Positions 1 to 64,000 of a stretch of DNA of 64,000 bases are shown in pieces. Within the stretch, counting starts at the first letter, position 1, and each line of letters opens with the position of its first letter. The notes beneath the pieces were generated by a model. That model was not told the DNA's origin. It did no database searches and was given only the letters and a program-made list of their open reading frames with translations. The position numbers and the translations under genes were made by a program. This DNA is from Mytilus trossulus (taxonomy: Eukaryota): assembly GCF_036588685.1 (NCBI RefSeq), contig NC_086380.1:11222001-11286000 (forward strand), written 5' to 3'.

Positions 1-241
1 ATATTAACGTTATTTCCATCGTTATCCTTTTAAATATTTACATTTAAGCAGCAAGCATAAACTTTTATTATATATTTTTACCAAACAACATAATATTTAC
101 CCTGGTCGTAGTTTTTAAACTTATCAAATATGAAATGTAATATACAAACTCCTCGGGGAGGAAACGGGAACAACCAAACAGTCTTACGGTTTTTTCGTAC
201 GCTTCGACCTATAAATATATTGTATGTTTCATGTTAGAATC

Positions 242-403
242 GAAATAATTCCTTCATGTCATGCTCTATGCTCATTTTAACATGGGTAGGCATTATATTT
301 GACCACATTTTACACCTCGCTAACGCTCAGTGTAAAATATCGACAAATATAATGCCTACCCATGTTAAAATGAGCATAGAGCATGACATGAAGGAATTAT
401 TTC
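242..403. mobile_element. Foldback/MITE-like palindrome (~160 bp)
   Basis: gaaataattccttcatgtcatgctctatgctcattttaacatgggtaggcattatattt (242-300) is perfectly mirrored at ~345-403; imperfect centre; no TSD seen. Confidence 0.7.
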
Positions 404-584
404 TTAAATAAAAAATGTTGAATGGAAAAAACGGTCAAAGATATTTCAAATTGTGACGCGTGTACCGAATTTCCCGCCAACTTTAAAAGATTACTGTCTA
501 GAGTTATGTTTTCTTTACTGCACCTTCAATCGATATACTGTATAGACACATCAACTCAACAATTCCTATAAAATAGTAATTACA

Positions 585-3500
585 ATGGCAGACTTAGCCT
601 TGGGAACATGGAATATGGCAGAATCTCATAATTTTGATGATTATATGAAAGCATTAGGTAAGGTATTGCGGGATAGATATAATGTATTTCTGATAATGTA
701 AATAATGTAAAATTTAAGATAATGTATTAATAATATTATGGATTGCATGTTTTCATTGTGTACTCTTAAAACTGACTTTATCAGCTGGATATCTACTTAA
801 TCATTGAATCTGGAAGATAAACTTATTATGTGAATATTTTTCTAGTGATTTAAAATTATTTGTTTTTTCCTCTGTTGTTTTTATACGTGTTTAAAAGTGG
901 CTACTTCTTAAGCATGTTAAGTGGAGATCAAAGGTTTTTATATATGAATTTGAGAGGGTATGGTACACGTGTACGATATCATAAATTTGATCATAATCTA
1001 ATGCATATTTTAATGCACGAAAGTAACATAAAACAAATAGAGGAGATTAAATGCGCAGATCTTTAAATATGGATTTGTGGAAAATGTAAAAAATATATGA
1101 TTCAACAGTTTTATTTCTAGACAAGGCTAGACAAATGCTTTAATAAAGTCTATATAACCACTTGTTACATGAAAGATATATGTAGCATTATAAAACACAA
1201 GATAACAACACGGACCACTCTATAAAGAGTTATGTCTCTCATAAAACATGTTTTTAAGATATAATACAAATGCAAGTCAACTATCACGAGTATGAAATAT
1301 ATCACATGTTCGCTTTAATAAAGTTTCATTGCAGATTTTGGCAGAATAATACCATATTTTCATTTGTAAAAAGAAATATCAATGTTTCCTTACCGGACAT
1401 ATGTAAAAATTCTGATCATCTACATCATAGTATGACAATTTGACAGACAACTCATGATTGTTTCCGTCATAATCATACATGGAACTTAATTTTAAAATTT
1501 TGTTTTCGTATTGAAATAGTTTTATGCAACACAACATTATTTACAAGACCCTTTTTTTTTTAAAGGAAAACAGGTGTACTTTTATTTGTTAAAAGTTTAC
1601 TACAGTATTTTGTTTCGGTACAATAGTTAACTTGATAACCGATGACCATTATATAAGTCATTTATCTTTCTGTACTGAGGATAGTCCGGTGACTTTTCAC
1701 CTGACCTGTCAAATCAAATGGACACGAATGTTATTAATATAGGGCACGACCCTTTCTAACAATTACCCTATTAGATAATAGACACACGGTCAGCTTGATC
1801 TACAGTTGAAGGTAACGAAATACAAACCTCCTCCAACGCCCACTTTCCATTTGGAGAATTTCAATTAATTTAAACGTAGAAAGTGAAATACAAAAATACA
1901 AAATGCTTGAGATGTATAGCTACGATGATATGTTAGTGAAAAGTATTCCAAAACAGTAATATAAATGATTGACATGTTTTCTAAAAAAAATGTAATCCAC
2001 TCATTTAAAAAAGCTGTAATATTTGTTCTGTCTATGAAGAAATAACATAACAAATGTGGTGCACACTAAATAACCCGGCCGCGTAGCGTGTTATTTTAAA
2101 ATGTGCACCAGATTTTTTTTATGTTATTGCGAACAGACAGAAAAGATATTAGTCATTTCTTATACTAGTAATTTCATTTCAAATTTCATTTCAAACCGGA
2201 GTTTTAAAACCATGAAAAAAACGTTGATGACGTCACGGTCACATGACAAAATTATGTCTATGAGCTGATAAACAAAACAGCGTTAGACAATCAGAAGACG
2301 AACGGTTACATCCAAAATTAAATTATTGAAAAGTGACGATTCAACATTGCTCAATATGATTAAATATGGTGCATTTCCAATATGAACATAAATTCAGTGT
2401 TATGCAGTCAATATATTTTATTTCTTTTGAGAAAGGGGTAAAACTTGACATGAGTATTCCAAATCGTGCTCGCATATGTAACAACAGCGAACTATTTCAG
2501 ATATGAATTAAAAGTGTTTTGTGGAATATTTCCAATGCGACAGCAATCCAACAACACCCCACGCAAATTAAAGATACAAAAATCAACACACGGTACATTG
2601 GCAGACCAATAAATTGTTACAAGGTCCCACTGACTATCAAAAAGGGGACTCACTCCAGTTATGATTCAGTGATTCCTATATAATATCAACAAATTTTTTC
2701 CCAAGAAATGGGGGTTGGGGTCACCCTGGTTTCCTCTTCACACGCCACTGCGTTAGACATTTGTTATGTTTGCATGAAATATTGGCTACTGAACTTGACG
2801 CAAATAAAATCAATCAATTATATATAATATCATTCATTGAAAAGTGACGACTCAATTAATTTGATTTAATATGATGTCAAATAGTAATACTTGCTATACA
2901 GTCCATATTTTTAAATAATCTAAATTAATACCCCCAAATCGTGCATATGATTATTAAAACGTTTTATTTTGGATATACATGAAAAGATATATGTGGTATA
3001 TTTCAGTGCGACAGAAAATCAACACCGTCCCCACGCATGCACATAAAAACAGATTAACACAAAAAGACATTTTTTTCATTTATGCATGAAGTATTGGCCA
3101 CTGAACTTGGGACAAATACAATTCAATCATTAATTATACATCACTATAACAAATCAAATTATACTGGTCCTTTTCAGGTGTCGGGTTAGTAATGAGAAAG
3201 ATGGCAAACATGGCCAAGCCAACAATAGAAATATCTGTAGATGGTGACACCTGGACCATCAAAACTATAACTACTATTAAAACAACAGAGATAACTTTTA
3301 AACTTAACGAAGAATTCAATGAAACTACAGCAGATGGACGAAAAGTGAAGGTAACTAATAGACAATTTAACGACTTAAACTGGATTCTGTTTCTAAGAGG
3401 GGTGACAGGGGGGCGCTTATTTTCTAAATCCTTCTCAAAATCCCACTTTTACCCACTTTATCCCACATCCCGCTTCCCCCTCTATCCCACATTTCACCCC

Positions 3501-6133
3501 CCCCCCCTCTATCCCACATCCCACTTTCCCCCCTTTTTCCGAAATCCCACTTTCCCCTCTCTATCCCACATCCCACTTTCCTCCCTTTATCCCACATCCC
3601 ACTTTCCCCCCTCTATCCCACATCCCAATTTCGCCCCTCTACCCCACATCCCACTTTCCCCCTCTATCCCACATCCCACTTTCTCTCCCTCTTTCCCACA
3701 TCCCACTTCCCCCCTCTATCCCACATCCCACTTCCCCCTCTATCCCACATACCACTTTCACCCCTCTATCCCACATCCCACTTTCCCCCTCTATCCCACA
3801 TCCCACTTCCCCCCTCTAACCCACATTCAAACGTTTTGCCTTTATCCCATTTTCTAATTCATTGCTTAGAATTAGTTTAATGACTATAAAAACCATTGCA
3901 CCCTCATTATGTATTTCGAAGCAAATAAAAAGATCAAAAAGCATCATCGCATGACAATGTTATTTGAAATGGACTAAAACTAGCCAAAGTTTAAGCAGTA
4001 TATATGATCTATAACAAACAGAACATGATGCTGCATTTGATATAAAGTAACACATAGAAACCATTTCATGGATGCATTATGCTTTAATAAAACGATGCTG
4101 TGTTGCATGAAGGAGCTAAGCATTTGATTTGAATTATATGATTGTCTATTGTGTTACAGAGTATAGCACGATTGGACGGTAACAGATTAGATATTGAACA
4201 GAAGGGAGACTGCAATTCACTTATATCACGAGAATTTGATGGCAACACAATGACTCTGGTAAGTTATATGTAATGGTTATATTTAGTTTGGTGACAACAG
4301 TTATGCAAAGTCACAGGGTAGTGCATTGTAATATTTACAAATAGGCCAAACAGTATTGTTGTATGTGGTTTCTGGTTACAGCAGAATGCATTGAGTGAGT
4401 AGGTAAAGGTATACTATTTGGTTAGTTTTTCTTGTTCGCTGAACCGTGAAGTCATTATGAGGTTAGGTATACTATAAAATTGAGAATGGAAATGGGGAAT
4501 GTGTCAAAGGGACAACAACCCGACCAAATAAAAAACAACAGCAGAAGGTCACCAACAGGTCTTCAATGTAGCGAGAAATTCCCGCACCCGGAGGCGTTTT
4601 CAGCTGGCCCCTAAACAAATATATACTAGTTCAGTGATAATGAACGCCATACTAATTTCCAAATTGTACACAAGAAACTAATATAAAAATAATACAAGAC
4701 TAACAAAGGCCAGAGGCTCCTGACTTGGGACAGGCGCAAAAATGCGGCGGGGTTAAACATGTTTGTGAGATCTCAACCCTCCCCCTATACCTCTAACCAA
4801 TGTAGAAAAATAAACGCATAACAATACGCACATTAAAATTCAGTTCAAGAGAAGTCCGAACCCTTCTTTCGGAGTAGTCTAGTCCTTCAGACAGATATAT
4901 TTGTTATCTGTCGGACTAGTCTACTCTTAAATGAGGTTGTATATAAGATCCTTAAAATGACTTCACAGTAGTTCAACAAGTAAACTAGCTAACCATATAT
5001 ATTACCTTTACCTACACACGCAATGCATTTTGCTGTAATGAGATATAATGTTTACAGACCGGCAAGAAATAATTTTTGCTGATTTGTTTTTATACCCTTG
5101 TTGCTGTTGAAGATTATTGTATTTATTAACTGTACATGTTCAATGTGTTTTTACGTGTATTTGTATCAATGAATACTTCAGTAACGGGATAATTCACAAA
5201 GTTTCAAGAAAGACATAGAATCATATTCAAAACAGTGTGGTTCTGGCCATTGATTGACGACCTAAATTATCCCATCGACTGGGACAGATTAGGTGAACGT
5301 TTGTCGGTAACAATCACTGCTACTATATACTTTTTAAAGACACTGAATTTGTGGGGTCACCAATGGTTCTCAACACCTAAATAAAGCAATTCGAAAAACG
5401 AATCCGGAATAATCGATGTGTTGATTTATATCAATAATATAAATCAAAACATAAAGGTTATTCCTTAATAATTTTTCGAATTATTTTATTATTAAAGGCG
5501 TTAAGAACCTTCGGTGACCCCACAGTTTAAATTCTATAATAAGTAAGAAGTGAGCAATGGTCGTTACAGAAAAACGTTCACCTAATCTGTCACAGACAAT
5601 GGAATAATTTAGATCGTCAATCAATGGCCAGGACCACACTGTTTTGAATATGATTCTAGTTGGAACCGCGACTTACGTTTCTATTGGAGATACTTTTATT
5701 ATAAGTCTTGTGTTGTTGTAACGCGATAAACAACTATAGTTCCTTCAATTAAATGAATATACATGTTTCGTGCAAATGCTCATATGCCAAGAACATTTTT
5801 GTAAAAATCTACTACTTGCAAAATTGATGTGCTCGAAAAACTCGCGTATTAAAAAGAGACGACTGTGACAAAGTATTCTATGAGTATTGGCATAGAGAAT
5901 AGTTGTGTTACAACTTCGTGCAAAACAATGTAGCACTTTTAGTATTTGATAGCTTCTGAGCTATGCTTTCCAATTTGTCCATATATTTGTACGGCACAAA
6001 CGAACACATTTTACTTCCATTAATTATGTTAATTTCTTATGGGTTTTTTATTTATTAATTTTAGAAACTAGTTGCATATGATGGCGACAAAGAAGTTACT
6101 TGCACAAGAAAGTATTTGAAAGCCGAATCATAG
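585..6133 (+). CDS. FABP: Fatty acid-binding protein (iLBP family), 4 exons, 137 aa
   Basis: Exons 585-657, 3178-3350, 4160-4258, 6065-6133, all GT-AG. Protein [137 protein letters not shown]. GxW...[11 protein letters not shown] signature, TADGR and R-x-Y motifs; 73/173-nt exons typical of FABPs. Confidence 0.96.
1995..2325. mobile_element. Non-autonomous element with terminal hairpin; second copy inverted at ~41870-42172
   Basis: Palindrome aataacataacaaatgtggtgcacac...gtgcaccagattttttttatgttatt plus a gacgtcacggtcacatga...caatcagaagacg block; matching inverted copy at 41870-42172. Confidence 0.6.
2325..3135. repeat. Diverged tandem segmental duplication in FABP intron 1; first copy interrupted by a short MITE (~2597-2750)
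   Basis: Shared blocks attgaaaagtgacga (2325, 2836), gcgacag...ccccacgca (2537, 3007), tgcatgaa.tattggc.actgaactt (2771, 3083). Confidence 0.6.
3440..3830. repeat. C-rich ~23-25 bp minisatellite (ctctatcccacatcccactttcccc)n inside a short-TIR element (~3397-3905)
   Basis: About 15 degenerate units; flanked by gaggggtg ... caccctc. Confidence 0.85.
4474..4859 (-). mobile_element. Retroposon-like interspersed repeat, family A (common end ...cacattccccatttccattctcaattttat)
   Basis: Near-identical to 47310-47696; other copies at 12948-13029 (opposite orientation) and ~34989-35430. All share one end and vary at the other. Confidence 0.8.
5216..5658. mobile_element. Foldback MITE with long imperfect TIRs, TA-flanked (Tc1/mariner-like)
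   Basis: tagaatcatattcaaaacagtgtggt... mirrored by ...accacactgttttgaatatgattcta; arms pair over roughly 170 bp. Confidence 0.8.
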
Positions 6134-6632
6134 ACTTTTAAAGAATTAGACTAGAGCGTTGTTTTTGTGAGACGCTTTGTACAGTTGGCGCTAGAATATG
6201 ACATTAATCCGGTGTAAAGAGCTTAAAAGGAGAATCTGCAAAAAGCTTTATATGTACATAATATCATTAAAACATGTGATCATTGTAAAGACTTCGATTA
6301 TTAAGTAGTTTGTCCAAACCTAGCCAAAGCGGGAGCTCTCTTTCATGATTTGTTTTTCCTCAATTTATTTGGCCTTTTTAAATTTTTTTATTCGAGCGTC
6401 ACTGGTGAGTCATTCGTAGACGAAACTCGCGTCTGGTGCAAATATAAATTTCGATCCTGGAATCTATGATAATTTGCAATGTCACATGCATGCTAATCGA
6501 TGTCTTGTTTACCTAAATTTTCCCATTAAAGACAACATACTTTTTCTCCAAGTCTAGGACGATGAAAGTCATAAGATATAAAAATACATTTGAAAACAAT
6601 GTTTTAAACGTTTTTATTAAGTTAGATGATAC

Positions 6633-9296
6633 CTAAGCTAGACAAGCCTCCCTCTTAAGAATGGTAAGCTCTGGGTGCATACATCTTTGTAGTTCATATT
6701 CACATCTGCAATGTATAAAATAAAGCATGATTTCATCTAACTTTAGAGAAAGACAAACTATAGCGTAGTTCCATTAACACCATTTGGTCCGAGAACACAA
6801 TTAATTCATAGTGCATTTCTTTTAGAACATAAATGAAAATAAAAAAAATCCCACCTGCGCTTTCTCATGGAAACTTTTACAGTGTGTTGTACTACTTTTG
6901 GGACAAATTATATCAAAATTATAGAAAACTTCATCGCCTCTAACTCAAAATATGGACAATTTTATGTTTAGGGCGTCTTGAAATCTTTTGACAGCTTCCG
7001 AAGTGCTCATTTTCAACCTTTTTCAGCTGGACCAAATCACTACTTTCCTTTAAAATTCTGGACCCAAATTTTTTTACAGTGTAATTTTATCCCCCTACTT
7101 GCAATTTGAGGCATTAAACATGGAGAAATAAATTTGGAAGAGGTATAAAAATTAATGGCAAGTAACCCACTGTCAACACTAGGGACTATATTTGTGAACA
7201 ACGAAAAAATCAAGGGACGACAATGGTGGTCTCGGACCATTTGTTTTAATCTTACGTTATTATTGTTTTATACTGTTGAAAAAAAGTTAGTCAACAACTA
7301 GAATGTTTGCATGTAATATGAAACCATGTATGCCGCTTGTACTATCACATTTCTATGTTGATGAAATAGCGAATTTTTGCTCTTAAATCTTATTAGGTAT
7401 ACGCATAGACTCAGATGGAAGGCTTCCATGATTCGCGCCCTATGCGACACATGGCGCTAACGGGAGTTGTAAGTTGTAAGTATACGCATTTTATTAAAAA
7501 TTCTTCTCTTCATAATGAACATTGCTTTAAATGATTTTTTGTTGTTGTACATGTACTAATTTTGAGTCATGTATAGGTATCCTTTTCTTTTCTATTATAT
7601 GTACTATAAGGTTCAAGTTGGTATGACCACAAACCACTTTTCATCAAACAAATAACATATTTTAAACCAGAACATTAACCTTGAATAGGACAGGAGATCG
7701 CTCGAATACCGAAAAAAAAATCACTTGTACTATCGTAGGAAGGAATAGAAAGAACTGTCATGAGTGACAATGTCCTTACTGTATACTGTATTATTTCCAT
7801 GCTTTAAAGGACAATTCAACTTGAATCTTTAAATGCCTTAAATCTGATTTATAGTAGAAAATTCGTTTAATAGAAGTTTCACTGTTAAGAAAATTCATGA
7901 AATATTGATATGACATGTTATATTTGCCACTGGCCTTGTGGATATCAGGAATCCCTGAGTAATTATTTAAAGTTTAAAATATTTCCAAAACTTTTTTCCA
8001 TTCATATACGATTAGAGAAGGCAATATACTGTTCTTATTTATCTACAATGAAATATTTGTCACTGATCTATAATTTTTTATTACCCGCAATAGCCAACCA
8101 AAATAGGTCAAAAGAAAGGCTAAGGAGCTCGGTTTTACATCGTTCGATCGAGTGCTTGTCAATCGCAAAAAAAAACAACAGATGCTAACTCTAAACTCGT
8201 TCGATTAGAAAAAAAACTAAATTTTACTTGGTTCTTAAATTATTTTGATTTTGAATGGTATTCTAAAGTGCAGTGTAAATAGTGTTTTTGTCATACTCAT
8301 TATTGTATGTCTTTCCGTTTGAAGCACATATCTCAGCAATATCGTCGGGACATCCTTTCAGCAACAGCATTTCACATGTATACTGGAGTACGATCCATTC
8401 TCCGTGGGTTAGAGTGCCTTCTTGACTTTCTCCGTGACAGGTGCCATTGTGAGCTAGATGAATGGTTCTTACTCGGCAATGATTTTTGGCGAAGTCGCAT
8501 CTGTAAGAAAGAGACAAAATTCTAAAGTATGTTCAACGCCTACTTTAACATGCAAATCAAACACTTTACAGTTTTAATCACAATATACCTTATACAATAC
8601 ACTAGGAATGACTTTCGTTCGTTGGTAGTTTAGAGATTCATTTGACTGGAATTGCTCTGTTAGTGTACAATACAATGTTTATTGAATTATATTGAAGTTT
8701 CCTATATACACTTAATTAATTAATATTCTGTTTCTATTATAATACGTATTGTAAAACTCACTTATTATAATAAGTCATGTTGTTAGATCCGCACTGGGGA
8801 TCATATGGTTCACCAAAACAATGATGTCCAAGAAACATTGCACAACGATAACCTCTTCTTTCTCTCTCATATTCCTCCGCTAGGACGATCAAAACTAAAA
8901 AAAAAAGAAGACATAAATAGGTAGAAAGTCGGTGTTGGAATGTTTTTTTCAGCTTCCTCGTAAGAAGTCAAAAATTCAGATCAAATCATATTATGAAACA
9001 AATGAATTCCAACTCATGCAAGAATCACCCTCTTTTATCAGTATTAACCTATACTTGTTTTAATGTAACCATTGGCGGATTCAGAAATGTTTACTGTCTG
9101 ACTGCCTAAGAGGGGACCTGCTCAAGTCATGCTTCAATGATTCCCTATATAATAAACCAAACAGTTGTCCTCACAAAAGCACACCTCCCCCTAAAATCCA
9201 CCTCTGGTAACTTCTGGCGTCCTACCATAAATGTTTACAGCTACTACCAAATAAACAACAAAACAGCAATGGAACAAACCGCGAGAACAATTATAT
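6633..9296 (-). CDS. Two-domain Kazal-type serine protease inhibitor-like protein (5' end uncertain)
   Basis: Exons 8894-8762, 8500-8297, 6705-6633 splice in frame: VLIVLAEEYERERRGYRCAMFLGHHCFGEPYDPQCGSNNMTYYNKCDFAKNHCRVRTIHLAHNGTC...CEMLLLKGCPDDIAEICASNGKTYNNECEYELQRCMHPELTILKREACLA*. Candidate hydrophobic exon 9296-9226; AATAAA just after the stop. Confidence 0.88.
6785..7239. mobile_element. Non-autonomous DNA transposon with short TIRs
   Basis: tggtccgaga ... tctcggacca terminal inverted repeats; lies in the last Kazal intron. Confidence 0.6.
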
Positions 9297-11485
9297 CTAT
9301 TTAATTACATGATGAAAACGGACATTGAACATGAGGACTTTCTAAATATCTACATAATACCAAATGGAAAGGATACGACATTAACGATGTGTCAAAATAC
9401 ATCCTTCAATAATTAGCCAAAGCCATACCATATGCATGGTCAGCTATAACATCTAGGGATTACATAACGTTAAACAAAGTCAAAAGAAAATGATCTTTTT
9501 TAATTTCGAAATGTTACAAAACGATTGGCACTAAATGAAATTTTCAGTAAATCATTTAGTCAAGTATTTTATTATCACAGTATGTATTGAAACTATTTTT
9601 TCATCATACTAATTACCAATTGTGCTTTCCCGTCGTCTTTGTTTGTGAAAACGATATAACTTTTCGAAAGGGAAAACTTTTTTAAAGGGAGTGTTGAAAA
9701 CTTTTAAAGTAATTTTATAGAATTTGGTGTTCATCATGCTCATAGAATATCGGTGATAGAGTTTGGTTAATTTTTAAGAACTATACTGAACGGCTTTAGA
9801 AACACAACACTCATTTTGTTGATTTTTTTTTACCAAATCTTGTTTGATTTTCTTACAACTACTTTGCATGCTTATCATACTTCTTTCTCCGTACAAAAAA
9901 TCAAAATCTGACTTACCTGTGGTTATTGAACATACCGAATTTTTGAAGTCGCACGAATTTCTTAAAGAAATGAAAGATTGTTTCAGTTGTTTTGCTTTGT
10001 GAAACAGTTCTTCCAATCCTTTGCCTCACTTAAACCAGTTTAAAAATGTCGCATCTCCATTTTGCCAAGACTGAGAAACAAAAAACTGAATTACCCATTA
10101 AGAATACTGCAAACGTTAAAACATAAACATGCTGCAACCACACTGTATGACTTCAGAAACTCGTCTTACTGTCTTTCCGACAACGATACAAGTAGACAAG
10201 ATGTGTTGCTGACCACCAATGAACAGATTTAACGTTTAGAGACAATGAAACGTCAACAAAATTTGATTACGCAACGTCATTTGCCAGACATGTTTACGGC
10301 TGCAACGTCAACTGCTAATCAAATTGCCGAGTGCCATAGAGTACAGATTCATGCCATAAATGTTTCCCATCAACTGAATTGCCAAAGAATCGACTGGAGG
10401 AAAACCGTAAAAGCCACTAAGTTCCAACCGCATAATTGCCAAAACTAATTAATGGGTTGAACAAATGCAAAACCAGAAGGTGTAAAACAGAACCCAAAAC
10501 ATGTCAGACAGAATTCTTGACCTTTCTGACAATTATTTTGGCGTTTGTAACATGCAGTCATCGCTTTTGACGGGGACACATTCATTAAAGAATAACACAA
10601 AAATAATCTAGTGTTACGTTTCTAAAGTCGGTCAGTATATTTCCACTCGGGTCTTTTTGAAAGCTTTATATAGACACCTGCTGTTACTGAAGATATGTCG
10701 CTTGACCTCTAGATGTCATTTTGATATTTGAGTCGTCGCATTGCTGTCTCATTGACATTTTTTTTTGCATCTTCATTTATCTTATATATATTCTTGAAAT
10801 AATATTATTTTTTACTTACAAATGGCAGGCACAAGAAGGATTATGTATCGAAGCATCGTTACAATGGTGTACTGTACTCTCTTGTCTACCAATGTCAAAA
10901 ACTTGTGACAATATATCACGACTGCCTTATCTCAGAGATGTATATCTAAAGATTTTACATAAGATCCATGGAATGTTGTGTATAAAGGATCGAATTGTAC
11001 ACATTTTATTTCACATTTTCCATAGCCGTTGCGGTCATTGCAACACCATTAAAGGAATGCGCTTATCAATTATGATTTGTTAAACGAAACATGAACATGT
11101 AGTCCTATTAAGTACTCTGAAATGAACAATAGTATTTTGGAAAATTTCAAATTCTCCTGGAAGTTGTATCTTATATGGTGTTATACTTTTTGTAATGGTC
11201 TGCATGACTAATTCGATCAATCTGGTATGCATATAAACATGTAGTCAATAGTCTTTTACAAAAGAATCCTTAAATGCCAACATGCCGAAGTTTGATTATA
11301 AATACTAGAAGTCAAACAACAGGTATACATACTGTTGAATTCAAAAACATGTTCCCTCTATTGTTATGATCTGCCAGTTGCCTAGTTCTAGGTCACAAAA
11401 TCAAATTCCTAAGGTTATTTCTTCTCTTTATGATAACTTATCATTTGAAACAGAAGGATATTTTGAGCACGGAATTTATGTTGAA

Positions 11486-14231
11486 ATGAATTATGATTCC
11501 ATTTTAGTTTTGTTGATCTTCCAAGGTACGTAGTAAATTGTTAGTTAAAACATTTTACTTTATAAACAATACATGTTATCTGCATTTTACCCCTCTGTGA
11601 AAAATTTAGCAAAGAATCTTAAAAAGTTAATGCATGTCCTTATCATGAATACAGTATTAACGGGTTCACATGTTGTGTCGGTTTGTTTTTTGGATTTAAA
11701 TTTGTTTTTGAACATCCGAAGGAAGACAACAAAGTTAACCCGAACAATGAGCGGAACATTGTTATGGGCACATATAGATCTTAGACCAATGCAGCGATAC
11801 AATTCCGCACTCGAAGGCAGTCTTGAGCTGATAAAAAAAAAACAATATTGTATACACACTAAACTTCAAGACATGCATGCAACTGAATAAACCATTTTTT
11901 TTTAATCACACAAGACTAACGAAGGCTAAAGGTGCCTGACTTGGGACATGCGCAAACATGCAGCTGGTTAACATGGTTTGTGAGTTACCCACCTTCCCTA
12001 TACATTTTTTTGTACCTCTAGTCAATGTGGAATAAAAAAAAAACACACAGCAAGGCGCACAGTAGAACTCCGTTAAAAAGAAGCCCGATTCCGATGCTGG
12101 AATATGTAACTAAACAAAATGACATCGATAAACATCGAGTATCAAAGGATTACTGGCAGTAACTGAACGTAAGTGGTTTATATACCCTAAATCAAGTTAT
12201 CGTTATCTTCCCAAGATTGGAGGTTGTAAAGGCAAACAGCATACACCTAAACGATCATATGGACGAACGAACGGACGGACATGCAGAAGGACGGTCAAGA
12301 ATATAAATACTCAATGTCCCCCCTTACAATAACTCGCCTGTGTCCTGCATCATTAACATGTAAATGATATAAAGACGAACACGTACTATAACTGATAACT
12401 TTTTTTCTCAGTTTTTGTATCACCTTGTAATACCAGAGCCTTGACGAGATATTATTGTGAGCTTGCAGACAGAATCAACTGCAGAGCACGTGACGAGGCT
12501 AGAACATGTGGATCGGACGGCAAAACGTACTACAACATGTACGTATTTAATAATTACGAGAAGTTTACTACAACATGTATGTATCCAAATGTAATGAGAA
12601 GCTTACTACAATAAATAGCTATAAGAAGATGTGGTATGAGTGTCAATGAGACAACTCTCCATCCAAGTCATAATTTATCCAAGTAAACCATTATATGTCA
12701 AAGTAAGGTCTTCAACACGGAGCCTTGGCTCAAACCGAACAGCAAGCTATAAAAGGCCACCAAAATTACTAGTGTAAAACCATTCAAAAGGGAACATCAA
12801 CGGTCTAATCTATATATAAAAAAAGGAACGAGAAACACCTATGAACCACATCAACAAACTACAACTACAGAACCATGAGAACATCAGTGTTCTTACCTCG
12901 GACAGGTGCTTACAATTGCATCAGGTTCAAAAGTTAAATGGTAACAGTTGGTGACGTTCTGTTGTTGTCTATTCTGTGGTCGGGTTGTTGTCTCTTTGAC
13001 ACATTCCCCATTTCCATTCTCAATTTTATACACTGAATGAATAAATTTTATATACAATTTTCTTTTAACAAAAAGGGAGAAGAAAACAAGGAGACATGAA
13101 ATCCAAAAAAGACATCATCGTGGCAAAACGAAAGATAATTACAGCCCACGAAACATAAGTTACAGTAACATTTGGCGTCTATGGTTTTTACAAGAGTTAT
13201 ATACGGTTGGTTTACAACCAATTTCAAATCTATAAACTTTTGTGTCTTTATACTTTGAAAATGTTTACATATGATTTACTTCCAGGTGTGCTTTAAATAT
13301 AGCAACTTGTGACCACCCAAGACTACATGCTGTCCACTCTGGACCATGTCCAACAAGTTCGACCATCACTGACCTACAAACAGTTCCCACACAAGATGGA
13401 TTACAAGTGGCGTATGATATCTTCTGTCTGGATTTGTTTCACCACAACTGTTTATTGGAAAGGTCGTTCCAGTTATGTGGCTCTAATAAGGCAACATACA
13501 TAAACTTGTACGTTATATTTAGGCAGCAACCATTTGATTTTCTGGGGGGGGGGGGGGATTGGGTTTTTTTCTGTGCAAACTTTTTTTTTCGCGAAGAACA
13601 ATCACTTTGTTTAGCGACAAACCGAAAACAATTTTTTTTCTTTCAATTTTAGCATTACTTATAGTGGCAGCTGAGGGTGAAACAAACATTTTTTTTTCTA
13701 AGGGTCCAAAACAAATTATTTTTTTCACCGAAACCTGGAAACAAACTTTGTTTTCCAAAACAAAAAAACATAGCCCCCCCCCCCCCCCCCCCCCCGAAAA
13801 TCAAATGGTTGCTGCCTTATATCACTATTTTACAGTTGGAAAATTGTCAGATGAAAACAAAAACATGTTTTGACATATTAAACAAAGTTATCATCGTTTA
13901 AAAAAAATTTAAATTGTGAAATTGATTAATCTTATTTGGTGTAGTAATCACCATCAAACTTTTGTACGTTAAAGTTCTTTTTTCAAATCTTCTTTAATTT
14001 ATCACATTTCGATACATCCACAGGGGTAGATTACGATTTTGCATTCGTAGTGCGTGATAAACAGTTGCGCGATCTGGTTTGCATTAAATTTTGCAGAATA
14101 CACTATAACACAAAATTTAATTCATATTCCATGCCTATCTCAAGTTTTATTGTTTCTTTTTCAGGTGTGAATTTGACAAAGCCAGATGCACCCACAGAAA
14201 CTTACACGTAGTTAAATACGGACCATGCTAA
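11486..14231 (+). CDS. Secreted two-domain Kazal-type serine protease inhibitor-like protein, 4 exons, 151 aa
   Basis: Exons 11486-11525, 12412-12538, 13286-13507, 14165-14231. MNYDSILVLLIFQVFVSPCNTRALTRYYCELADRINCRARDEARTCGSDGKTYYNMCALNIATCDHPRLHAVHSGPC...CLDLFHHNCLLERSFQLCGSNKATYINLCEFDKARCTHRNLHVVKYGPC*. CGSDGKTY-x-N-x-C motif; AATAAA at the stop. Confidence 0.92.
12623..12945 (-). mobile_element. Retroposon-like interspersed repeat, family B (end ...gagttgtctcattggcactcataccacatcttct)
   Basis: Further copies at ~16574-16760, 17556-17610, 19970-20080, 45700-45785, 45995-46130, 48690-49145; shared terminus, variable length. Confidence 0.75.
13522..13816. mobile_element. PIF/Harbinger-like (Tourist-type) MITE
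   Basis: TIRs ggcagcaaccatttgatttt / aaaatcaaatggttgctgcc with inner poly-G/poly-C; TTA on both flanks; truncated copy at ~32752-32935. Confidence 0.85.
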
Positions 14232-15194
14232 ATAAAATTTTGACACAATAAACATCTTTTTGAGTATTCATTCGTTTCATTTAACAAAAACGCATTGTTA
14301 AATCAATTGAAAATGTATCAAAAGTGGCTAAAATATTTAGAGTTAGACGGGTAAGGCAATGATGCAATATAATAGTTTCGCGAATGAGGAAAGTGCTTTA
14401 ACATATTTGTAAACAATACCATTTGGGTTTCAGTTGTGTAACCATTGGCCGATAATGATTTCAATTCGATACAGTGCGTGTTTTCTCTCTCTCTTTCTGA
14501 CTTAATGATCTATTAATTACATGGAATTGAATAGGGACATGATTAGGGAAATACTGCTGTGATGGGACAGCAACCCAAAAGATTTATGAAAAAACAGTGA
14601 AAGGCATCTAAGAGTCATCTGTATATGCATACTAATTTCATATGAATCTCCTAGTATGTTTTAAACATTTATTTCAAATGCATTGATAAGTTTCATGGGG
14701 AACATAATTGGCTTTCTTTTTTGAAAGAATTTAAACAAAGAATGTACAGAAAATACCCGCTGTATCCCTTTTGAATGTCTATAAAAATTAAAAATAAAAA
14801 AAACAACATGGTCAATTTCAGTACATAACTTGGCAGAGGAGCATAAAATTAAATTGAACTGAATCCGCATAAAAAAAAAAAAAACGTAAAAGATATATTG
14901 ATCACCATGGCAATTTATATAAGTAAATGTGTGGTTATAACAGGTTATGAACTTTCAAACAGAGTTTATATGATATCGTTTAAGAAATTCTTATATCTAT
15001 TGATCCCAATCCCGATCAAGCGGTTCCATTCCAATAACCCACTCCATGTTTTTAAAAACCTTTGTAATAACATTCTCCCGCGCTTTTTCGAACACTCTCT
15101 AAAGACTAAAAACCAGTTCGGAACTCTTTTGGACTCATCATACTTCTCGATAGGTGTAAAAGTGAAAGGAGTCTAAGGAGACCACAAGACTAAA

Positions 15195-17089
15195 ATGCCT
15201 GCTAAGAAAAGAAAGCCACAAGAAACTGCTGATAACAAAGAAACTGTTAAAACTAGTCCGGCGAAAAAATCGAAGAAAGCCACAGAAACAGACGCTATCA
15301 GTTTCAAACTCATTGTTGAATATTGGTATGAAACAGGTTTTTGTCTTTTAATTTTTGCCTTCCCAAATGAAATAAGCTACCTAAGTACAATTTTGATAAG
15401 AAACATATCCATTGTAACGATGCTTAAATTAAAGTAAATGCTAGTAAAAAGTTTAAATTTAAGGAAATGTGTTCATAGATACTAACATTAATTTGAGTTT
15501 GCATTAGATTCACCCCCCCCCCCCTTTTTTTAATTTGTTTTTCAAATGACCCTAGTTTCCTTTGTTTGACTCATATTTATGAATTGAAAGAGATAACTGG
15601 TCACTCATCTGAATTACTTGCAGTTCAAAAAAGCACATCAATATAAGGAGGTCAATAACTATCAACACCAAAATTGTAATTCTTTTTAGAAAAAAATCAA
15701 AACAATTTCACATGAATGAAGAACACATAGCCTTATTGCTGTATAAAGGATTATATATATATATATGGATTTATCATTAAGATACTAATGGTCATGTTAC
15801 TAACATTGACTAACAAAAGGAGCCTTCTTGGATCTTCTAGTTTGTAAAGTTTCAATCCTAATTCTTCTATTTTCAATTTCAGCAAATCTTGACAAGTATT
15901 CAAGCGCAGGGCTGAAACAGTAGTAGCAGACTTGCGCCAGACCTTTGGTGAGGTGGAAGTGGAGTTCAATCCTTCCAAACCTCGCCGTGGAAGTTTTGAG
16001 TTTACTCTGGTTAAGGAGGGAAAGGGTAGGTTTATTTGAGAATAACTGAGTGCCATCCGTTTTACATGTATACTAAATAGATTTATAATCCTGTCACGAA
16101 AAAGTCATGTCAATGTACATTGTATAACTTAATAAAAAATTATGAGGCTTTATTCAATAATTGGAAATAAAGATACATTAAATAAATGCAGATTTATAGT
16201 TTATTGGTAACAAAAATGTTTCCAGGTTAACGTAAATGTTCACATATTCCCACTTTCTAGGATCTTGTTGATCTGATAATTCATTTGTCCAAATATTTTT
16301 GTCACACATGAACACAATGACTTCCTATTTGGTCTGTGTTATAAGGTGATATTCTTGTATGTCAATACTTTAACATGATGAAATTACTCATTGTTTTATT
16401 CATACATTTGTCCAATGCCACTGGAAAGAATTACTTTGTATTTGGTGTACAGCCTCAAAAGTGATGACAGATAAATTACAGGACAAACACTCCTTTCAAT
16501 ATGAACAATTATACAGTATATATATGTTGCATCCTTGTAAAAACACCAATTTTATAGTAATTTATAGATATAGGAAGATGTGGTGTGAGTTCCAATGAGA
16601 CAACTCTCCATCCAAATAACAATTTATAAAAGTAAACCTGTTATAGGTCAATGTCAGCCTTCAACACGAAGCCTTGGCTCACACCGAACAACAAGCTATA
16701 AAGGGCCCAAAAATTACAAGTGTAAAACCAATCAATTTCAAACAGGAAAGCTAATGATCTTATGTTAACAGTATGTCATGTAAAGCAACATTGCTTCAAA
16801 ATGAAAATGTTTTCTTCATAAAGTTGAAATGAATGTGTTTTTTTCATTTTGCAATAAAATAATGCTATTGCACTGATATAGCCTAGGTGTCAGAATTTTG
16901 TGCAATATTTTTCGACGATATGAATTATAATGTATCCCAACAGAAACATCCTCATTACATTGTTTTTATTATAATTTTTGTTTTACAGCAACCTTGATAT
17001 GGACAGGGGTAAAGAAAGGACCACCTAGGAAGAATAAATTCCCAGAAACACCAGATCTAATTATTGAGGAAATCAAAAAGAATCTATAA
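15195..17089 (+). CDS. SELENOH: Selenoprotein H (Rdx family, CxxU), 3 exons, 124 aa
   Basis: Exons 15195-15325, 15883-16025, 16989-17089. MPAKKRKPQE...LIVEYCKSUQVFKRRAETVVADLRQTFGEVEVEFNPSKPRRGSFEFTLVKEGKATLIWTGVKKGPPRKNKFPETPDLIIEEIKKNL*. In-frame TGA at 15890-15892; SelH motifs NPxKPRRGSFE and WTGxKKGPPRKxKFPE; basic N-terminal NLS. Confidence 0.95.
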
Positions 17090-17187
17090 GTTGTGAAAAT
17101 TGTATATAGAAAGAAGAATAATGACATTGCAAGGATTCTAGACGCAATATCTCACCAGCTATTTCAACTTGATTGATGTTTTTGGTA

Positions 17188-17263
17188 TAGAAGTTTAATG
17201 AAAGAAATAAGTAAAAAGGGAGATAACTCTCTACTTATTACTGGAAATGTTGTTTATCTTCTA
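17188..17263 (+). promoter_or_regulatory. SECIS element (type II) in the SELENOH 3' UTR
   Basis: ATGAA core (17198), helix II agaaataagt/acttattact, unpaired AAAA, mini-stem agggag-ataa-ctctct, 3' core GGAA (17243), lower helix tagaag/cttcta. Confidence 0.85.
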
Positions 17264-18069
17264 GCAAGAACAAAGATTGACTTGTTTATGTATGTGAAAA
17301 AAGGTGACAATTTAGTTATTATATAAGATAAAACTAAAATCACCAATTTGTTGGTGATGATATTTTCTAAATGAAATAAAATATTTATTCATTTATATTT
17401 CAATTTTATGGTGATATTATATTAAATGAGAATTATTTCTACCCCTTACAAAATTTCCAGCTTTTAATGACTTATCAATTGTGGTACCTGTGCCTTATTC
17501 AATGGTTTATCAGTATTTATATTCTCAAACAATGAATTTTTGAAAAAAATATAAAAAGATGTGGTATGAGTGCCATGTAGACAAATATCTACCCAAGTCA
17601 CAATTTCTAAAATGAAAATATTAAAGTCAATATCCACATTTCCAAACTTTCTACATATTCACAGAAATGTTTATCTTTATCTCTCAGACAATCATGACAA
17701 TTAGATAATGTGAAGCTTTCATCTTGGCTACAATTTCACAAAATTAAAATTAAGATTTGGTTTAATTGCAAGGGATCAAGTGATGTGGATTTAAGAGACT
17801 ATTAAATGCCTGAAAACCTTTAACAATAAGCAAAACCAATAATGCATAGTAAGCCTTAGAGGTCGCACAATCACAAACTTAGTTTATACACCATATAAGA
17901 AATCCTTGTTCAAAGTAGATTTTATACAGGTAATGTGTCTACCAAAATTAAGATAAAACTAAAAAAAACTGTTCCTTATCTACAAATTAGTCATGTTCTG
18001 ACCTTTTTAATGATACATTGGGACAGAAGTGTAACAGTTCAACATGAGGACAACATTACTTTATTTGGG

Positions 18070-19935
18070 GATTGGTTTTTGTCGAGCCTGCGACAAAAAA
18101 AAGCTCCACATAGGGATAGTGATCCAGCAGCGGCGGAGTTAGCTGACTTCTTAAAAGCATTATATTAAAGAAGGTAGAAGACCTTGATGCTTTGTACTCT
18201 GTATATAGATGCCTCAAATTACAAAATTTCTCTCAGTCACATGTTCAATGTCTTTGACCTGATTTTCATGGTTCATTGACAACTTGAAAAAATATTTAAG
18301 ATTTTTTGTTTAGATTAATTCTCTCTTATTATAAGTAATTGGATAAATATATTTGGTATGTGCGTACCTTGCAAGGTCCTCATGCCCGTCAGACAGTTTT
18401 CACTAGATCCTGATCTCATTTCATTGATCAGTGAACAAGGTTATGTTTTGATGGTCAATTCCATATTTCAGATACTTTAAACTATAGGTCTAGTATATTC
18501 AACATATGAAAGGACTATATATATATATAAGGTGAATCTGACCTTGACCTCATTTTCATGGTTAAAGTAGTTATAGTTAAGTTTTTGTGTTTTGGTCTGT
18601 TTTGTTCTTGTACTGTATGCAAAAAGTCTATATTTGGTATATAAAATGTTTGTAAGGTGTTCATGTCTATCTGTCAGATGTCTTCAAACCTTGACATCAT
18701 TTTCATGGTTCAGTGGTTAAAGTTAAGTTTTTGAATTTTTAGTCTTTTTTAGTCTCTTTTTCTTATACTATATGCAATAGGTAAACTATATTTGGTGTAT
18801 TGAAATATGTTATGATTACATTTCTGTTGGCCAGGTTTTATTTGACCATGACCTCATTTTCACAGTTCATTGCTCAGTGTTAAGTTTTTGTGTTTTGGTC
18901 TGTTTTTCTTAAACTGTAAGCATTAGGTCAACTATATTTGTTGATGGGAGAATTGTTAGCTGTACATGTCTGCCTGGCATTGTTCATCTGACTGTGACCT
19001 TATTTCATGGTTCATTGGTCAATGTTTAGTTTTCTTGGTTAATGTTAAGTTTATGTAAAAGTTGCCTGAAAGCTTTATATTTAGGACTATCAACATAATA
19101 TCATATTTCAGTGTGATCACTCCTTTCTGTTATAAAGATATGTTGAGAGTATGTTGCCATCATTTTACTAGTTCTTTCTATTTCAAACATTCTCCATTGT
19201 ATAACATGTTTATTCTGGTCATTTGAGATATATTTCAATCAAGATCAAAGTTCCAACATGCAGTACTGCACAAGTAACCATATCTAGTTTCAGTTGGTTT
19301 AATTACAATATTTTCTTTGCCTGTACCAAGTCTAAAAAGGGAGATAAGGGTGTGGTATTTCCACCAGCTGGGCCAACAATGTATTGGTTTTTGTCTCTTC
19401 TGTGCAATAGGTATTACTATCCAGCAGCAGCTCTGCATACACTATTTGTTTAAAGCTATATATTTCAGAAGGTAGAAGATCTGTATGCTTCATATCTTGA
19501 ATGCAGAAAGCTTTTGTGTCAAAAGTCCAATGTCCTTGACCTTCATAGTTCAGTAACTGCTTGAAAAAATGTTGTGTATGGAATGACTGTAATGGATTCC
19601 TGTCAGTTTGGCAGTTTTCATCTGTCCTTGGTCTCATTTTCATGGTTCAATGGATAATTTTAAGGTTTTGTGTTTGGACTATTTTTCAAGTACTATAAGC
19701 AATTGGTCAACTATATTTGGCGTAAGTAATGATTGTAATGGATAAATATCAGTCTGGCAGGTATAACCTAACCTTGACCTTATTTTCATGGTTCATTGGT
19801 CAATGTTATTTATAAGTGCTTTGATTCTTTAAGCAATACATCAACTATAGTTGGTGTATGGAATGGTTTTAAGGTGTATATCTCTGTTTGGTAGATATGA
19901 TCTGACCTTGACCTCCTTTTCATGATTCATTGGTT
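18070..19935. mobile_element. Degenerate Helentron/HINE-like elements with internal tandem units (two adjacent copies, ~18070-19125 and ~19385-19935)
   Basis: Recurring core gaccttgacctcattttcatggttca with aactatatttggtgtatg at ~130-160 bp spacing; shared head tagtgatccagcagc / tactatccagcagc. Confidence 0.55.
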
Positions 19936-21169
19936 ACTGTATGTTGGTTTTTTTGTCAGTTTTCTATCGGGGCCAAGGCTCTGTGTTGAAGGTCATACTT
20001 AGACCTGTAATTGTTAACTTGCACACATTGTAACTTGGATGGAAAGTTGTGTTATTGACACTCATACCACATAAACTTTTTTCTATCTATTAAGATGGAA
20101 TATAAAGGAAATGGTGTCAAGGTTAATTTTTTCAACAGTAGCAAAAGTACTTTTATGTAATGGCTAAAACAAGAGATGAGAAAAAAAGATCATAAAATCT
20201 TTATCAAAATCAAAAACAATTACAGTTTCTAACAATTGTATAAATATACACATGAATTTATTTAAATATAAAACTTGTCAATTTTAATACCATGATTATC
20301 ACTTTATGAGACAAACTATTGCAAAAAAACAGTAAACCCGTGTTATAGAGCCTTTGATGTCATCATCACATTGCTTTAAGGGTTCTTTAAAAAAAGTTTA
20401 ATGAAATAAAATATGCTACTATATGCTGCTTTATCTCCCTAATATAATATCAACACATTTCATATATTTCACTAACTAATAATAAATTTCTAAAAACTGT
20501 AAAAGGACTTGTAAAAGATTTGAAAAAAAAATATGCAGGTATTGCACCTTATAATACAAATTAAAATAAATATCATATTCCAATAAAAGAATTTTTACAG
20601 AATGTGACCTAATCCTTAAATCCTAATAACAACAAGAAGTACTGCCAGCAAAGCTCACAAAATGATGCCCAACACACCTTATAGTAACCAGTGAAAAAAT
20701 ATGTGATTTGCTAAAAATAAATCCCATAAGATAAAGATTCAAAAAACAAAATGAGCAGTGCACTATGGCATTATATGGGTCAGAGTCTGACAAATGCTTA
20801 AACAAATTCTAACAAGGGTTTAAAAAAGTCCCAAGATTAAAGTAAATCATACAAGTAAGGTTAAGTGAAAGTTTCTAAAAATTCTTAGATAAAATTCTAG
20901 AGCTTTTGCAGATACTACTACTTCTAGTGAGTGTTTAACTACCTTGACTATCACACATATTTAAAAGTGGAACAGATCAATGCATAGACAGATAAACCAA
21001 CTTTTAATCACAATATATCTCCTTCAAAATACAGGATAATAATGAAATGCGTAAAGCTATTGAGGTCTAATAAAACTTCTGGTCTTCTACTTCTCACAAA
21101 ACTTCTTGACAGCAACATTAACAAAGTTTATTTGTACTATAACAAGGTTTCACTATAAAATAACATGAC

Positions 21170-21364
21170 TACTGTGGATTCATTATTATTTGTTGGATAC
21201 CAATTTTCGTGGGTTTCGTGGGTACAAGAGAACCATGAATCACAAATTTTCTATGACTTTGTGTGCACAGATTGACAAAACCACGAAATAAAATATCCAT
21301 GAATATGCAAGTTTTCCTCAATCCTCGAAAATTGACACCCACGAAAATAAATGAATCCACAGTA
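21170..21364. mobile_element. TA-flanked MITE family with TIR ctgtggattcatt (short copy)
   Basis: tactgtggattcatt ... aatgaatccacagta; other copies at 24602-24785 and 60355-61200. Confidence 0.8.
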
Positions 21365-21379
21365 TTCTAAGCCAAGTCA

Positions 21380-24300
21380 TTATCGTGCTAATTCTGTTGA
21401 CTGAGGAGGTTGATCTACCCGGTATACGTAGTCTGCTAGTATAAAATATCCACGGTATTCTACTTCATTTGGTGTTGTGTCATTATGGTAATGTCCACCC
21501 TGACCATGTTCACTATAACAATGGAAATGTTCAACTCGTAAATCCATACCCTGAAACAAGAAATTACAAGAATGTTACAAGTCACTTTAGTATGATTTAC
21601 ACATCAAGTGTTAATGTTCCAGTTCAAATTTCTTTTTCAAAAATACATATCAAAGTCACAATGACATAAATTTAACAAACTACAGTACATCCTAAATGAG
21701 AAAGCATTTGCATAAGTTAAATCAATCAAAGACATGTGAGCACTGAGGGGGACACATTGCATCCATTTTGAATTGTTAACTGCATTGTTTTAAGTGCTAA
21801 TAATTGTGAGGCTACAATTAGTTTTAAAGGTTAAAGTCTTTTAATAAAAGAACTTAAAACTTTTATGGTTCTGGAAAAATTCTAAATTCATCAGGCCACA
21901 ATTAAAAGAATGTATGTTTCCCCAAACCCCTACCCACATTTTTGTAGGTGGGTAGGTAGGTAGGTTTTTTTTTTTTTTTTTATATCTTGATATTTTTTTT
22001 TATATCCAACAGAGCAAAACAAATCGATTATGTGTATGTCTGGCATATATAGCCATCTGTAGCAACTTAAATGTACGTGTTAAATTGTCTAAATGTTTGT
22101 AGCTCTCTGTGTCAGGTGTCAACTTGACATAAATTTTATTTGATTTTATTTGGATTTGTATCTCAGAATTGTTCATGACTGTGATTTTTTTCCCTCTTTG
22201 ACAGTGAGTCTGACTACTAAGTAGCAAACTGTTTTAAATATATATATGCATGTACTGTAGTTGTTCAACCTGAAGAATGTTCCATCAAACAATTTACCCT
22301 CTGACAGCTCAGGACTCAGATTTTGCTTCTGACATTGAGGAAATCACCAATATTAATTAATAAATAATAAAAATCAAATTTTCTTGCTTTCCTCTGAATT
22401 TCTTATTGTGACATCTAAAACAACGACAACCATGCCCAATGTCTTTACATAGAAAGAAAACATCTTTTTGGAGATCATTGGAAAAGATGCATATTGTCTA
22501 CATTTGAGAAACAGATTCCAGTGTTCTCCCCAGGATTTTTGGATAGCGCTGTGGTAAGCACGTGATTTTCCACAATTCTCAGTAACTTTGTTGCGTCGCG
22601 CGGTTGGTTTGTTATTGATTTTTAGAGGTTGTGTTTGATAATTCTATAAACAATACACCTTATCGCTATTCCCGGCTGACCCTGTCGCTTGAACTTTTGA
22701 AGCATACAACAATTACTTTTTCATTGTGGCGTCAGCTATTTTGTTTTATGATGTCATAATTTTACAGGAAACTGTGTGATATCCAGTAATGGTGGACAAA
22801 TAGCGATAAGGTGTATTGAATACGTGCCACCAGATAAGTTCTTCAATCTTCAATCTTTGTCGTGATGACAGAGTAATCTCTCTTGTAAAATAATTATCAC
22901 AAATGTAGTTTCTCCTTTGTACTTATATATTGTAGGTGGCACTTTAAAAATATTATAGAATTATTGTATGAAGTGAAATAAATTTAAAAAATGGTTTATT
23001 AGGTTATTGAAATGGCATGAAAAATTAAAAATATAAAAAAATTTAAAGAAATTTGTATCAAATTATCCACTAAAACGGTTTGTTTCCTCTATGTACTCCG
23101 CTAATAGTTGATTGATATTTTCTGCATTTGGCAAATTGATTGTTAATAAATTATCTAGATCTGTTGGAATTTGTCCTGTTATGAAGTATATTTGATGAAA
23201 TAATTTGTCTCTTTCATCTGAATACAGGTCACATTCAAAAAGGTAGTGTTGTACATTTTCTTTTTGTTAATTTCAAGATTTGACAATACTTCTTTTAGGT
23301 CTTTCCCTCCCAAATTATCTCCCTTACAGGCTGACACAACTTCCTGTTTACATTTGTGGCCTTTTTAGCATTAAATACTATTCCTAATCCAAGCCATCCT
23401 CTGTTTACATTAAATTTAAAGCAATATTTAAACAATTTATATTGATGATTGGTTGACAAATATCGATATTTCATATATATCTACACAAAATTTTCGTTTT
23501 GTCTTATTCCCTTATCCATTTGAAAAAGAGCCACGGATGGACAAGTAATCGTAATATACGGGCTTATAATGAATCCCTTGATAACAGGGTTGCCTCCTTC
23601 AAACAATGCAGGTTTGACAGTTCGGTAGTAAATGCGAAAAAGTAATGATATAGTCATAGATGGTTCAATCAATGGTCGAGACCACGTTGTCAGAGAAGGG
23701 GGTAACACTTCCCTTATATTTTTTAGAAATGAACTTTTCAGCACCTGAGACATGCATTAAATGTCTCTGTCCATTCCTTTCTTAAGTTTCGGTATCTTTT
23801 AAAAGCGAAAAATTGGGAGGAAGGAAATGTTAATTTGGCAGAAAAAGTTTTGCAAATGGCGCCATTTTGATCATTTATTGAACTGGTTCCTACGATATTT
23901 GACATCGTTGGGCGAATTAACGATCTCTCGGATAAATAAACCAGTCGATCACGTGATCGGAATGTGTACAAAATAATACAGGATGTTTGAAATTCAAAAA
24001 CAATACCGCTGATTTTTGGTCACCATAAAATGATCATCGGCACCGGAAACAACCCCGAAAAATTTCCAGAAATAAAAAAAAAATGTTGCAAAAAAACGGA
24101 ATAAAAACTTTTGAGTCGGCGGGATTTCTCTGAGTCGGTCGGGCGAGGGGAAACAAACCATATTTTTATTTTGGCCTCATTGAATCATTGTAAGTTAATA
24201 GAACACAACTATGATTTTAGTGATATTTTGTAAATTCGTGAAGATCAAGTTCCAGCACTGTTTATTTTTTCATCACTTAATAGATCATGTGATAATGATT

Positions 24301-27300
24301 CTCTTAAATTATTGCTGTGACTAGGATGATAAATACTTACTGGGTCATGTGACACAAGTTCTCCAAGACAAACTAATGGACTGTCCATTTCATAAAACTT
24401 CAGCCATTTACCAACTTGCTCTTGAGTAGTCAGTGGTGTTTTAGAAAAATCAGGCTGAAAAAAACCAAAAAGGATTCAATTTATTGAATAGTACATGAGC
24501 CAAACAGATATGATTTACAAATCCTAAGATGAAAAAAGGCCTTTTAAGGTGTCAGGAGGAAATTCAAAATTGTAGTAAAGTAGGTCTCAATGTTTAAAGA
24601 ATACTGTGGATTCATTATTATTCGTTTGATATCAATTTTTGTGAATTTCATGGGTAAAGATGAACCATGAATTTAAATGTAAAACAAAATACAAATGGTC
24701 CATAGGCTTGTATGCAGACTTTGACATAAAATATTCAAGAAGTTGCAATGTTTACTGAATCCATGAAAAAAATGAATCCACAGTAAATGGGGAAAAATTA
24801 TGCCCCTCCTTGCATATACATTAGAGTTACAAAGGGACATAACTAGAGAACTGTGATGCCACTGAAACTCAAACTTGATCTGTGTTTTATAGTAATGAGT
24901 ATTGTGTATAAGTTTCATAACATTTGGTTGGGGGCAAACTTAATTTACAGAATGAAGGCACTGATTTTTTTTTGCTAATTTGTAAAGGTCCATAACCCAA
25001 AACATGCAAAGCTTATATATACAGAAAACTTGGACAGAGATTGAAAAAAGTGCATAATTCTATATACAAATACCATAATATGGAGGTTAGCTTTCCCCTT
25101 CTCCACCAGAAAGACGCCCCCTAGTGCCACAGGTTTGGTTCCATAATAACTGCCCAGGACCTTTCTAATACATGACATAAAGTTTTCTTCTCCAGTTCTC
25201 TTACTAGCCTTTACTTCTATCACCTAAAAAGAAACACAATCATGTCAGGTAAAACATGTTTATGAATGACAACAGTGTAAGGAACATAGTTTTATGGATA
25301 ATTGGCTGACATCTGATCTATACGTTTAAATTATTTCAGCCTATCACAATTAGTTCTACCGGTAATTCAAAATTGACCTGTTTTGTTTTTTAGCCATTAT
25401 TTTGTCATTCTCTTCAACATATGAGTTTTGATTTTCTTGTCTGTATTATCTTCATCTTTTCTTTTCAAGTCTATTTGCATTGCTGTGCATTGGCCTACAA
25501 CAAATGATTTATTAACTGTTATAAATTTATATTGCAGCAAAGAACAATTAATATGAACTGTTTCTGTGTTTATATCATGAATTATTCATGAAATAGTTTT
25601 GATTGGTGGTCAACTTTATTTTAGTCACCACACTAGCTTCAATAGACGACACCAAATACTATCTTGTATATATTTATGTGTATTGTATGACTTATGAAAC
25701 CACTACAAACCTTTCCTGGGTTACCATCACAACATAAAAAATTTCCCATCAAAGAAAATTCATTTTTGGTCAGTGTCTCTTGGATACACCCTCCATCCTT
25801 TCAAAGAAAAAAAAATAATAAAAAAAATATTTTAAGGTTATTGACAAAACATACAACACAAACATGGACCAATAATGATACTGCTTATTTTTTTCTTTTT
25901 CTTTTTCTGTTAGTTTACCAAAATGAACAGTTTTTTGGTTTGCTGGTTTCAATTTCTAAGTTTACCCCTGGAATTCAATTCAATGATATGACAACAACCA
26001 TATACTGTTATCTTTTTGGTTTTATTAAAAATCTGCTGCTTAAAATATAAAGACAGGAGTATAGGGTGTTACTTTAAATTCAGAAATTATTGCATGCCTT
26101 ATTATTGCGATTTCATCATTTGAGACTAAAATGTTATTTTAATTTTTGCGATGTTGAGAAAAATCCTCTATAATTCATCGTGAATTTTATTTTATATTAT
26201 TGCATTTTTAACCTTGTCACAGTTTTTGCAATAATAAAAACATTGCAATAATTTCCAATCTAATAAAAAAAAAATCCTTTAATTGCTCCTGTTCTGATAT
26301 GTCGCGCATCAAGGCTTGATGCACGACATATCAGAACAGGAGCAATTAAAGAATTTAATTTTAATTAGATTGAATAATTTCTGAATTTACAGCACATTTC
26401 AGATTTTCTAATCATACCTCTGTGCTAACTTTGGCAATGTGTGAATTCATAACAGCAACATTTCCAGACTTGTCCAACTTTACATCATTAATTAGCTAAA
26501 AATATAATTTTATGTTTTAAAACAGGCGTACATTTGATTGAATGATTGTTGGAGTTGGTATATCTTTGCTATTACTTGACTCATCTTCGTGGCTTAGTAA
26601 TAGAACTTGCCATTGGGAATTTTTTGTTGGCATTTTTACTTCTTCTAAATTATGTTGTAGTATCAAAAACATAGTCATGCCATTAATTATTATAATATTT
26701 TTTAAACTTGAGTTTTTCTTTAAAAACATTAATCAATTTCAAAAGAAAATCTATAAAGTAAAGTCATGTATACAAAATGATAATGAAACAAAGAGTAAAA
26801 AAGGTTATCTACAAATCATTTAATTATTATTTGTTGTTTCCTACTTAAATGTGTCCATCATCCAAGCATATTTTTTTACAATGAAATTTTTAACATTACA
26901 ACTATATTTAATGGGGGTAGGTCCAGTGTTGAATGATGATCTTGAACTTTGTGTGAAACAAAAAACTACAAAAAGTTGAAAATTAAAATCATAATACAAG
27001 AGTTGAAGATCTGATTACTGAGTACACCATAAGGATCAAAACTAAAGCTAAACTTTCCTACTCACCTCACAACAACATCCAATATGTCTATGAGGCCCTG
27101 CTCCTGCTCCAATCATAAATGCTCCAGGTAAATCTACCAACTCAGAAATCTGAGTAAATGTATAGACCTATAAACATAAACAGTTCAGAATTCAGATTAT
27201 TCTACAAACTCAGTAATCTGAGTAAATGTATAGACCTATAAACATAAACAGTTCAGAATTCAGATTATTCTACAAACTCAGTAATCTGAGTAAATGTATA

Positions 27301-30300
27301 GACCTATAAACATAAACAGTTCAGAATTCAGATTATTCTACCAACTCAGTAATCTGAGTAAATGTATAGACCTATATAACAGTTCAGATTATTCTACCAA
27401 CTCAGCAATCTGAGTAAATGTATAGATCTGAAAACATAAACAGTTCAGATTATTCTACCAACTCAGCAATCTGAGTAAATGTATAGATCTGAAAACATAA
27501 ACAGTTCAGATTATTCTACCAACTCAGCAATCTGAGTAAATGTATAGATCTGAAAACATAAACAGTTCACATTATTCTACCAACTCAGCAATCTGAGTAA
27601 ATGTATAGACCTGAAAACTTAAACAGTTCAGATTATTCTACCAACTCAGCAATCTGAGTAAATGTATAGACCTGAAAACTTAAACAGTTCAGATTATTCT
27701 ACCAACTCAGCAATCTGAGTAAATGTATAGATCTGAAAACATAAACAGTTCAGATTATTCTACCAACTCAGCAATCTGAGTAAATGTATAGATCTGAAAA
27801 CATAAACAGTTCAGATTATTCTACCAACTCAGCAATCTGAGTAAATGTATAGATCTGAAAACATAAACAGTTCAGATTATTCTACCAACTCAGCAATCTG
27901 AGTAAATGTATAGACCTGAAAACATAAACAGTTCAGATTATTCTACCAACTCAGCAATCTGAGTAAATGTATAGATCTGAAAACATAAACAGTTCAGATT
28001 ATTCTACCAACTCAGCAATCTGAGTAAATGTATAGACCTGAAAACATAAACAGTTCAGATTATTCTACCAACTCAGCAATCTGAGTAAATGTATAGATCT
28101 GAAAACATAAACAGTTCAGATTATTCTACCAACTCAGCAATCTGAGTAAATGTATAGACCTGAAAACATAAACAGTTCAGATTATTCTACCAACTCAGCA
28201 ATCTGAGTAAATGTATAGATCTGAAAACATAAACAGTTCAGATTATTCTACCAACTCAGCAATCTGAGTAAATGTATAGACCTGAAAACTTAAACAGTTC
28301 AGATTATTCTACCAACTCAGCAATCTGAGTAAATGTATAGATCTGAAAACTTAAACAGTTCAGATTATTCTACCAACTCAGCAATCTGAGTAAATGTATA
28401 GACCTGAAAACTTAAACAGTTCAGATTATTCTACCAACTCAGCAATCTGAGTAAATGTATAGATCTGAAAACATAAACAGTTCAGATTATTCTACCAACT
28501 CAGCAATCTGAGTAAATGTATAGACCTGAAAACATAAACAGTTCAGATTATTCTACCAACTCAGCAATCTGAGTAAATGTATAGATCTGAAAACATAAAC
28601 AGTTCAGATTATTCTACCAACTCAGCAATCTGAGTAAATGTATAGACCTGAAAACATAAACAGTTCACATTATTCTACCAACTCAGCAATCTGAGTAAAT
28701 GTATAGATCTGAAAACATAAACAGTTCAGATTATTCTACCAACTCAGCAATCTGAGTAAATGTATAGATCTGAAAACATAAACAGTTCAGATTATTCTAC
28801 CAACTCAGCAATCTGAGTAAATGTATAGACCTGAAAACATAAACAGTTCAGATTATTCTACCAACTCAGCAATCTGAGTAAATGTATAGATCTGAAAACA
28901 TAAACAGTTCAGATTATTCTACCAACTCAGCAATCTGAGTAAATGTATAGATCTGAAAACATAAACAGTTCACATTATTCTACCAACTCAGCAATCTGAG
29001 TAAATGTATAGATCTGAAAACATAAACAGTTCAGATTATTCTACCAACTCAGCAATCTGAGTAAATGTATAGACCTGAAAACATAAACAGTTCAGATTAT
29101 TCTACCAACTCAGCAATCTGAGTAAATGTATAGATCTGAAAACATAAACAGTTCAGATTATTCTACCAACTCAGCAATCTGAGTAAATGTATAGATCTGA
29201 AAACATAAACAGTTCACATTATTCTACCAACTCAGCAATCTGAGTAAATGTATAGATCTGAAAACATAAACAGTTCACATTATTCTACCAACTCAGCAAT
29301 CTGAGTAAATGTATAGATCTGAAAACATAAACAGTTCAGATTATTCTACCAACTCAGCAATCTGAGTAAATGTATAGATCTGAAAACATAAACAGTTCAG
29401 ATTATTCTACCAACTCAGCAATCTGAGTAAATGTATAGACCTGAAAACATAAACAGTTCAGATTATTCTACCAACTCAGCAATCTGAGTAAATGTATAGA
29501 TCTGAAAACATAAACAGTTCAGATTATTCTACCAACTCAGCAATCTGAGTAAATGTATAGATCTGAAAACATAAACAGTTCAGATTATTCTACCAACTCA
29601 GCAATCTGAGTAAATGTATAGATCTGAAAACATAAACAGTTCAGATTATTCTACCAACTCAGCAATCTGAGTAAATGTATAGATCTGAAAACATAAACAG
29701 TTCAGATTATTCTACCAACTCAGCAATCTGAGTAAATGTATAGACCTGAAAACATAAACAGTTCAGATTATTCTACCAACTCAGCAATCTGAGTAAATGT
29801 ATAGATCTGAAAACATAAACAGTTCAGATTATTCTACCAACTCAGCAATCTGAGTAAATGTATAGATCTGAAAACATAAACAGTTCAGATTATTCTACCA
29901 ACTCAGCAATCTGAGTAAATGTATAGACCTGAAAACATAAACAGTTCACATTATTCTACCAACTCAGCAATCTGAGTAAATGTATAGATCTGAAAACATA
30001 AACAGTTCAGATTATTCTACCAACTCAGCAATCTGAGTAAATGTATAGACCTGAAAACATAAACAGTTCAGATTATTCTACCAACTCAGCAATCTGAGTA
30101 AATGTATAGATCTGAAAACATAAACAGTTCAGATTATTCTACCAACTCAGCAATCTGAGTAAATGTATAGATCTGAAAACATAAACAGTTCAGATTATTC
30201 TACCAACTCAGCAATCTGAGTAAATGTATAGATCTGAAAACATAAACAGTTCAGATTATTCTACCAACTCAGCAATCTGAGTAAATGTATAGATCTGAAA

Positions 30301-33300
30301 ACATAAACAGTTCAGATTATTCTACCAACTCAGCAATCTGAGTAAATGTATAGACCTGAAAACATAAACAGTTCAGATTATTCTACCAACTCAGCAATCT
30401 GAGTAAATGTATAGACCTGAAAACATAAACAGTTCAGATTATTCTACCAACTCAGCAATCTGAGTAAATGTATAGATCTGAAAACATAAACAGTTCAGAT
30501 TATTCTACCAACTCAGCAATCTGAGTAAATGTATAGATCTGAAAACATAAACAGTTCAGATTATTCTACCAACTCAGCAATCTGAGTAAATGTATAGATC
30601 TGAAAACATAAACAGTTCAGATTATTCTACCAACTCAGCAATCTGAGTAAATGTATAGATCTGAAAACATAAACAGTTCACATTATTCTTACAAATTGAA
30701 GCAATTTAATTGATAAAAATGTGTAAATTTGGAAAACAGATTTTTTTTTATCACAGGTACACAATATGCAATTCCAACAATTCAGAAATGCATGATTTCA
30801 TATTGTACATTGTTGTTTTGGGTAGATATCTGTCAAAGGTCATCATGACCTTACAGCCTTTGTAAATAGGTTATGTCAAGGTACAAGGACATTATTTCTC
30901 ATGAAACTGATTTTAAAGCACTTTATGGAAATAATTTAAGCATTATATATTAAGAGAATAATAATGCATTAAGGGGAACCGTGGGTCTAAATCTTTTTTT
31001 TTTTACTTAATATAGGATTTCGCTATATTTTTCTATATATGAACTTTATCTTATACTTAATAGAAAAATGAAATAAAAAAAAATGGGGTCACCGTTCATT
31101 TATGCTCACAATCTGCCTACGAAAAATGTCCTTTTTTTCTTTTGAATTAATAGGGGAAAAAGCTGAATATCGAGAAAAAAAAACAACTAAATTACAGAAA
31201 TCGCTTAAATTTTACAGTTATTTAGTTTAAGTACAGCTTATTCAAAATCAACAATAAAAAATATAGGTCACCTATGAGTTAAAAAAGATATTTTAATTTT
31301 ATTGCCAAAATATGGCATGTATACACCAAAGGAAGATAATCATGAGTTTGACTGTCCCTTTGGTATCTTTCGTTCCTCTTTTGAAGCTTTTTCAATGATA
31401 TCTACATTTTAAAAGTCACATGGGGCCCTCACAAATTGATTGCATGGAATGATTTTTGTGCCATATGATAAAGTAACAAAATCTAAAGGTAATAAATAAA
31501 ATTTGTAATGAAAAAAAAATGTTTATTTTTTTTCTGAAAATCTTATACCCGTGAGCCTCCTCAATGGTAATGCTGAAATTGGGAAAGTGTACCTATCGTG
31601 ATACAAATCCATAAACTGACAATGAAAAACGTCAATAAATGTTTATAAAAAGTATCCAGTTTTGAGGCACAAACTCCAGCTGAAAATTTTCAACTCTCTA
31701 GTTGTTACAAGACAACTCTGTCACATGTATGTTATAATGTTATTATGTGTGTACCTTGTTAAGTTGTGGCAATGGTGTCAGATAGGGAGGTCCACCAATG
31801 TCAGCAAGCCTAGGGTTTCCATTCAAACCTGTTCAAAAATGTTTTAATAAAATATATAGAAAATTGAAACTTTACAACTTTCATCTTAAATTACACAATT
31901 GCACTGTTTTTGCTATTGCTGAATCTGATACATCAAATTACCTTGTAATTATGGCAGACCAGAAAACAGTTTAAACCACATTTATCTCATCATTTCTTAG
32001 GTTAGTCTTACCCATGGATTATTTTTCCAAAACAAGTTTCAAATGATCAATCCAACTTACAATCTCTATTGATTGCTTTTATTTTCTTGTAAATTTTGGG
32101 TTGTTATTGATGAGTCTATGTAACATGAAGATTTAACTGGTGATTATAGACCATACAGTGTCTTGGTTTGTTATTAATGATCATATGTATTATGGAGATT
32201 TAACTGGTTATCATAAATCTTTTAGTGTTTGTTATTGATGAGTCTATGTATCATAAAGATTTACCTGGTGCTGAAAGCCCATAAGGTTTCTGTGTCAGAT
32301 CAGGACAATCCACAACATTCACACTGACTGTTGAGAAATTCTTCTCTAAACCATCAGTCAATACTACAAAAAAAAGATAAGTATTCATCAAGTACAATTG
32401 ACCCCTTAAGGAGTTATTGCCCTTTAATGACAATTTGACACAATATGTTTATCATTTTTTCTAACTTTAAATAATCTTCTCCTTTGAAACTTTTGAACCA
32501 AATTAAACCAAACTTAAGAAAAATGATTATTTTGTTAAATCTAGAATACAGTTTATGTTTTATTTCCATTTTCCTCAGAGACATGGCAGCCATGGCTAAA
32601 AATAAAACATAGGGTAAACTGCAGTTCTTTAACTTATATCTCAAAAACTAAAGCATTTAGAGAAAATCAGACAAAAAGGTGAAGGACAATTTATTCATTA
32701 GATCAAAGTCTACCTGCCCTGAAATTATTAGCAAAATCTAAAGAAGTGTAAGGCAGCAACCATTTGATTTTCTTGGGTGGGTGGGTGGGGGGGGGGGGGG
32801 CTATGTTTTTTTTGGAAAAAAAAGTGTTTCCAGTTTTGGAGAAAAAAATAATTTGTTTTATAATCTGAGAAAAAAAATTGTTTGTTCCACCCTAAGCTGC
32901 AACTATATGTAATGCGACAGTTGAAAGAAAAAAAAGAGCTTTATTTCCAGAGTAGAGCATAGTCCTACTTATTTTTTATCATACAAAATGGCCTTGTTAT
33001 TTATGAACAATATGCAGAACAGGCGCTTACCGCATTGACCCATATATATTTTATATTTTTTGTGCTTTCAAAAATAGGGAGGTAGAAAAAGGGGGTCCAT
33101 GACAAACGCCTGTAATAGCAAAGGACACCAGAAAGAGTAAGCTTACAAATGTATTGAAAGAATTTTCTAAATGTCCGATCGGTCTATTCTCAACTTCTTA
33201 AAGTGCATAAATACACATGTTTTCAACCTACACATAACACGTACTATATTTTGACCTTAGTGAAAACGTATCTGAAATGAACATTTTCATTATATTTCAC

Positions 33301-33370
33301 CTTTCGCAACTTCTTCCATAGCTGGAACATGCATATCTGCCTTTTTCACGGGTATACTTTGCGATGACAT
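21380..33370 (-). CDS. C11orf54: Ester hydrolase C11orf54 / PTD012 homolog (DUF1907), 9 exons, 314 aa
   Basis: Exons 33370-33301, 32363-32265, 31828-31755, 27167-27066, 26495-26418, 25797-25711, 25223-25074, 24454-24341, 21550-21380 total 945 nt in frame. Motifs VVDCPDLTQKP, LPGAFMIGAGAGP, GKVIEVKASKRTG, WLKFYEM and Zn-binding EHFHCYSEHGQGGHYH. Confidence 0.96.
21894..24176. mobile_element. ~2.3 kb non-autonomous PIF/Harbinger-like element, with a nested foldback at 22651-22818
   Basis: Imperfect TIRs ggccacaattaaaa...gtttcccc / ggggaaac...tttttattttggcc; TCA directly outside both ends; related left end at ~58259. Confidence 0.6.
24602..24785. mobile_element. TA-flanked MITE, ctgtggattcatt family
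   Basis: Same TIRs and similar interior as 21170-21364. Confidence 0.75.
26256..26372. mobile_element. 117-bp hairpin element with 9-bp TSD (Mutator-like), nested in an older MITE (26070-26394)
   Basis: Near-perfect palindrome caatctaat...tcaaggcttga...attagattg flanked by aataatttc at 26247-26255 and 26373-26381. Confidence 0.8.
27133..30689. repeat. 61-bp tandem array (~58 units) derived from the C11orf54 intron 3/exon 4 junction
   Basis: Unit tctaccaactcagcaatctgagtaaatgtatagatctgaaaacataaacagttcagattat; shifts 1 nt per 60-nt line; the first unit overlaps the real exon; the first three units are 68 bp. Confidence 0.97.
30973..31560. mobile_element. Degenerate TTAA-type (Kolobok-like) non-autonomous element
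   Basis: ttaa-ggggaaccgtgggtcta ... tatacccgtgagcctcc-tcaa, imperfect TIRs. Confidence 0.45.
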
Positions 33371-34300
33371 CTTTTTAGCTGCTCGTGTATTTTACAAGAA
33401 ACTATGTACTTAGTGGGCTGTTTCTGTTATCGTAGTGATGATTAGAGTTATCGTCCATAAAACTGGGCATTACGAAAAGCTGGAAGTCGTTCATTCCATG
33501 CCAACTCTGAAACACGGAATAGATAAATCGGAAATCCTATATATCTTCCACCTAGCATATAGAAAACCACTACGGTACCTAGAACAATAGACAAGTGAAT
33601 TTACAAGCGATTCAATTTACTTAGGGTCAGGACAATTTTTTAGTCCCCCTTTTTTTTCCATATTCAGTGATTTTTTTTTAAAACAATTTCAATTAATTCC
33701 ATGTTTTTCTTCATTTAACATGTTATATATGAACACAAATATATGCGAAATTACATTTTTTTTGCTATGTACTATCAATTCCAAGTTTTCTATCCACAGC
33801 GTTCACAGTGTAGATGTAGTATATATAATTTGGGGGCGGGGGGCGGGGTCATAATTGAAAAATCAAATTGAGATTAAACAAAATATCAGATATTGGCATG
33901 AGGTATGAAAGGGCTGAAAAAATAGTCTTGATCCCAATTGCCTTTTGATGTAATAAGATTACAAAAATTCATACTATGCATGCGTTTTAAATGGAAAGTG
34001 TGAAGTCATGATGCCATGATTCCGTTTACAGCATTAAACCGGCTATAATTCGAATCACAAATCTTCAGAGTGTTCCTTATAATTCTTAACAATATGTTTT
34101 TTTTCAAAAATATACCTAGGGAAAAGTAAAAACACAAAAATAGGGAATGATGGTGTTATAGATTATAAAGAAAAAAAAGAGTACTAATAAAGATGTGCTT
34201 TAATGTAATGTATAAAAGGTACATTATTGCTTAATTAGTTGTTGTTTACTTAACGTCCAGTGAGAAATATTTGTATGCATAATCAGGACGGAAATAAATA

Positions 34301-34778
34301 AAACAAGTGGAACTGAGAGCTACTGCTCACTGATGATACCCCTGCCGCAAGTGCATAATATTAATAGTGTAAAAATATGCAAGTCTTCGGTAAACAGGAA
34401 GTTGTCGAGTGATGAATCTGAAAAAGCATCACACGGTATAGCTGACTTATATAAATCATGAAACCAAATTTCAGAAATCCTTGTATTGTAGTTCCTGAGA
34501 AAAATGTGACGAAAATTTTCAACTTGGCTATCATGTCTAAAATCATACAAGTGTTCGGTAAACAGGGAGTTGTCAAGTGATCAATCTGAAAACGCATCAC
34601 ACGGTATAGCTGACTTAGATAAACCCTGAAACCAAATTTCAGAAATCCTTGTATTGTAGTTCCTGAGAAAAATAAGACGAAAAATATTCATGGGACGGAC
34701 GGACTGACTGACAGACTGACGGAAGGAGAGACAGAGGTAAAACAGTATACCCCCCTTTTTTAAAGCGGGGGTATAAAA
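34301..34778 (+). mobile_element. Helentron/HINE (DINE-1/pearl-like) non-autonomous element
   Basis: aaacaag start, two ~170-bp internal repeats, (ggac/tgac)n microsatellite, terminal hairpin ataccccc-ttttttaaa-gcgggggtat. Confidence 0.7.
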
Positions 34779-35968
34779 ATGACATATACCGGTAATACAT
34801 TAAGTAGGGTATGTATAGTTATCAAAGGTACCAGGAATGTCCAGGATTATAATTTAGTACGCCAGACGCGCTTTTCGTCTACATAAAATATGCAAGAAAG
34901 GGGTTTTACCGGGATAAAGGCAGAAAATATGGACTGTCTCATGGCCACTCATACCACATCTTTTCATCTACAAATATGCCACTGTTAAATAAAATTGAGA
35001 ATGGAAATGGGGGCGTGTCAAAGAGACAACAACTGCCGAAGCAACCAAAGGGTCTTCAATGCAGCGAGACACTCCCGCACCCGGAGAAGTCATTCAGCTG
35101 ACCCCAAAACAAATATGTATACCAGTTTAGTGCCAATAAACGTCATACTAAACTCCGAATTATACACAAGAAACTAAAAATCAAAATCATTCGAGTCTAA
35201 CAAAAACCAGAGGCTCCTAACTTGGGACAAGCGCAAAAATGCGGCGGGGTCAAACAGTTTTTCTAAGATCTCAGCACTCCCCCCTATACATCGAGCTAAT
35301 ATAGAACAATAAAACAAACAATTCGCATGTAGTAAAATCAGTAGATCAGAAGTCCGGGTCCGACGTCAGAAAAGGTAACAATTTGTCAAAAGAAACTAAA
35401 CAAAATGACAATTATACATAAATTAACTAAAGGAAGGTATGTTTGATATAGGAAATGAGAAATTTGTATTGTAACTGACCACGTACGGACTTCTCATCAG
35501 ATATGCAGAGAGTTTTTTCGTTTTTTTTTTTATAACACACAGAGAGCTTGACACTATTTTTACACGAGGCTTCGAATTGAACCGTTACATTCAGACCTGA
35601 CAAGGCTGCATATTAATAATTTCCTCACAGCCAAACGGACGCATATTCTAGCAAAATATTAGTTATGACGAGCTGGCAATAATTTTATACCACATTCTAT
35701 TCTAGAAAAAAGAAATATCAAGTCATGCAAATAACAAACATGCATAGAGAAACATTGACTTATAAATGAAAAATAAAGAGTAACTAAGAAATATATATGA
35801 ACCTGTGGCTTCTTTTGAATATATTTATAAACATCGATTTAAATTTCCCCCGCTTCTAATCTTTACCAATGAGAAGGCGCTTAATTATACATGACATAAT
35901 ATTACATTTAAATAAGTCAGATAAACAAGTTCAATACACATAACTCCATTATACACATACATGTAAAC

Positions 35969-38552
35969 ATGCCTATTGTGCAGGTAACCACTAGTCTTAC
36001 TAAAGAACAGATACCGAAAGATTTTACAAAGACGTTTTCTGCGTTTCTTGCCGAGACCTTGGACAAGCCAATCGAGGTAGGTATTTATATATATTGTGAA
36101 TCATACATACATGTACATTATGCTCGACCCTTTTTGTTAATTAACCGATTTAGGTACTTGATTTTTGCACTTAACTTTTAATATTAATTAGCTATAACTT
36201 TAACTAACTTGGACAAACTCTGATAACCGAATAACTATTTTTAGGTGTGTAAGATTGATTTCTTGTTGGTTGCTTAACGCCCAGTGGCAAATATTTCATG
36301 CATATTCGATATAACGAGGATTAACGAGATGAAAAGTCTCCAATATTGGCTTGCATTAATTTTTAAATAAAAACAAAGGTGTCAGTGAAGTTCATCTTGA
36401 ATATTAATTTTTAAAGACGGGCGCATTGCATTGTTATCCATGCGAGAGATACTGATCATACAGGCAAACCATGTGGTTACCTACGCAACTGATTTATCTT
36501 TTCTATCTAAATCGTGCAAATCAATATACAGTTGTTGATCTATTTTGGCGTGTCAACACCGTCACCGTGAGGTCTATTGAGGAGATTCGAACGAAACAGT
36601 TTGATTTTTAAAGGACGTTTTTTTTTTTTACAATGTTAATATTGCTCTTGAACAGCCCTCCCAAGATATCTGGTTACAGGTTGATTTTATCTGAATAAGT
36701 ACTGTTTCTTTTCTTTTTTTGTGAAAAAGGAGGGGGGTTAGTTTCTAAACACTGTACATGTCTATGCCTGGTTATGTTGAACAGCATCTTGATCCATCTT
36801 ATTCAGACTTTCTAAAACTCACTGTTATCATTTATGCATCTTCCAGTTAACACTTATCTTTACAATAACTCCATGAACATCTTTTCTTTCATAAGGTAAC
36901 AGAAATAAGTAATCACTTGTGATGCTTTAGTTTGTAAATATTCTCTTTCAGAAGATAACAATAGTAATCACATGTGATGATTTAGTTTGTAAATATTCTC
37001 TTTTAGAAGATAACAATAGTAATCACATGTGATGATTTAGTTTGTAAATATTCTCTTTCAGAAGATAACAATAGTAATCACATGTGATGATTTAGTTTGT
37101 AAATATTCTCTTTCAGAAGATAACAATAGTAATCACATGTGATGCTTAAGTTTTTTATAAAGTAAAAACACAAAAATACTGAACTCCGAGGAAAATTCAA
37201 AAAGGAAAGTCCAAAATCAAAAGGCAAAATCAAAAGTCTACACTTCAAACGAATGGATAACAACTGTCATATTCCTGGCTTGGTACAGGCATTTTCTAAT
37301 GTAGAAAATGGTGGATTGAACCTGGTTTTATAGCTAGCTAAACCTCTCACTTGTATGACAGTCGCATCAAATTCCATTACATTGTCAACGATGCAATTCT
37401 TATTCTTTCATAAAATAACCGTAGTAATCAGCTGCGATGCTTTAGTTTATAATCTTATACATCAGATAACAGAGGTTATCACCTATGATTCTTTAGTTCG
37501 TAAATCTTCTCTGTCAGAAGATAACAGCAATAATCGCCAGCCTAGTGATGCTGTAGTATGCAAATCTTTTCTTTCAGAAGATAACAGAAGTAATCACCTG
37601 TGATGCTTTATAGCTTGTAAATTTATATTCCATAAAATAACATTAGTAATCACTTGTGATGCCTTAGTTTGTAAATTTTCTCTTTCAGAAAATAACACTA
37701 GTAATCACTTGTGATGTCTTAGTTTGTTCATTTTCTCTTTCAGAAAATAACATTAGTTATCACCTGTGATGCTTTAGTTTGTAATGCTGGAGACGAATCA
37801 CCGTTCATGTTGATCTCAATCATATCCATCGCGAGATTTAACGAGAAAGACAATCCAGGATATACCGACAAGATTTCTACCTTTGTTAAGGAAGAAACAA
37901 AACTACCTGGAAACAAGTATGCATAGACTTTACTACAGCTCAGGCTGCTATATCTTAGTTTTATAGAATTTGTGAATTCTTTCCTGCCCACAGGTGATGG
38001 GGTACAGAATTTTTTTAATTTAAATAACATTGCTCTGAATATTAAAATTTCTATTATCCTATATCCTATATACCTTATTATAACACAATAAGGTGTATAG
38101 GATTTTTTTTCAGAGACAAGTGCCTGTGTAGTTAAGGCATATTAAGAAAACAAAATAAAAATAAGTAAAGTATGTCGACTAGTTTTCGGGGCGAAGAAAT
38201 TGAACAGCATCGGTTGTTACATTTATAATACACCATTCTACTAGAAATTAGTTTAATGTAGCTGCTTGAACGTACAATGGAAAGAATTTTCAAGACGAAC
38301 AATTTACTATAATTGCCGAGGCATAAAAAGACCAACCAAACATGCATGTGAAAGAAATAATTCGTAATCCATTTTGTTAAAACACTGAAATTGTGTCTTT
38401 TTAACAACGTGCATTATTGTTGTTGAATAAACGAATTCTAAAGCGAATTATGCTGATGAACATATAAGCAAATAATGTTTGTTTTTCTTTGTTTTAGGAT
38501 ACAGATTGTTTATACAGATCTTCAACCGCATATGGTTGGTAAAGGGAAATGA
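35969..38552 (+). CDS. MIF: Macrophage migration inhibitory factor / D-dopachrome tautomerase family protein, 3 exons, 111 aa
   Basis: Exons 35969-36076 (108 nt), 37744-37916 (173 nt), 38498-38552. MPIVQVTTSLTKEQIPKDFTKTFSAFLAETLDKPIEKITLVITCDALVCNAGDESPFMLISIISIARFNEKDNPGYTDKISTFVKEETKLPGNKIQIVYTDLQPHMVGKGK*. Catalytic Pro1, K32-P33 and SI motif; exon sizes match MIF genes. MIF versus DDT orthology not resolved. Confidence 0.88.
36881..37783 (+). repeat. ~55-bp tandem array (~12 units) of the MIF intron 1 acceptor plus exon 2 start, interrupted by a repeat insertion (~37158-37392)
   Basis: Unit ttctctttcag|aagataacaatagtaatcacatgtgatgatttagtttgtaaata; the last unit is the real exon start aaaataacattagttatcacctgtgatgctttagtttgtaa. 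Confidence 0.9.
37158..37392. mobile_element. Interspersed repeat family C
   Basis: aaagtaaaaacacaaaaatactgaactccgaggaaaattcaaaa...; inverted diverged copy at ~52505-52695. Confidence 0.7.
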
Positions 38553-40323
38553 AGAAAACAACATATTAATGATAAAAAATACGTAATAAACAGATTATAA
38601 TATGAATATGTATGACTTAAAACCTTGATAATCATGTTTGAAACACTTACTAATAATTAACACAGTAGAATATTATAATTTTGTTTTATCAAAAAATATT
38701 TATTAAATTTCAATCAAATAAACGAATTTGACTATACTATATTTTATGTTTTTGTCGTGGTACGTCATCCTCCAACACTTTGATCTTTACAACAGTACAG
38801 GCATGAAAAGGCTGCTGTCACGTTTGAGTTTGCATGGGTGCGTGTTATACTGCTAATATCTGCATACAACTTTCCGGTTGTTTTAAAAAAGCTGACCTAT
38901 TCGTATACAGTCTTCTTTCACGTAAATTTAGATCTCGGTGTACTCACAGTCCTGATTATGTATATGAAACAGAAAGTGACAACATGCTTTTGGTTTTTTT
39001 TATTCAGTAATACCAACATAGTTTCTAAATGATTGAGCCTAAAGACACTGGATATTTGTTTAATTATCAACTGTATTGGTCAATCAAACGGATGGTTGTG
39101 TGTTTCCTCTGGTCGACTAGTGAACAATGAAAGGCGCCGACACTCGCGCCGTTTTTGAACATGCATATTCAGTATTTTTCTACTTTCCTTCCTTAACATT
39201 TTATTAAGGAGTTTATTATTAGAACGTTTGTAAAAAAAACTCTCCCGCTTTAAGAAGTTCTCTCTCTGAGTCTGTCTTAAAAAGATAATTTATTGGTTCC
39301 AAACTGTTGGGTTACATGCACCATAGGATAAACAGAACATGACGAAACAACGTATTGCTGTCACTATACAGTGGCGGATCCAGCCATTTAAAAAAGGGGG
39401 TTCCCAACCCAGGATAAAGGAAGGTTCCAGCTATATGTCCCCATTCAAATGCATTGATCGACCAAAAAAAGAGGGGTACCAACTTATACCGTTTTACATT
39501 TTACAAAGCTGATACAGCATTCCTATCACGTTAGGCAAATGATATTCATAATGTTATTCACTCAATTTAAATGTAAGATAAAACGTGTAGATACATATAG
39601 GTAATGGAGGATGCACGATTTAAATTTTGTATTGGTAAAGTTGTAAGAAAACTGAAAAAAATAATAATGCTGACATTAATTTAGTTTAAGTGAAGCTTCC
39701 AAATGCCAATTATCTGTTGACTAGAAAAGACAGCGATCTAGAACAGTCCGCCTAAAGAATGACCTTTTACTTAAGGGAAAACCGACACATAATTTGGAGA
39801 TCATACAGGGTCACAATGCTCTCGCATGTACAGCAAGCCAGGCTGAGAATGTATATAAGACAGCAAGTCACATAATTTGGGACAAAAAGATGCGGCTCAA
39901 AATATGTATTTGAAGCTTTATGTTTCAGTGGGTTAAACACCTAGATGCATCATACCTTGTATACCAAACCTTAATGTTCGGTGTTGTGAGGTTTCCTTCA
40001 GTAATATGCAGAGCCCTTGATCTCATTTTCATGGTTTAACGGCTGTTTAAAAACCAGAATGGTTTGTTTTCCATGTGAATTTCTCATCTATGATTGGTAC
40101 TTGTGTAAGTGATTCTTGCAAGGTCTTCGTTTCACTATTGTGTCAGACATGGTTTACCCGACATATAGTTTTTGTGGTCAAGTCTGCATATCGGATACAG
40201 GCACGGATCTAGAAGGGACCCCCCTCTTTTGTCCTGGGTAAGGAACACCCATTTTTAAAATGGCTGGATCCGCGATACTATATATTAACAGTATAACTGT
40301 ATGTCAACTATATGTATATATAG

Positions 40324-40403
40324 AGAACCGTGGTGAAGTGGTTATAGTGCATCGGACTACTAAACACAAAGATTCCTGGATCGATTCCCATTCCGGAACC
40401 AAA
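40324..40403 (+). mobile_element. Degenerate tRNA-derived SINE head
   Basis: A-box-like gtggtgaagtggtt and B-box-like ggatcgattccc; no proper cloverleaf. Confidence 0.45.
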
Positions 40404-41092
40404 AATGACTAGAACAAAACAATTCAAACTGGAACACCATTGGTCTAATAGGCTGAATAGCGTCAGTCTAAGATAGTTCAGTATAGTATTATTGTTAAAA
40501 TCTGGTCATAATTGTATGTTTGGGCTTTACGTTCCTTCAGGTAGAACAATACATTTATAACATCATTTGACTTCAAGCTGCCCAAACGACTAAAAAAGCT
40601 TTTGTTTTAAGTACTCAAGTTACTGTGGTTTGTCTGTTGCTGTGGACAGACAGAACATCACTTTGTCAACTTGCTCCCGAAACTGGATTGTTCAACATTG
40701 CAGTATTAACTACCATAGGCGGATCCAATTGTGGGAAAAATTTGGTTGATTATAAAGGGAATCATTGAAGCATGACTGTAGCGGCCCCGCCTTAGGTCAG
40801 TCATCGGGCCCCCCCTTAGGAAAAGTTCTAGATCCATCACTGACAACTTTCAGTGCCAAGTGTGGACTTGTTATAAGTAATGATTACAATGAACTCATTC
40901 TTATTCCTGAAATTCTACTTTTGGTTGATTAGTGGGTATAAGGGAACCATGTAATGTTCATTGAAATACAAATTCCCTACACGCTTGTCTGCAGAATTTG
41001 CCAAAGAAAAAAATCAGATATCAACGAAAAAAGAATATTTCCTTATCCACAAAAATAAATGATTCCACAGTATGTGAACTATAATAGACATT

Positions 41093-41360
41093 AAACAAGA
41101 ATGTGTCCATAGTACACGGATGCCCCACTCGCACTATCATTTTCCATGTTCAGTGGACCGTAAAATTGGGATAAATTTTTTAATTTGGCATTAAAATTAG
41201 AAAGATCATTCCATGGTAATCATGTGTACTAAATTTCAAGTTGATTGGACTTAACTTCATCAAAAACTACCTTGACCAAAAACTTTAACCTGGAGCGGGA
41301 CGAACAGACGCACAGACCAGAAAACATAATGCACCTCTACTATCATAGGTGGGGCATAAT
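41093..41360 (+). mobile_element. HINE-like element (aaacaagaatgtgtcc family); copies at 47189-48196 and 58648-58910
   Basis: Shared head aacaagaatgtgtcc, core ttaaaattagaaagatcat...aagttgattggactt, (ggac/agac)n tract and 3' hairpin atgc(c/a)c...ggggcat. Confidence 0.75.
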
Positions 41361-43082
41361 AATAAGTCAAGTATACAGATATGATAATTTAATATAAATT
41401 AGTACAATTAATTCTATACAATTAAAAACATTTAATGTCACATGATACATGTTTAAGCATAATCACTTACAACATAAATACTTAATGAGGATGGAGGTTA
41501 CATACTAGAGAATGATGGTAAATAAATGCAGAATAAATGAATACGAAAATAAAGAATAGAGATAAATGGGGACAAAAAATTTAGAAAATATAATAATGGA
41601 GTACTGACATATAAAGATATAGAGAAAAACAGGCAAAATAAATTAAGAATAAAGAAAAACATTTTAATAAATTAAAGAAAAAGAAATGAAATACTCCTGA
41701 TCCAAACCCTCCATAAAAACAAATGTATTTACAATTCACAACAAATTATTGGTTGTATTTTTTAAATAAGCTTGAACACAATTCAAAGAGACAGGCTAAT
41801 TTCTAAGTAATATTTTTTCACTAAAATTGAGGAGTAAAGACTACGGTCCTTGTTTTTTTAAATTCTTATATTTTAATTTTAGATGTAACGCGTCTTCAGA
41901 TTGGCTGATGTTATTTTGTTATCAGCCATAGACATAATGTATTCATGTGACAGTGACGTCAACAACTTATTTTCATCGTTTTCTACGGTTTAAAATGAAA
42001 TTTAGAATTAAATTATAAGAAATGACTGTAATATTGTTGCTGTCTATTCGAAATAACATAAAAAATGTGGTGCACACTGTTAAATAACCCGCTATGCCTG
42101 TTATTCAGTGTGCACTAAATTTTATATGTTATTTCTTCATAGACAGCAAAAATATTACAGTCATTCATTAAATATTTTTTATGAAAAGTTGAAAGTCAAC
42201 CAAGAAAATATAAATAGAATAAGGCAATGGTCGAAAGAAAAAATGGCAAACAATAACCTACAAAACACAGAAAACAGATAGCACTTAAAGTGAGGATTCA
42301 TTGGTTATAAAGAAATCATACTATAATACAAATAAAGGTCCAAAATAGGATTTGTATGTTTGAAAACAACCCCAGAAAAACTGGGAGAGTCAACACATTA
42401 CTCTCATCTCAATGCATTTTAACACCATAAGAAAAAAAAATTGTTAAATTTCTTATAACTCCTCTTTTATTCGAGGTAAATAGCTACTTATGCAACCCTT
42501 TCCGAGAATAAATGTAATATTTATAGTACTTCTAATAAATAAATATTTCCTGTTTGGAATTGGATCTATACATGCTATACTCTTCTTTACTATAGATCCA
42601 GGATCAAACAAGCATTCCCTACAAATAAAATAAATTGAATATGCATTTCATAGATATTCAAATTCAAGTTTTGACTGCCTAAATAATATTTTAAAAATTA
42701 TATTAGTGACACAAAGAATAATGAATCAAATACATTGTAGCACAAAAAAAATACAACCTTTTAAAGTGACATTTTTGACACTTTCTTCAGTTGTAAAACA
42801 ATTGGATAAACAGTTGATTCTTAATATTTGCATGGTAATTTTATGCTTTAATGACACCATAGCTTTAACAAACTTTAGATATGTATATCTTTAGCAGTAA
42901 TAAATTAAATCAACTTGTTCATCGCACAAAATCTATATCATGTAATATTATCTTCACAGAACCAGGCAGAAATAGTTCTAAATATCCTCCATTCTAATTA
43001 TTATCATGGAATACACATATTAAGATATCTTTACATGTCTAAAGATCATACTTTGTTAAAGGCGATACTACAACATTGCTAT

Positions 43083-46000
43083 TTAATTAAGAAGACTTAT
43101 TAAGGCATCAAAAAACTTGCTTCTGTCTTCTGTTTTCATTTCCATAACTGAAACAAAAATAACAAACTATAAATAATTGTTAAACAACCCTAAAAAACAT
43201 AAAAATGTATGTATACAGACAACTATATATAATTCTTTTATATCTGATACAGTCCCTTTAGACTATCATTGTAGAAACCTTAAAACAGAATAGTTATAAG
43301 GTAAGACCCAGATAACTGAAGCTGTAAACTAACTTTTTTCTTCTGAGTTAATTGCATTTTTTTCAGAAAAATGAACATGGACATATGACTTTGATTGTAT
43401 CAATACAATGAAGTTAAAATATCAGAATAAATTTTGACAGAAGTCACAGGCTTGACAAAAACTGCCATTAAAGTTTTAAAAACATACTACTTACTGTAAC
43501 TGTCAAAACTGTCATGCAAAGTTCTAGAATTGGTACTAACAGCTGCCTGCTCAAATGCTTTACCAAAGAAACTGGAAAAAAATTATTATGGCATTCATTT
43601 TAAAATCAACAACTTTCCCCTCATGCTTACCAGTTTTGCTTTTTAAAATTCTATTCATTAAGCAGAATACGCAAAAACATGGGAAAACATGAGTTATAGT
43701 TGTCTGAATGTTTTGGCTATGATAACTTCATCTGCGCTGATAATTTTTACATTTGGAATCTCTACCTTTCTAACATTGTTTTCAACAATGCTAGTAATTG
43801 GAAAGATTGTCGTTTAAGGTGGTACTTAACACTACAGGGAGATAACTCTGTAAAATCAGCTAAACATTTAAATTACGTTGCATTGTTAAGCTTCTCAATG
43901 ATCAAAATAAGTGTTTGTCAAACTACTTTGTAACCAGTGTAATTTTTCTAATAAAACGGTTGGTTCATATTTTTTGAACATTTTATATTTTTATCAAAGG
44001 ATCAAATTGAATTCTTCGTCAAAGTTTTATGAATATTAAACGAGCCAAATTAATTTTAGTCAAGGTGTTTGGTACCACCTTAAGGGCAATAACTCAGATT
44101 CAACAAACAATTCCGGCATCATCGACTTATTTGAAGATCCTGTCTGGTGCATCATTTTTACAATTTAAAGACTATCTATCATAGTTCAAAATAATAGGCC
44201 ATAACACAAAAACAATGGTAAAACTGTTGTTTTTTTTAGTTTTTAAGACAATAGGATAAACTGAAAATAATATGTAAATGCTCAACATTATTAAAGGGCA
44301 GTAATTCCAAAAAGGGCTGGCTGATGATCTTGAAATTGTATAAATCATTTTTGCTGTGTAAAGTTTCTATATATCCATTAAAGTTTTGATGGTAATATTC
44401 ATTTTTTAAGGGCAACAACTCCTGTAAGAAGTTGTATGCCAATTTTTATGACAAAAGACAAAAGGTAAATTTCAACATCTGAACATTTCTGATTTTGTCA
44501 TATATTCTTTATCTATAGAGTGTGGTGCTCATTTTCGCCATAACTTTCCATGTTTTCTACAGGTTATGTTCAGGTTTATATGTTTTTGAAGTATACTAAT
44601 ATTTCTATATGAAGATAACTTCAAATGCAAAACATTCATAAGCTTGAAAACATGTTTGTTTGAAAATAATCATCTGTAAAGTTCGATTAAAGAGTGCTTG
44701 AAATTTCCTGAAGTTTTGTCAATGGGGGGCACATATTCGCCGTTTTTACACATCTATTTAAAACCAAATAAATGCAGCTTTTTATAACATTTATCAAATA
44801 AATTTCATTATAGATGAACAGCAGACATTTCAAAGGTGTAAAAAAAAGAAATTTAGGCCAATCAGTCAAAAAATTACTAAGAAAAAAATCTTTGAAAATC
44901 CTCTTTTTCATTCAGGAAATTGACCGAAAATTGATGTCCGTTTTTCGATCTTTTGCAGTTAGTGCCGTAATTTTGTTTAAGTTTAAAAAATAATCATATT
45001 TGTTATAAAATTATAATTTATCGGCATATTTTCTTCCATTTCAGCCATCCTTTGAAGTGTTTATACCCCAAAATCATAAAACAGCAAAATTGTGTCCCTG
45101 GCAAATATGGGCCTCCCACTCTAGCATTTTCAAGAACATGGACAAAACTTGCATTTCACCCCTATGTTCCATTTTAGCCATGTTGGTTGGCATGGGGAAT
45201 CATCACATATATTTTTTTTATACTACGATTGTGACCATTTTAGTTCCAATTGGCCAGGTAGTTCTAGATTTCAAGATTTTTGTTAAAGTTTAGACCAAGG
45301 CTGTCAAGAGATGAGAATTGGTCACTTGACCATACCCTTTTGGGTATTGTGCTAAAAAACACACAAAAAAACCCCAAACTTTTCTATAGTTTCAAACAAT
45401 TGGGATGTAACACTGCATTAAAATAACAAAATACATATCAAGGTTCTTAATTGCATGAATACATATCTTACTTCTTCCTTTCTTCATCCAGCTGAAGTGG
45501 AGGGATGCCTATAACTAGAGTTGTTCCCTGTTCTCCGTCTAAAGGAGCACCTAAAACCAGTGGAAGACTTCTAGCTCTCTTGTTACGACTCTGAAAAGAA
45601 AGGATAATTATGTACTGTGCAATTTTCAATATAAACATTTCAGAAACAATATAGACACGGAATATGCAGTTTAAGTATTGATGGTTGTGGAAGGTAGTAC
45701 AGTGACCTGTAGTTGTTACAACTTCTATGGCATTTGGTCTTTAGTGGAGAGTTGTCACATTTACAATCATACCACATCTTATTCTCATATTTATGGTAGA
45801 TACTTACAACAGAACAGTGAGCTTCTAATGTAAACCTGGCTAATCTCATCAAACATTGTGGTTTGGCAAAGAACTTGACATCCATTGTGCCCTGAAAAAA
45901 TAATAAAAGTTGATAGCTTGTGGTAGGAACATTTTCAACTGAATCCATTTCTATTGAGGAAAATGCATCATATTCTACAAGTTTATGTTTTTCAGGGCCT

Positions 46001-49000
46001 TTAATAGCTGACTAGTCAGTATTGGCTTTGCTCATTGATGAAGGTCACATGTTGACCTATAGTTAATTTCTGGGTCATTTGGTCTCTTATGGAGAGTTGT
46101 CTTGTTGGCAATCATACCACATCTTTTCTATATTATAATTATTCACAATATTGTAAGAACACTTCAGATTTCCTTGACAACCACACGACTGCATCATTCT
46201 CTTCTGCTAAAAAAATCCCATTTCTTTACTTTGCAATGTGTAATATGGTACTTGCCATAAAGACAAATCCCTCTATTGTTTATGTTTACATATTGTTTTA
46301 GGCCGTCAACTGTTTAAAATGTTGCAGCTTCCAGGTTCTATTGTTAAATTTGAATTCATGCAATACTCTGCTGCAGACTAATAGAAACTGTTCCATCAGA
46401 CAGACAAAAAGTTTCTTGTTGACAAAATATTTTATGAGTATGACTAATTACCTCTTGTATAAAAGCATACAAGAATGGCCCAGCTGATATAACCTGATGC
46501 ATGTCAAGAAATGTCTGAACCTGGGTCACTATGGCTTGTGTCTGTTTCTTGGCTAATTCTACTGCCTTCTCTAGAGAAGCTACATTTACCCTGGAAACAG
46601 ATAGAACATAATTAACATTGATAAACAAGGACTCTGAAAGAAGAAAAATCATAGTATTACCCTTGATACAAAGATACAATATGTTTTTTTACAATAATTA
46701 CACCTGATATAAGAATGCCAGCTTTTGATTGGCTGATAGCCAGTGTAATTTTCGCATATTCTAACATTTTTTCCTCATTTCAAATGAATCTGCTTTTTTT
46801 TCACCACTGCCGGTGAATATGCCTCAAATACCATTGTATTTGCCATTTTGGATATTCCTTTTTTACCCTCCCGAGCATCTTCCCGTCTTTTTTCTCAGAT
46901 ATGACGTTTCATAAAGACAGCGCGAACATGTATACGTAGCTGTAAAGTTCCTGCGGTATATTTTATGACAGTACTTGTCCTCAAATAAATATTTCCTTTT
47001 CCTTGTACAGAGAGTTTGAATTAAAATTTATTCGGTGTAATTAAACAGATATATCATGTTATGGAGGGGGTATTTGCAAAAAATACAAGTCTTGGGACAA
47101 AATTTCCCTTGCCTGGCGGCTTGGGAAATTTAAGTCTCTCGACTTGTATTTTTCGCAAATACCCCTCTATAACATGATATATCTGTTCAGAATGTGTCCC
47201 AAGTACATGTATGCCCCATCCACACTATAATTTTCAGTGTTCAATGGACTGTGAAAACGGGGAAAAATCTCTAATTTGGCATTAAAATTAGAAAGATCCT
47301 GTCATAGGGATAAAATTGAGAATGGAAATGGGGAATGTGTCAAAGAGACAACAACCCGACCAAATAAAAAACAACAGCAGAAGGTCACCAACAGGTCTTC
47401 AATGTAGCGAGAAATTCCCGCACCCGGAGTCGTCCTTCAGCTGGCCCCTAAACAAATATATACTAGTTCAGTGATAATGAACGCCATACTAATTTCCAAA
47501 TTGTACACAAGAAACTAATATAAAAATAATACAAGACTAACAAAGGCCAGAGGCTCCTGACTTGGGACAGGCGCAAAAATGCGGCGGGGTTAAACATGTT
47601 TGTGAGATCTCAACCCTCCCCCTATACCTCTAACCAATGTAGAAAAATAAAAGCATAACAATACGCACATTAAAATTCAGTTCAAGAGAAGTCCGAGTCT
47701 GATGTCAAAAGATGTAACAAAAGAAAATAAACAAAATGACAATAATACGTAAATAACAACAGACTACTAGCAGTTAACTGACATGCCAGCTCCATACTTC
47801 AATTAAACTGACTGAAAGATTATGATTTCATAGGGATTTCATAGGGATTTCATAGGGAACATGTTTACTACGTTTCAAGTTGATTGGACTTCAACTTCAT
47901 CAAAAACTACCTAGACTAAAAACTTTATCGTGAACTTCGCACTATCATTATCTTTGTTCAGTGGAATTTGAAAATGGGATAAAATGTCTAATTTGCCATT
48001 AAAAATAAAAAGATCATATCATAGGGAACATGTTTACTAAGTTTCAAGTTAATTGGACTTCAACTTCATCAAAAACTACCTCGACCAAAAATTTTAACCT
48101 GAAGCGGGAGGAACGAACGGTCGGACAAACAGACAAATGAATGAGCAGACGGACGCACAGACATGAAAACATAATGCACATAAATGGGGCATAAAAATGA
48201 TTTGTTTTATGTACTTAACATTTATGTAACAATTTAACATGGAGAAATTTCTTAATACAGTCTTAACACACCTATCTCATTTGCAAGATTAATATGGAAT
48301 CAGTAATAGCTACGTCATTACCTTTGTAAAATATCTAATGCACTCAAAAAGTTATCCGTAGCACTTTTATTCTTATCCTGAAACATACAAGACATTAGTT
48401 AAAAAACATTTTATTAGCGATTTCTTTACGCCACCAAGTCAACAACAAGCTAAAACACAAACATTAAATTAAACATAAAGAAAAAAAAAATACAAGCAAA
48501 CATTTCTTTAGTAGATCATTTCAAATAAATAGAAGAAATCATTAACAAATATATAAGTTTTAATTTGCATCTTGTTCATTCAAAAATTGACAATAAAACA
48601 GTTTTCAATGTCTTAGTTCATACCCATTCTCTTTTTATTGCTGCGGCAGCTATCTGCTTAATACTAGACTTTTAAAGCCTGCCAATTGATATTTTATTGT
48701 GTGTTTTTCTATGTTGTGATGTTATGCTATTGTTTCAGAAAAAGGGAGAAGGTTTGGTCCCGCTGCAAATGTTTGCACCTGTCCTAAGTCAGGAATCTGA
48801 TGTACAGTGGTTGTTGTTTGTTTATGTAATATATACGTGTTTCTCGTTTTTTTATATAGATTAGACCGTTGGTTTTCGTGTTTGAATGGTTTTACACTAG
48901 TAATTTTGGGGACCTTTATAGCTTGTTCATTTGAATATGTAATTTATACGTGTTTCTCGTTTCTCGTTTTTTTATATAGATTAGACCATTGGTTTTCCCG

Positions 49001-52000
49001 TTTGAATGGTTTTACACTAGTAATTTTGGGGACCTTTATAGCTTGTTGTTGAAGGCCGTTTATTGACCTATAATGGTTTACTTTTTAAAATTGTTATTTG
49101 GATGGAGAGTTGTCTCATTGGCACTCGCACCACATCTTTCTATATCTATTTTAAAGGTAAACTTAGCATTCATATTTTCCTGAGACTTGCTTTTCTCATC
49201 TTAGAGCCTGATACAAAGCAGGGCTTCCAAAACGGTCATATATTCTGGACATTTGTGTAATGTCCTGTAAAAGTCCGGCTGGGCAAAGCATGAAACGGTC
49301 ATATACTTTTTAGTTTTCAAGGTTTTTTTTGTCATTTTAACATAATTCACGATCTTTTTGACCCAACCTTTTGCCTTTTAACATCAACACATTTTGCTGT
49401 CATCAAAGTGGCATGATGATTAATGACTATCAAAACAACCCCTACTTCAAAATACTTTCTAATTTTAATCAAGGCTAATTAGTAGTTAAACAGCTGAAAT
49501 CTACCTGTTTAGGTGACAGGTGAACTATTTCCAGTTCCGGACATCGTATAAATTGATCGGGCTATTCACAATTATTTTCTTACAATTCAGGGGTTTGTAT
49601 TTAATTGATTTAGTCCAAAAGATTAAAATTATAAGAAATTAGTTTATCAACATGATTTGATGAAAAATTAAAAAAGGTTTTAAATGAAAAATTGTCATTA
49701 CTACGTTGTATGAACTAGAACACGTGTGCGCATGTGCACAGGTGAGAAATTTAATTATGCATCCTAAATTTCTTCAAAAATGCTAAAATTATCATTGATA
49801 CCAGTATCTAATGTTCATTTCAAGTATTTTGTTGAAGAAATAGCGTGGAAAGAGCTTCTTCACTCAGTCATGCTTTGTAAAACGTACACGGAATATACAT
49901 ATCTGTTTATGGTCCAGGTTTTACCAGTCAAGTCAACATCTGGTTAGAAAAATGTGATTTTCAAAACGAAACTTGAAAGTAAAGTTTTTGACAATGTCAT
50001 TTTGCACAAATAAAGAGTCTTAAGGCAGATATGATCACGCTGATGTGCACATTTTAAATGATGCACTGCCAATTTAACAGTTTACATTCGAACATCAAAT
50101 TCATATCAAAGAAAAGTTTAAAATCGTTTTTTTTTTTAATGTAATGTCAATCATTGGAATGGCATTCTGATTTATACCATAATTGCCTTTTGTGACTAAG
50201 TCTTAAGGGATTAAATCAGGATCAGAAATAAAATGTCCGGCTGGCTCAAATATTTTTTGGAAGCCTTAATACAAAGTATTGGCTATTCCTTAAATTCATA
50301 TTTTAACCTCTACAAGTACAATGTTTCTAGATTTATATAATGAGAGGTTATGTTGCTACTTCATTAACATTCAACCAAAATCTTCTCTTAAAAATTTACA
50401 TACAGAATTTTTACCTTTATCAGAGAAAGTCTTACAATTGTACCACATATGATAAATTCCGTGATTCAAACTTCAGAAGTATACTTACTATATTTTCTAG
50501 TGTAGCAACACACGCCAACACATAGTCAGCTGCACATAATTTATTTTTATAACCATACTGGGCTGAAAATGATGGTATCACAACATCCTGGTTAGTTAAA
50601 CTAAAAAATAAATAGAAAGTCTATAAAGATCCTGAAAACAATGTACCAATTCAAATACTATTTTGCAAAATGGGAATGGCATTTCATAAACAAATTGAAA
50701 TAGGACACATCAATTGAAAGTAGTTGAGCAACATGATTTTAATCATAATTGTATTTTGTTATGAGCAAATGCTGTGCCAAGTAAGATTTTTTCTAGACAG
50801 GAAATATTAAAAAAAATATATCATATGCTATGGTCAGTAATAAAAGCAACGATACTTACCAAATTTCAGTGATACTCAAAACAAATGATATTTTAAAATC
50901 AATATAGAACTATAGAAGTCAATACATTAATTCATTTTGTAAATATAGAGTTAAGATGTTTTTGTGTTTCTTTATGTTGATATGTTTTAATCAACTCTCT
51001 CTATGGGTAACAAATTGTGCTTTAGCTGATTTATACATTCAAATGCTTGTGCTCTACAAGTGCTTTTTTATGTGTTGTTTGTAATGATATCTTATGATTT
51101 TATTGGTTGCAACTGATCTGGTCTTTGTATTGAAATCTTATGATTTTAATGACTGTGCGGCTTTTTGTATGTTGCATGTGCTTTTTATTTATCAATATGT
51201 TCAGCTTGTATTGATTGTATGTCCTGTATATGTACATGTTGCAATTTAATGATTAATCCTGTTAAGTGATTATACATAAGTCGGTTTAAGAGTTATAAAG
51301 AGCACATATTCTAAGTTGATTGTGTATATGAAACCTAAATTTTAAATAAAGATTGTTCTACTTTACTAATAATTGATATCTGTCTATTTACCCATATTTT
51401 GTCATGTGATCTTGAATCATCTGTTTTATGTTATGTCGTAAAGACGATTCCATTGAGGAAAATTTCTGTTTACACTGACTCAATGGCATTCTGAAACAAA
51501 TCATGTCATAAAATGTTTACATTTCTTTTTAGTAATATGCATCTTTTCTAAAAAAAGATTGTAAAATATTAGAACACAGGGATATTCATATTGTCAGTTA
51601 GGAAGAGGGTGTACAAAAAAATGTGACTTTTACTGGAAACATCAAAAGACATTCAACAAGTTTATTTTAAGAAAAGACAAAAGAAAGCATTTATTTGAAG
51701 AAAGATTATAAAACAGATTATCTCCCCATAAGTAGAAATATGGACATGCTTATTTTTTAAAGAATTTCACCTCTTCCCGAAATAAAGATTGACCGACATA
51801 AAACTTACTCATAGTCAATCACACATAAAGGTTGTTGATTTTTTTCATGGATTTAAATATTATGGCAATTCTGACACTGATTACCAATAGGTCCAACATT
51901 TGAGAATGTAAATGATTTTCACAGGAATTAAAACTCACCCCATTTCTGCTAAAAATTCATGTAATCTTTTCTGTCCCTTTAACGTCCAAACTTTGAATTT

Positions 52001-55000
52001 ACAAGCCAAGTTAACCGAATGACATATACTGTCAAACAACGACCAATGTCGATATAATGTTAATTGTAATTCTTCATCAAACACTATTTTTAAACAGTTT
52101 ATAGATATGATATTATCTTCATCATCACCTCTGAAAAGAAAGAAAATCATTTAATATGAATTTCAGTTGATATCGTAATTAAAGAACAGAAAATTGCAAA
52201 TTAAAATATAGAATGCCATATGCTTTGCATTTACTTTACTACTGAGTATGTACCTATTACCAGGTTGTCTGTATATTGATATTATAAAATATCAGCTGGG
52301 AGTCATAATATGAAGTTTTTTTTAGTTTTAGTTCATTTATATGTTTTGGAGTTTAGTGTGATGTCCATTTTCACTGAACCAGTACACATTTTGTTTAGGA
52401 GTCAGCTGGATGCCGCCTCTGGGTGTTGGACTTTCTTAGTTTCTCCCTTTGGTCAGTTTGTTGTCTCTGTTTTGTTCACACATCACAGTCAATATACTGG
52501 TAATTCATGTGACTATCATACAAGTGAGAGGTTTAGCTAGCAAACCAGGTTTGATTCACCATTTTCAACATAAGAAAATGCCTGTACCAAGTCAGGAATA
52601 TTACAGTTGTTATCCATTGGTTTGATTTTGCCATTTGATTAGGAAATTTCTGTTTTGAATTTTCCTCACAATTCAGTATTTTTGTGTTTTTTCTTTATTG
52701 ACACATTCCCCATTTTTAGTCTAGTGAGTGCAGCCAATCAGTTCAGTTGATAGTTTACAATATAAATATGCAGACAACTAGATAGTTGATTTATCTTGTT
52801 GTATTTGTGTAATTTTTTATGATAGAAACAAGTGTTTTATTTCTTTCACCAGGCAACTGGAAGATAAGTTGATAGGTTGTGATAAAACTTATCAAGGAAG
52901 GTTCATTCATAAAGACATTGCTGGTACAAAGTATGTCCAAGTCAAAGATAACAAGGCCTTAATAAAATCCTTAGTACTTCTACTTGCTTTTTCCCTTACC
53001 AAAATCCTGTCTATTCAAAATGTTTTCTCTTTTTTTTTAAAATAACTTTTAGTCTGTTTCCTTAGCTATTTGACTTACTAGATTCTAGACTCATTGTCAA
53101 TCTAGAGTAAACATAAAATTAATGTAAACCTGTGATTATGTCTAGCAACATGTGACTCAAGAATAAACATAAATGTAAACCTGTGATTATGTCTAGCAAC
53201 ATGTGACTCTAGAGCCATTGCATCATCAATATATTTATCCCTGGGAGTTTTAAAATGTATATATTGATCTGTTACTCCTACGACAGCCAACCTGTAAAGA
53301 AACAAGTCTGAGATTTAAAATAATTTCTGATCTATACATCAAACATATTTACTCAAATAAACAATTAATTCTTGCTGGTATATGTTCAATTTTTTTAATA
53401 TATGATACCAGTATGTTTGATTTGTGTGGAAATGAATAAGAAATGTATTTCTTTCTCAAAATGCTTAAAATATATTTGTAAGCTAATAAGCAGTTTCTCA
53501 TGTTCTTAGTAACCTAATTATACATCACTGAAGAGACATATATTGTCGAAATCTAGATCTGGTGAACTAAAGAAATATTGACACCGAATGTTTGTGGTGC
53601 AACATCGTGGCCACAAGTTAAAAAAAAAAAAAAAAATTCTGTGACGTATTAAATTAATATTAAGATCCAGTTTGTTACATCTTGTGATCAATTTTATTTG
53701 GCAGTCGCCAATGGCAGTCAGCAGGGTTAAAGAACATCAGTTGTTCGACCTGTTAGTCAAATGCGTTTTGTTTAAATATACTTTTTCACTTTGTTGGTCT
53801 TTTGGAAAATGTTGTTTGTGCTGTTTTTAGACCCTTCTACAACGAAATTTGTTTGACATGCACACGTATAAAAATTGCGGTTTTTATCCAACGCAATCAT
53901 ATGTTTGAACGTAGTTTTCAATTTAGACTCGTTTATATATATATATATATATATATAAGTTTTTCTGAATTTCTATATGTCATGAAATGACTTAAGAATG
54001 AACTATCATATACCATCCATTAACAGGATTAAGCACTTTTGCTATAAAAAGCTCAGACTAAAAAAGATTTTTTTAAATAATAAAAAATCATACCATACTA
54101 AATCATTTGTATCTTTAGACATTTTCCACGCCAACTCAAACATTATTAGAGAAGCCTGTAATAAATAAGAATTTTAATTCATTAAAACAGGAAGTAAATC
54201 AAACAAATAAATGGGAAACACAGTCTGCACGATTAGCCACTAGTCCGATGTCCCAGACTAGTAAAATTTCATTCAGACTAGTAAGTTTTTGCAACAGCAA
54301 GACTTTGTTTGGACCAATAAGAAAAATGTCAGAATATTGGTTTTCGGACTGGTAGTTGAAAAAGTTTTTGGTGCAGACTGGGAACAAGTCAATGGGACAC
54401 AGATGATGACCCTGCTTGCATATCATATAAAAGAGTCATAACTGAAGAACAGTTAAAGTGATGCAACACAAATTTGTAGTTGACCTAAATTTTGTGGAAA
54501 TAAGTATTGTGCAGTAAGTAAGTTCCATAACATTTGGTTAAGGTAACTAAAGTTAGAGAATGGAAACAAAACAATTCAGCAATTTATAAAGGGACATAAC
54601 TTTAGAACAGTTAAAGTGACACCACCAAAGTTCTTACTTGATCTGTTTCGTGGTAATAAGGGCTATTCCATTTAAACATACATCAACCCCCAGGAAGGCA
54701 CTATGACAATAGGGCAGCCACCCAGAGAAGCATTTTTAAAAATTTTGAAGGATTGTCCTCATCAAAACTTTGAAAAGGGCACCCACCACTAGAAGTGGTT
54801 TCAAAATGCCTTCCTGGGGTTGATCTATGTTTAAATGGAATAGCCCTAAGCATTTCTAATAAGTTTCATGACATTTGGTTGAGGCAAGCAAAAGTAAGAG
54901 AATGGAAACCAACTTTGGGATATACAAACAAGGCTACAGCAGGGGCACTGTTAATTGAAGGAATTTTTTTTGGTTGAATATCCAATGATATATCTGCAAA

Positions 55001-58000
55001 GTTCACATTCAGCCTCATTTTAACTGGGTATTAAATATTTTTTTATATCATGTGTACATTTTCAAGACTATATTAAAGACATACGAATCTAATACTGTAT
55101 TTATGTATATTTCTAATAAAATTACCACCCATAATTTGTCAAAGTTGTTTTTAGTCAGATATGTTTGAACTTGATTTTTTTACAATACTAGTGGCCAATT
55201 TTCAACATTAAGGTAGAAGTTGAACAAAAAGAGCATTGCTGTTGAGAAAAATACCGGAGAAATCATAATTCACCATAATATCCGTGAAAAATATAATGTT
55301 CAGTAAAGCAAACACAATTTTTTTTTGCAGATTTAAATGAAGTAATAACATTCAAAATTTTCGGTAAAATTAAATTGAATTGCCACATGCTGGCGTAGAT
55401 ATGTACTTACAGAAGTGCCATATGTAGAGAACTGATTATATTCAAATAATATCTTCTGTCTGGAAAAATAAAAAATATATTACTTAAGTCAGCAACAATT
55501 CACAAATAGGTCAAGTAGAAATTTTTAAAATGAAAATACCTTATATAAAATTGTATGTTTGTTTGATGGTTTTTATGTAACTTTCTGAAAGAATACCATT
55601 TGAACGGTTATTTACATTCTAAATTTCTTTTACAAAATCCAGTGATAAAATTAAACAGTTTTGGTAAATTTGATAATACATGTATTGATCTTTCTAAAAA
55701 TAAGACTAAAGAATGGAAAATGCATAATCCTGCACTCAATTTTCAAATCTATAACTTTGAATATCCCGCAATTTTTGTTTCAATACTAGTAAATTCTAGA
55801 TTCATTTCAAGTTAATTCAAACTATTGGAAAAAACCTTTCAAGGTTTATTTATACATGAAAGTTTAACTATATGATATCAAATACCTATTCTCATCCCAG
55901 ATTCTTTTATCTCGTCTCTTTTCAATAGCTTCATCATCAAACCTTTTTCTTTTTCCTGATCTTTCTGAGGTATCACTATCATTTCCTGAATCATCGTCTG
56001 ACTGTAAATAAAATAAAAGAAAGTGTAAAAAAGTTGTTCCTACAACTTATTTCAAAGCTGTATACAAATGTTGTTCACCATTGATAGTCTTTTCTTTCAT
56101 TTGTTTCAACTGTCAGTGTGAAATAAGTTTCTAGGGGGATGGCCCTCACTCTGTATATCATTTTTTTTAATTATGTAGCCATGTTCTGCATTTTGAAAGC
56201 TATTAGAGTGGTGTTTTTCAGATACATAGGCATTAATTCATACATTTTTTACGTTGATCATTAAATTTACAGAAAAATTGAAGAAAAAGGTTGAAGTACC
56301 TAACATCTATATATCACTATTGAAATAGCTGAAGCAATACTTTTTCCTGCTTACTGCAAATGAAGTCATGTACTTGACCATGTTCTCTCAATTTTCTGAA
56401 GCAATTAACATGGCCTTTTAAAAAATGATAAGATTCTTTGTACTTCATCAAGAATTTGGTCTTTTTTTGGAGCTACTATGTCATCTTTTGGGACAATTCA
56501 AAGCCATAAATTTCTTTCCATCAGTGTATTAAGATAATAAAAATTTGTAAGGGTTCCAAAGAACCAAGTGTTTCGCCTACTTTTGCTGTTATTCACAGGC
56601 TCAACAAAAATGAGGAAAAAAAATCATAAAAATATATCTTTTGAATCTAAGAAGCTTCTGACTAAGTTTGGTAAAAATCCAGAATAGTTTATGAATCTAA
56701 TAAATGTTTTAAATCTTTAACTGCAGACTGAATGTAATTTGAACAGGAAGAAAAACTAAGTCCATTTATAAGTAAAATATGGATAAACAGGTACAAACTT
56801 TTAACAAAATTTCCTTCCAGATACTAGCTTTTGATCATAAACAAGCTTCTGTCCATGTTTGGTACAAATGCAGCATAGTTTGAGAAAGTTATTAAAATTT
56901 TACAGAGTGAATATTTATGGACACCACCTACAACGGAAAGTAGGATTGCTATGTCTTGCTTAACGAAAAAAGTCAAAGGCTTGACAAAACTGATGTGATC
57001 ACCAATGAGTCAAATATCCAACAGAGTTCAAATGACATGGATTTCAAAAATTAAAATGTTATTGCATTGCTTCAGAATTGAGCAAAAGCCATTCTAAATA
57101 GCTAAAGTCTGCAATTAAAGCCCAACAAGAGATATGCGAAAAAAATCAATTGAGAAAATTTAGAAAGTAACAAAATAATTTTACTAGTAAAAAAAATACT
57201 GATATAAACTTAAGTTATGTTGTTATATAAGTTATTTCATAAATCTGTTATAATGGATAGATTACTTGACTTTATATAACATTCTTACATCATCATCTCT
57301 GAATAAAGAATCATAATCTGGTAACTCATCAAACTCTTCTTCCTTCATTAACAGCTTGACTTGTACAGCATTAAATACATTGTGTACATCTACTGGTCTG
57401 TGGCTAAAATATATAATACAACAGTTTTATTTGAACAGCATGAAATACAATGTTTACATCTACTGGTCTATGGCTAAAATAAAATACAAGAACAGTCAAG
57501 CTCTTAATATATTTTTTTTTATAAATTTGGGTGTTTTTAAAGAAGGTATGATACGATACATATCTGATTACAACATGCACAATACAAGGATTTCTATTAG
57601 ATACATAATCAATACCCAAACTGTTTTTATTGTTTTGTTTAGCAAACATGCTGTTCCTCAAATGTAGCTAGTCAGATTTAAAATATTTTTTTAACTAATC
57701 ATGTATCAGCCAACCATTTTCATAGAGAAGTGTAATTTGAAACAAGTTTTGAAAATGATAAAACTCAGAATTTATCTAGAAGGAACCAAACCATAAAATG
57801 AATGAAATTAATTGAAAATTTGAACAAAGAACAACGTTTCAGAACTAGTTTGAAGCGCCTTTACAGGTTTTATCTTCACACTGAACACTTAACCATGTAA
57901 ACATTACAGAATTGTCCTTTGATTTCTAATGATTAGTTGACTCATTGGTAATCATGCCAAGATTTTTTCCAAATGCCACACCATATTCTCCGTTCTTCAA

Positions 58001-61000
58001 GTTTTCTTACATGAAAAGTCACCTTATACCTCACCTATCACATATATAAAATCTAACGCTCTCTTCTGGCTGTAAAGTCTCAACAACATCTACTGATGCT
58101 CCACAGTTTATAAATATCACATGTTTAACCTGTAATTATAAGATAAGCAATTAACAGATGAAGGAGGCTGGAAACATATTGCTTCCAACATTTAATGTGT
58201 CACTTTAATTTGTATAATAGCTTTATACTTAAATACGTAACAAAAAGGATACATTTTAGGTCATAAAAAAGAATAGGTTTTGTTTGCCCCTAACCTACCT
58301 ACCTAAAAATAGCTGCCTTCCTCAAAATCTTTTATTGCCCTGATGTGGAACTTTTTTTTTATTCAGATAGTCATGAAGACTAATAAACATTGGATACTTA
58401 AATTTCTCTTTACCATAAAAAGAAAAGAAAATGCCTTACTACCTACCAGTGTTTTGATGTTTGGGTGGGTTTGGGCAAACCAAAATATTTCTGAGGGTTG
58501 CCTTGCTTCATTTTTCATCATGAGATTATGTTCCCACATTTTGACTACTTTCTTAGATTCTTGCATACAGCGCTCATGGACTATTAGAGTTTGAGTCGAC
58601 CTTTAAATGACATCATTTAGACAGATTGACCTCAGGTTTATCATTCATAAACAAGAATGTGTCCCAAGTGCACAGATGCACCATCCACACTATCATTTTG
58701 TATGTTCAGTAGACCGTGAAAATGGGGTAAAATCTCTAATTTGGTATTAAAATTAGAAAGATCATATCATAAGGAACATGTGTACTAAGTTTCAAGTTGA
58801 TTGGACTTCAACTTCATCAAAAACTACCTCGACCAAAAACTTTCACCTGAAGTTGGACGAACAACGGACAGACGCACAGAAAACATAATGCCCATAAATG
58901 GGACATAAAAACATACAGCTTTGAAGTATGGTAGCAACAATCAAAACATATCATGATGTTGCCAATCAGCTGACATACAATATGTTTGTATTTTACACTG
59001 ATTTGTACCCAGTGTTTGAAGAACGTCATAATAGAATAAATTCAGGTAGGGCTATTCCAGAAAAAAATGTATAGGGGGTTGAAAGGCAGTTTTTGTCAGC
59101 ACCCGCCACCCAGACAATTGTAATTGAGAATTATAGTGCATTATAGTGTGAAAAGTTGCTCTAATACCGATCATCCATGTATTATTAATACAATGTGCCT
59201 TCCAACCCCCAACCCCCATACATTTTTTTCTGGAATAGCCCATATTTGATGTGGACTTATTAGTAGTTAATTACTGCTTGAATCAACAACACTTTAGACT
59301 TTACTCCTAAATACAGGGTGCAGAGAAACAGCAAAAAGTAATTTTGAAGTCTTGGTTCCACCAGGCTTGGGTTCAACCAACATCATGCCCTACACTCAGG
59401 ATAAACACATTACCACAAGACCACTGAGGTGGTAAATGTATACTGAGTATGCAAAGTATATCAAACCTACCCCTTCTGAATTTTCTACATAAGCTTTCTC
59501 TAATTCTTCTTTTCCTGTTACAGGAACTATTGTATACAGGATTTGGTCACACTGGAATAAATACTGAAAAAGAAAGTGAAAGAAAATCAAAATACTGTTG
59601 TTTAGACAAAGAGACAGTCATTCAAAGTAGCATGTTAATTAACAAGATCTCTATCTGAGAAAAAAGAAAATAAAACAAGTGTTCCTACTTACATGTACAT
59701 GCTGATAAAAATTATGTTACGTATATTGGCAAATTGTCCTCTTTTTAAAAAAAAGTTTCAACATGTTTCAAATGCTATAAAAACCATTCTGGTAGCCACT
59801 TAGAATATTAAAGGGTCAAATGGGTTAGCATAGACACATGTATCGAGTTTCTATGAGGTATGTTTACCATATCATTTGACTCACTTCTCAAAAATTTACA
59901 AACATATTGGATTGGTAAAAAACGTTATTTGCCCAATAGTGGCCATCATTGACTGACTAGTTGAACACTGTTACCAGACTCTTGAAGTAGGATTACTTGT
60001 ACTGCTGTACAGATACAATAACTTCTTATAGTATAATTTTAAATATGAGACGGGTGGCTGAATGGTCTAGGCTTACATCGTTCATACAATATCCACCTAA
60101 CTGGATTAACAAAATCCTCACATTTTAGTGAATTCAGATCTTTTTGAATCAAATTCAACAAATAACATATACATATTGAACAAATAATCATCTAAGAGGT
60201 ACATTATAAAAAATCATTATTGCCGGAGTACAAATGTCTTTTTCCTTGTTGTTTGTACATCTGTTTTCTCAGAGGATGCAATGCTTCTACATTGTGTCCT
60301 GTATAGAGTCATTTATTTTATACTCTTTCTTTTATCATGTTTTAATATTGTTTTTACTGTGGATTCATTTATTTTCGTGGGTATCAATTTTCGTGGATAG
60401 AGAAAAAAAGACGTTTCGTGGTATACGTAAATTCGTGGATCGCTGATTACAAAAGAAAAAAAAAATCAGATGCGTAATTCAGAGATTTCCTTTCGATCTA
60501 GGTGATCATAAAACCTCCTTGGTTTGATCAATAATAAAACAAACAAAAAAGAAGGAATTCATTGAAAAAGTTTTGAATTGTCAAAATCCTCGATTGGTCA
60601 TTTTAGGTTAAAGTGTTCATTGAAAACTTCTATTACAATAATGGACAAAGACAACTAATTATTTGTTTGTTTTACAATTTATAAATGCGTCGGGATTCTA
60701 TAAGGCAATCAAAACTTTATGATTGGAAGCTCATTTCCCTAATCACGATATAATAAACAGACATATAAGTAAAAGGTGTGAAAAAAAATGTGTCCTGTCA
60801 TAAACAATATTACCTACGGGCAATATCCCCGTACTTAATCCTATTGATTTTTAATCACTAGTAAACCAAACTATGACACGGTAATTAACAACTTGCAGTT
60901 ATTTTCCCTGAACAGTTTTAATCAATTTTAAAAAGTAAATTATCACTAATATTCGATATCTTTATTATTGATTTAATTAAAATACTTGTATCTTCTTTCA

Positions 61001-63082
61001 ATAAAAAACACGTTTTATGTTACAATGATTATCGCTAGTCAACACTATAATAAAAATGCATCCAATAACCGGAAATAAACATCCGACTTCATACACATTT
61101 ATAGGGATTATTCTTCGTTGAATTCTTAAATTCATAGTTTGCTGTGACCCACGAAACCCACAAAAATTGGTATACCACGAATAAAAATGAATCCACAGTA
61201 TTTGTTTCAAAAACTGCCAGTCAGCATTAATTTGATTTTCACACTTCTTGCAAAAAAGTGGTTTGCTCTAGGTTTTGTCTTTTTGAACATTTTCCAACAA
61301 AAGAATGAACAGTATCCAATTGTTTTAATTAATGAAAAGTGGCATTACAGTATACAGGTATACACCATCACGCAAACAATTACAGTAACTGTGTATTAAT
61401 TAATAAATGATATCCTACCTGAAGTATTTTACAGGCACATAGAGCATCAATATCAAAGGCAACTAAAACAAGCACTCTCTGAAAATAAAACAATAAACAT
61501 TATAAGTTTTTGAACCCTTTGAAGTTTTTATTAATAAATAAATTATTTTTTTAATAAAGGAAATATATTCTGGACACGCTTATTGTAGAGACCATTAATG
61601 TCATATGCAATATGATGCAGGGTTGACAAAGTAGTTGATCTACATGTTTCTGTCACTGTCATCATCAGGATAAAAACAATACGGTAAATTGTGCCTGAAG
61701 CAGCTGGACTGAAGTATAATATCGTGTATGCATAATTTACATCACAATGTTACCATGGCATGCATAGTGAGTATAACCAGAAAGTTAAAGAATACAACAT
61801 TTTTTGAGAATGTAGATTGATTACAGAAATACAAGTAATCATGGTAATAGTAGTTTGAGATTACTCTGGATGAGCTACTTTGTTGTTCTAAAGCCAACCG
61901 ACATCCCATGACCCATATAAATCGGGCCTCAACATGTTCATTTTTCGTAAATAATGACCGTGTAAGTCTGTAAGAGCTGTATACCCAGTAAAGGTCATCA
62001 AAAGCTTCCATTTTTTGTCATTTTTCGTATATCTTTTCATTTTTAACCTCATCTCATGCATTTTAAAAATGAAAAAATAGATAAAACATAAACAAATTGT
62101 TGTTGTCTATATGGATCCAAGGACATCAGACGGTCATTTATCCAATTTTGATATGACGTCCAATGGCTCAAGCTCTTCTGGCAAAACAGCTGTTGGACGT
62201 CAGAGCAATCTCACACTTTTTTTTATAGAGAACTTTTGTAAAGGAAAAAAACAAATTGAGATCACACTAAACACAGCACCAATGTGGACTACAATGTGTC
62301 CAAAGGATGATGTAGCAGTATGGACATCATTAAAATGTGGCTGTCACGTCCTGAGAGCCCCCAAAACATTAGTTAATGACAAGACGTTATTTTGCTTCCC
62401 AGTAAGTAGTTACTGAGTTCATGGTCATGGTGCATTTTTTTCATTGTTTTTTCTGAATTGAAAGAAAGTGTGAGTTCGTGGTCTAGTGGTTAAGACCGAT
62501 GGCTACAGTGCTGAAGGTCCCGAGTTCGATTCTCACTCGGGGTGCTAAAAATATCAGTACATTAGAAGGGTAATTTTCACCCTCTCACACACATCTCTGG
62601 TACCCAGACCGGAGTTTAAACTAGAATGGGTACGTTGGGGGCCTCGGTTGGTCAAAGTGTCCCTACTTTGACCTGGAGATCAATCTTCTGATATCTCTCT
62701 GGTTTGTCTGTTTCCACCGAGTGGCCCGGTGGTTCTCTCCGAGTACTTCGGCTTCCTCCACCACAATAACAGACTTCCCGGTGTCCTAGCACTCCCTTCG
62801 TGTTGAATTGGGTGGGGATTGTTTGTCCTTGTAAAAATAATTGTCGTATAAATATACGTTAGTGACACATCTCCATTAATCCCGTTAGGGAGTGTACATG
62901 GATGCCACTGTACCCTCGCAGCTTTCGAGGGGTTCTTCGGATATCGGAGGCATTTACCAGTACATACATATTCCCTCAGATAATGATTTTAATCTGAATT
63001 ATTGAGTTCGAATGTTTAGTGTCTTATCTACCTGATGTAAGATCTCGTCATAAAAGCCCTTTCTGAGGTCTTTTATAAACAT
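43083..63082 (-). CDS. CDC45: Cell division control protein 45 homolog, 18 exons, 564 aa
   Basis: Exons 63082-63032, 61478-61419, 59563-59471, 58129-58035, 57403-57289, 56001-55886, 55459-55411, 54155-54094, 53291-53181, 52130-51939, 51490-51392, 50600-50489, 48377-48322, 46590-46452, 45891-45808, 45590-45472, 43571-43495, 43147-43083 total 1695 nt in frame. Motifs DIDALCACKILQ, INCGA, CDSHRP, LYRHWSLFDS, RLHEFLAEMG, NFFGKAFEQAA, EDRSKFFDALISLL. Confidence 0.97.
43818..44079. mobile_element. TTAA-flanked non-autonomous element (Kolobok-like)
   Basis: ttaa-ggtggtac...gtaccacc-ttaa. Confidence 0.75.
44516..45123. mobile_element. Non-autonomous TIR element
   Basis: tagagtgtggtgctcattttcgcca ... 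tggcaaatatgggcctcccactcta, imperfect TIRs. Confidence 0.6.
46695..47187. mobile_element. Element with a terminal ~144-bp palindrome (47044-47187)
   Basis: aacagatatatcatgttat...ataacatgatatatctgtt hairpin; taattacacc...ggtgtaatta subterminal inverted repeat. Confidence 0.6.
47310..47830 (-). mobile_element. Family A retroposon-like repeat inserted in a HINE-like element
   Basis: Matches 4474-4859; flanked by tcataggga on the left and three copies of tttcataggga on the right. Confidence 0.85.
49219..50268. mobile_element. hAT-like non-autonomous transposon with 8-bp TSD
   Basis: TIRs cagggcttccaaaa / ttttggaagcctta; atacaaag at 49211-49218 and 50269-50276; subterminal gtccggctgg repeats. Confidence 0.8.
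54660..54846. mobile_element. PIF/Harbinger-like MITE, TAA TSD
   Basis: taa-gggctattccatttaaacata...tatgtttaaatggaatagccc-taa; splits an older repeat. Confidence 0.8.
59049..59241. mobile_element. MITE with gggctattcca TIRs
   Basis: gggctattccagaaaaaaatgtat...atacattttttctggaatagccc. Confidence 0.75.
60355..61200. mobile_element. Long (~845 bp) member of the ctgtggattcatt TIR family
   Basis: tactgtggattcatttattttcgtggg ... ccacgaataaaaatgaatccacagta. Confidence 0.75.
62472..62862 (+). mobile_element. tRNA-derived SINE with a V-domain-like core (V-SINE)
   Basis: A box gtggtctagtgg, B box gagttcgattc, and ggtggttctctccgagtacttcggcttcctccacc resembling the V-SINE central domain; lies in CDC45 intron 1. 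Confidence 0.7.
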
Positions 63083-63109
63083 TTTCAACAATAAAATAAT
63101 TTTTCACAT

Positions 63110-63220
63110 TTTAGATTGTGGCGGGGGTTTACACCGGAAGTAAGACAAATTGTTGTCACTTGTAACAATATCTTTCGTTGGTGGAAATTTCAATATGAAA
63201 GTAGAAATTGGCCAATCATA
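63110..63220 (-). promoter_or_regulatory. Putative CDC45 proximal promoter motifs
   Basis: E2F-like tggcggg (~63119), ETS-like accggaagt (63133) and overlapping CCAAT boxes attggccaat (~63207) just upstream of the ATG. Confidence 0.35.
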
Positions 63221-64000
63221 ACCTAGTTAAGAAAAGTATATTTTTAGCCCCAAAAGCTGAATCAGTTTAGCGTTTTTTAGGACGAGAACACACTAAGGTT
63301 TCCTAACAACATAATTCACACGGGTTATTTACTTTCGATTTATTTCCTACTGAGTCATTTTGTTGAATTTAGAATATTACACAGTTAAATACAAAGGAAA
63401 CAACAAAAAAAGACAGAAATGGTAATAAAAACAAAATAAAATACATAAGTTGATAGTTCAGAGGACAGCTGATTCATATAATTATTGATGTATAAATCTT
63501 CAAAATCGTTGAAATCATGATATAAAATTAAATAATAAATTTGTGTCAGTTATCAGAGGTGAGACAGTTTATTTACAAGTTGTCATGACAAAGTTTCAGC
63601 AATTCACATCAAGAATCAAGATAATTTAACCGCTGTAATCTATTTCAACAGAAGAAATAAGCCACCATACATGCCACACATGTACATTATGCTACAATTC
63701 TTCATATTGGGTATATAAACATGGGATGTAAACAAGTATTTAAGTTGACTTATTGATTTCCTATTAAATCAATGTCCCCAATTGATCAAGTTGATTTTCT
63801 TTAAGAACACATCAGTGATTTGTAATCATCATGCCATTGTACATGTTGTACATCACTATATGTGGTTTTTTTTTATGATTACAAATTCACTCTCTGACTA
63901 TCACTATATGGTTGAAAAACCTTTAAACATGTGGATAAAGGACAATAGTAGCACTGTGGAAATATTCCAACAATTTTTCAAACTAGCAATATACCAAAGA

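Follow-up and report, generated by a model that had tools for sequence, protein, structure and literature searches.

Tandem repeats spanning six exon–intron junctions of four mussel genes resemble the mirages of amphioxus

The window, by which we mean the whole 64,000-nucleotide stretch of Mytilus trossulus DNA analysed here, contains seven genes with 38 introns and 76 coding splice junctions in our gene models (Table 1). The CDC45, C11orf54 and MIF products were identical to the RefSeq M. trossulus proteins at 564/564, 314/314 and 111/111 residues, respectively. This identity fixed five of the junctions described below, and the junction in the Kazal gene was placed by the open frame and the Kazal motif. 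The Rdx-family gene is presumably selenoprotein H-like. A candidate exon of Kazal-type gene B at 9917-10070 was dropped on account of an in-frame stop; the segment 8762-8894 completes this gene instead.

Table 1. Genes, junction-spanning repeats and an inserted element in the window (TRF, Tandem Repeats Finder).
Feature	Position	Strand	Remark
FABP gene, 4 exons	585..6124	+	without junction duplication (denominator)
Kazal-type gene B, 4 exons	6633..10856	-	without junction duplication (denominator)
Kazal-type gene A, 4 exons	11486..14233	+	
Kazal gene A exon 2 donor duplication	12528..12611	+	TRF period 38, 2.2 copies
Rdx-family gene, 3 exons, in-frame TGA	15195..17090	+	without junction duplication (denominator)
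C11orf54 gene, 9 exons	21380..33370	-	
C11orf54 exon 4 acceptor minisatellite	27133..30689	-	TRF period 61, 58 copies, 98% matches
C11orf54 exon 2 donor duplication	32096..32270	-	TRF period 67, 2.7 copies
MIF-like gene, 3 exons	35969..38552	+	
MIF exon 2 acceptor minisatellite	36880..37784	+	TRF 37404-37784 (6.9 copies) and 36908-37153 (4.5 copies), period 55
High-copy dispersed element splitting MIF array	37159..37400	.	loose end at 37159 shared by hundreds of contigs
CDC45 gene, 18 coding exons	43083..63082	-	
CDC45 exon 9 donor duplication	53105..53213	-	TRF 53113-53213, period 51, 2.0 copies
CDC45 exon 5 acceptor duplication	57350..57489	-	TRF period 70, 2.0 copies

We found tandem copies at 6 of the 76 coding splice junctions, three donors and three acceptors, in four of the seven genes, and none in the other three. 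An earlier note on this DNA had counted at least six separate cases in four of seven genes; TRF and the gene models agree with this count and bear out the exon numbers and unit sizes given there (38-70 bp). The repeats have 2 to 58 units each. All six arrays were recovered by TRF, and in a junction-centred scan of the 76 junctions they scored 47-202, as compared with 21 for the next best junction, a value that the highest of 456 shuffles also reached. The head-to-tail arrangement was seen in a blind lag scan, which gave no segments in four shuffles at the threshold used. The Kazal case reached 123 at lenient TRF settings, below the shuffle maximum of 132, and was retained on the junction-centred and blind scans. 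Lenient TRF alone also picked out a possible seventh repeat at the donor of CDC45 exon 17 (43458-43555, period 47), which scored 110 against the same maximum and was rejected.

The units straddle the junction in all six cases, as the earlier note had it, although the C11orf54 exon 2 unit does so with merely 5-6 exon bases. Their extension into the intron, also remarked upon, is no separate evidence, because any junction-spanning tandem duplication must extend there. Each unit carries at least 14 nt of intron and breaks 5-55 nt within the exon; breakpoints fall within exon and intron sequence, in no case at the splice site. Numerous substitutions and indels separate the copies (75-96% matches). 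Distant copies of the arrays within the window were absent for five of the six, and the sixth had one 27-nt hit. The proposal that the arrays sit at weak splice sites was unsupported, with three of the six among the weakest three of 38 and an overall leave-one-out P of 0.10.

At Kazal gene A exon 2, the unit of 38 bp comprises 11 exon and 27 intron nucleotides; the real donor follows 12538, and the single decoy donor at +38 retains GT. The C11orf54 exon 4 unit is 61 bp (35 exon, 26 intron), and the exon proper begins at 27167. All 57 of its decoy acceptors keep the splice dinucleotide, and 53 of them outscore the real acceptor in a matrix trained on the window. This array occupies 77% of intron 3 (3522 of 4587 bp), which upholds the suggestion that such duplications are a route to intronic satellites, while an origin of new splice sites or micro-exons in this way is only a potential one here. 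The three exon-proximal units diverge from the homogeneous interior. The functional exon encodes Ser where the bulk of the array has Ala, as do four other Mytilus species, and the array is therefore drifting apart from the exon. In the C11orf54 exon 2 repeat (unit 61-67 bp), both intronic copies carry TT in place of GT.

The MIF unit of 55 bp consists of 41 exon and 14 intron nucleotides. The exon proper begins at 37744 and is preceded by 11 copies, for about 12 units in all, in two blocks at about 36880-37153 and 37404-37743, separated by a dispersed element with very high summed contig depth, whose right edge was placed from the sequence. The distal block shows 96% matches, the edge units are unlike the homogeneous interior, and AG is kept in 7 and lost in 3 of the 10 scored copies. 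In a second sample, run X2, one contig matches 37367-37747 apart from five differences; run X1, with no differences on the eight pieces listed, may be the source sample and was not counted as independent. An 18-residue insert with array-like peptides separates exons 1 and 2 in the M. edulis MIF model P0069. The N-terminal extension of this predicted model is implausible, and the insert is absent from its sister model. The RNA joint of MIF exons 2 and 3 was GT..AG in X24 and X20, and none of the joints listed for X1, X2, X24 and X20 on 35900-55850 spanned any of the six array junctions.

The CDC45 exon 9 unit is 51 bp (32 exon, 19 intron), with the real donor below 53181. Its one decoy donor, at +51, is identical, in frame and without a stop, and its use would yield a 581-aa open frame with 17 additional residues. 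This insert was absent from the seven CDC45 sequences compared, out of a cluster of eight from which the partial P0050 was left out. A 579-aa M. galloprovincialis CDC45 (P0048) differs at the N-terminus and not at exon 9. The exon 5 unit is 70 bp (55 exon, 15 intron), the exon proper begins at 57403, and the single upstream decoy has AG. CDC45 relatives were found at four loci in metagenome contigs, one intronless (L001) and one a duplicate of L003 (L002), and none in the genome or viral contigs searched. Locus L004, the CDC45 of an unrelated animal, carries a separate 38-bp duplication at the donor of exon 3. In L003, the intron ahead of exon 5 and the one following exon 9 are both position-matched, as is the former in L004; these introns are therefore older than the copies.

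The earlier note had left room for a phenomenon not described before. This does not hold, as repeats of the kind are known as amphioxus mirages and human junction VNTRs. According to the available text of PMC3087553 and PMC3902484, mirages occur in amphioxus Adh3, the globins BflGb6 and BflGb9, troponin C and PGBD5, have units of 10-160 bp, are of a mechanism of origin called unclear and are perhaps general in cephalochordates. As far as described there, they share with the mussel repeats a unit made of an exon edge and an intron edge at both 5' and 3' borders, copy numbers from one duplicate up to arrays of many units, a unit range that spans 38-70 bp, and AG or GT in many but not all copies; BflGb6 also has a homogenised interior with distinct edge units, like C11orf54 exon 4 and MIF. 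The mussel differs in being a bivalve mollusc, and its 64 kb hold six cases, among them an array of 58 units. Experiments have demonstrated normal splicing and length polymorphism for the amphioxus repeats; the mussel arrays are known from sequence. The human VNTRs in F7 intron 7 (37 bp), IFI6/6-16, CBS, lamin B2 and PDGF, as far as presented in PMC1557585, likewise have a first unit crossing the exon-intron border and a reiterated donor; the F7 unit includes 4 exon bases, resembling the C11orf54 exon 2 case, and its documented pseudo-sites are silent, with usually the upstream donor alone used. The human examples are donor arrays in scattered genes, in contrast to the mussel, where half are acceptor arrays with the last copy functional. 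Human segmental duplications contain internal tandem repeats at exon-intron borders (PMC2812944), and megasatellites can overlap junctions (bioRxiv 10.1101/2021.07.19.452908); in both cases junction amplification has been proposed to lead to new introns or repeated exons. Unlike these, the mussel copies are intronic, with units under 90 bp and no new intron or repeated coding exon. An intron minisatellite of abalone TSSK1 was set aside as a parallel, as the relevant part of PMC6905558 does not state that it spans a junction.

The enrichment at junctions implied by the earlier note is supported by event-based tests and not by a point-matched control. All P values apply within the window, which was selected for the pattern out of a very large scan. 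In the blind scan, 6 of 15 events lay at junctions against 1.7 expected (P = 0.003; odds ratio 5.3, 1.6-17). With units up to 100 bp, a size class chosen after looking at the data, the proportion was 6 of 8 against 0.48 expected (P = 9e-7; odds ratio 47, 95% 8-476), and 5 of 7 when one junction case was dropped (P = 1.5e-5). Leaving out elements having dispersed relatives gave 6 of 10 against 0.86 expected (P = 3.5e-5), and none of the seven events with units above 100 bp was at a junction. The background consists largely of long-period arrays, several of which have relatives dispersed over the window. The point-matched control gave only a 1.5-2-fold excess (P 0.07-0.2), and an ungapped scan of L003 and L004, which missed the gapped L004 case, found four segments at a score of at least 30, none at a junction. 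Within the window, the data give a hint of junction preference in copy formation for short units. Among the papers listed in our literature searches, in which subscription journals are poorly covered, there was no bivalve mirage paper and no genome-wide enrichment test.

We favor, with a probability of about 0.6, the explanation that the six repeats are mirage-type, arose by slippage or unequal exchange, are neutral, and owe their excess at junctions to survival and window selection and not to a splicing-directed process. A stretch of 38-70 bp over the exon-intron border would be copied head-to-tail into the intron, the first duplication arising via 5-8 nt microhomology. The outer edges match exactly in register over 8 nt in Kazal, 7 nt in CDC45 exon 9 and 5 nt in CDC45 exon 5, with chance probabilities of 0.0006, 0.001 and 0.008 for a single breakpoint pair; these are three of the six cases, with 16-18 offsets searched. 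Short edge matches of this sort appear in the Haber and Louis model, as summarised in part in PMC6947457. A further copy, since decayed, could also have left the microhomology behind. Later turnover would homogenise the interior of the array and spare the edge units. A process focused at splice sites, one of the two readings offered earlier, finds no support in breakpoints that never coincide with the site or in flanking microhomologies that are not splice signals.

The duplications are likely tolerated because one intact exon remains, and the spliceosome is predicted to keep the copy attached to it, with decoy use probably rare or cleared by nonsense-mediated decay. Decoy use would shorten the frame in four of the five arrays whose copies keep the splice dinucleotide (71, 93, 62 and 122 aa versus 151, 314, 111 and 564). 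For CDC45, C11orf54 and MIF, the genes that allowed the comparison, the RefSeq protein is colinear with use of the exon-proximal site, and, judged by these annotated proteins, the copies are likely neutral. The C11orf54 exon 4 decoys that outscore the real acceptor and the identical, in-frame CDC45 exon 9 decoy speak against neutrality. The other earlier reading, survivorship, stands as far as this tolerance goes; tolerance alone, however, cannot enrich junctions over intron interiors, since duplications inside introns are equally harmless. The excess probably reflects longer survival beside a constrained exon, through slower decay of similarity and shielding from deletion, together with window selection. 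A halved decay would account for at most about 2-fold, well short of the odds ratios of 47 and 5.3 given above, and survival alone may be insufficient.

A less likely alternative is that the repeats are still mirages and the excess is a birth bias, the edges of exons in this lineage being especially prone to short duplications. A possible source is a concentration of nicks, Okazaki-fragment ends or repair events where exon-positioned nucleosomes end. The 6/8, 6/10 and 5/7 proportions argue for it, as do the young-looking arrays (94-98% matches) among the junction cases and the L004 duplication, which was found unsought; it is weakened by the post hoc size class, the absence of longer-unit events and of L003/L004 ungapped segments at junctions, the modest control and the drawing of the window from a very large scan. 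The last two points lead to the reverse idea, that there is no genome-wide enrichment and that the pattern stems from a genome rich in repeats, a window dense in genes and the choice of a striking window, with three of the seven genes free of arrays. A genome of 1.2-1.4 Gb, which we assume, would hold some 20,000 windows as long as this one, against which the P of 0.003 for the 15 events has to be weighed. We regard this as unlikely, as 9e-7 multiplied by about 20,000 is still about 0.02, and the control is diluted by long-period arrays resembling the bivalve tandem-repeat MITEs described in part in PMC3879986.

That the copies are functional, the decoys giving alternative isoforms or tuning expression through unproductive splicing, appears improbable. 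The open CDC45 exon 9 frame and the M. edulis MIF insert point this way, and the nearest pseudo-sites are used in some human junction VNTRs, according to the available text of PMC1557585. However, the CDC45 insert is missing from the sequences compared, P0069 has the defects noted above, and copies decay through loss of GT (C11orf54 exon 2) and AG (MIF). An assembly artefact is hardly credible: the 98% homogeneity of the 58-unit array means that its copy number could be mis-estimated, yet the copies have diverged, and the MIF array recurs in another sample and in the M. edulis model. Three further origins were rejected, namely intron gain by tandem genomic duplication (proteins colinear with orthologues, CDC45 introns predating the copies), RNA-templated insertion by cDNA or reverse splicing (no splice-site breakpoint, intron sequence in every unit) and bivalve tandem-repeat MITE cores (no distant copies for five of the six arrays within the window).

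The repeats are of a kind already known, and what is added here is their density in a bivalve (6 of 76 junctions) and the within-window hint of a junction bias. A broader and doubtful generalisation is that in mussels, and perhaps widely in marine invertebrates, tandem duplications of 30-70 bp form across exon edges at a rate an order of magnitude above that inside introns. If so, about one in 13 junctions would carry spare splice sites, and introns would lengthen from their ends. Arrays like that of C11orf54, with its 57 spare acceptors, would then offer a natural test of how invertebrate spliceosomes settle on the last 3' site when many others score better. A birth bias, if real, would explain how mirages originate and provide material for the growth of introns, for splice-site shifts and for intron gain. 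The arrays can also lead gene prediction astray, as seems to be the case for two M. edulis models, and are candidate length-polymorphic markers.

The earlier note described six tandem arrays that straddle exon-intron junctions and extend into the intron. All six were recovered by TRF at the positions it had assigned to them, and its account of the arrays proved real and correct. When every junction was scored uniformly, the six array junctions scored 47-202, and the seventh best scored 21, equal to the maximum among 456 shuffles. The functional copy is the 5'-most at donors and the 3'-most at acceptors, since any junction-spanning tandem duplication must give this order. The two blocks of the MIF array are separated by a high-copy element.

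Tandem arrays and other features of the window. Off-junction arrays have periods of 120-191 bp.
Feature	Position	Strand	Unit	Copies
Kazal A exon 2 donor array			11 exon + 27 intron	
C11orf54 exon 4 acceptor array	27133-30689	-	35 exon + 26 intron	58
C11orf54 exon 2 donor array			5-6 exon + about 60 intron	
MIF exon 2 acceptor array			41 exon + 14 intron	11 upstream, two blocks
CDC45 exon 9 donor array			32 exon + 19 intron	
CDC45 exon 5 acceptor array			55 exon + 15 intron	
CDC45 exon 9 donor	53175-53183	-		
C11orf54 codon 89	27144-27146	-		
Off-junction array	18536-19990			
Off-junction array	34367-34690			
Off-junction array	47847-48103			
Off-junction array	48817-49047			
Off-junction array	54430-54619			
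Off-junction array	56649-56902			
C-rich minisatellite	3440-3826		26 bp	15
Kazal-type gene pair	6633-14233			
Rdx-family gene	15195-17090	+		
In-frame TGA, Rdx-family gene	15892-15894	+		

The junctions were taken from exon models built for seven genes (FABP, two Kazal-type genes, an Rdx-family gene, C11orf54, MIF and CDC45), in which 38/38 introns are GT-AG. The models of CDC45, C11orf54 and MIF agreed with the RefSeq M. trossulus proteins at 564/564, 314/314 and 111/111 residues, respectively. In protein comparison, Mytilus proteins matched a CDC45 exon at 100%, with 95-98% for the last exon of C11orf54; Pfam support was weak and came from single exons. The junction set comprised 76 coding junctions, with UTR introns outside the count. 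The two Kazal-type genes, each of four exons, are divergently oriented with identical intron phases, and are likely an old local duplication. The Rdx-family gene, which resembles selenoprotein H, starts exon 2 with a C-x-x-TGA motif; its in-frame TGA is a likely selenocysteine codon.

The six arrays are a further instance of an already described repeat type, the mirage, for which PMC3902484 adds the cases PGBD5 and troponin C; human junction examples in PMC1557585 are F7, 6-16, CBS, lamin B2 and PDGF, and related work appears in PMC2812944 and bioRxiv 10.1101/2021.07.19.452908. Among the papers listed by a literature search that largely lacked subscription journals, none described such arrays in a bivalve or tested enrichment across a genome. 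The question that gives the arrays value is whether their excess at junctions is a birth bias.

Blind scanning without gaps, at lags of 20-200 and a score of at least 34, gave no matches in four shuffled windows and detected 16 loci in the real one, or 15 events once the two MIF blocks were merged. With each array collapsed to one unit, 6/15 events crossed a junction where 1.67 would be expected (P 0.003; odds ratio 5.3, 1.6-17). For units up to 100 bp the count was six of eight versus 0.48 expected (P 9e-7; odds ratio 47, 95% 8-476), and for longer units none of seven versus 1.19. A reduced set omitted five long-period events, of which four have dispersed relatives and the fifth is a block belonging to the family of one of these four; it gave 6/10 versus 0.86 (P 3.5e-5; odds ratio 16, 4-77). 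The event tests show an excess at junctions, but a point-matched control of 1086 non-coding points (statistic unchanged, junction-array bodies excluded) placed junctions only 1.5-2-fold above background (P 0.07-0.2), because long-period arrays occupy about 4% of that background. Since the control gave little excess, the size class was fixed after looking and the window itself was chosen for its junction pattern, the excess over chance is suggestive, not established. For several of the off-junction arrays, dispersed relatives occur elsewhere in the window, and these arrays resemble tandem-repeat MITE-type elements. The C-rich minisatellite begins 89 nt past the FABP exon 2 donor and does not include the junction.

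Tolerance of duplications that leave one intact exon, as suggested previously, explains why 0/15 events lie wholly within coding sequence, but gives no reason for an excess over intron interiors. We prefer survival combined with window selection: with one copy held by selection, similarity would decay about half as fast, and any deletion that extended into the exon would be purged. Because this combination may fall short of 8, the lower bound of the odds ratio at units up to 100 bp, a preferential origin of short duplications at exon edges, although unlikely in our judgment, retains appreciable weight.

No breakpoint of the six arrays falls on the splice site; they lie 5-55 nt into the exon and at least 14 nt into the intron, evidence against RNA-templated insertion. 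Outer edges matched exactly and in register over 8 nt at the Kazal array (lag 76 = 2 x 38), over 7 nt at CDC45 exon 9 (lag 107, the second copy with a 5-nt indel) and over 5 nt at CDC45 exon 5 (lag 141), with chances per single breakpoint pair of 0.0006, 0.001 and 0.008, respectively, although 16-18 offsets were searched; the C11orf54 exon 4, C11orf54 exon 2 and MIF arrays gave no in-register edge match. The matches fit the Haber and Louis model, as outlined in PMC6947457, in which slippage, or else unequal exchange, takes place between repeats of 5-10 bp and would have produced the first duplication, but remnants of another, decayed copy would give the same picture. Two seeds, C11orf54 exon 4 and MIF, later expanded. 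The interior of the C11orf54 exon 4 array is 98% uniform, and the three exon-adjacent units diverge. Codon 89 is Ser in the functional exon and Ala in the array interior, as it is in M. edulis, M. galloprovincialis, M. californianus and M. coruscus, so the array retains the older codon and turns over separately from the exon.

With splice-site matrices trained on the 70 other window junctions, 53/57 decoys of C11orf54 exon 4 scored above the real acceptor, and the Kazal decoy donor was on a par with the real one (7.4 versus 7.1). The CDC45 exon 9 decoy donor is identical to the real donor, GT is lost in both intronic copies of C11orf54 exon 2, and AG is kept in 7/10 scored MIF copies. Computed use of the nearest decoy truncated the frame in four cases and added 17 residues in frame at CDC45 exon 9, an insert absent from every CDC45 sequence viewed. 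In the annotated proteins the site next to the exon is the one used. The junction copies are therefore probably neutral, a reading helped by human F7, whose identical downstream donors remain silent (PMC1557585). CDC45 exon 9 is the strongest candidate for use of an alternative donor: its own donor is the weakest of the window's 38 by leave-one-out score and has an identical copy in frame 51 nt downstream. Each 61-bp unit of the C11orf54 exon 4 array holds a weak GT 30 nt past the acceptor, making an in-frame 30-nt micro-exon conceivable from sequence; the corresponding GT within the real exon is unused in the annotated protein.

A case outside the window lies in L004, a metagenome contig with a CDC45 fragment from another animal (best-segment identity 71%): a 38-bp, 2.2-copy duplication of its own over the exon 3 donor (2594-2676), with GT gone from the second copy. 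Because it was met unsought, this case shows recurrence of junction duplication; it does not show enrichment, since an ungapped scan of L004 and a further such CDC45 locus, L003, missed it and found four segments, none at junctions. The MIF array occurs outside the M. trossulus assembly as well: a 381-nt contig from a sequencing run of another sample (X2) spans 37367-37747 with 5 differences, and in the M. edulis MIF model P0069 exons 1 and 2 are separated by an insert of 18 residues, peptides of which appear in array translations. The M. edulis C11orf54 model P0034 starts in intron sequence directly ahead of exon 4. Both models look like predictions misled at the array junctions.

Follow-up and report, generated by a model that had tools for sequence, protein, structure and literature searches.

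A tandem array of copies of an intron–exon junction precedes the functional exon 2 acceptor of a MIF-like gene in Mytilus trossulus

The MIF-like gene of Mytilus trossulus carries, across the boundary between intron 1 and exon 2, an array of 12 tandem units of 52–60 bp (~55 bp). The array occupies positions 36877–37783 of the window, by which we mean the entire 64,000-nucleotide stretch analysed here (assembly GCF_036588685.1, contig NC_086380.1, 11,222,001 to 11,286,000). Each unit consists of a pyrimidine tract of ~15 nt with the AG position, followed by ~40 nt of the exon 2 head. Eleven units are intronic copies, and the twelfth is the real junction. The array is probably a neutral, junction-spanning minisatellite, the other eleven copies of which are silenced by their position and removed together with the intron.

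The host gene is encoded on the plus strand in three exons. Exon 1 (coding, 35969–36076, 108 nt) is followed by a donor GT at 36077–36078, and exon 2 (37744–37916, 173 nt) by position follows the true AG at 37742–37743; both exons were assigned by Pfam MIF matches and an RNA contig. The coding part of exon 3, including the stop codon, lies at 38498–38552, and the RNA contig extends to 38669. The 111-aa product was identical at 111/111 positions to the RefSeq protein XP_063397373.1 (Mytilus trossulus), and four further MIF-like orthologues from M. edulis, M. galloprovincialis, and M. californianus shared 98–105 of 111 residues with it. Exon 1 and exon 2 each matched the Pfam MIF family (PF01187) separately. 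A Pfam MIF domain, an N-terminal Met-Pro, a length of ~111–115 aa, and three exons place the gene in the MIF/DDT family, of which the three-exon layout is presumably a trait. The neighboring C11orf54 gene (DUF1907) lies head-to-head on the minus strand with its start at 33370, leaving 2599 bp between the two start codons. The GC content of the window is 28–37%, as in AT-rich animal DNA. In the M. edulis gene models P0001, P0002, and P0067, the MIF start is replaced by an unrelated N-terminus of ~90–110 aa; these N-termini are likely mis-predictions. Four of 24 listed sequencing runs were compared with the window, namely X1 (DNA, possibly the source sample), X2 (DNA, from a related organism referred to as B), X6, and X7 (presumably RNA).

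When both strands of the whole window were searched without gaps for the 55-nt junction unit, 12 matches of at least 32/55 were obtained, all of them within 36877–37783; no match of this quality was present elsewhere in the 64 kb on either strand. An earlier note on this DNA had described about 11 copies of acceptor plus exon head in front of the true acceptor, and this description was confirmed by the scan. Its view that the units are homologous to the exon 2 head also held. Nine copies aligned to the exon head with scores of 23–65, the weakest being the eighth unit (u8) with 23, while the maximum of 300 shuffles was 20; u3 and u4 were left out of this alignment as near-identical to u2. The identity of the copies to the real unit ranged from 73% to 87%.

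The 5′ edge of the array is formed by u1 (36877–36936, +), which is 82% identical to the real unit and carries AT at 36891–92 instead of AG. Units u2–u5 (36937–37156, +) are 91–100% alike, retain AG throughout, and each contain a perfect 12-bp palindrome; we infer that they represent a recent amplification. A high-copy interspersed repeat follows at 37159–37394, inserted at a unit boundary and covered at a depth of >1e6 versus ~25. Its bounds were taken from loose ends, the right one (37394) from run X6 only. A second copy of the repeat with 80% identity resides at 52490–52698. The insertion indeed splits the array as the earlier note had proposed, with bounds that differ slightly from the 37158–37392 given there. 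Beyond it lie u6–u11 (37397–37728, +), with pairwise identities of 63–87%, AG in u8, u9, and u11, and AT in u6, u7, and u10. The terminal unit u12 (37729–37783, +) is the functional acceptor and comprises the AG at 37742–43 and the first 40 nt of exon 2. AG is kept in 7/11 copies (u2–u5, u8, u9, u11) and replaced by AT in 4/11 (u1, u6, u7, u10; positions 36891–92, 37410–11, 37461–62, and 37632–33), one more than the three noticed before, which did not include u7. In u7, a CAG is found shifted 3 nt downstream, and u1 has a weak AG at 36894–95. The middle of the array is homogenised (u2–u5, 91–100%) in comparison with the other units (63–87%), a pattern of concerted evolution inside the cluster that excludes the edges.

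Two further sequence features of the units deserve mention. A 7-bp inverted repeat lies over the acceptor at 37730–37748 and at the homologous sites of the units; in u8 it is changed on both arms with pairing kept. Together with the palindromes of u2–u5, this inverted repeat possibly reflects template switching at the DNA level. The other feature is a GTAATC motif, present in 9/11 copies (37701–37706 in the copy nearest the true site) where the real exon has GTTATC (37756–37761), a synonymous difference in a Val codon. Because the intron contributes just 15 nt to each unit, the real branch point has to lie in exon-derived sequence of u11, and GTAATC at 37701–37706 is one candidate.

Splicing to any AG-intact copy would introduce a premature stop. 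Neighboring decoys had been said to shift the reading frame relative to each other. This does not apply to u2 and u5, whose offsets from the true site (+792 and +627 nt) are both multiples of 3; all seven AG-intact copies nevertheless lead to stops. If any of them were used, the result would be a product of 46–62 aa and a premature stop 147–884 nt before the last exon junction, with an exon of 228 nt from u11 and of 800–965 nt from u2–u5. A stop that far upstream of the last junction is expected to trigger nonsense-mediated decay.

The RNA data indicate which acceptor is mainly used. In contig 25 of run X7 (472 nt), exon 1 continues at 37742/37744 and exon 2 at 38498; the contig shows 0 differences in exons 1 and 2 and lacks both introns exactly. 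The X7 depth in the bin 37674–37769 was 8.61, compared with 8.60 expected from contig 25 alone, and it was zero on the copy-only bins 36906–37097 and 37482–37673, as judged from contigs, which drop rare isoforms. The junctions from donor 36076, recommended earlier for inspection, thus lead to the terminal acceptor in this contig, a single one from a single run that represents the main product because contigs hide rare isoforms. X6 was dropped as splicing evidence, as it contains intronic sequence. The same exon junction as given by the terminal acceptor is present in five 111-aa orthologues from four Mytilus species. We conclude that regular splicing is undisturbed with respect to the main isoform.

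Junction-spanning duplications are not confined to the MIF-like gene. Across seven genes of the window, 75 splice sites were located, those of C11orf54 and CDC45 by homology, those of MIF by RNA, and the rest by eye. At six of the 75 sites (~8%, in four genes), the intron contains a copy spanning the junction no more than 160 nt away, with scores of 33–80 as compared to 17 for the next best. Besides the MIF acceptor, these are the acceptor of C11orf54 exon 4 (27133–30689, −), with ~58 units of 61 bp and AG kept in 57/57 matched copies; the donor of C11orf54 exon 2 (32096–32270, −), with two 67-bp copies following the true donor (32265), each changed from GT to TT; the donor of CDC45 exon 9 (53113–53213, −; 51 bp, a multiple of 3, GT intact); the acceptor of CDC45 exon 5 (57350–57489, −; 70 bp, AG intact), whose copy outscores the real site; and the donor of a Kazal-domain gene (12528–12611, +; exon end at 12538, 38 bp, GT intact). 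The CDC45 sequence of the window is identical (564/564) to an M. trossulus protein. The earlier note had held the MIF array to be unrelated in sequence to the C11orf54 unit and yet of the same architecture, an independent array in the head-to-head neighbor gene. Both statements stand: the two units aligned with scores of 14 and 12, values equalled by 54% and 78% of 1000 shuffles. Within the C11orf54 acceptor array, the copies adjoining the exon differ from the bulk.

We also recorded other features of the window. A selenoprotein H-like gene (15195–17089, +) has an in-frame TGA in a CxxU motif; two scanned stretches of this gene gave no Pfam match. A fatty-acid-binding protein gene (585–6119, +) contains a 26-bp minisatellite with purine/pyrimidine bias at 3440–3826, away from its junctions. 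Two Kazal-domain genes are located on opposite strands (8297–9960, −; 11400–14231, +).

Six of 12 local tandem duplications were junction-derived, compared with 0.94 expected (P = 8e-5). The 12 duplications correspond to 13 rows with the two MIF halves merged, and the C11orf54 donor cluster was classed as junction-derived by hand. Without the two arrays that had drawn attention to the region, 4/10 duplications were junction-derived (P = 0.005). If junction copies are 2x or 3x easier to detect, the master copy being constrained, the P values become 0.06 and 0.20. A per-position null model that included the two big arrays gave no enrichment in the window (8.5% vs 6/75, p = 0.62). With the two arrays excluded, the null was 1.6% (p = 0.001); p was 0.03 when the two flagged sites were also dropped and 0.04–0.14 with stricter thresholds. 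DNA hairpins found no support as a general trigger of duplication, because duplicated and other junctions (6 vs 69) did not differ clearly in the Mann–Whitney test (p = 0.08–0.23); only the MIF acceptor stands out in hairpin propensity among the duplicated junctions (z −2.5 to −3.1). A preference of mussel genomes for duplicating short segments that span splice junctions is a tentative lead from one selected window, which we regard as possible and rather doubtful. If it applied genome-wide, there would be a mutational bias aimed at exon–intron boundaries that supplies raw material for intron growth and gain, and thousands of arrays would constitute a natural experiment on position over site strength and a test set for exon-definition models.

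The strength of the acceptors was scored with a position matrix derived from the window's 36 other acceptors (leave-one-out median 10.7, range 4.7–15.4). The real MIF site scored 11.8, followed by u11 (10.8), u9 (9.5), u2, u4, and u5 (8.9 each), u3 (6.5), and u8 (6.3). Six of the seven AG-intact copies fall in or near the range of normal acceptors. The real site leads narrowly owing to two extra pyrimidines that occur in no copy, resulting in a pyrimidine tract of 16 versus 11–14 in the copies. These pyrimidines may reflect selection to out-compete the copies. The real, homology-defined acceptor of C11orf54 scored 7.7, and 53/57 AG-intact upstream copies scored higher (9.3–11.5); the CDC45 acceptor reached 5.5 as compared to 7.1 for its copy. 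As both real sites are outscored by their copies, the used site is distinguished by where it lies and not by its strength, and what the used sites share is a location next to an intact exon. By analogy with established splicing models and the human F7 gene, we infer exon definition as the mechanism. RNA structure was rejected as a silencing device, the fold being barely better than that of shuffled sequences (z −2.15, 3/100). The acceptor hairpin was likewise dismissed as a silencer, since its 7-bp stem over the AG is equally complete in the real site, u8, and u11.

Independent sequence data support the array. Contigs of X1 match 36281–36955, 37366–37680, and 37651–37921 with 0 differences, and an X2 contig from organism B covers 37369–37921 with 13 substitutions, 0 of them at AG positions, and 7 gap letters. 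The end of the insertion, u6–u11, and their AG/AT pattern are, as read from this contig, common to organism B. X2 gave no cover on 36810–37097, which is uninformative at its low depth. Relative to organism B, the array differed at 9/375 positions, exon 2 at 4/173, and the part of intron 1 outside the array at 2/~283; compared with intron 2 plus exon 3 (32/~470), the array was less diverged (p = 0.003, one close relative). The comparison with related introns suggested by the earlier note thus recovered the 3′ half of the array with its AG/AT pattern, and the array has no special conservation relative to exon 2 or non-array intron 1. The M. edulis model P0002 contains 18 extra amino acids resembling array units read across frames, which model P0001 lacks. 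These residues, which belong to a predicted gene model, hint at the presence of the array in M. edulis and are no evidence of its use. Other arrangements of the array are possible, considering the gap letters in u6–u12 of X2 and the different unit order implied by P0002; no allele with a counted different number of units was seen. In run X6, record 17 (35850–36170) represents exon 1 from a diverged allele or a paralogue, with 7 listed substitutions in 108 nt. The first 48 letters of record 21 (37720–37832) depart from the reference just upstream of 37720, and ~18 of them apparently lie within 37578–37673, a hint of a different array allele. A metagenome scan for orthologous loci returned three loci with 34–47% identity, by identity none of them a mussel intron.

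Three other explanations were weighed against a neutral origin. That the array is an assembly artefact, or that its copies are in part miscounted, is hardly conceivable. The near-identical u2–u5 are spanned by none of the listed contigs, so that the exact copy number there is provisional. Against an artefact, however, the units differ by up to 37%, X1 matches u1 and u6–u12 without a difference, and u6–u12 recur in another organism; the existence of the array, which the earlier note had wanted secured against this objection, is established by the X1 contigs over both degenerate parts. It is also quite improbable that the array serves regulated unproductive splicing, that is, as a rheostat tuned by copy number which diverts a fraction of the MIF-like transcripts into nonsense-mediated decay. 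Such a function would fit the stops of all seven intact copies, each lying over 50 nt upstream of the last junction, the scores of several copies, which resemble those of normal acceptors, and the 3′ half shared with organism B, where 0/13 substitutions fall on an AG. It is opposed by the absence of X7 RNA contigs on the copies, by a conservation not above that of flanking intron 1 or exon 2, and by the same architecture at five other junctions in unrelated genes of the window, as expected of a mutational by-product.

The remaining explanation, purifying selection against a slightly deleterious leak, is unlikely, and it has more in its favor than the previous two. Here, intact copies would take a small share of splicing, and changes from AG to AT as well as a stronger true site would be favored. 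For the tests of AG loss, u2–u5 were collapsed, leaving 8 independent copies. The G of the AG column was lost in 4/8 copies versus 12/64 at other G columns (Fisher p = 0.067, binomial 0.046) and versus 60/418 over all columns (binomial 0.018). The change of both C11orf54 donor copies from GT to TT and the extended pyrimidine tract found at the true site alone point in the same direction. On the other hand, four other columns are likewise changed in 4 copies each, and all four AG losses are G to T, with the A never changed. This substitution occurred in 4/8 copies at the AG column versus 4/64 at other G columns (Fisher p = 0.004). Four identical changes are improbable if they were independent (~0.012), which favors a single substitution multiplied along with the units. 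In the unit tree (supports 0.06–0.9), the four AT units do not cluster, and their shared ancestry is neither confirmed nor excluded. Moreover, u11, the nearest and strongest copy, is intact, as are the recently amplified u2–u5 and all 57 matched C11orf54 acceptor copies. The earlier note had implied working decoys under selection to lose their AG and had advised aligning the units to see if AG loss exceeds background substitution. The alignment does not bear this out: the RNA contig uses the terminal acceptor, 7/11 copies keep AG, other columns vary as often, and the C11orf54 array speaks against such selection as well. The counts do not demonstrate selection on the AG, which may still have played a part.

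The neutral minisatellite that we favor may have originated as follows. First, slippage or unequal crossover would have duplicated 55 bp spanning the end of intron 1 and the start of exon 2, an event that the 7-bp hairpin over the acceptor may have promoted. The array would then have grown, diverged, and received the repeat insertion, before u2–u5 were re-amplified recently. The spliceosome would pick the acceptor adjoining the intact exon and its donor, by exon definition or proximity, with a small advantage in strength. Any leak would end in a premature stop and degradation, and because leak products would be degraded, selection on the copies would be weak. Weighing against this view are the excess of G to T at the AG column, the two pyrimidines peculiar to the true site, the lower divergence of the array from organism B in comparison with intron 2 plus exon 3, and the array-like residues of P0002; low-level use of the copies may also escape contig data.

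The MIF array belongs to the class of "mirage" minisatellites of lancelets, as its unit spans an exon–intron boundary and the end unit is the authentic junction. In Amphioxus, mirages have been described for Adh3, troponin C, the globins BflGb6 and BflGb9, and PGBD5 (PMC3087553, PMC3902484), those of troponin C and PGBD5 in PMC3902484. Many, but not all, of their copies keep AG/GT, splicing is undisturbed, haplotypes vary in length, and the arrays undergo concerted evolution; somatic instability was reported for the Adh3 mirage. No report of a mollusc mirage was found in a literature search of titles and abstract openings, in which most subscription journals were not covered. Like the Amphioxus mirages, the MIF array repeats in tandem the 3′ end of an intron together with the head of the following exon, and BflGb6 is likewise of the acceptor type; AG persists in many copies though not in all, regular splicing is undisturbed, the middle is homogenised, and the edges are diverged. 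The unit length is within the 10–72 bp given for the Adh3 mirage. Unlike those mirages, the MIF array resides in a bivalve mollusc and is split by an interspersed-repeat insertion. In humans, CBS 844ins68 is a duplication that includes a 3′ splice site, of which the distal copy serves in splicing (PMC1802585, PMC1334203, PMC3298348); there, one extra 68-bp copy is present and G runs between the sites aid selection, whereas the MIF array has 11 copies of an AT-rich unit. The 37-bp VNTR in IVS7 of human F7 has an end unit spanning the junction and pseudo-sites that are functional but silent by position (PMC1557585). With identical copies on the donor side, it is closer to the donor duplications of the window than to the MIF acceptor array. 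In the published mirages, F7 IVS7, and CBS 844ins68, the exon-adjacent site is used. Intron gain by tandem genomic duplication (PMC3443670) resembles our case in that duplicated splice-signal sequence is removed as intron, and differs in that the MIF array lengthened an existing intron and created no new one. Internal tandem repeats have also been reported at exon–intron boundaries of duplicated human genes (PMC2812944). A practical hazard of such arrays is that the copies can mislead gene prediction and short-read alignment, as exemplified by M. edulis P0002. While of modest value as a single locus, the MIF array extends the phenomenon known from lancelets and humans to a bivalve.
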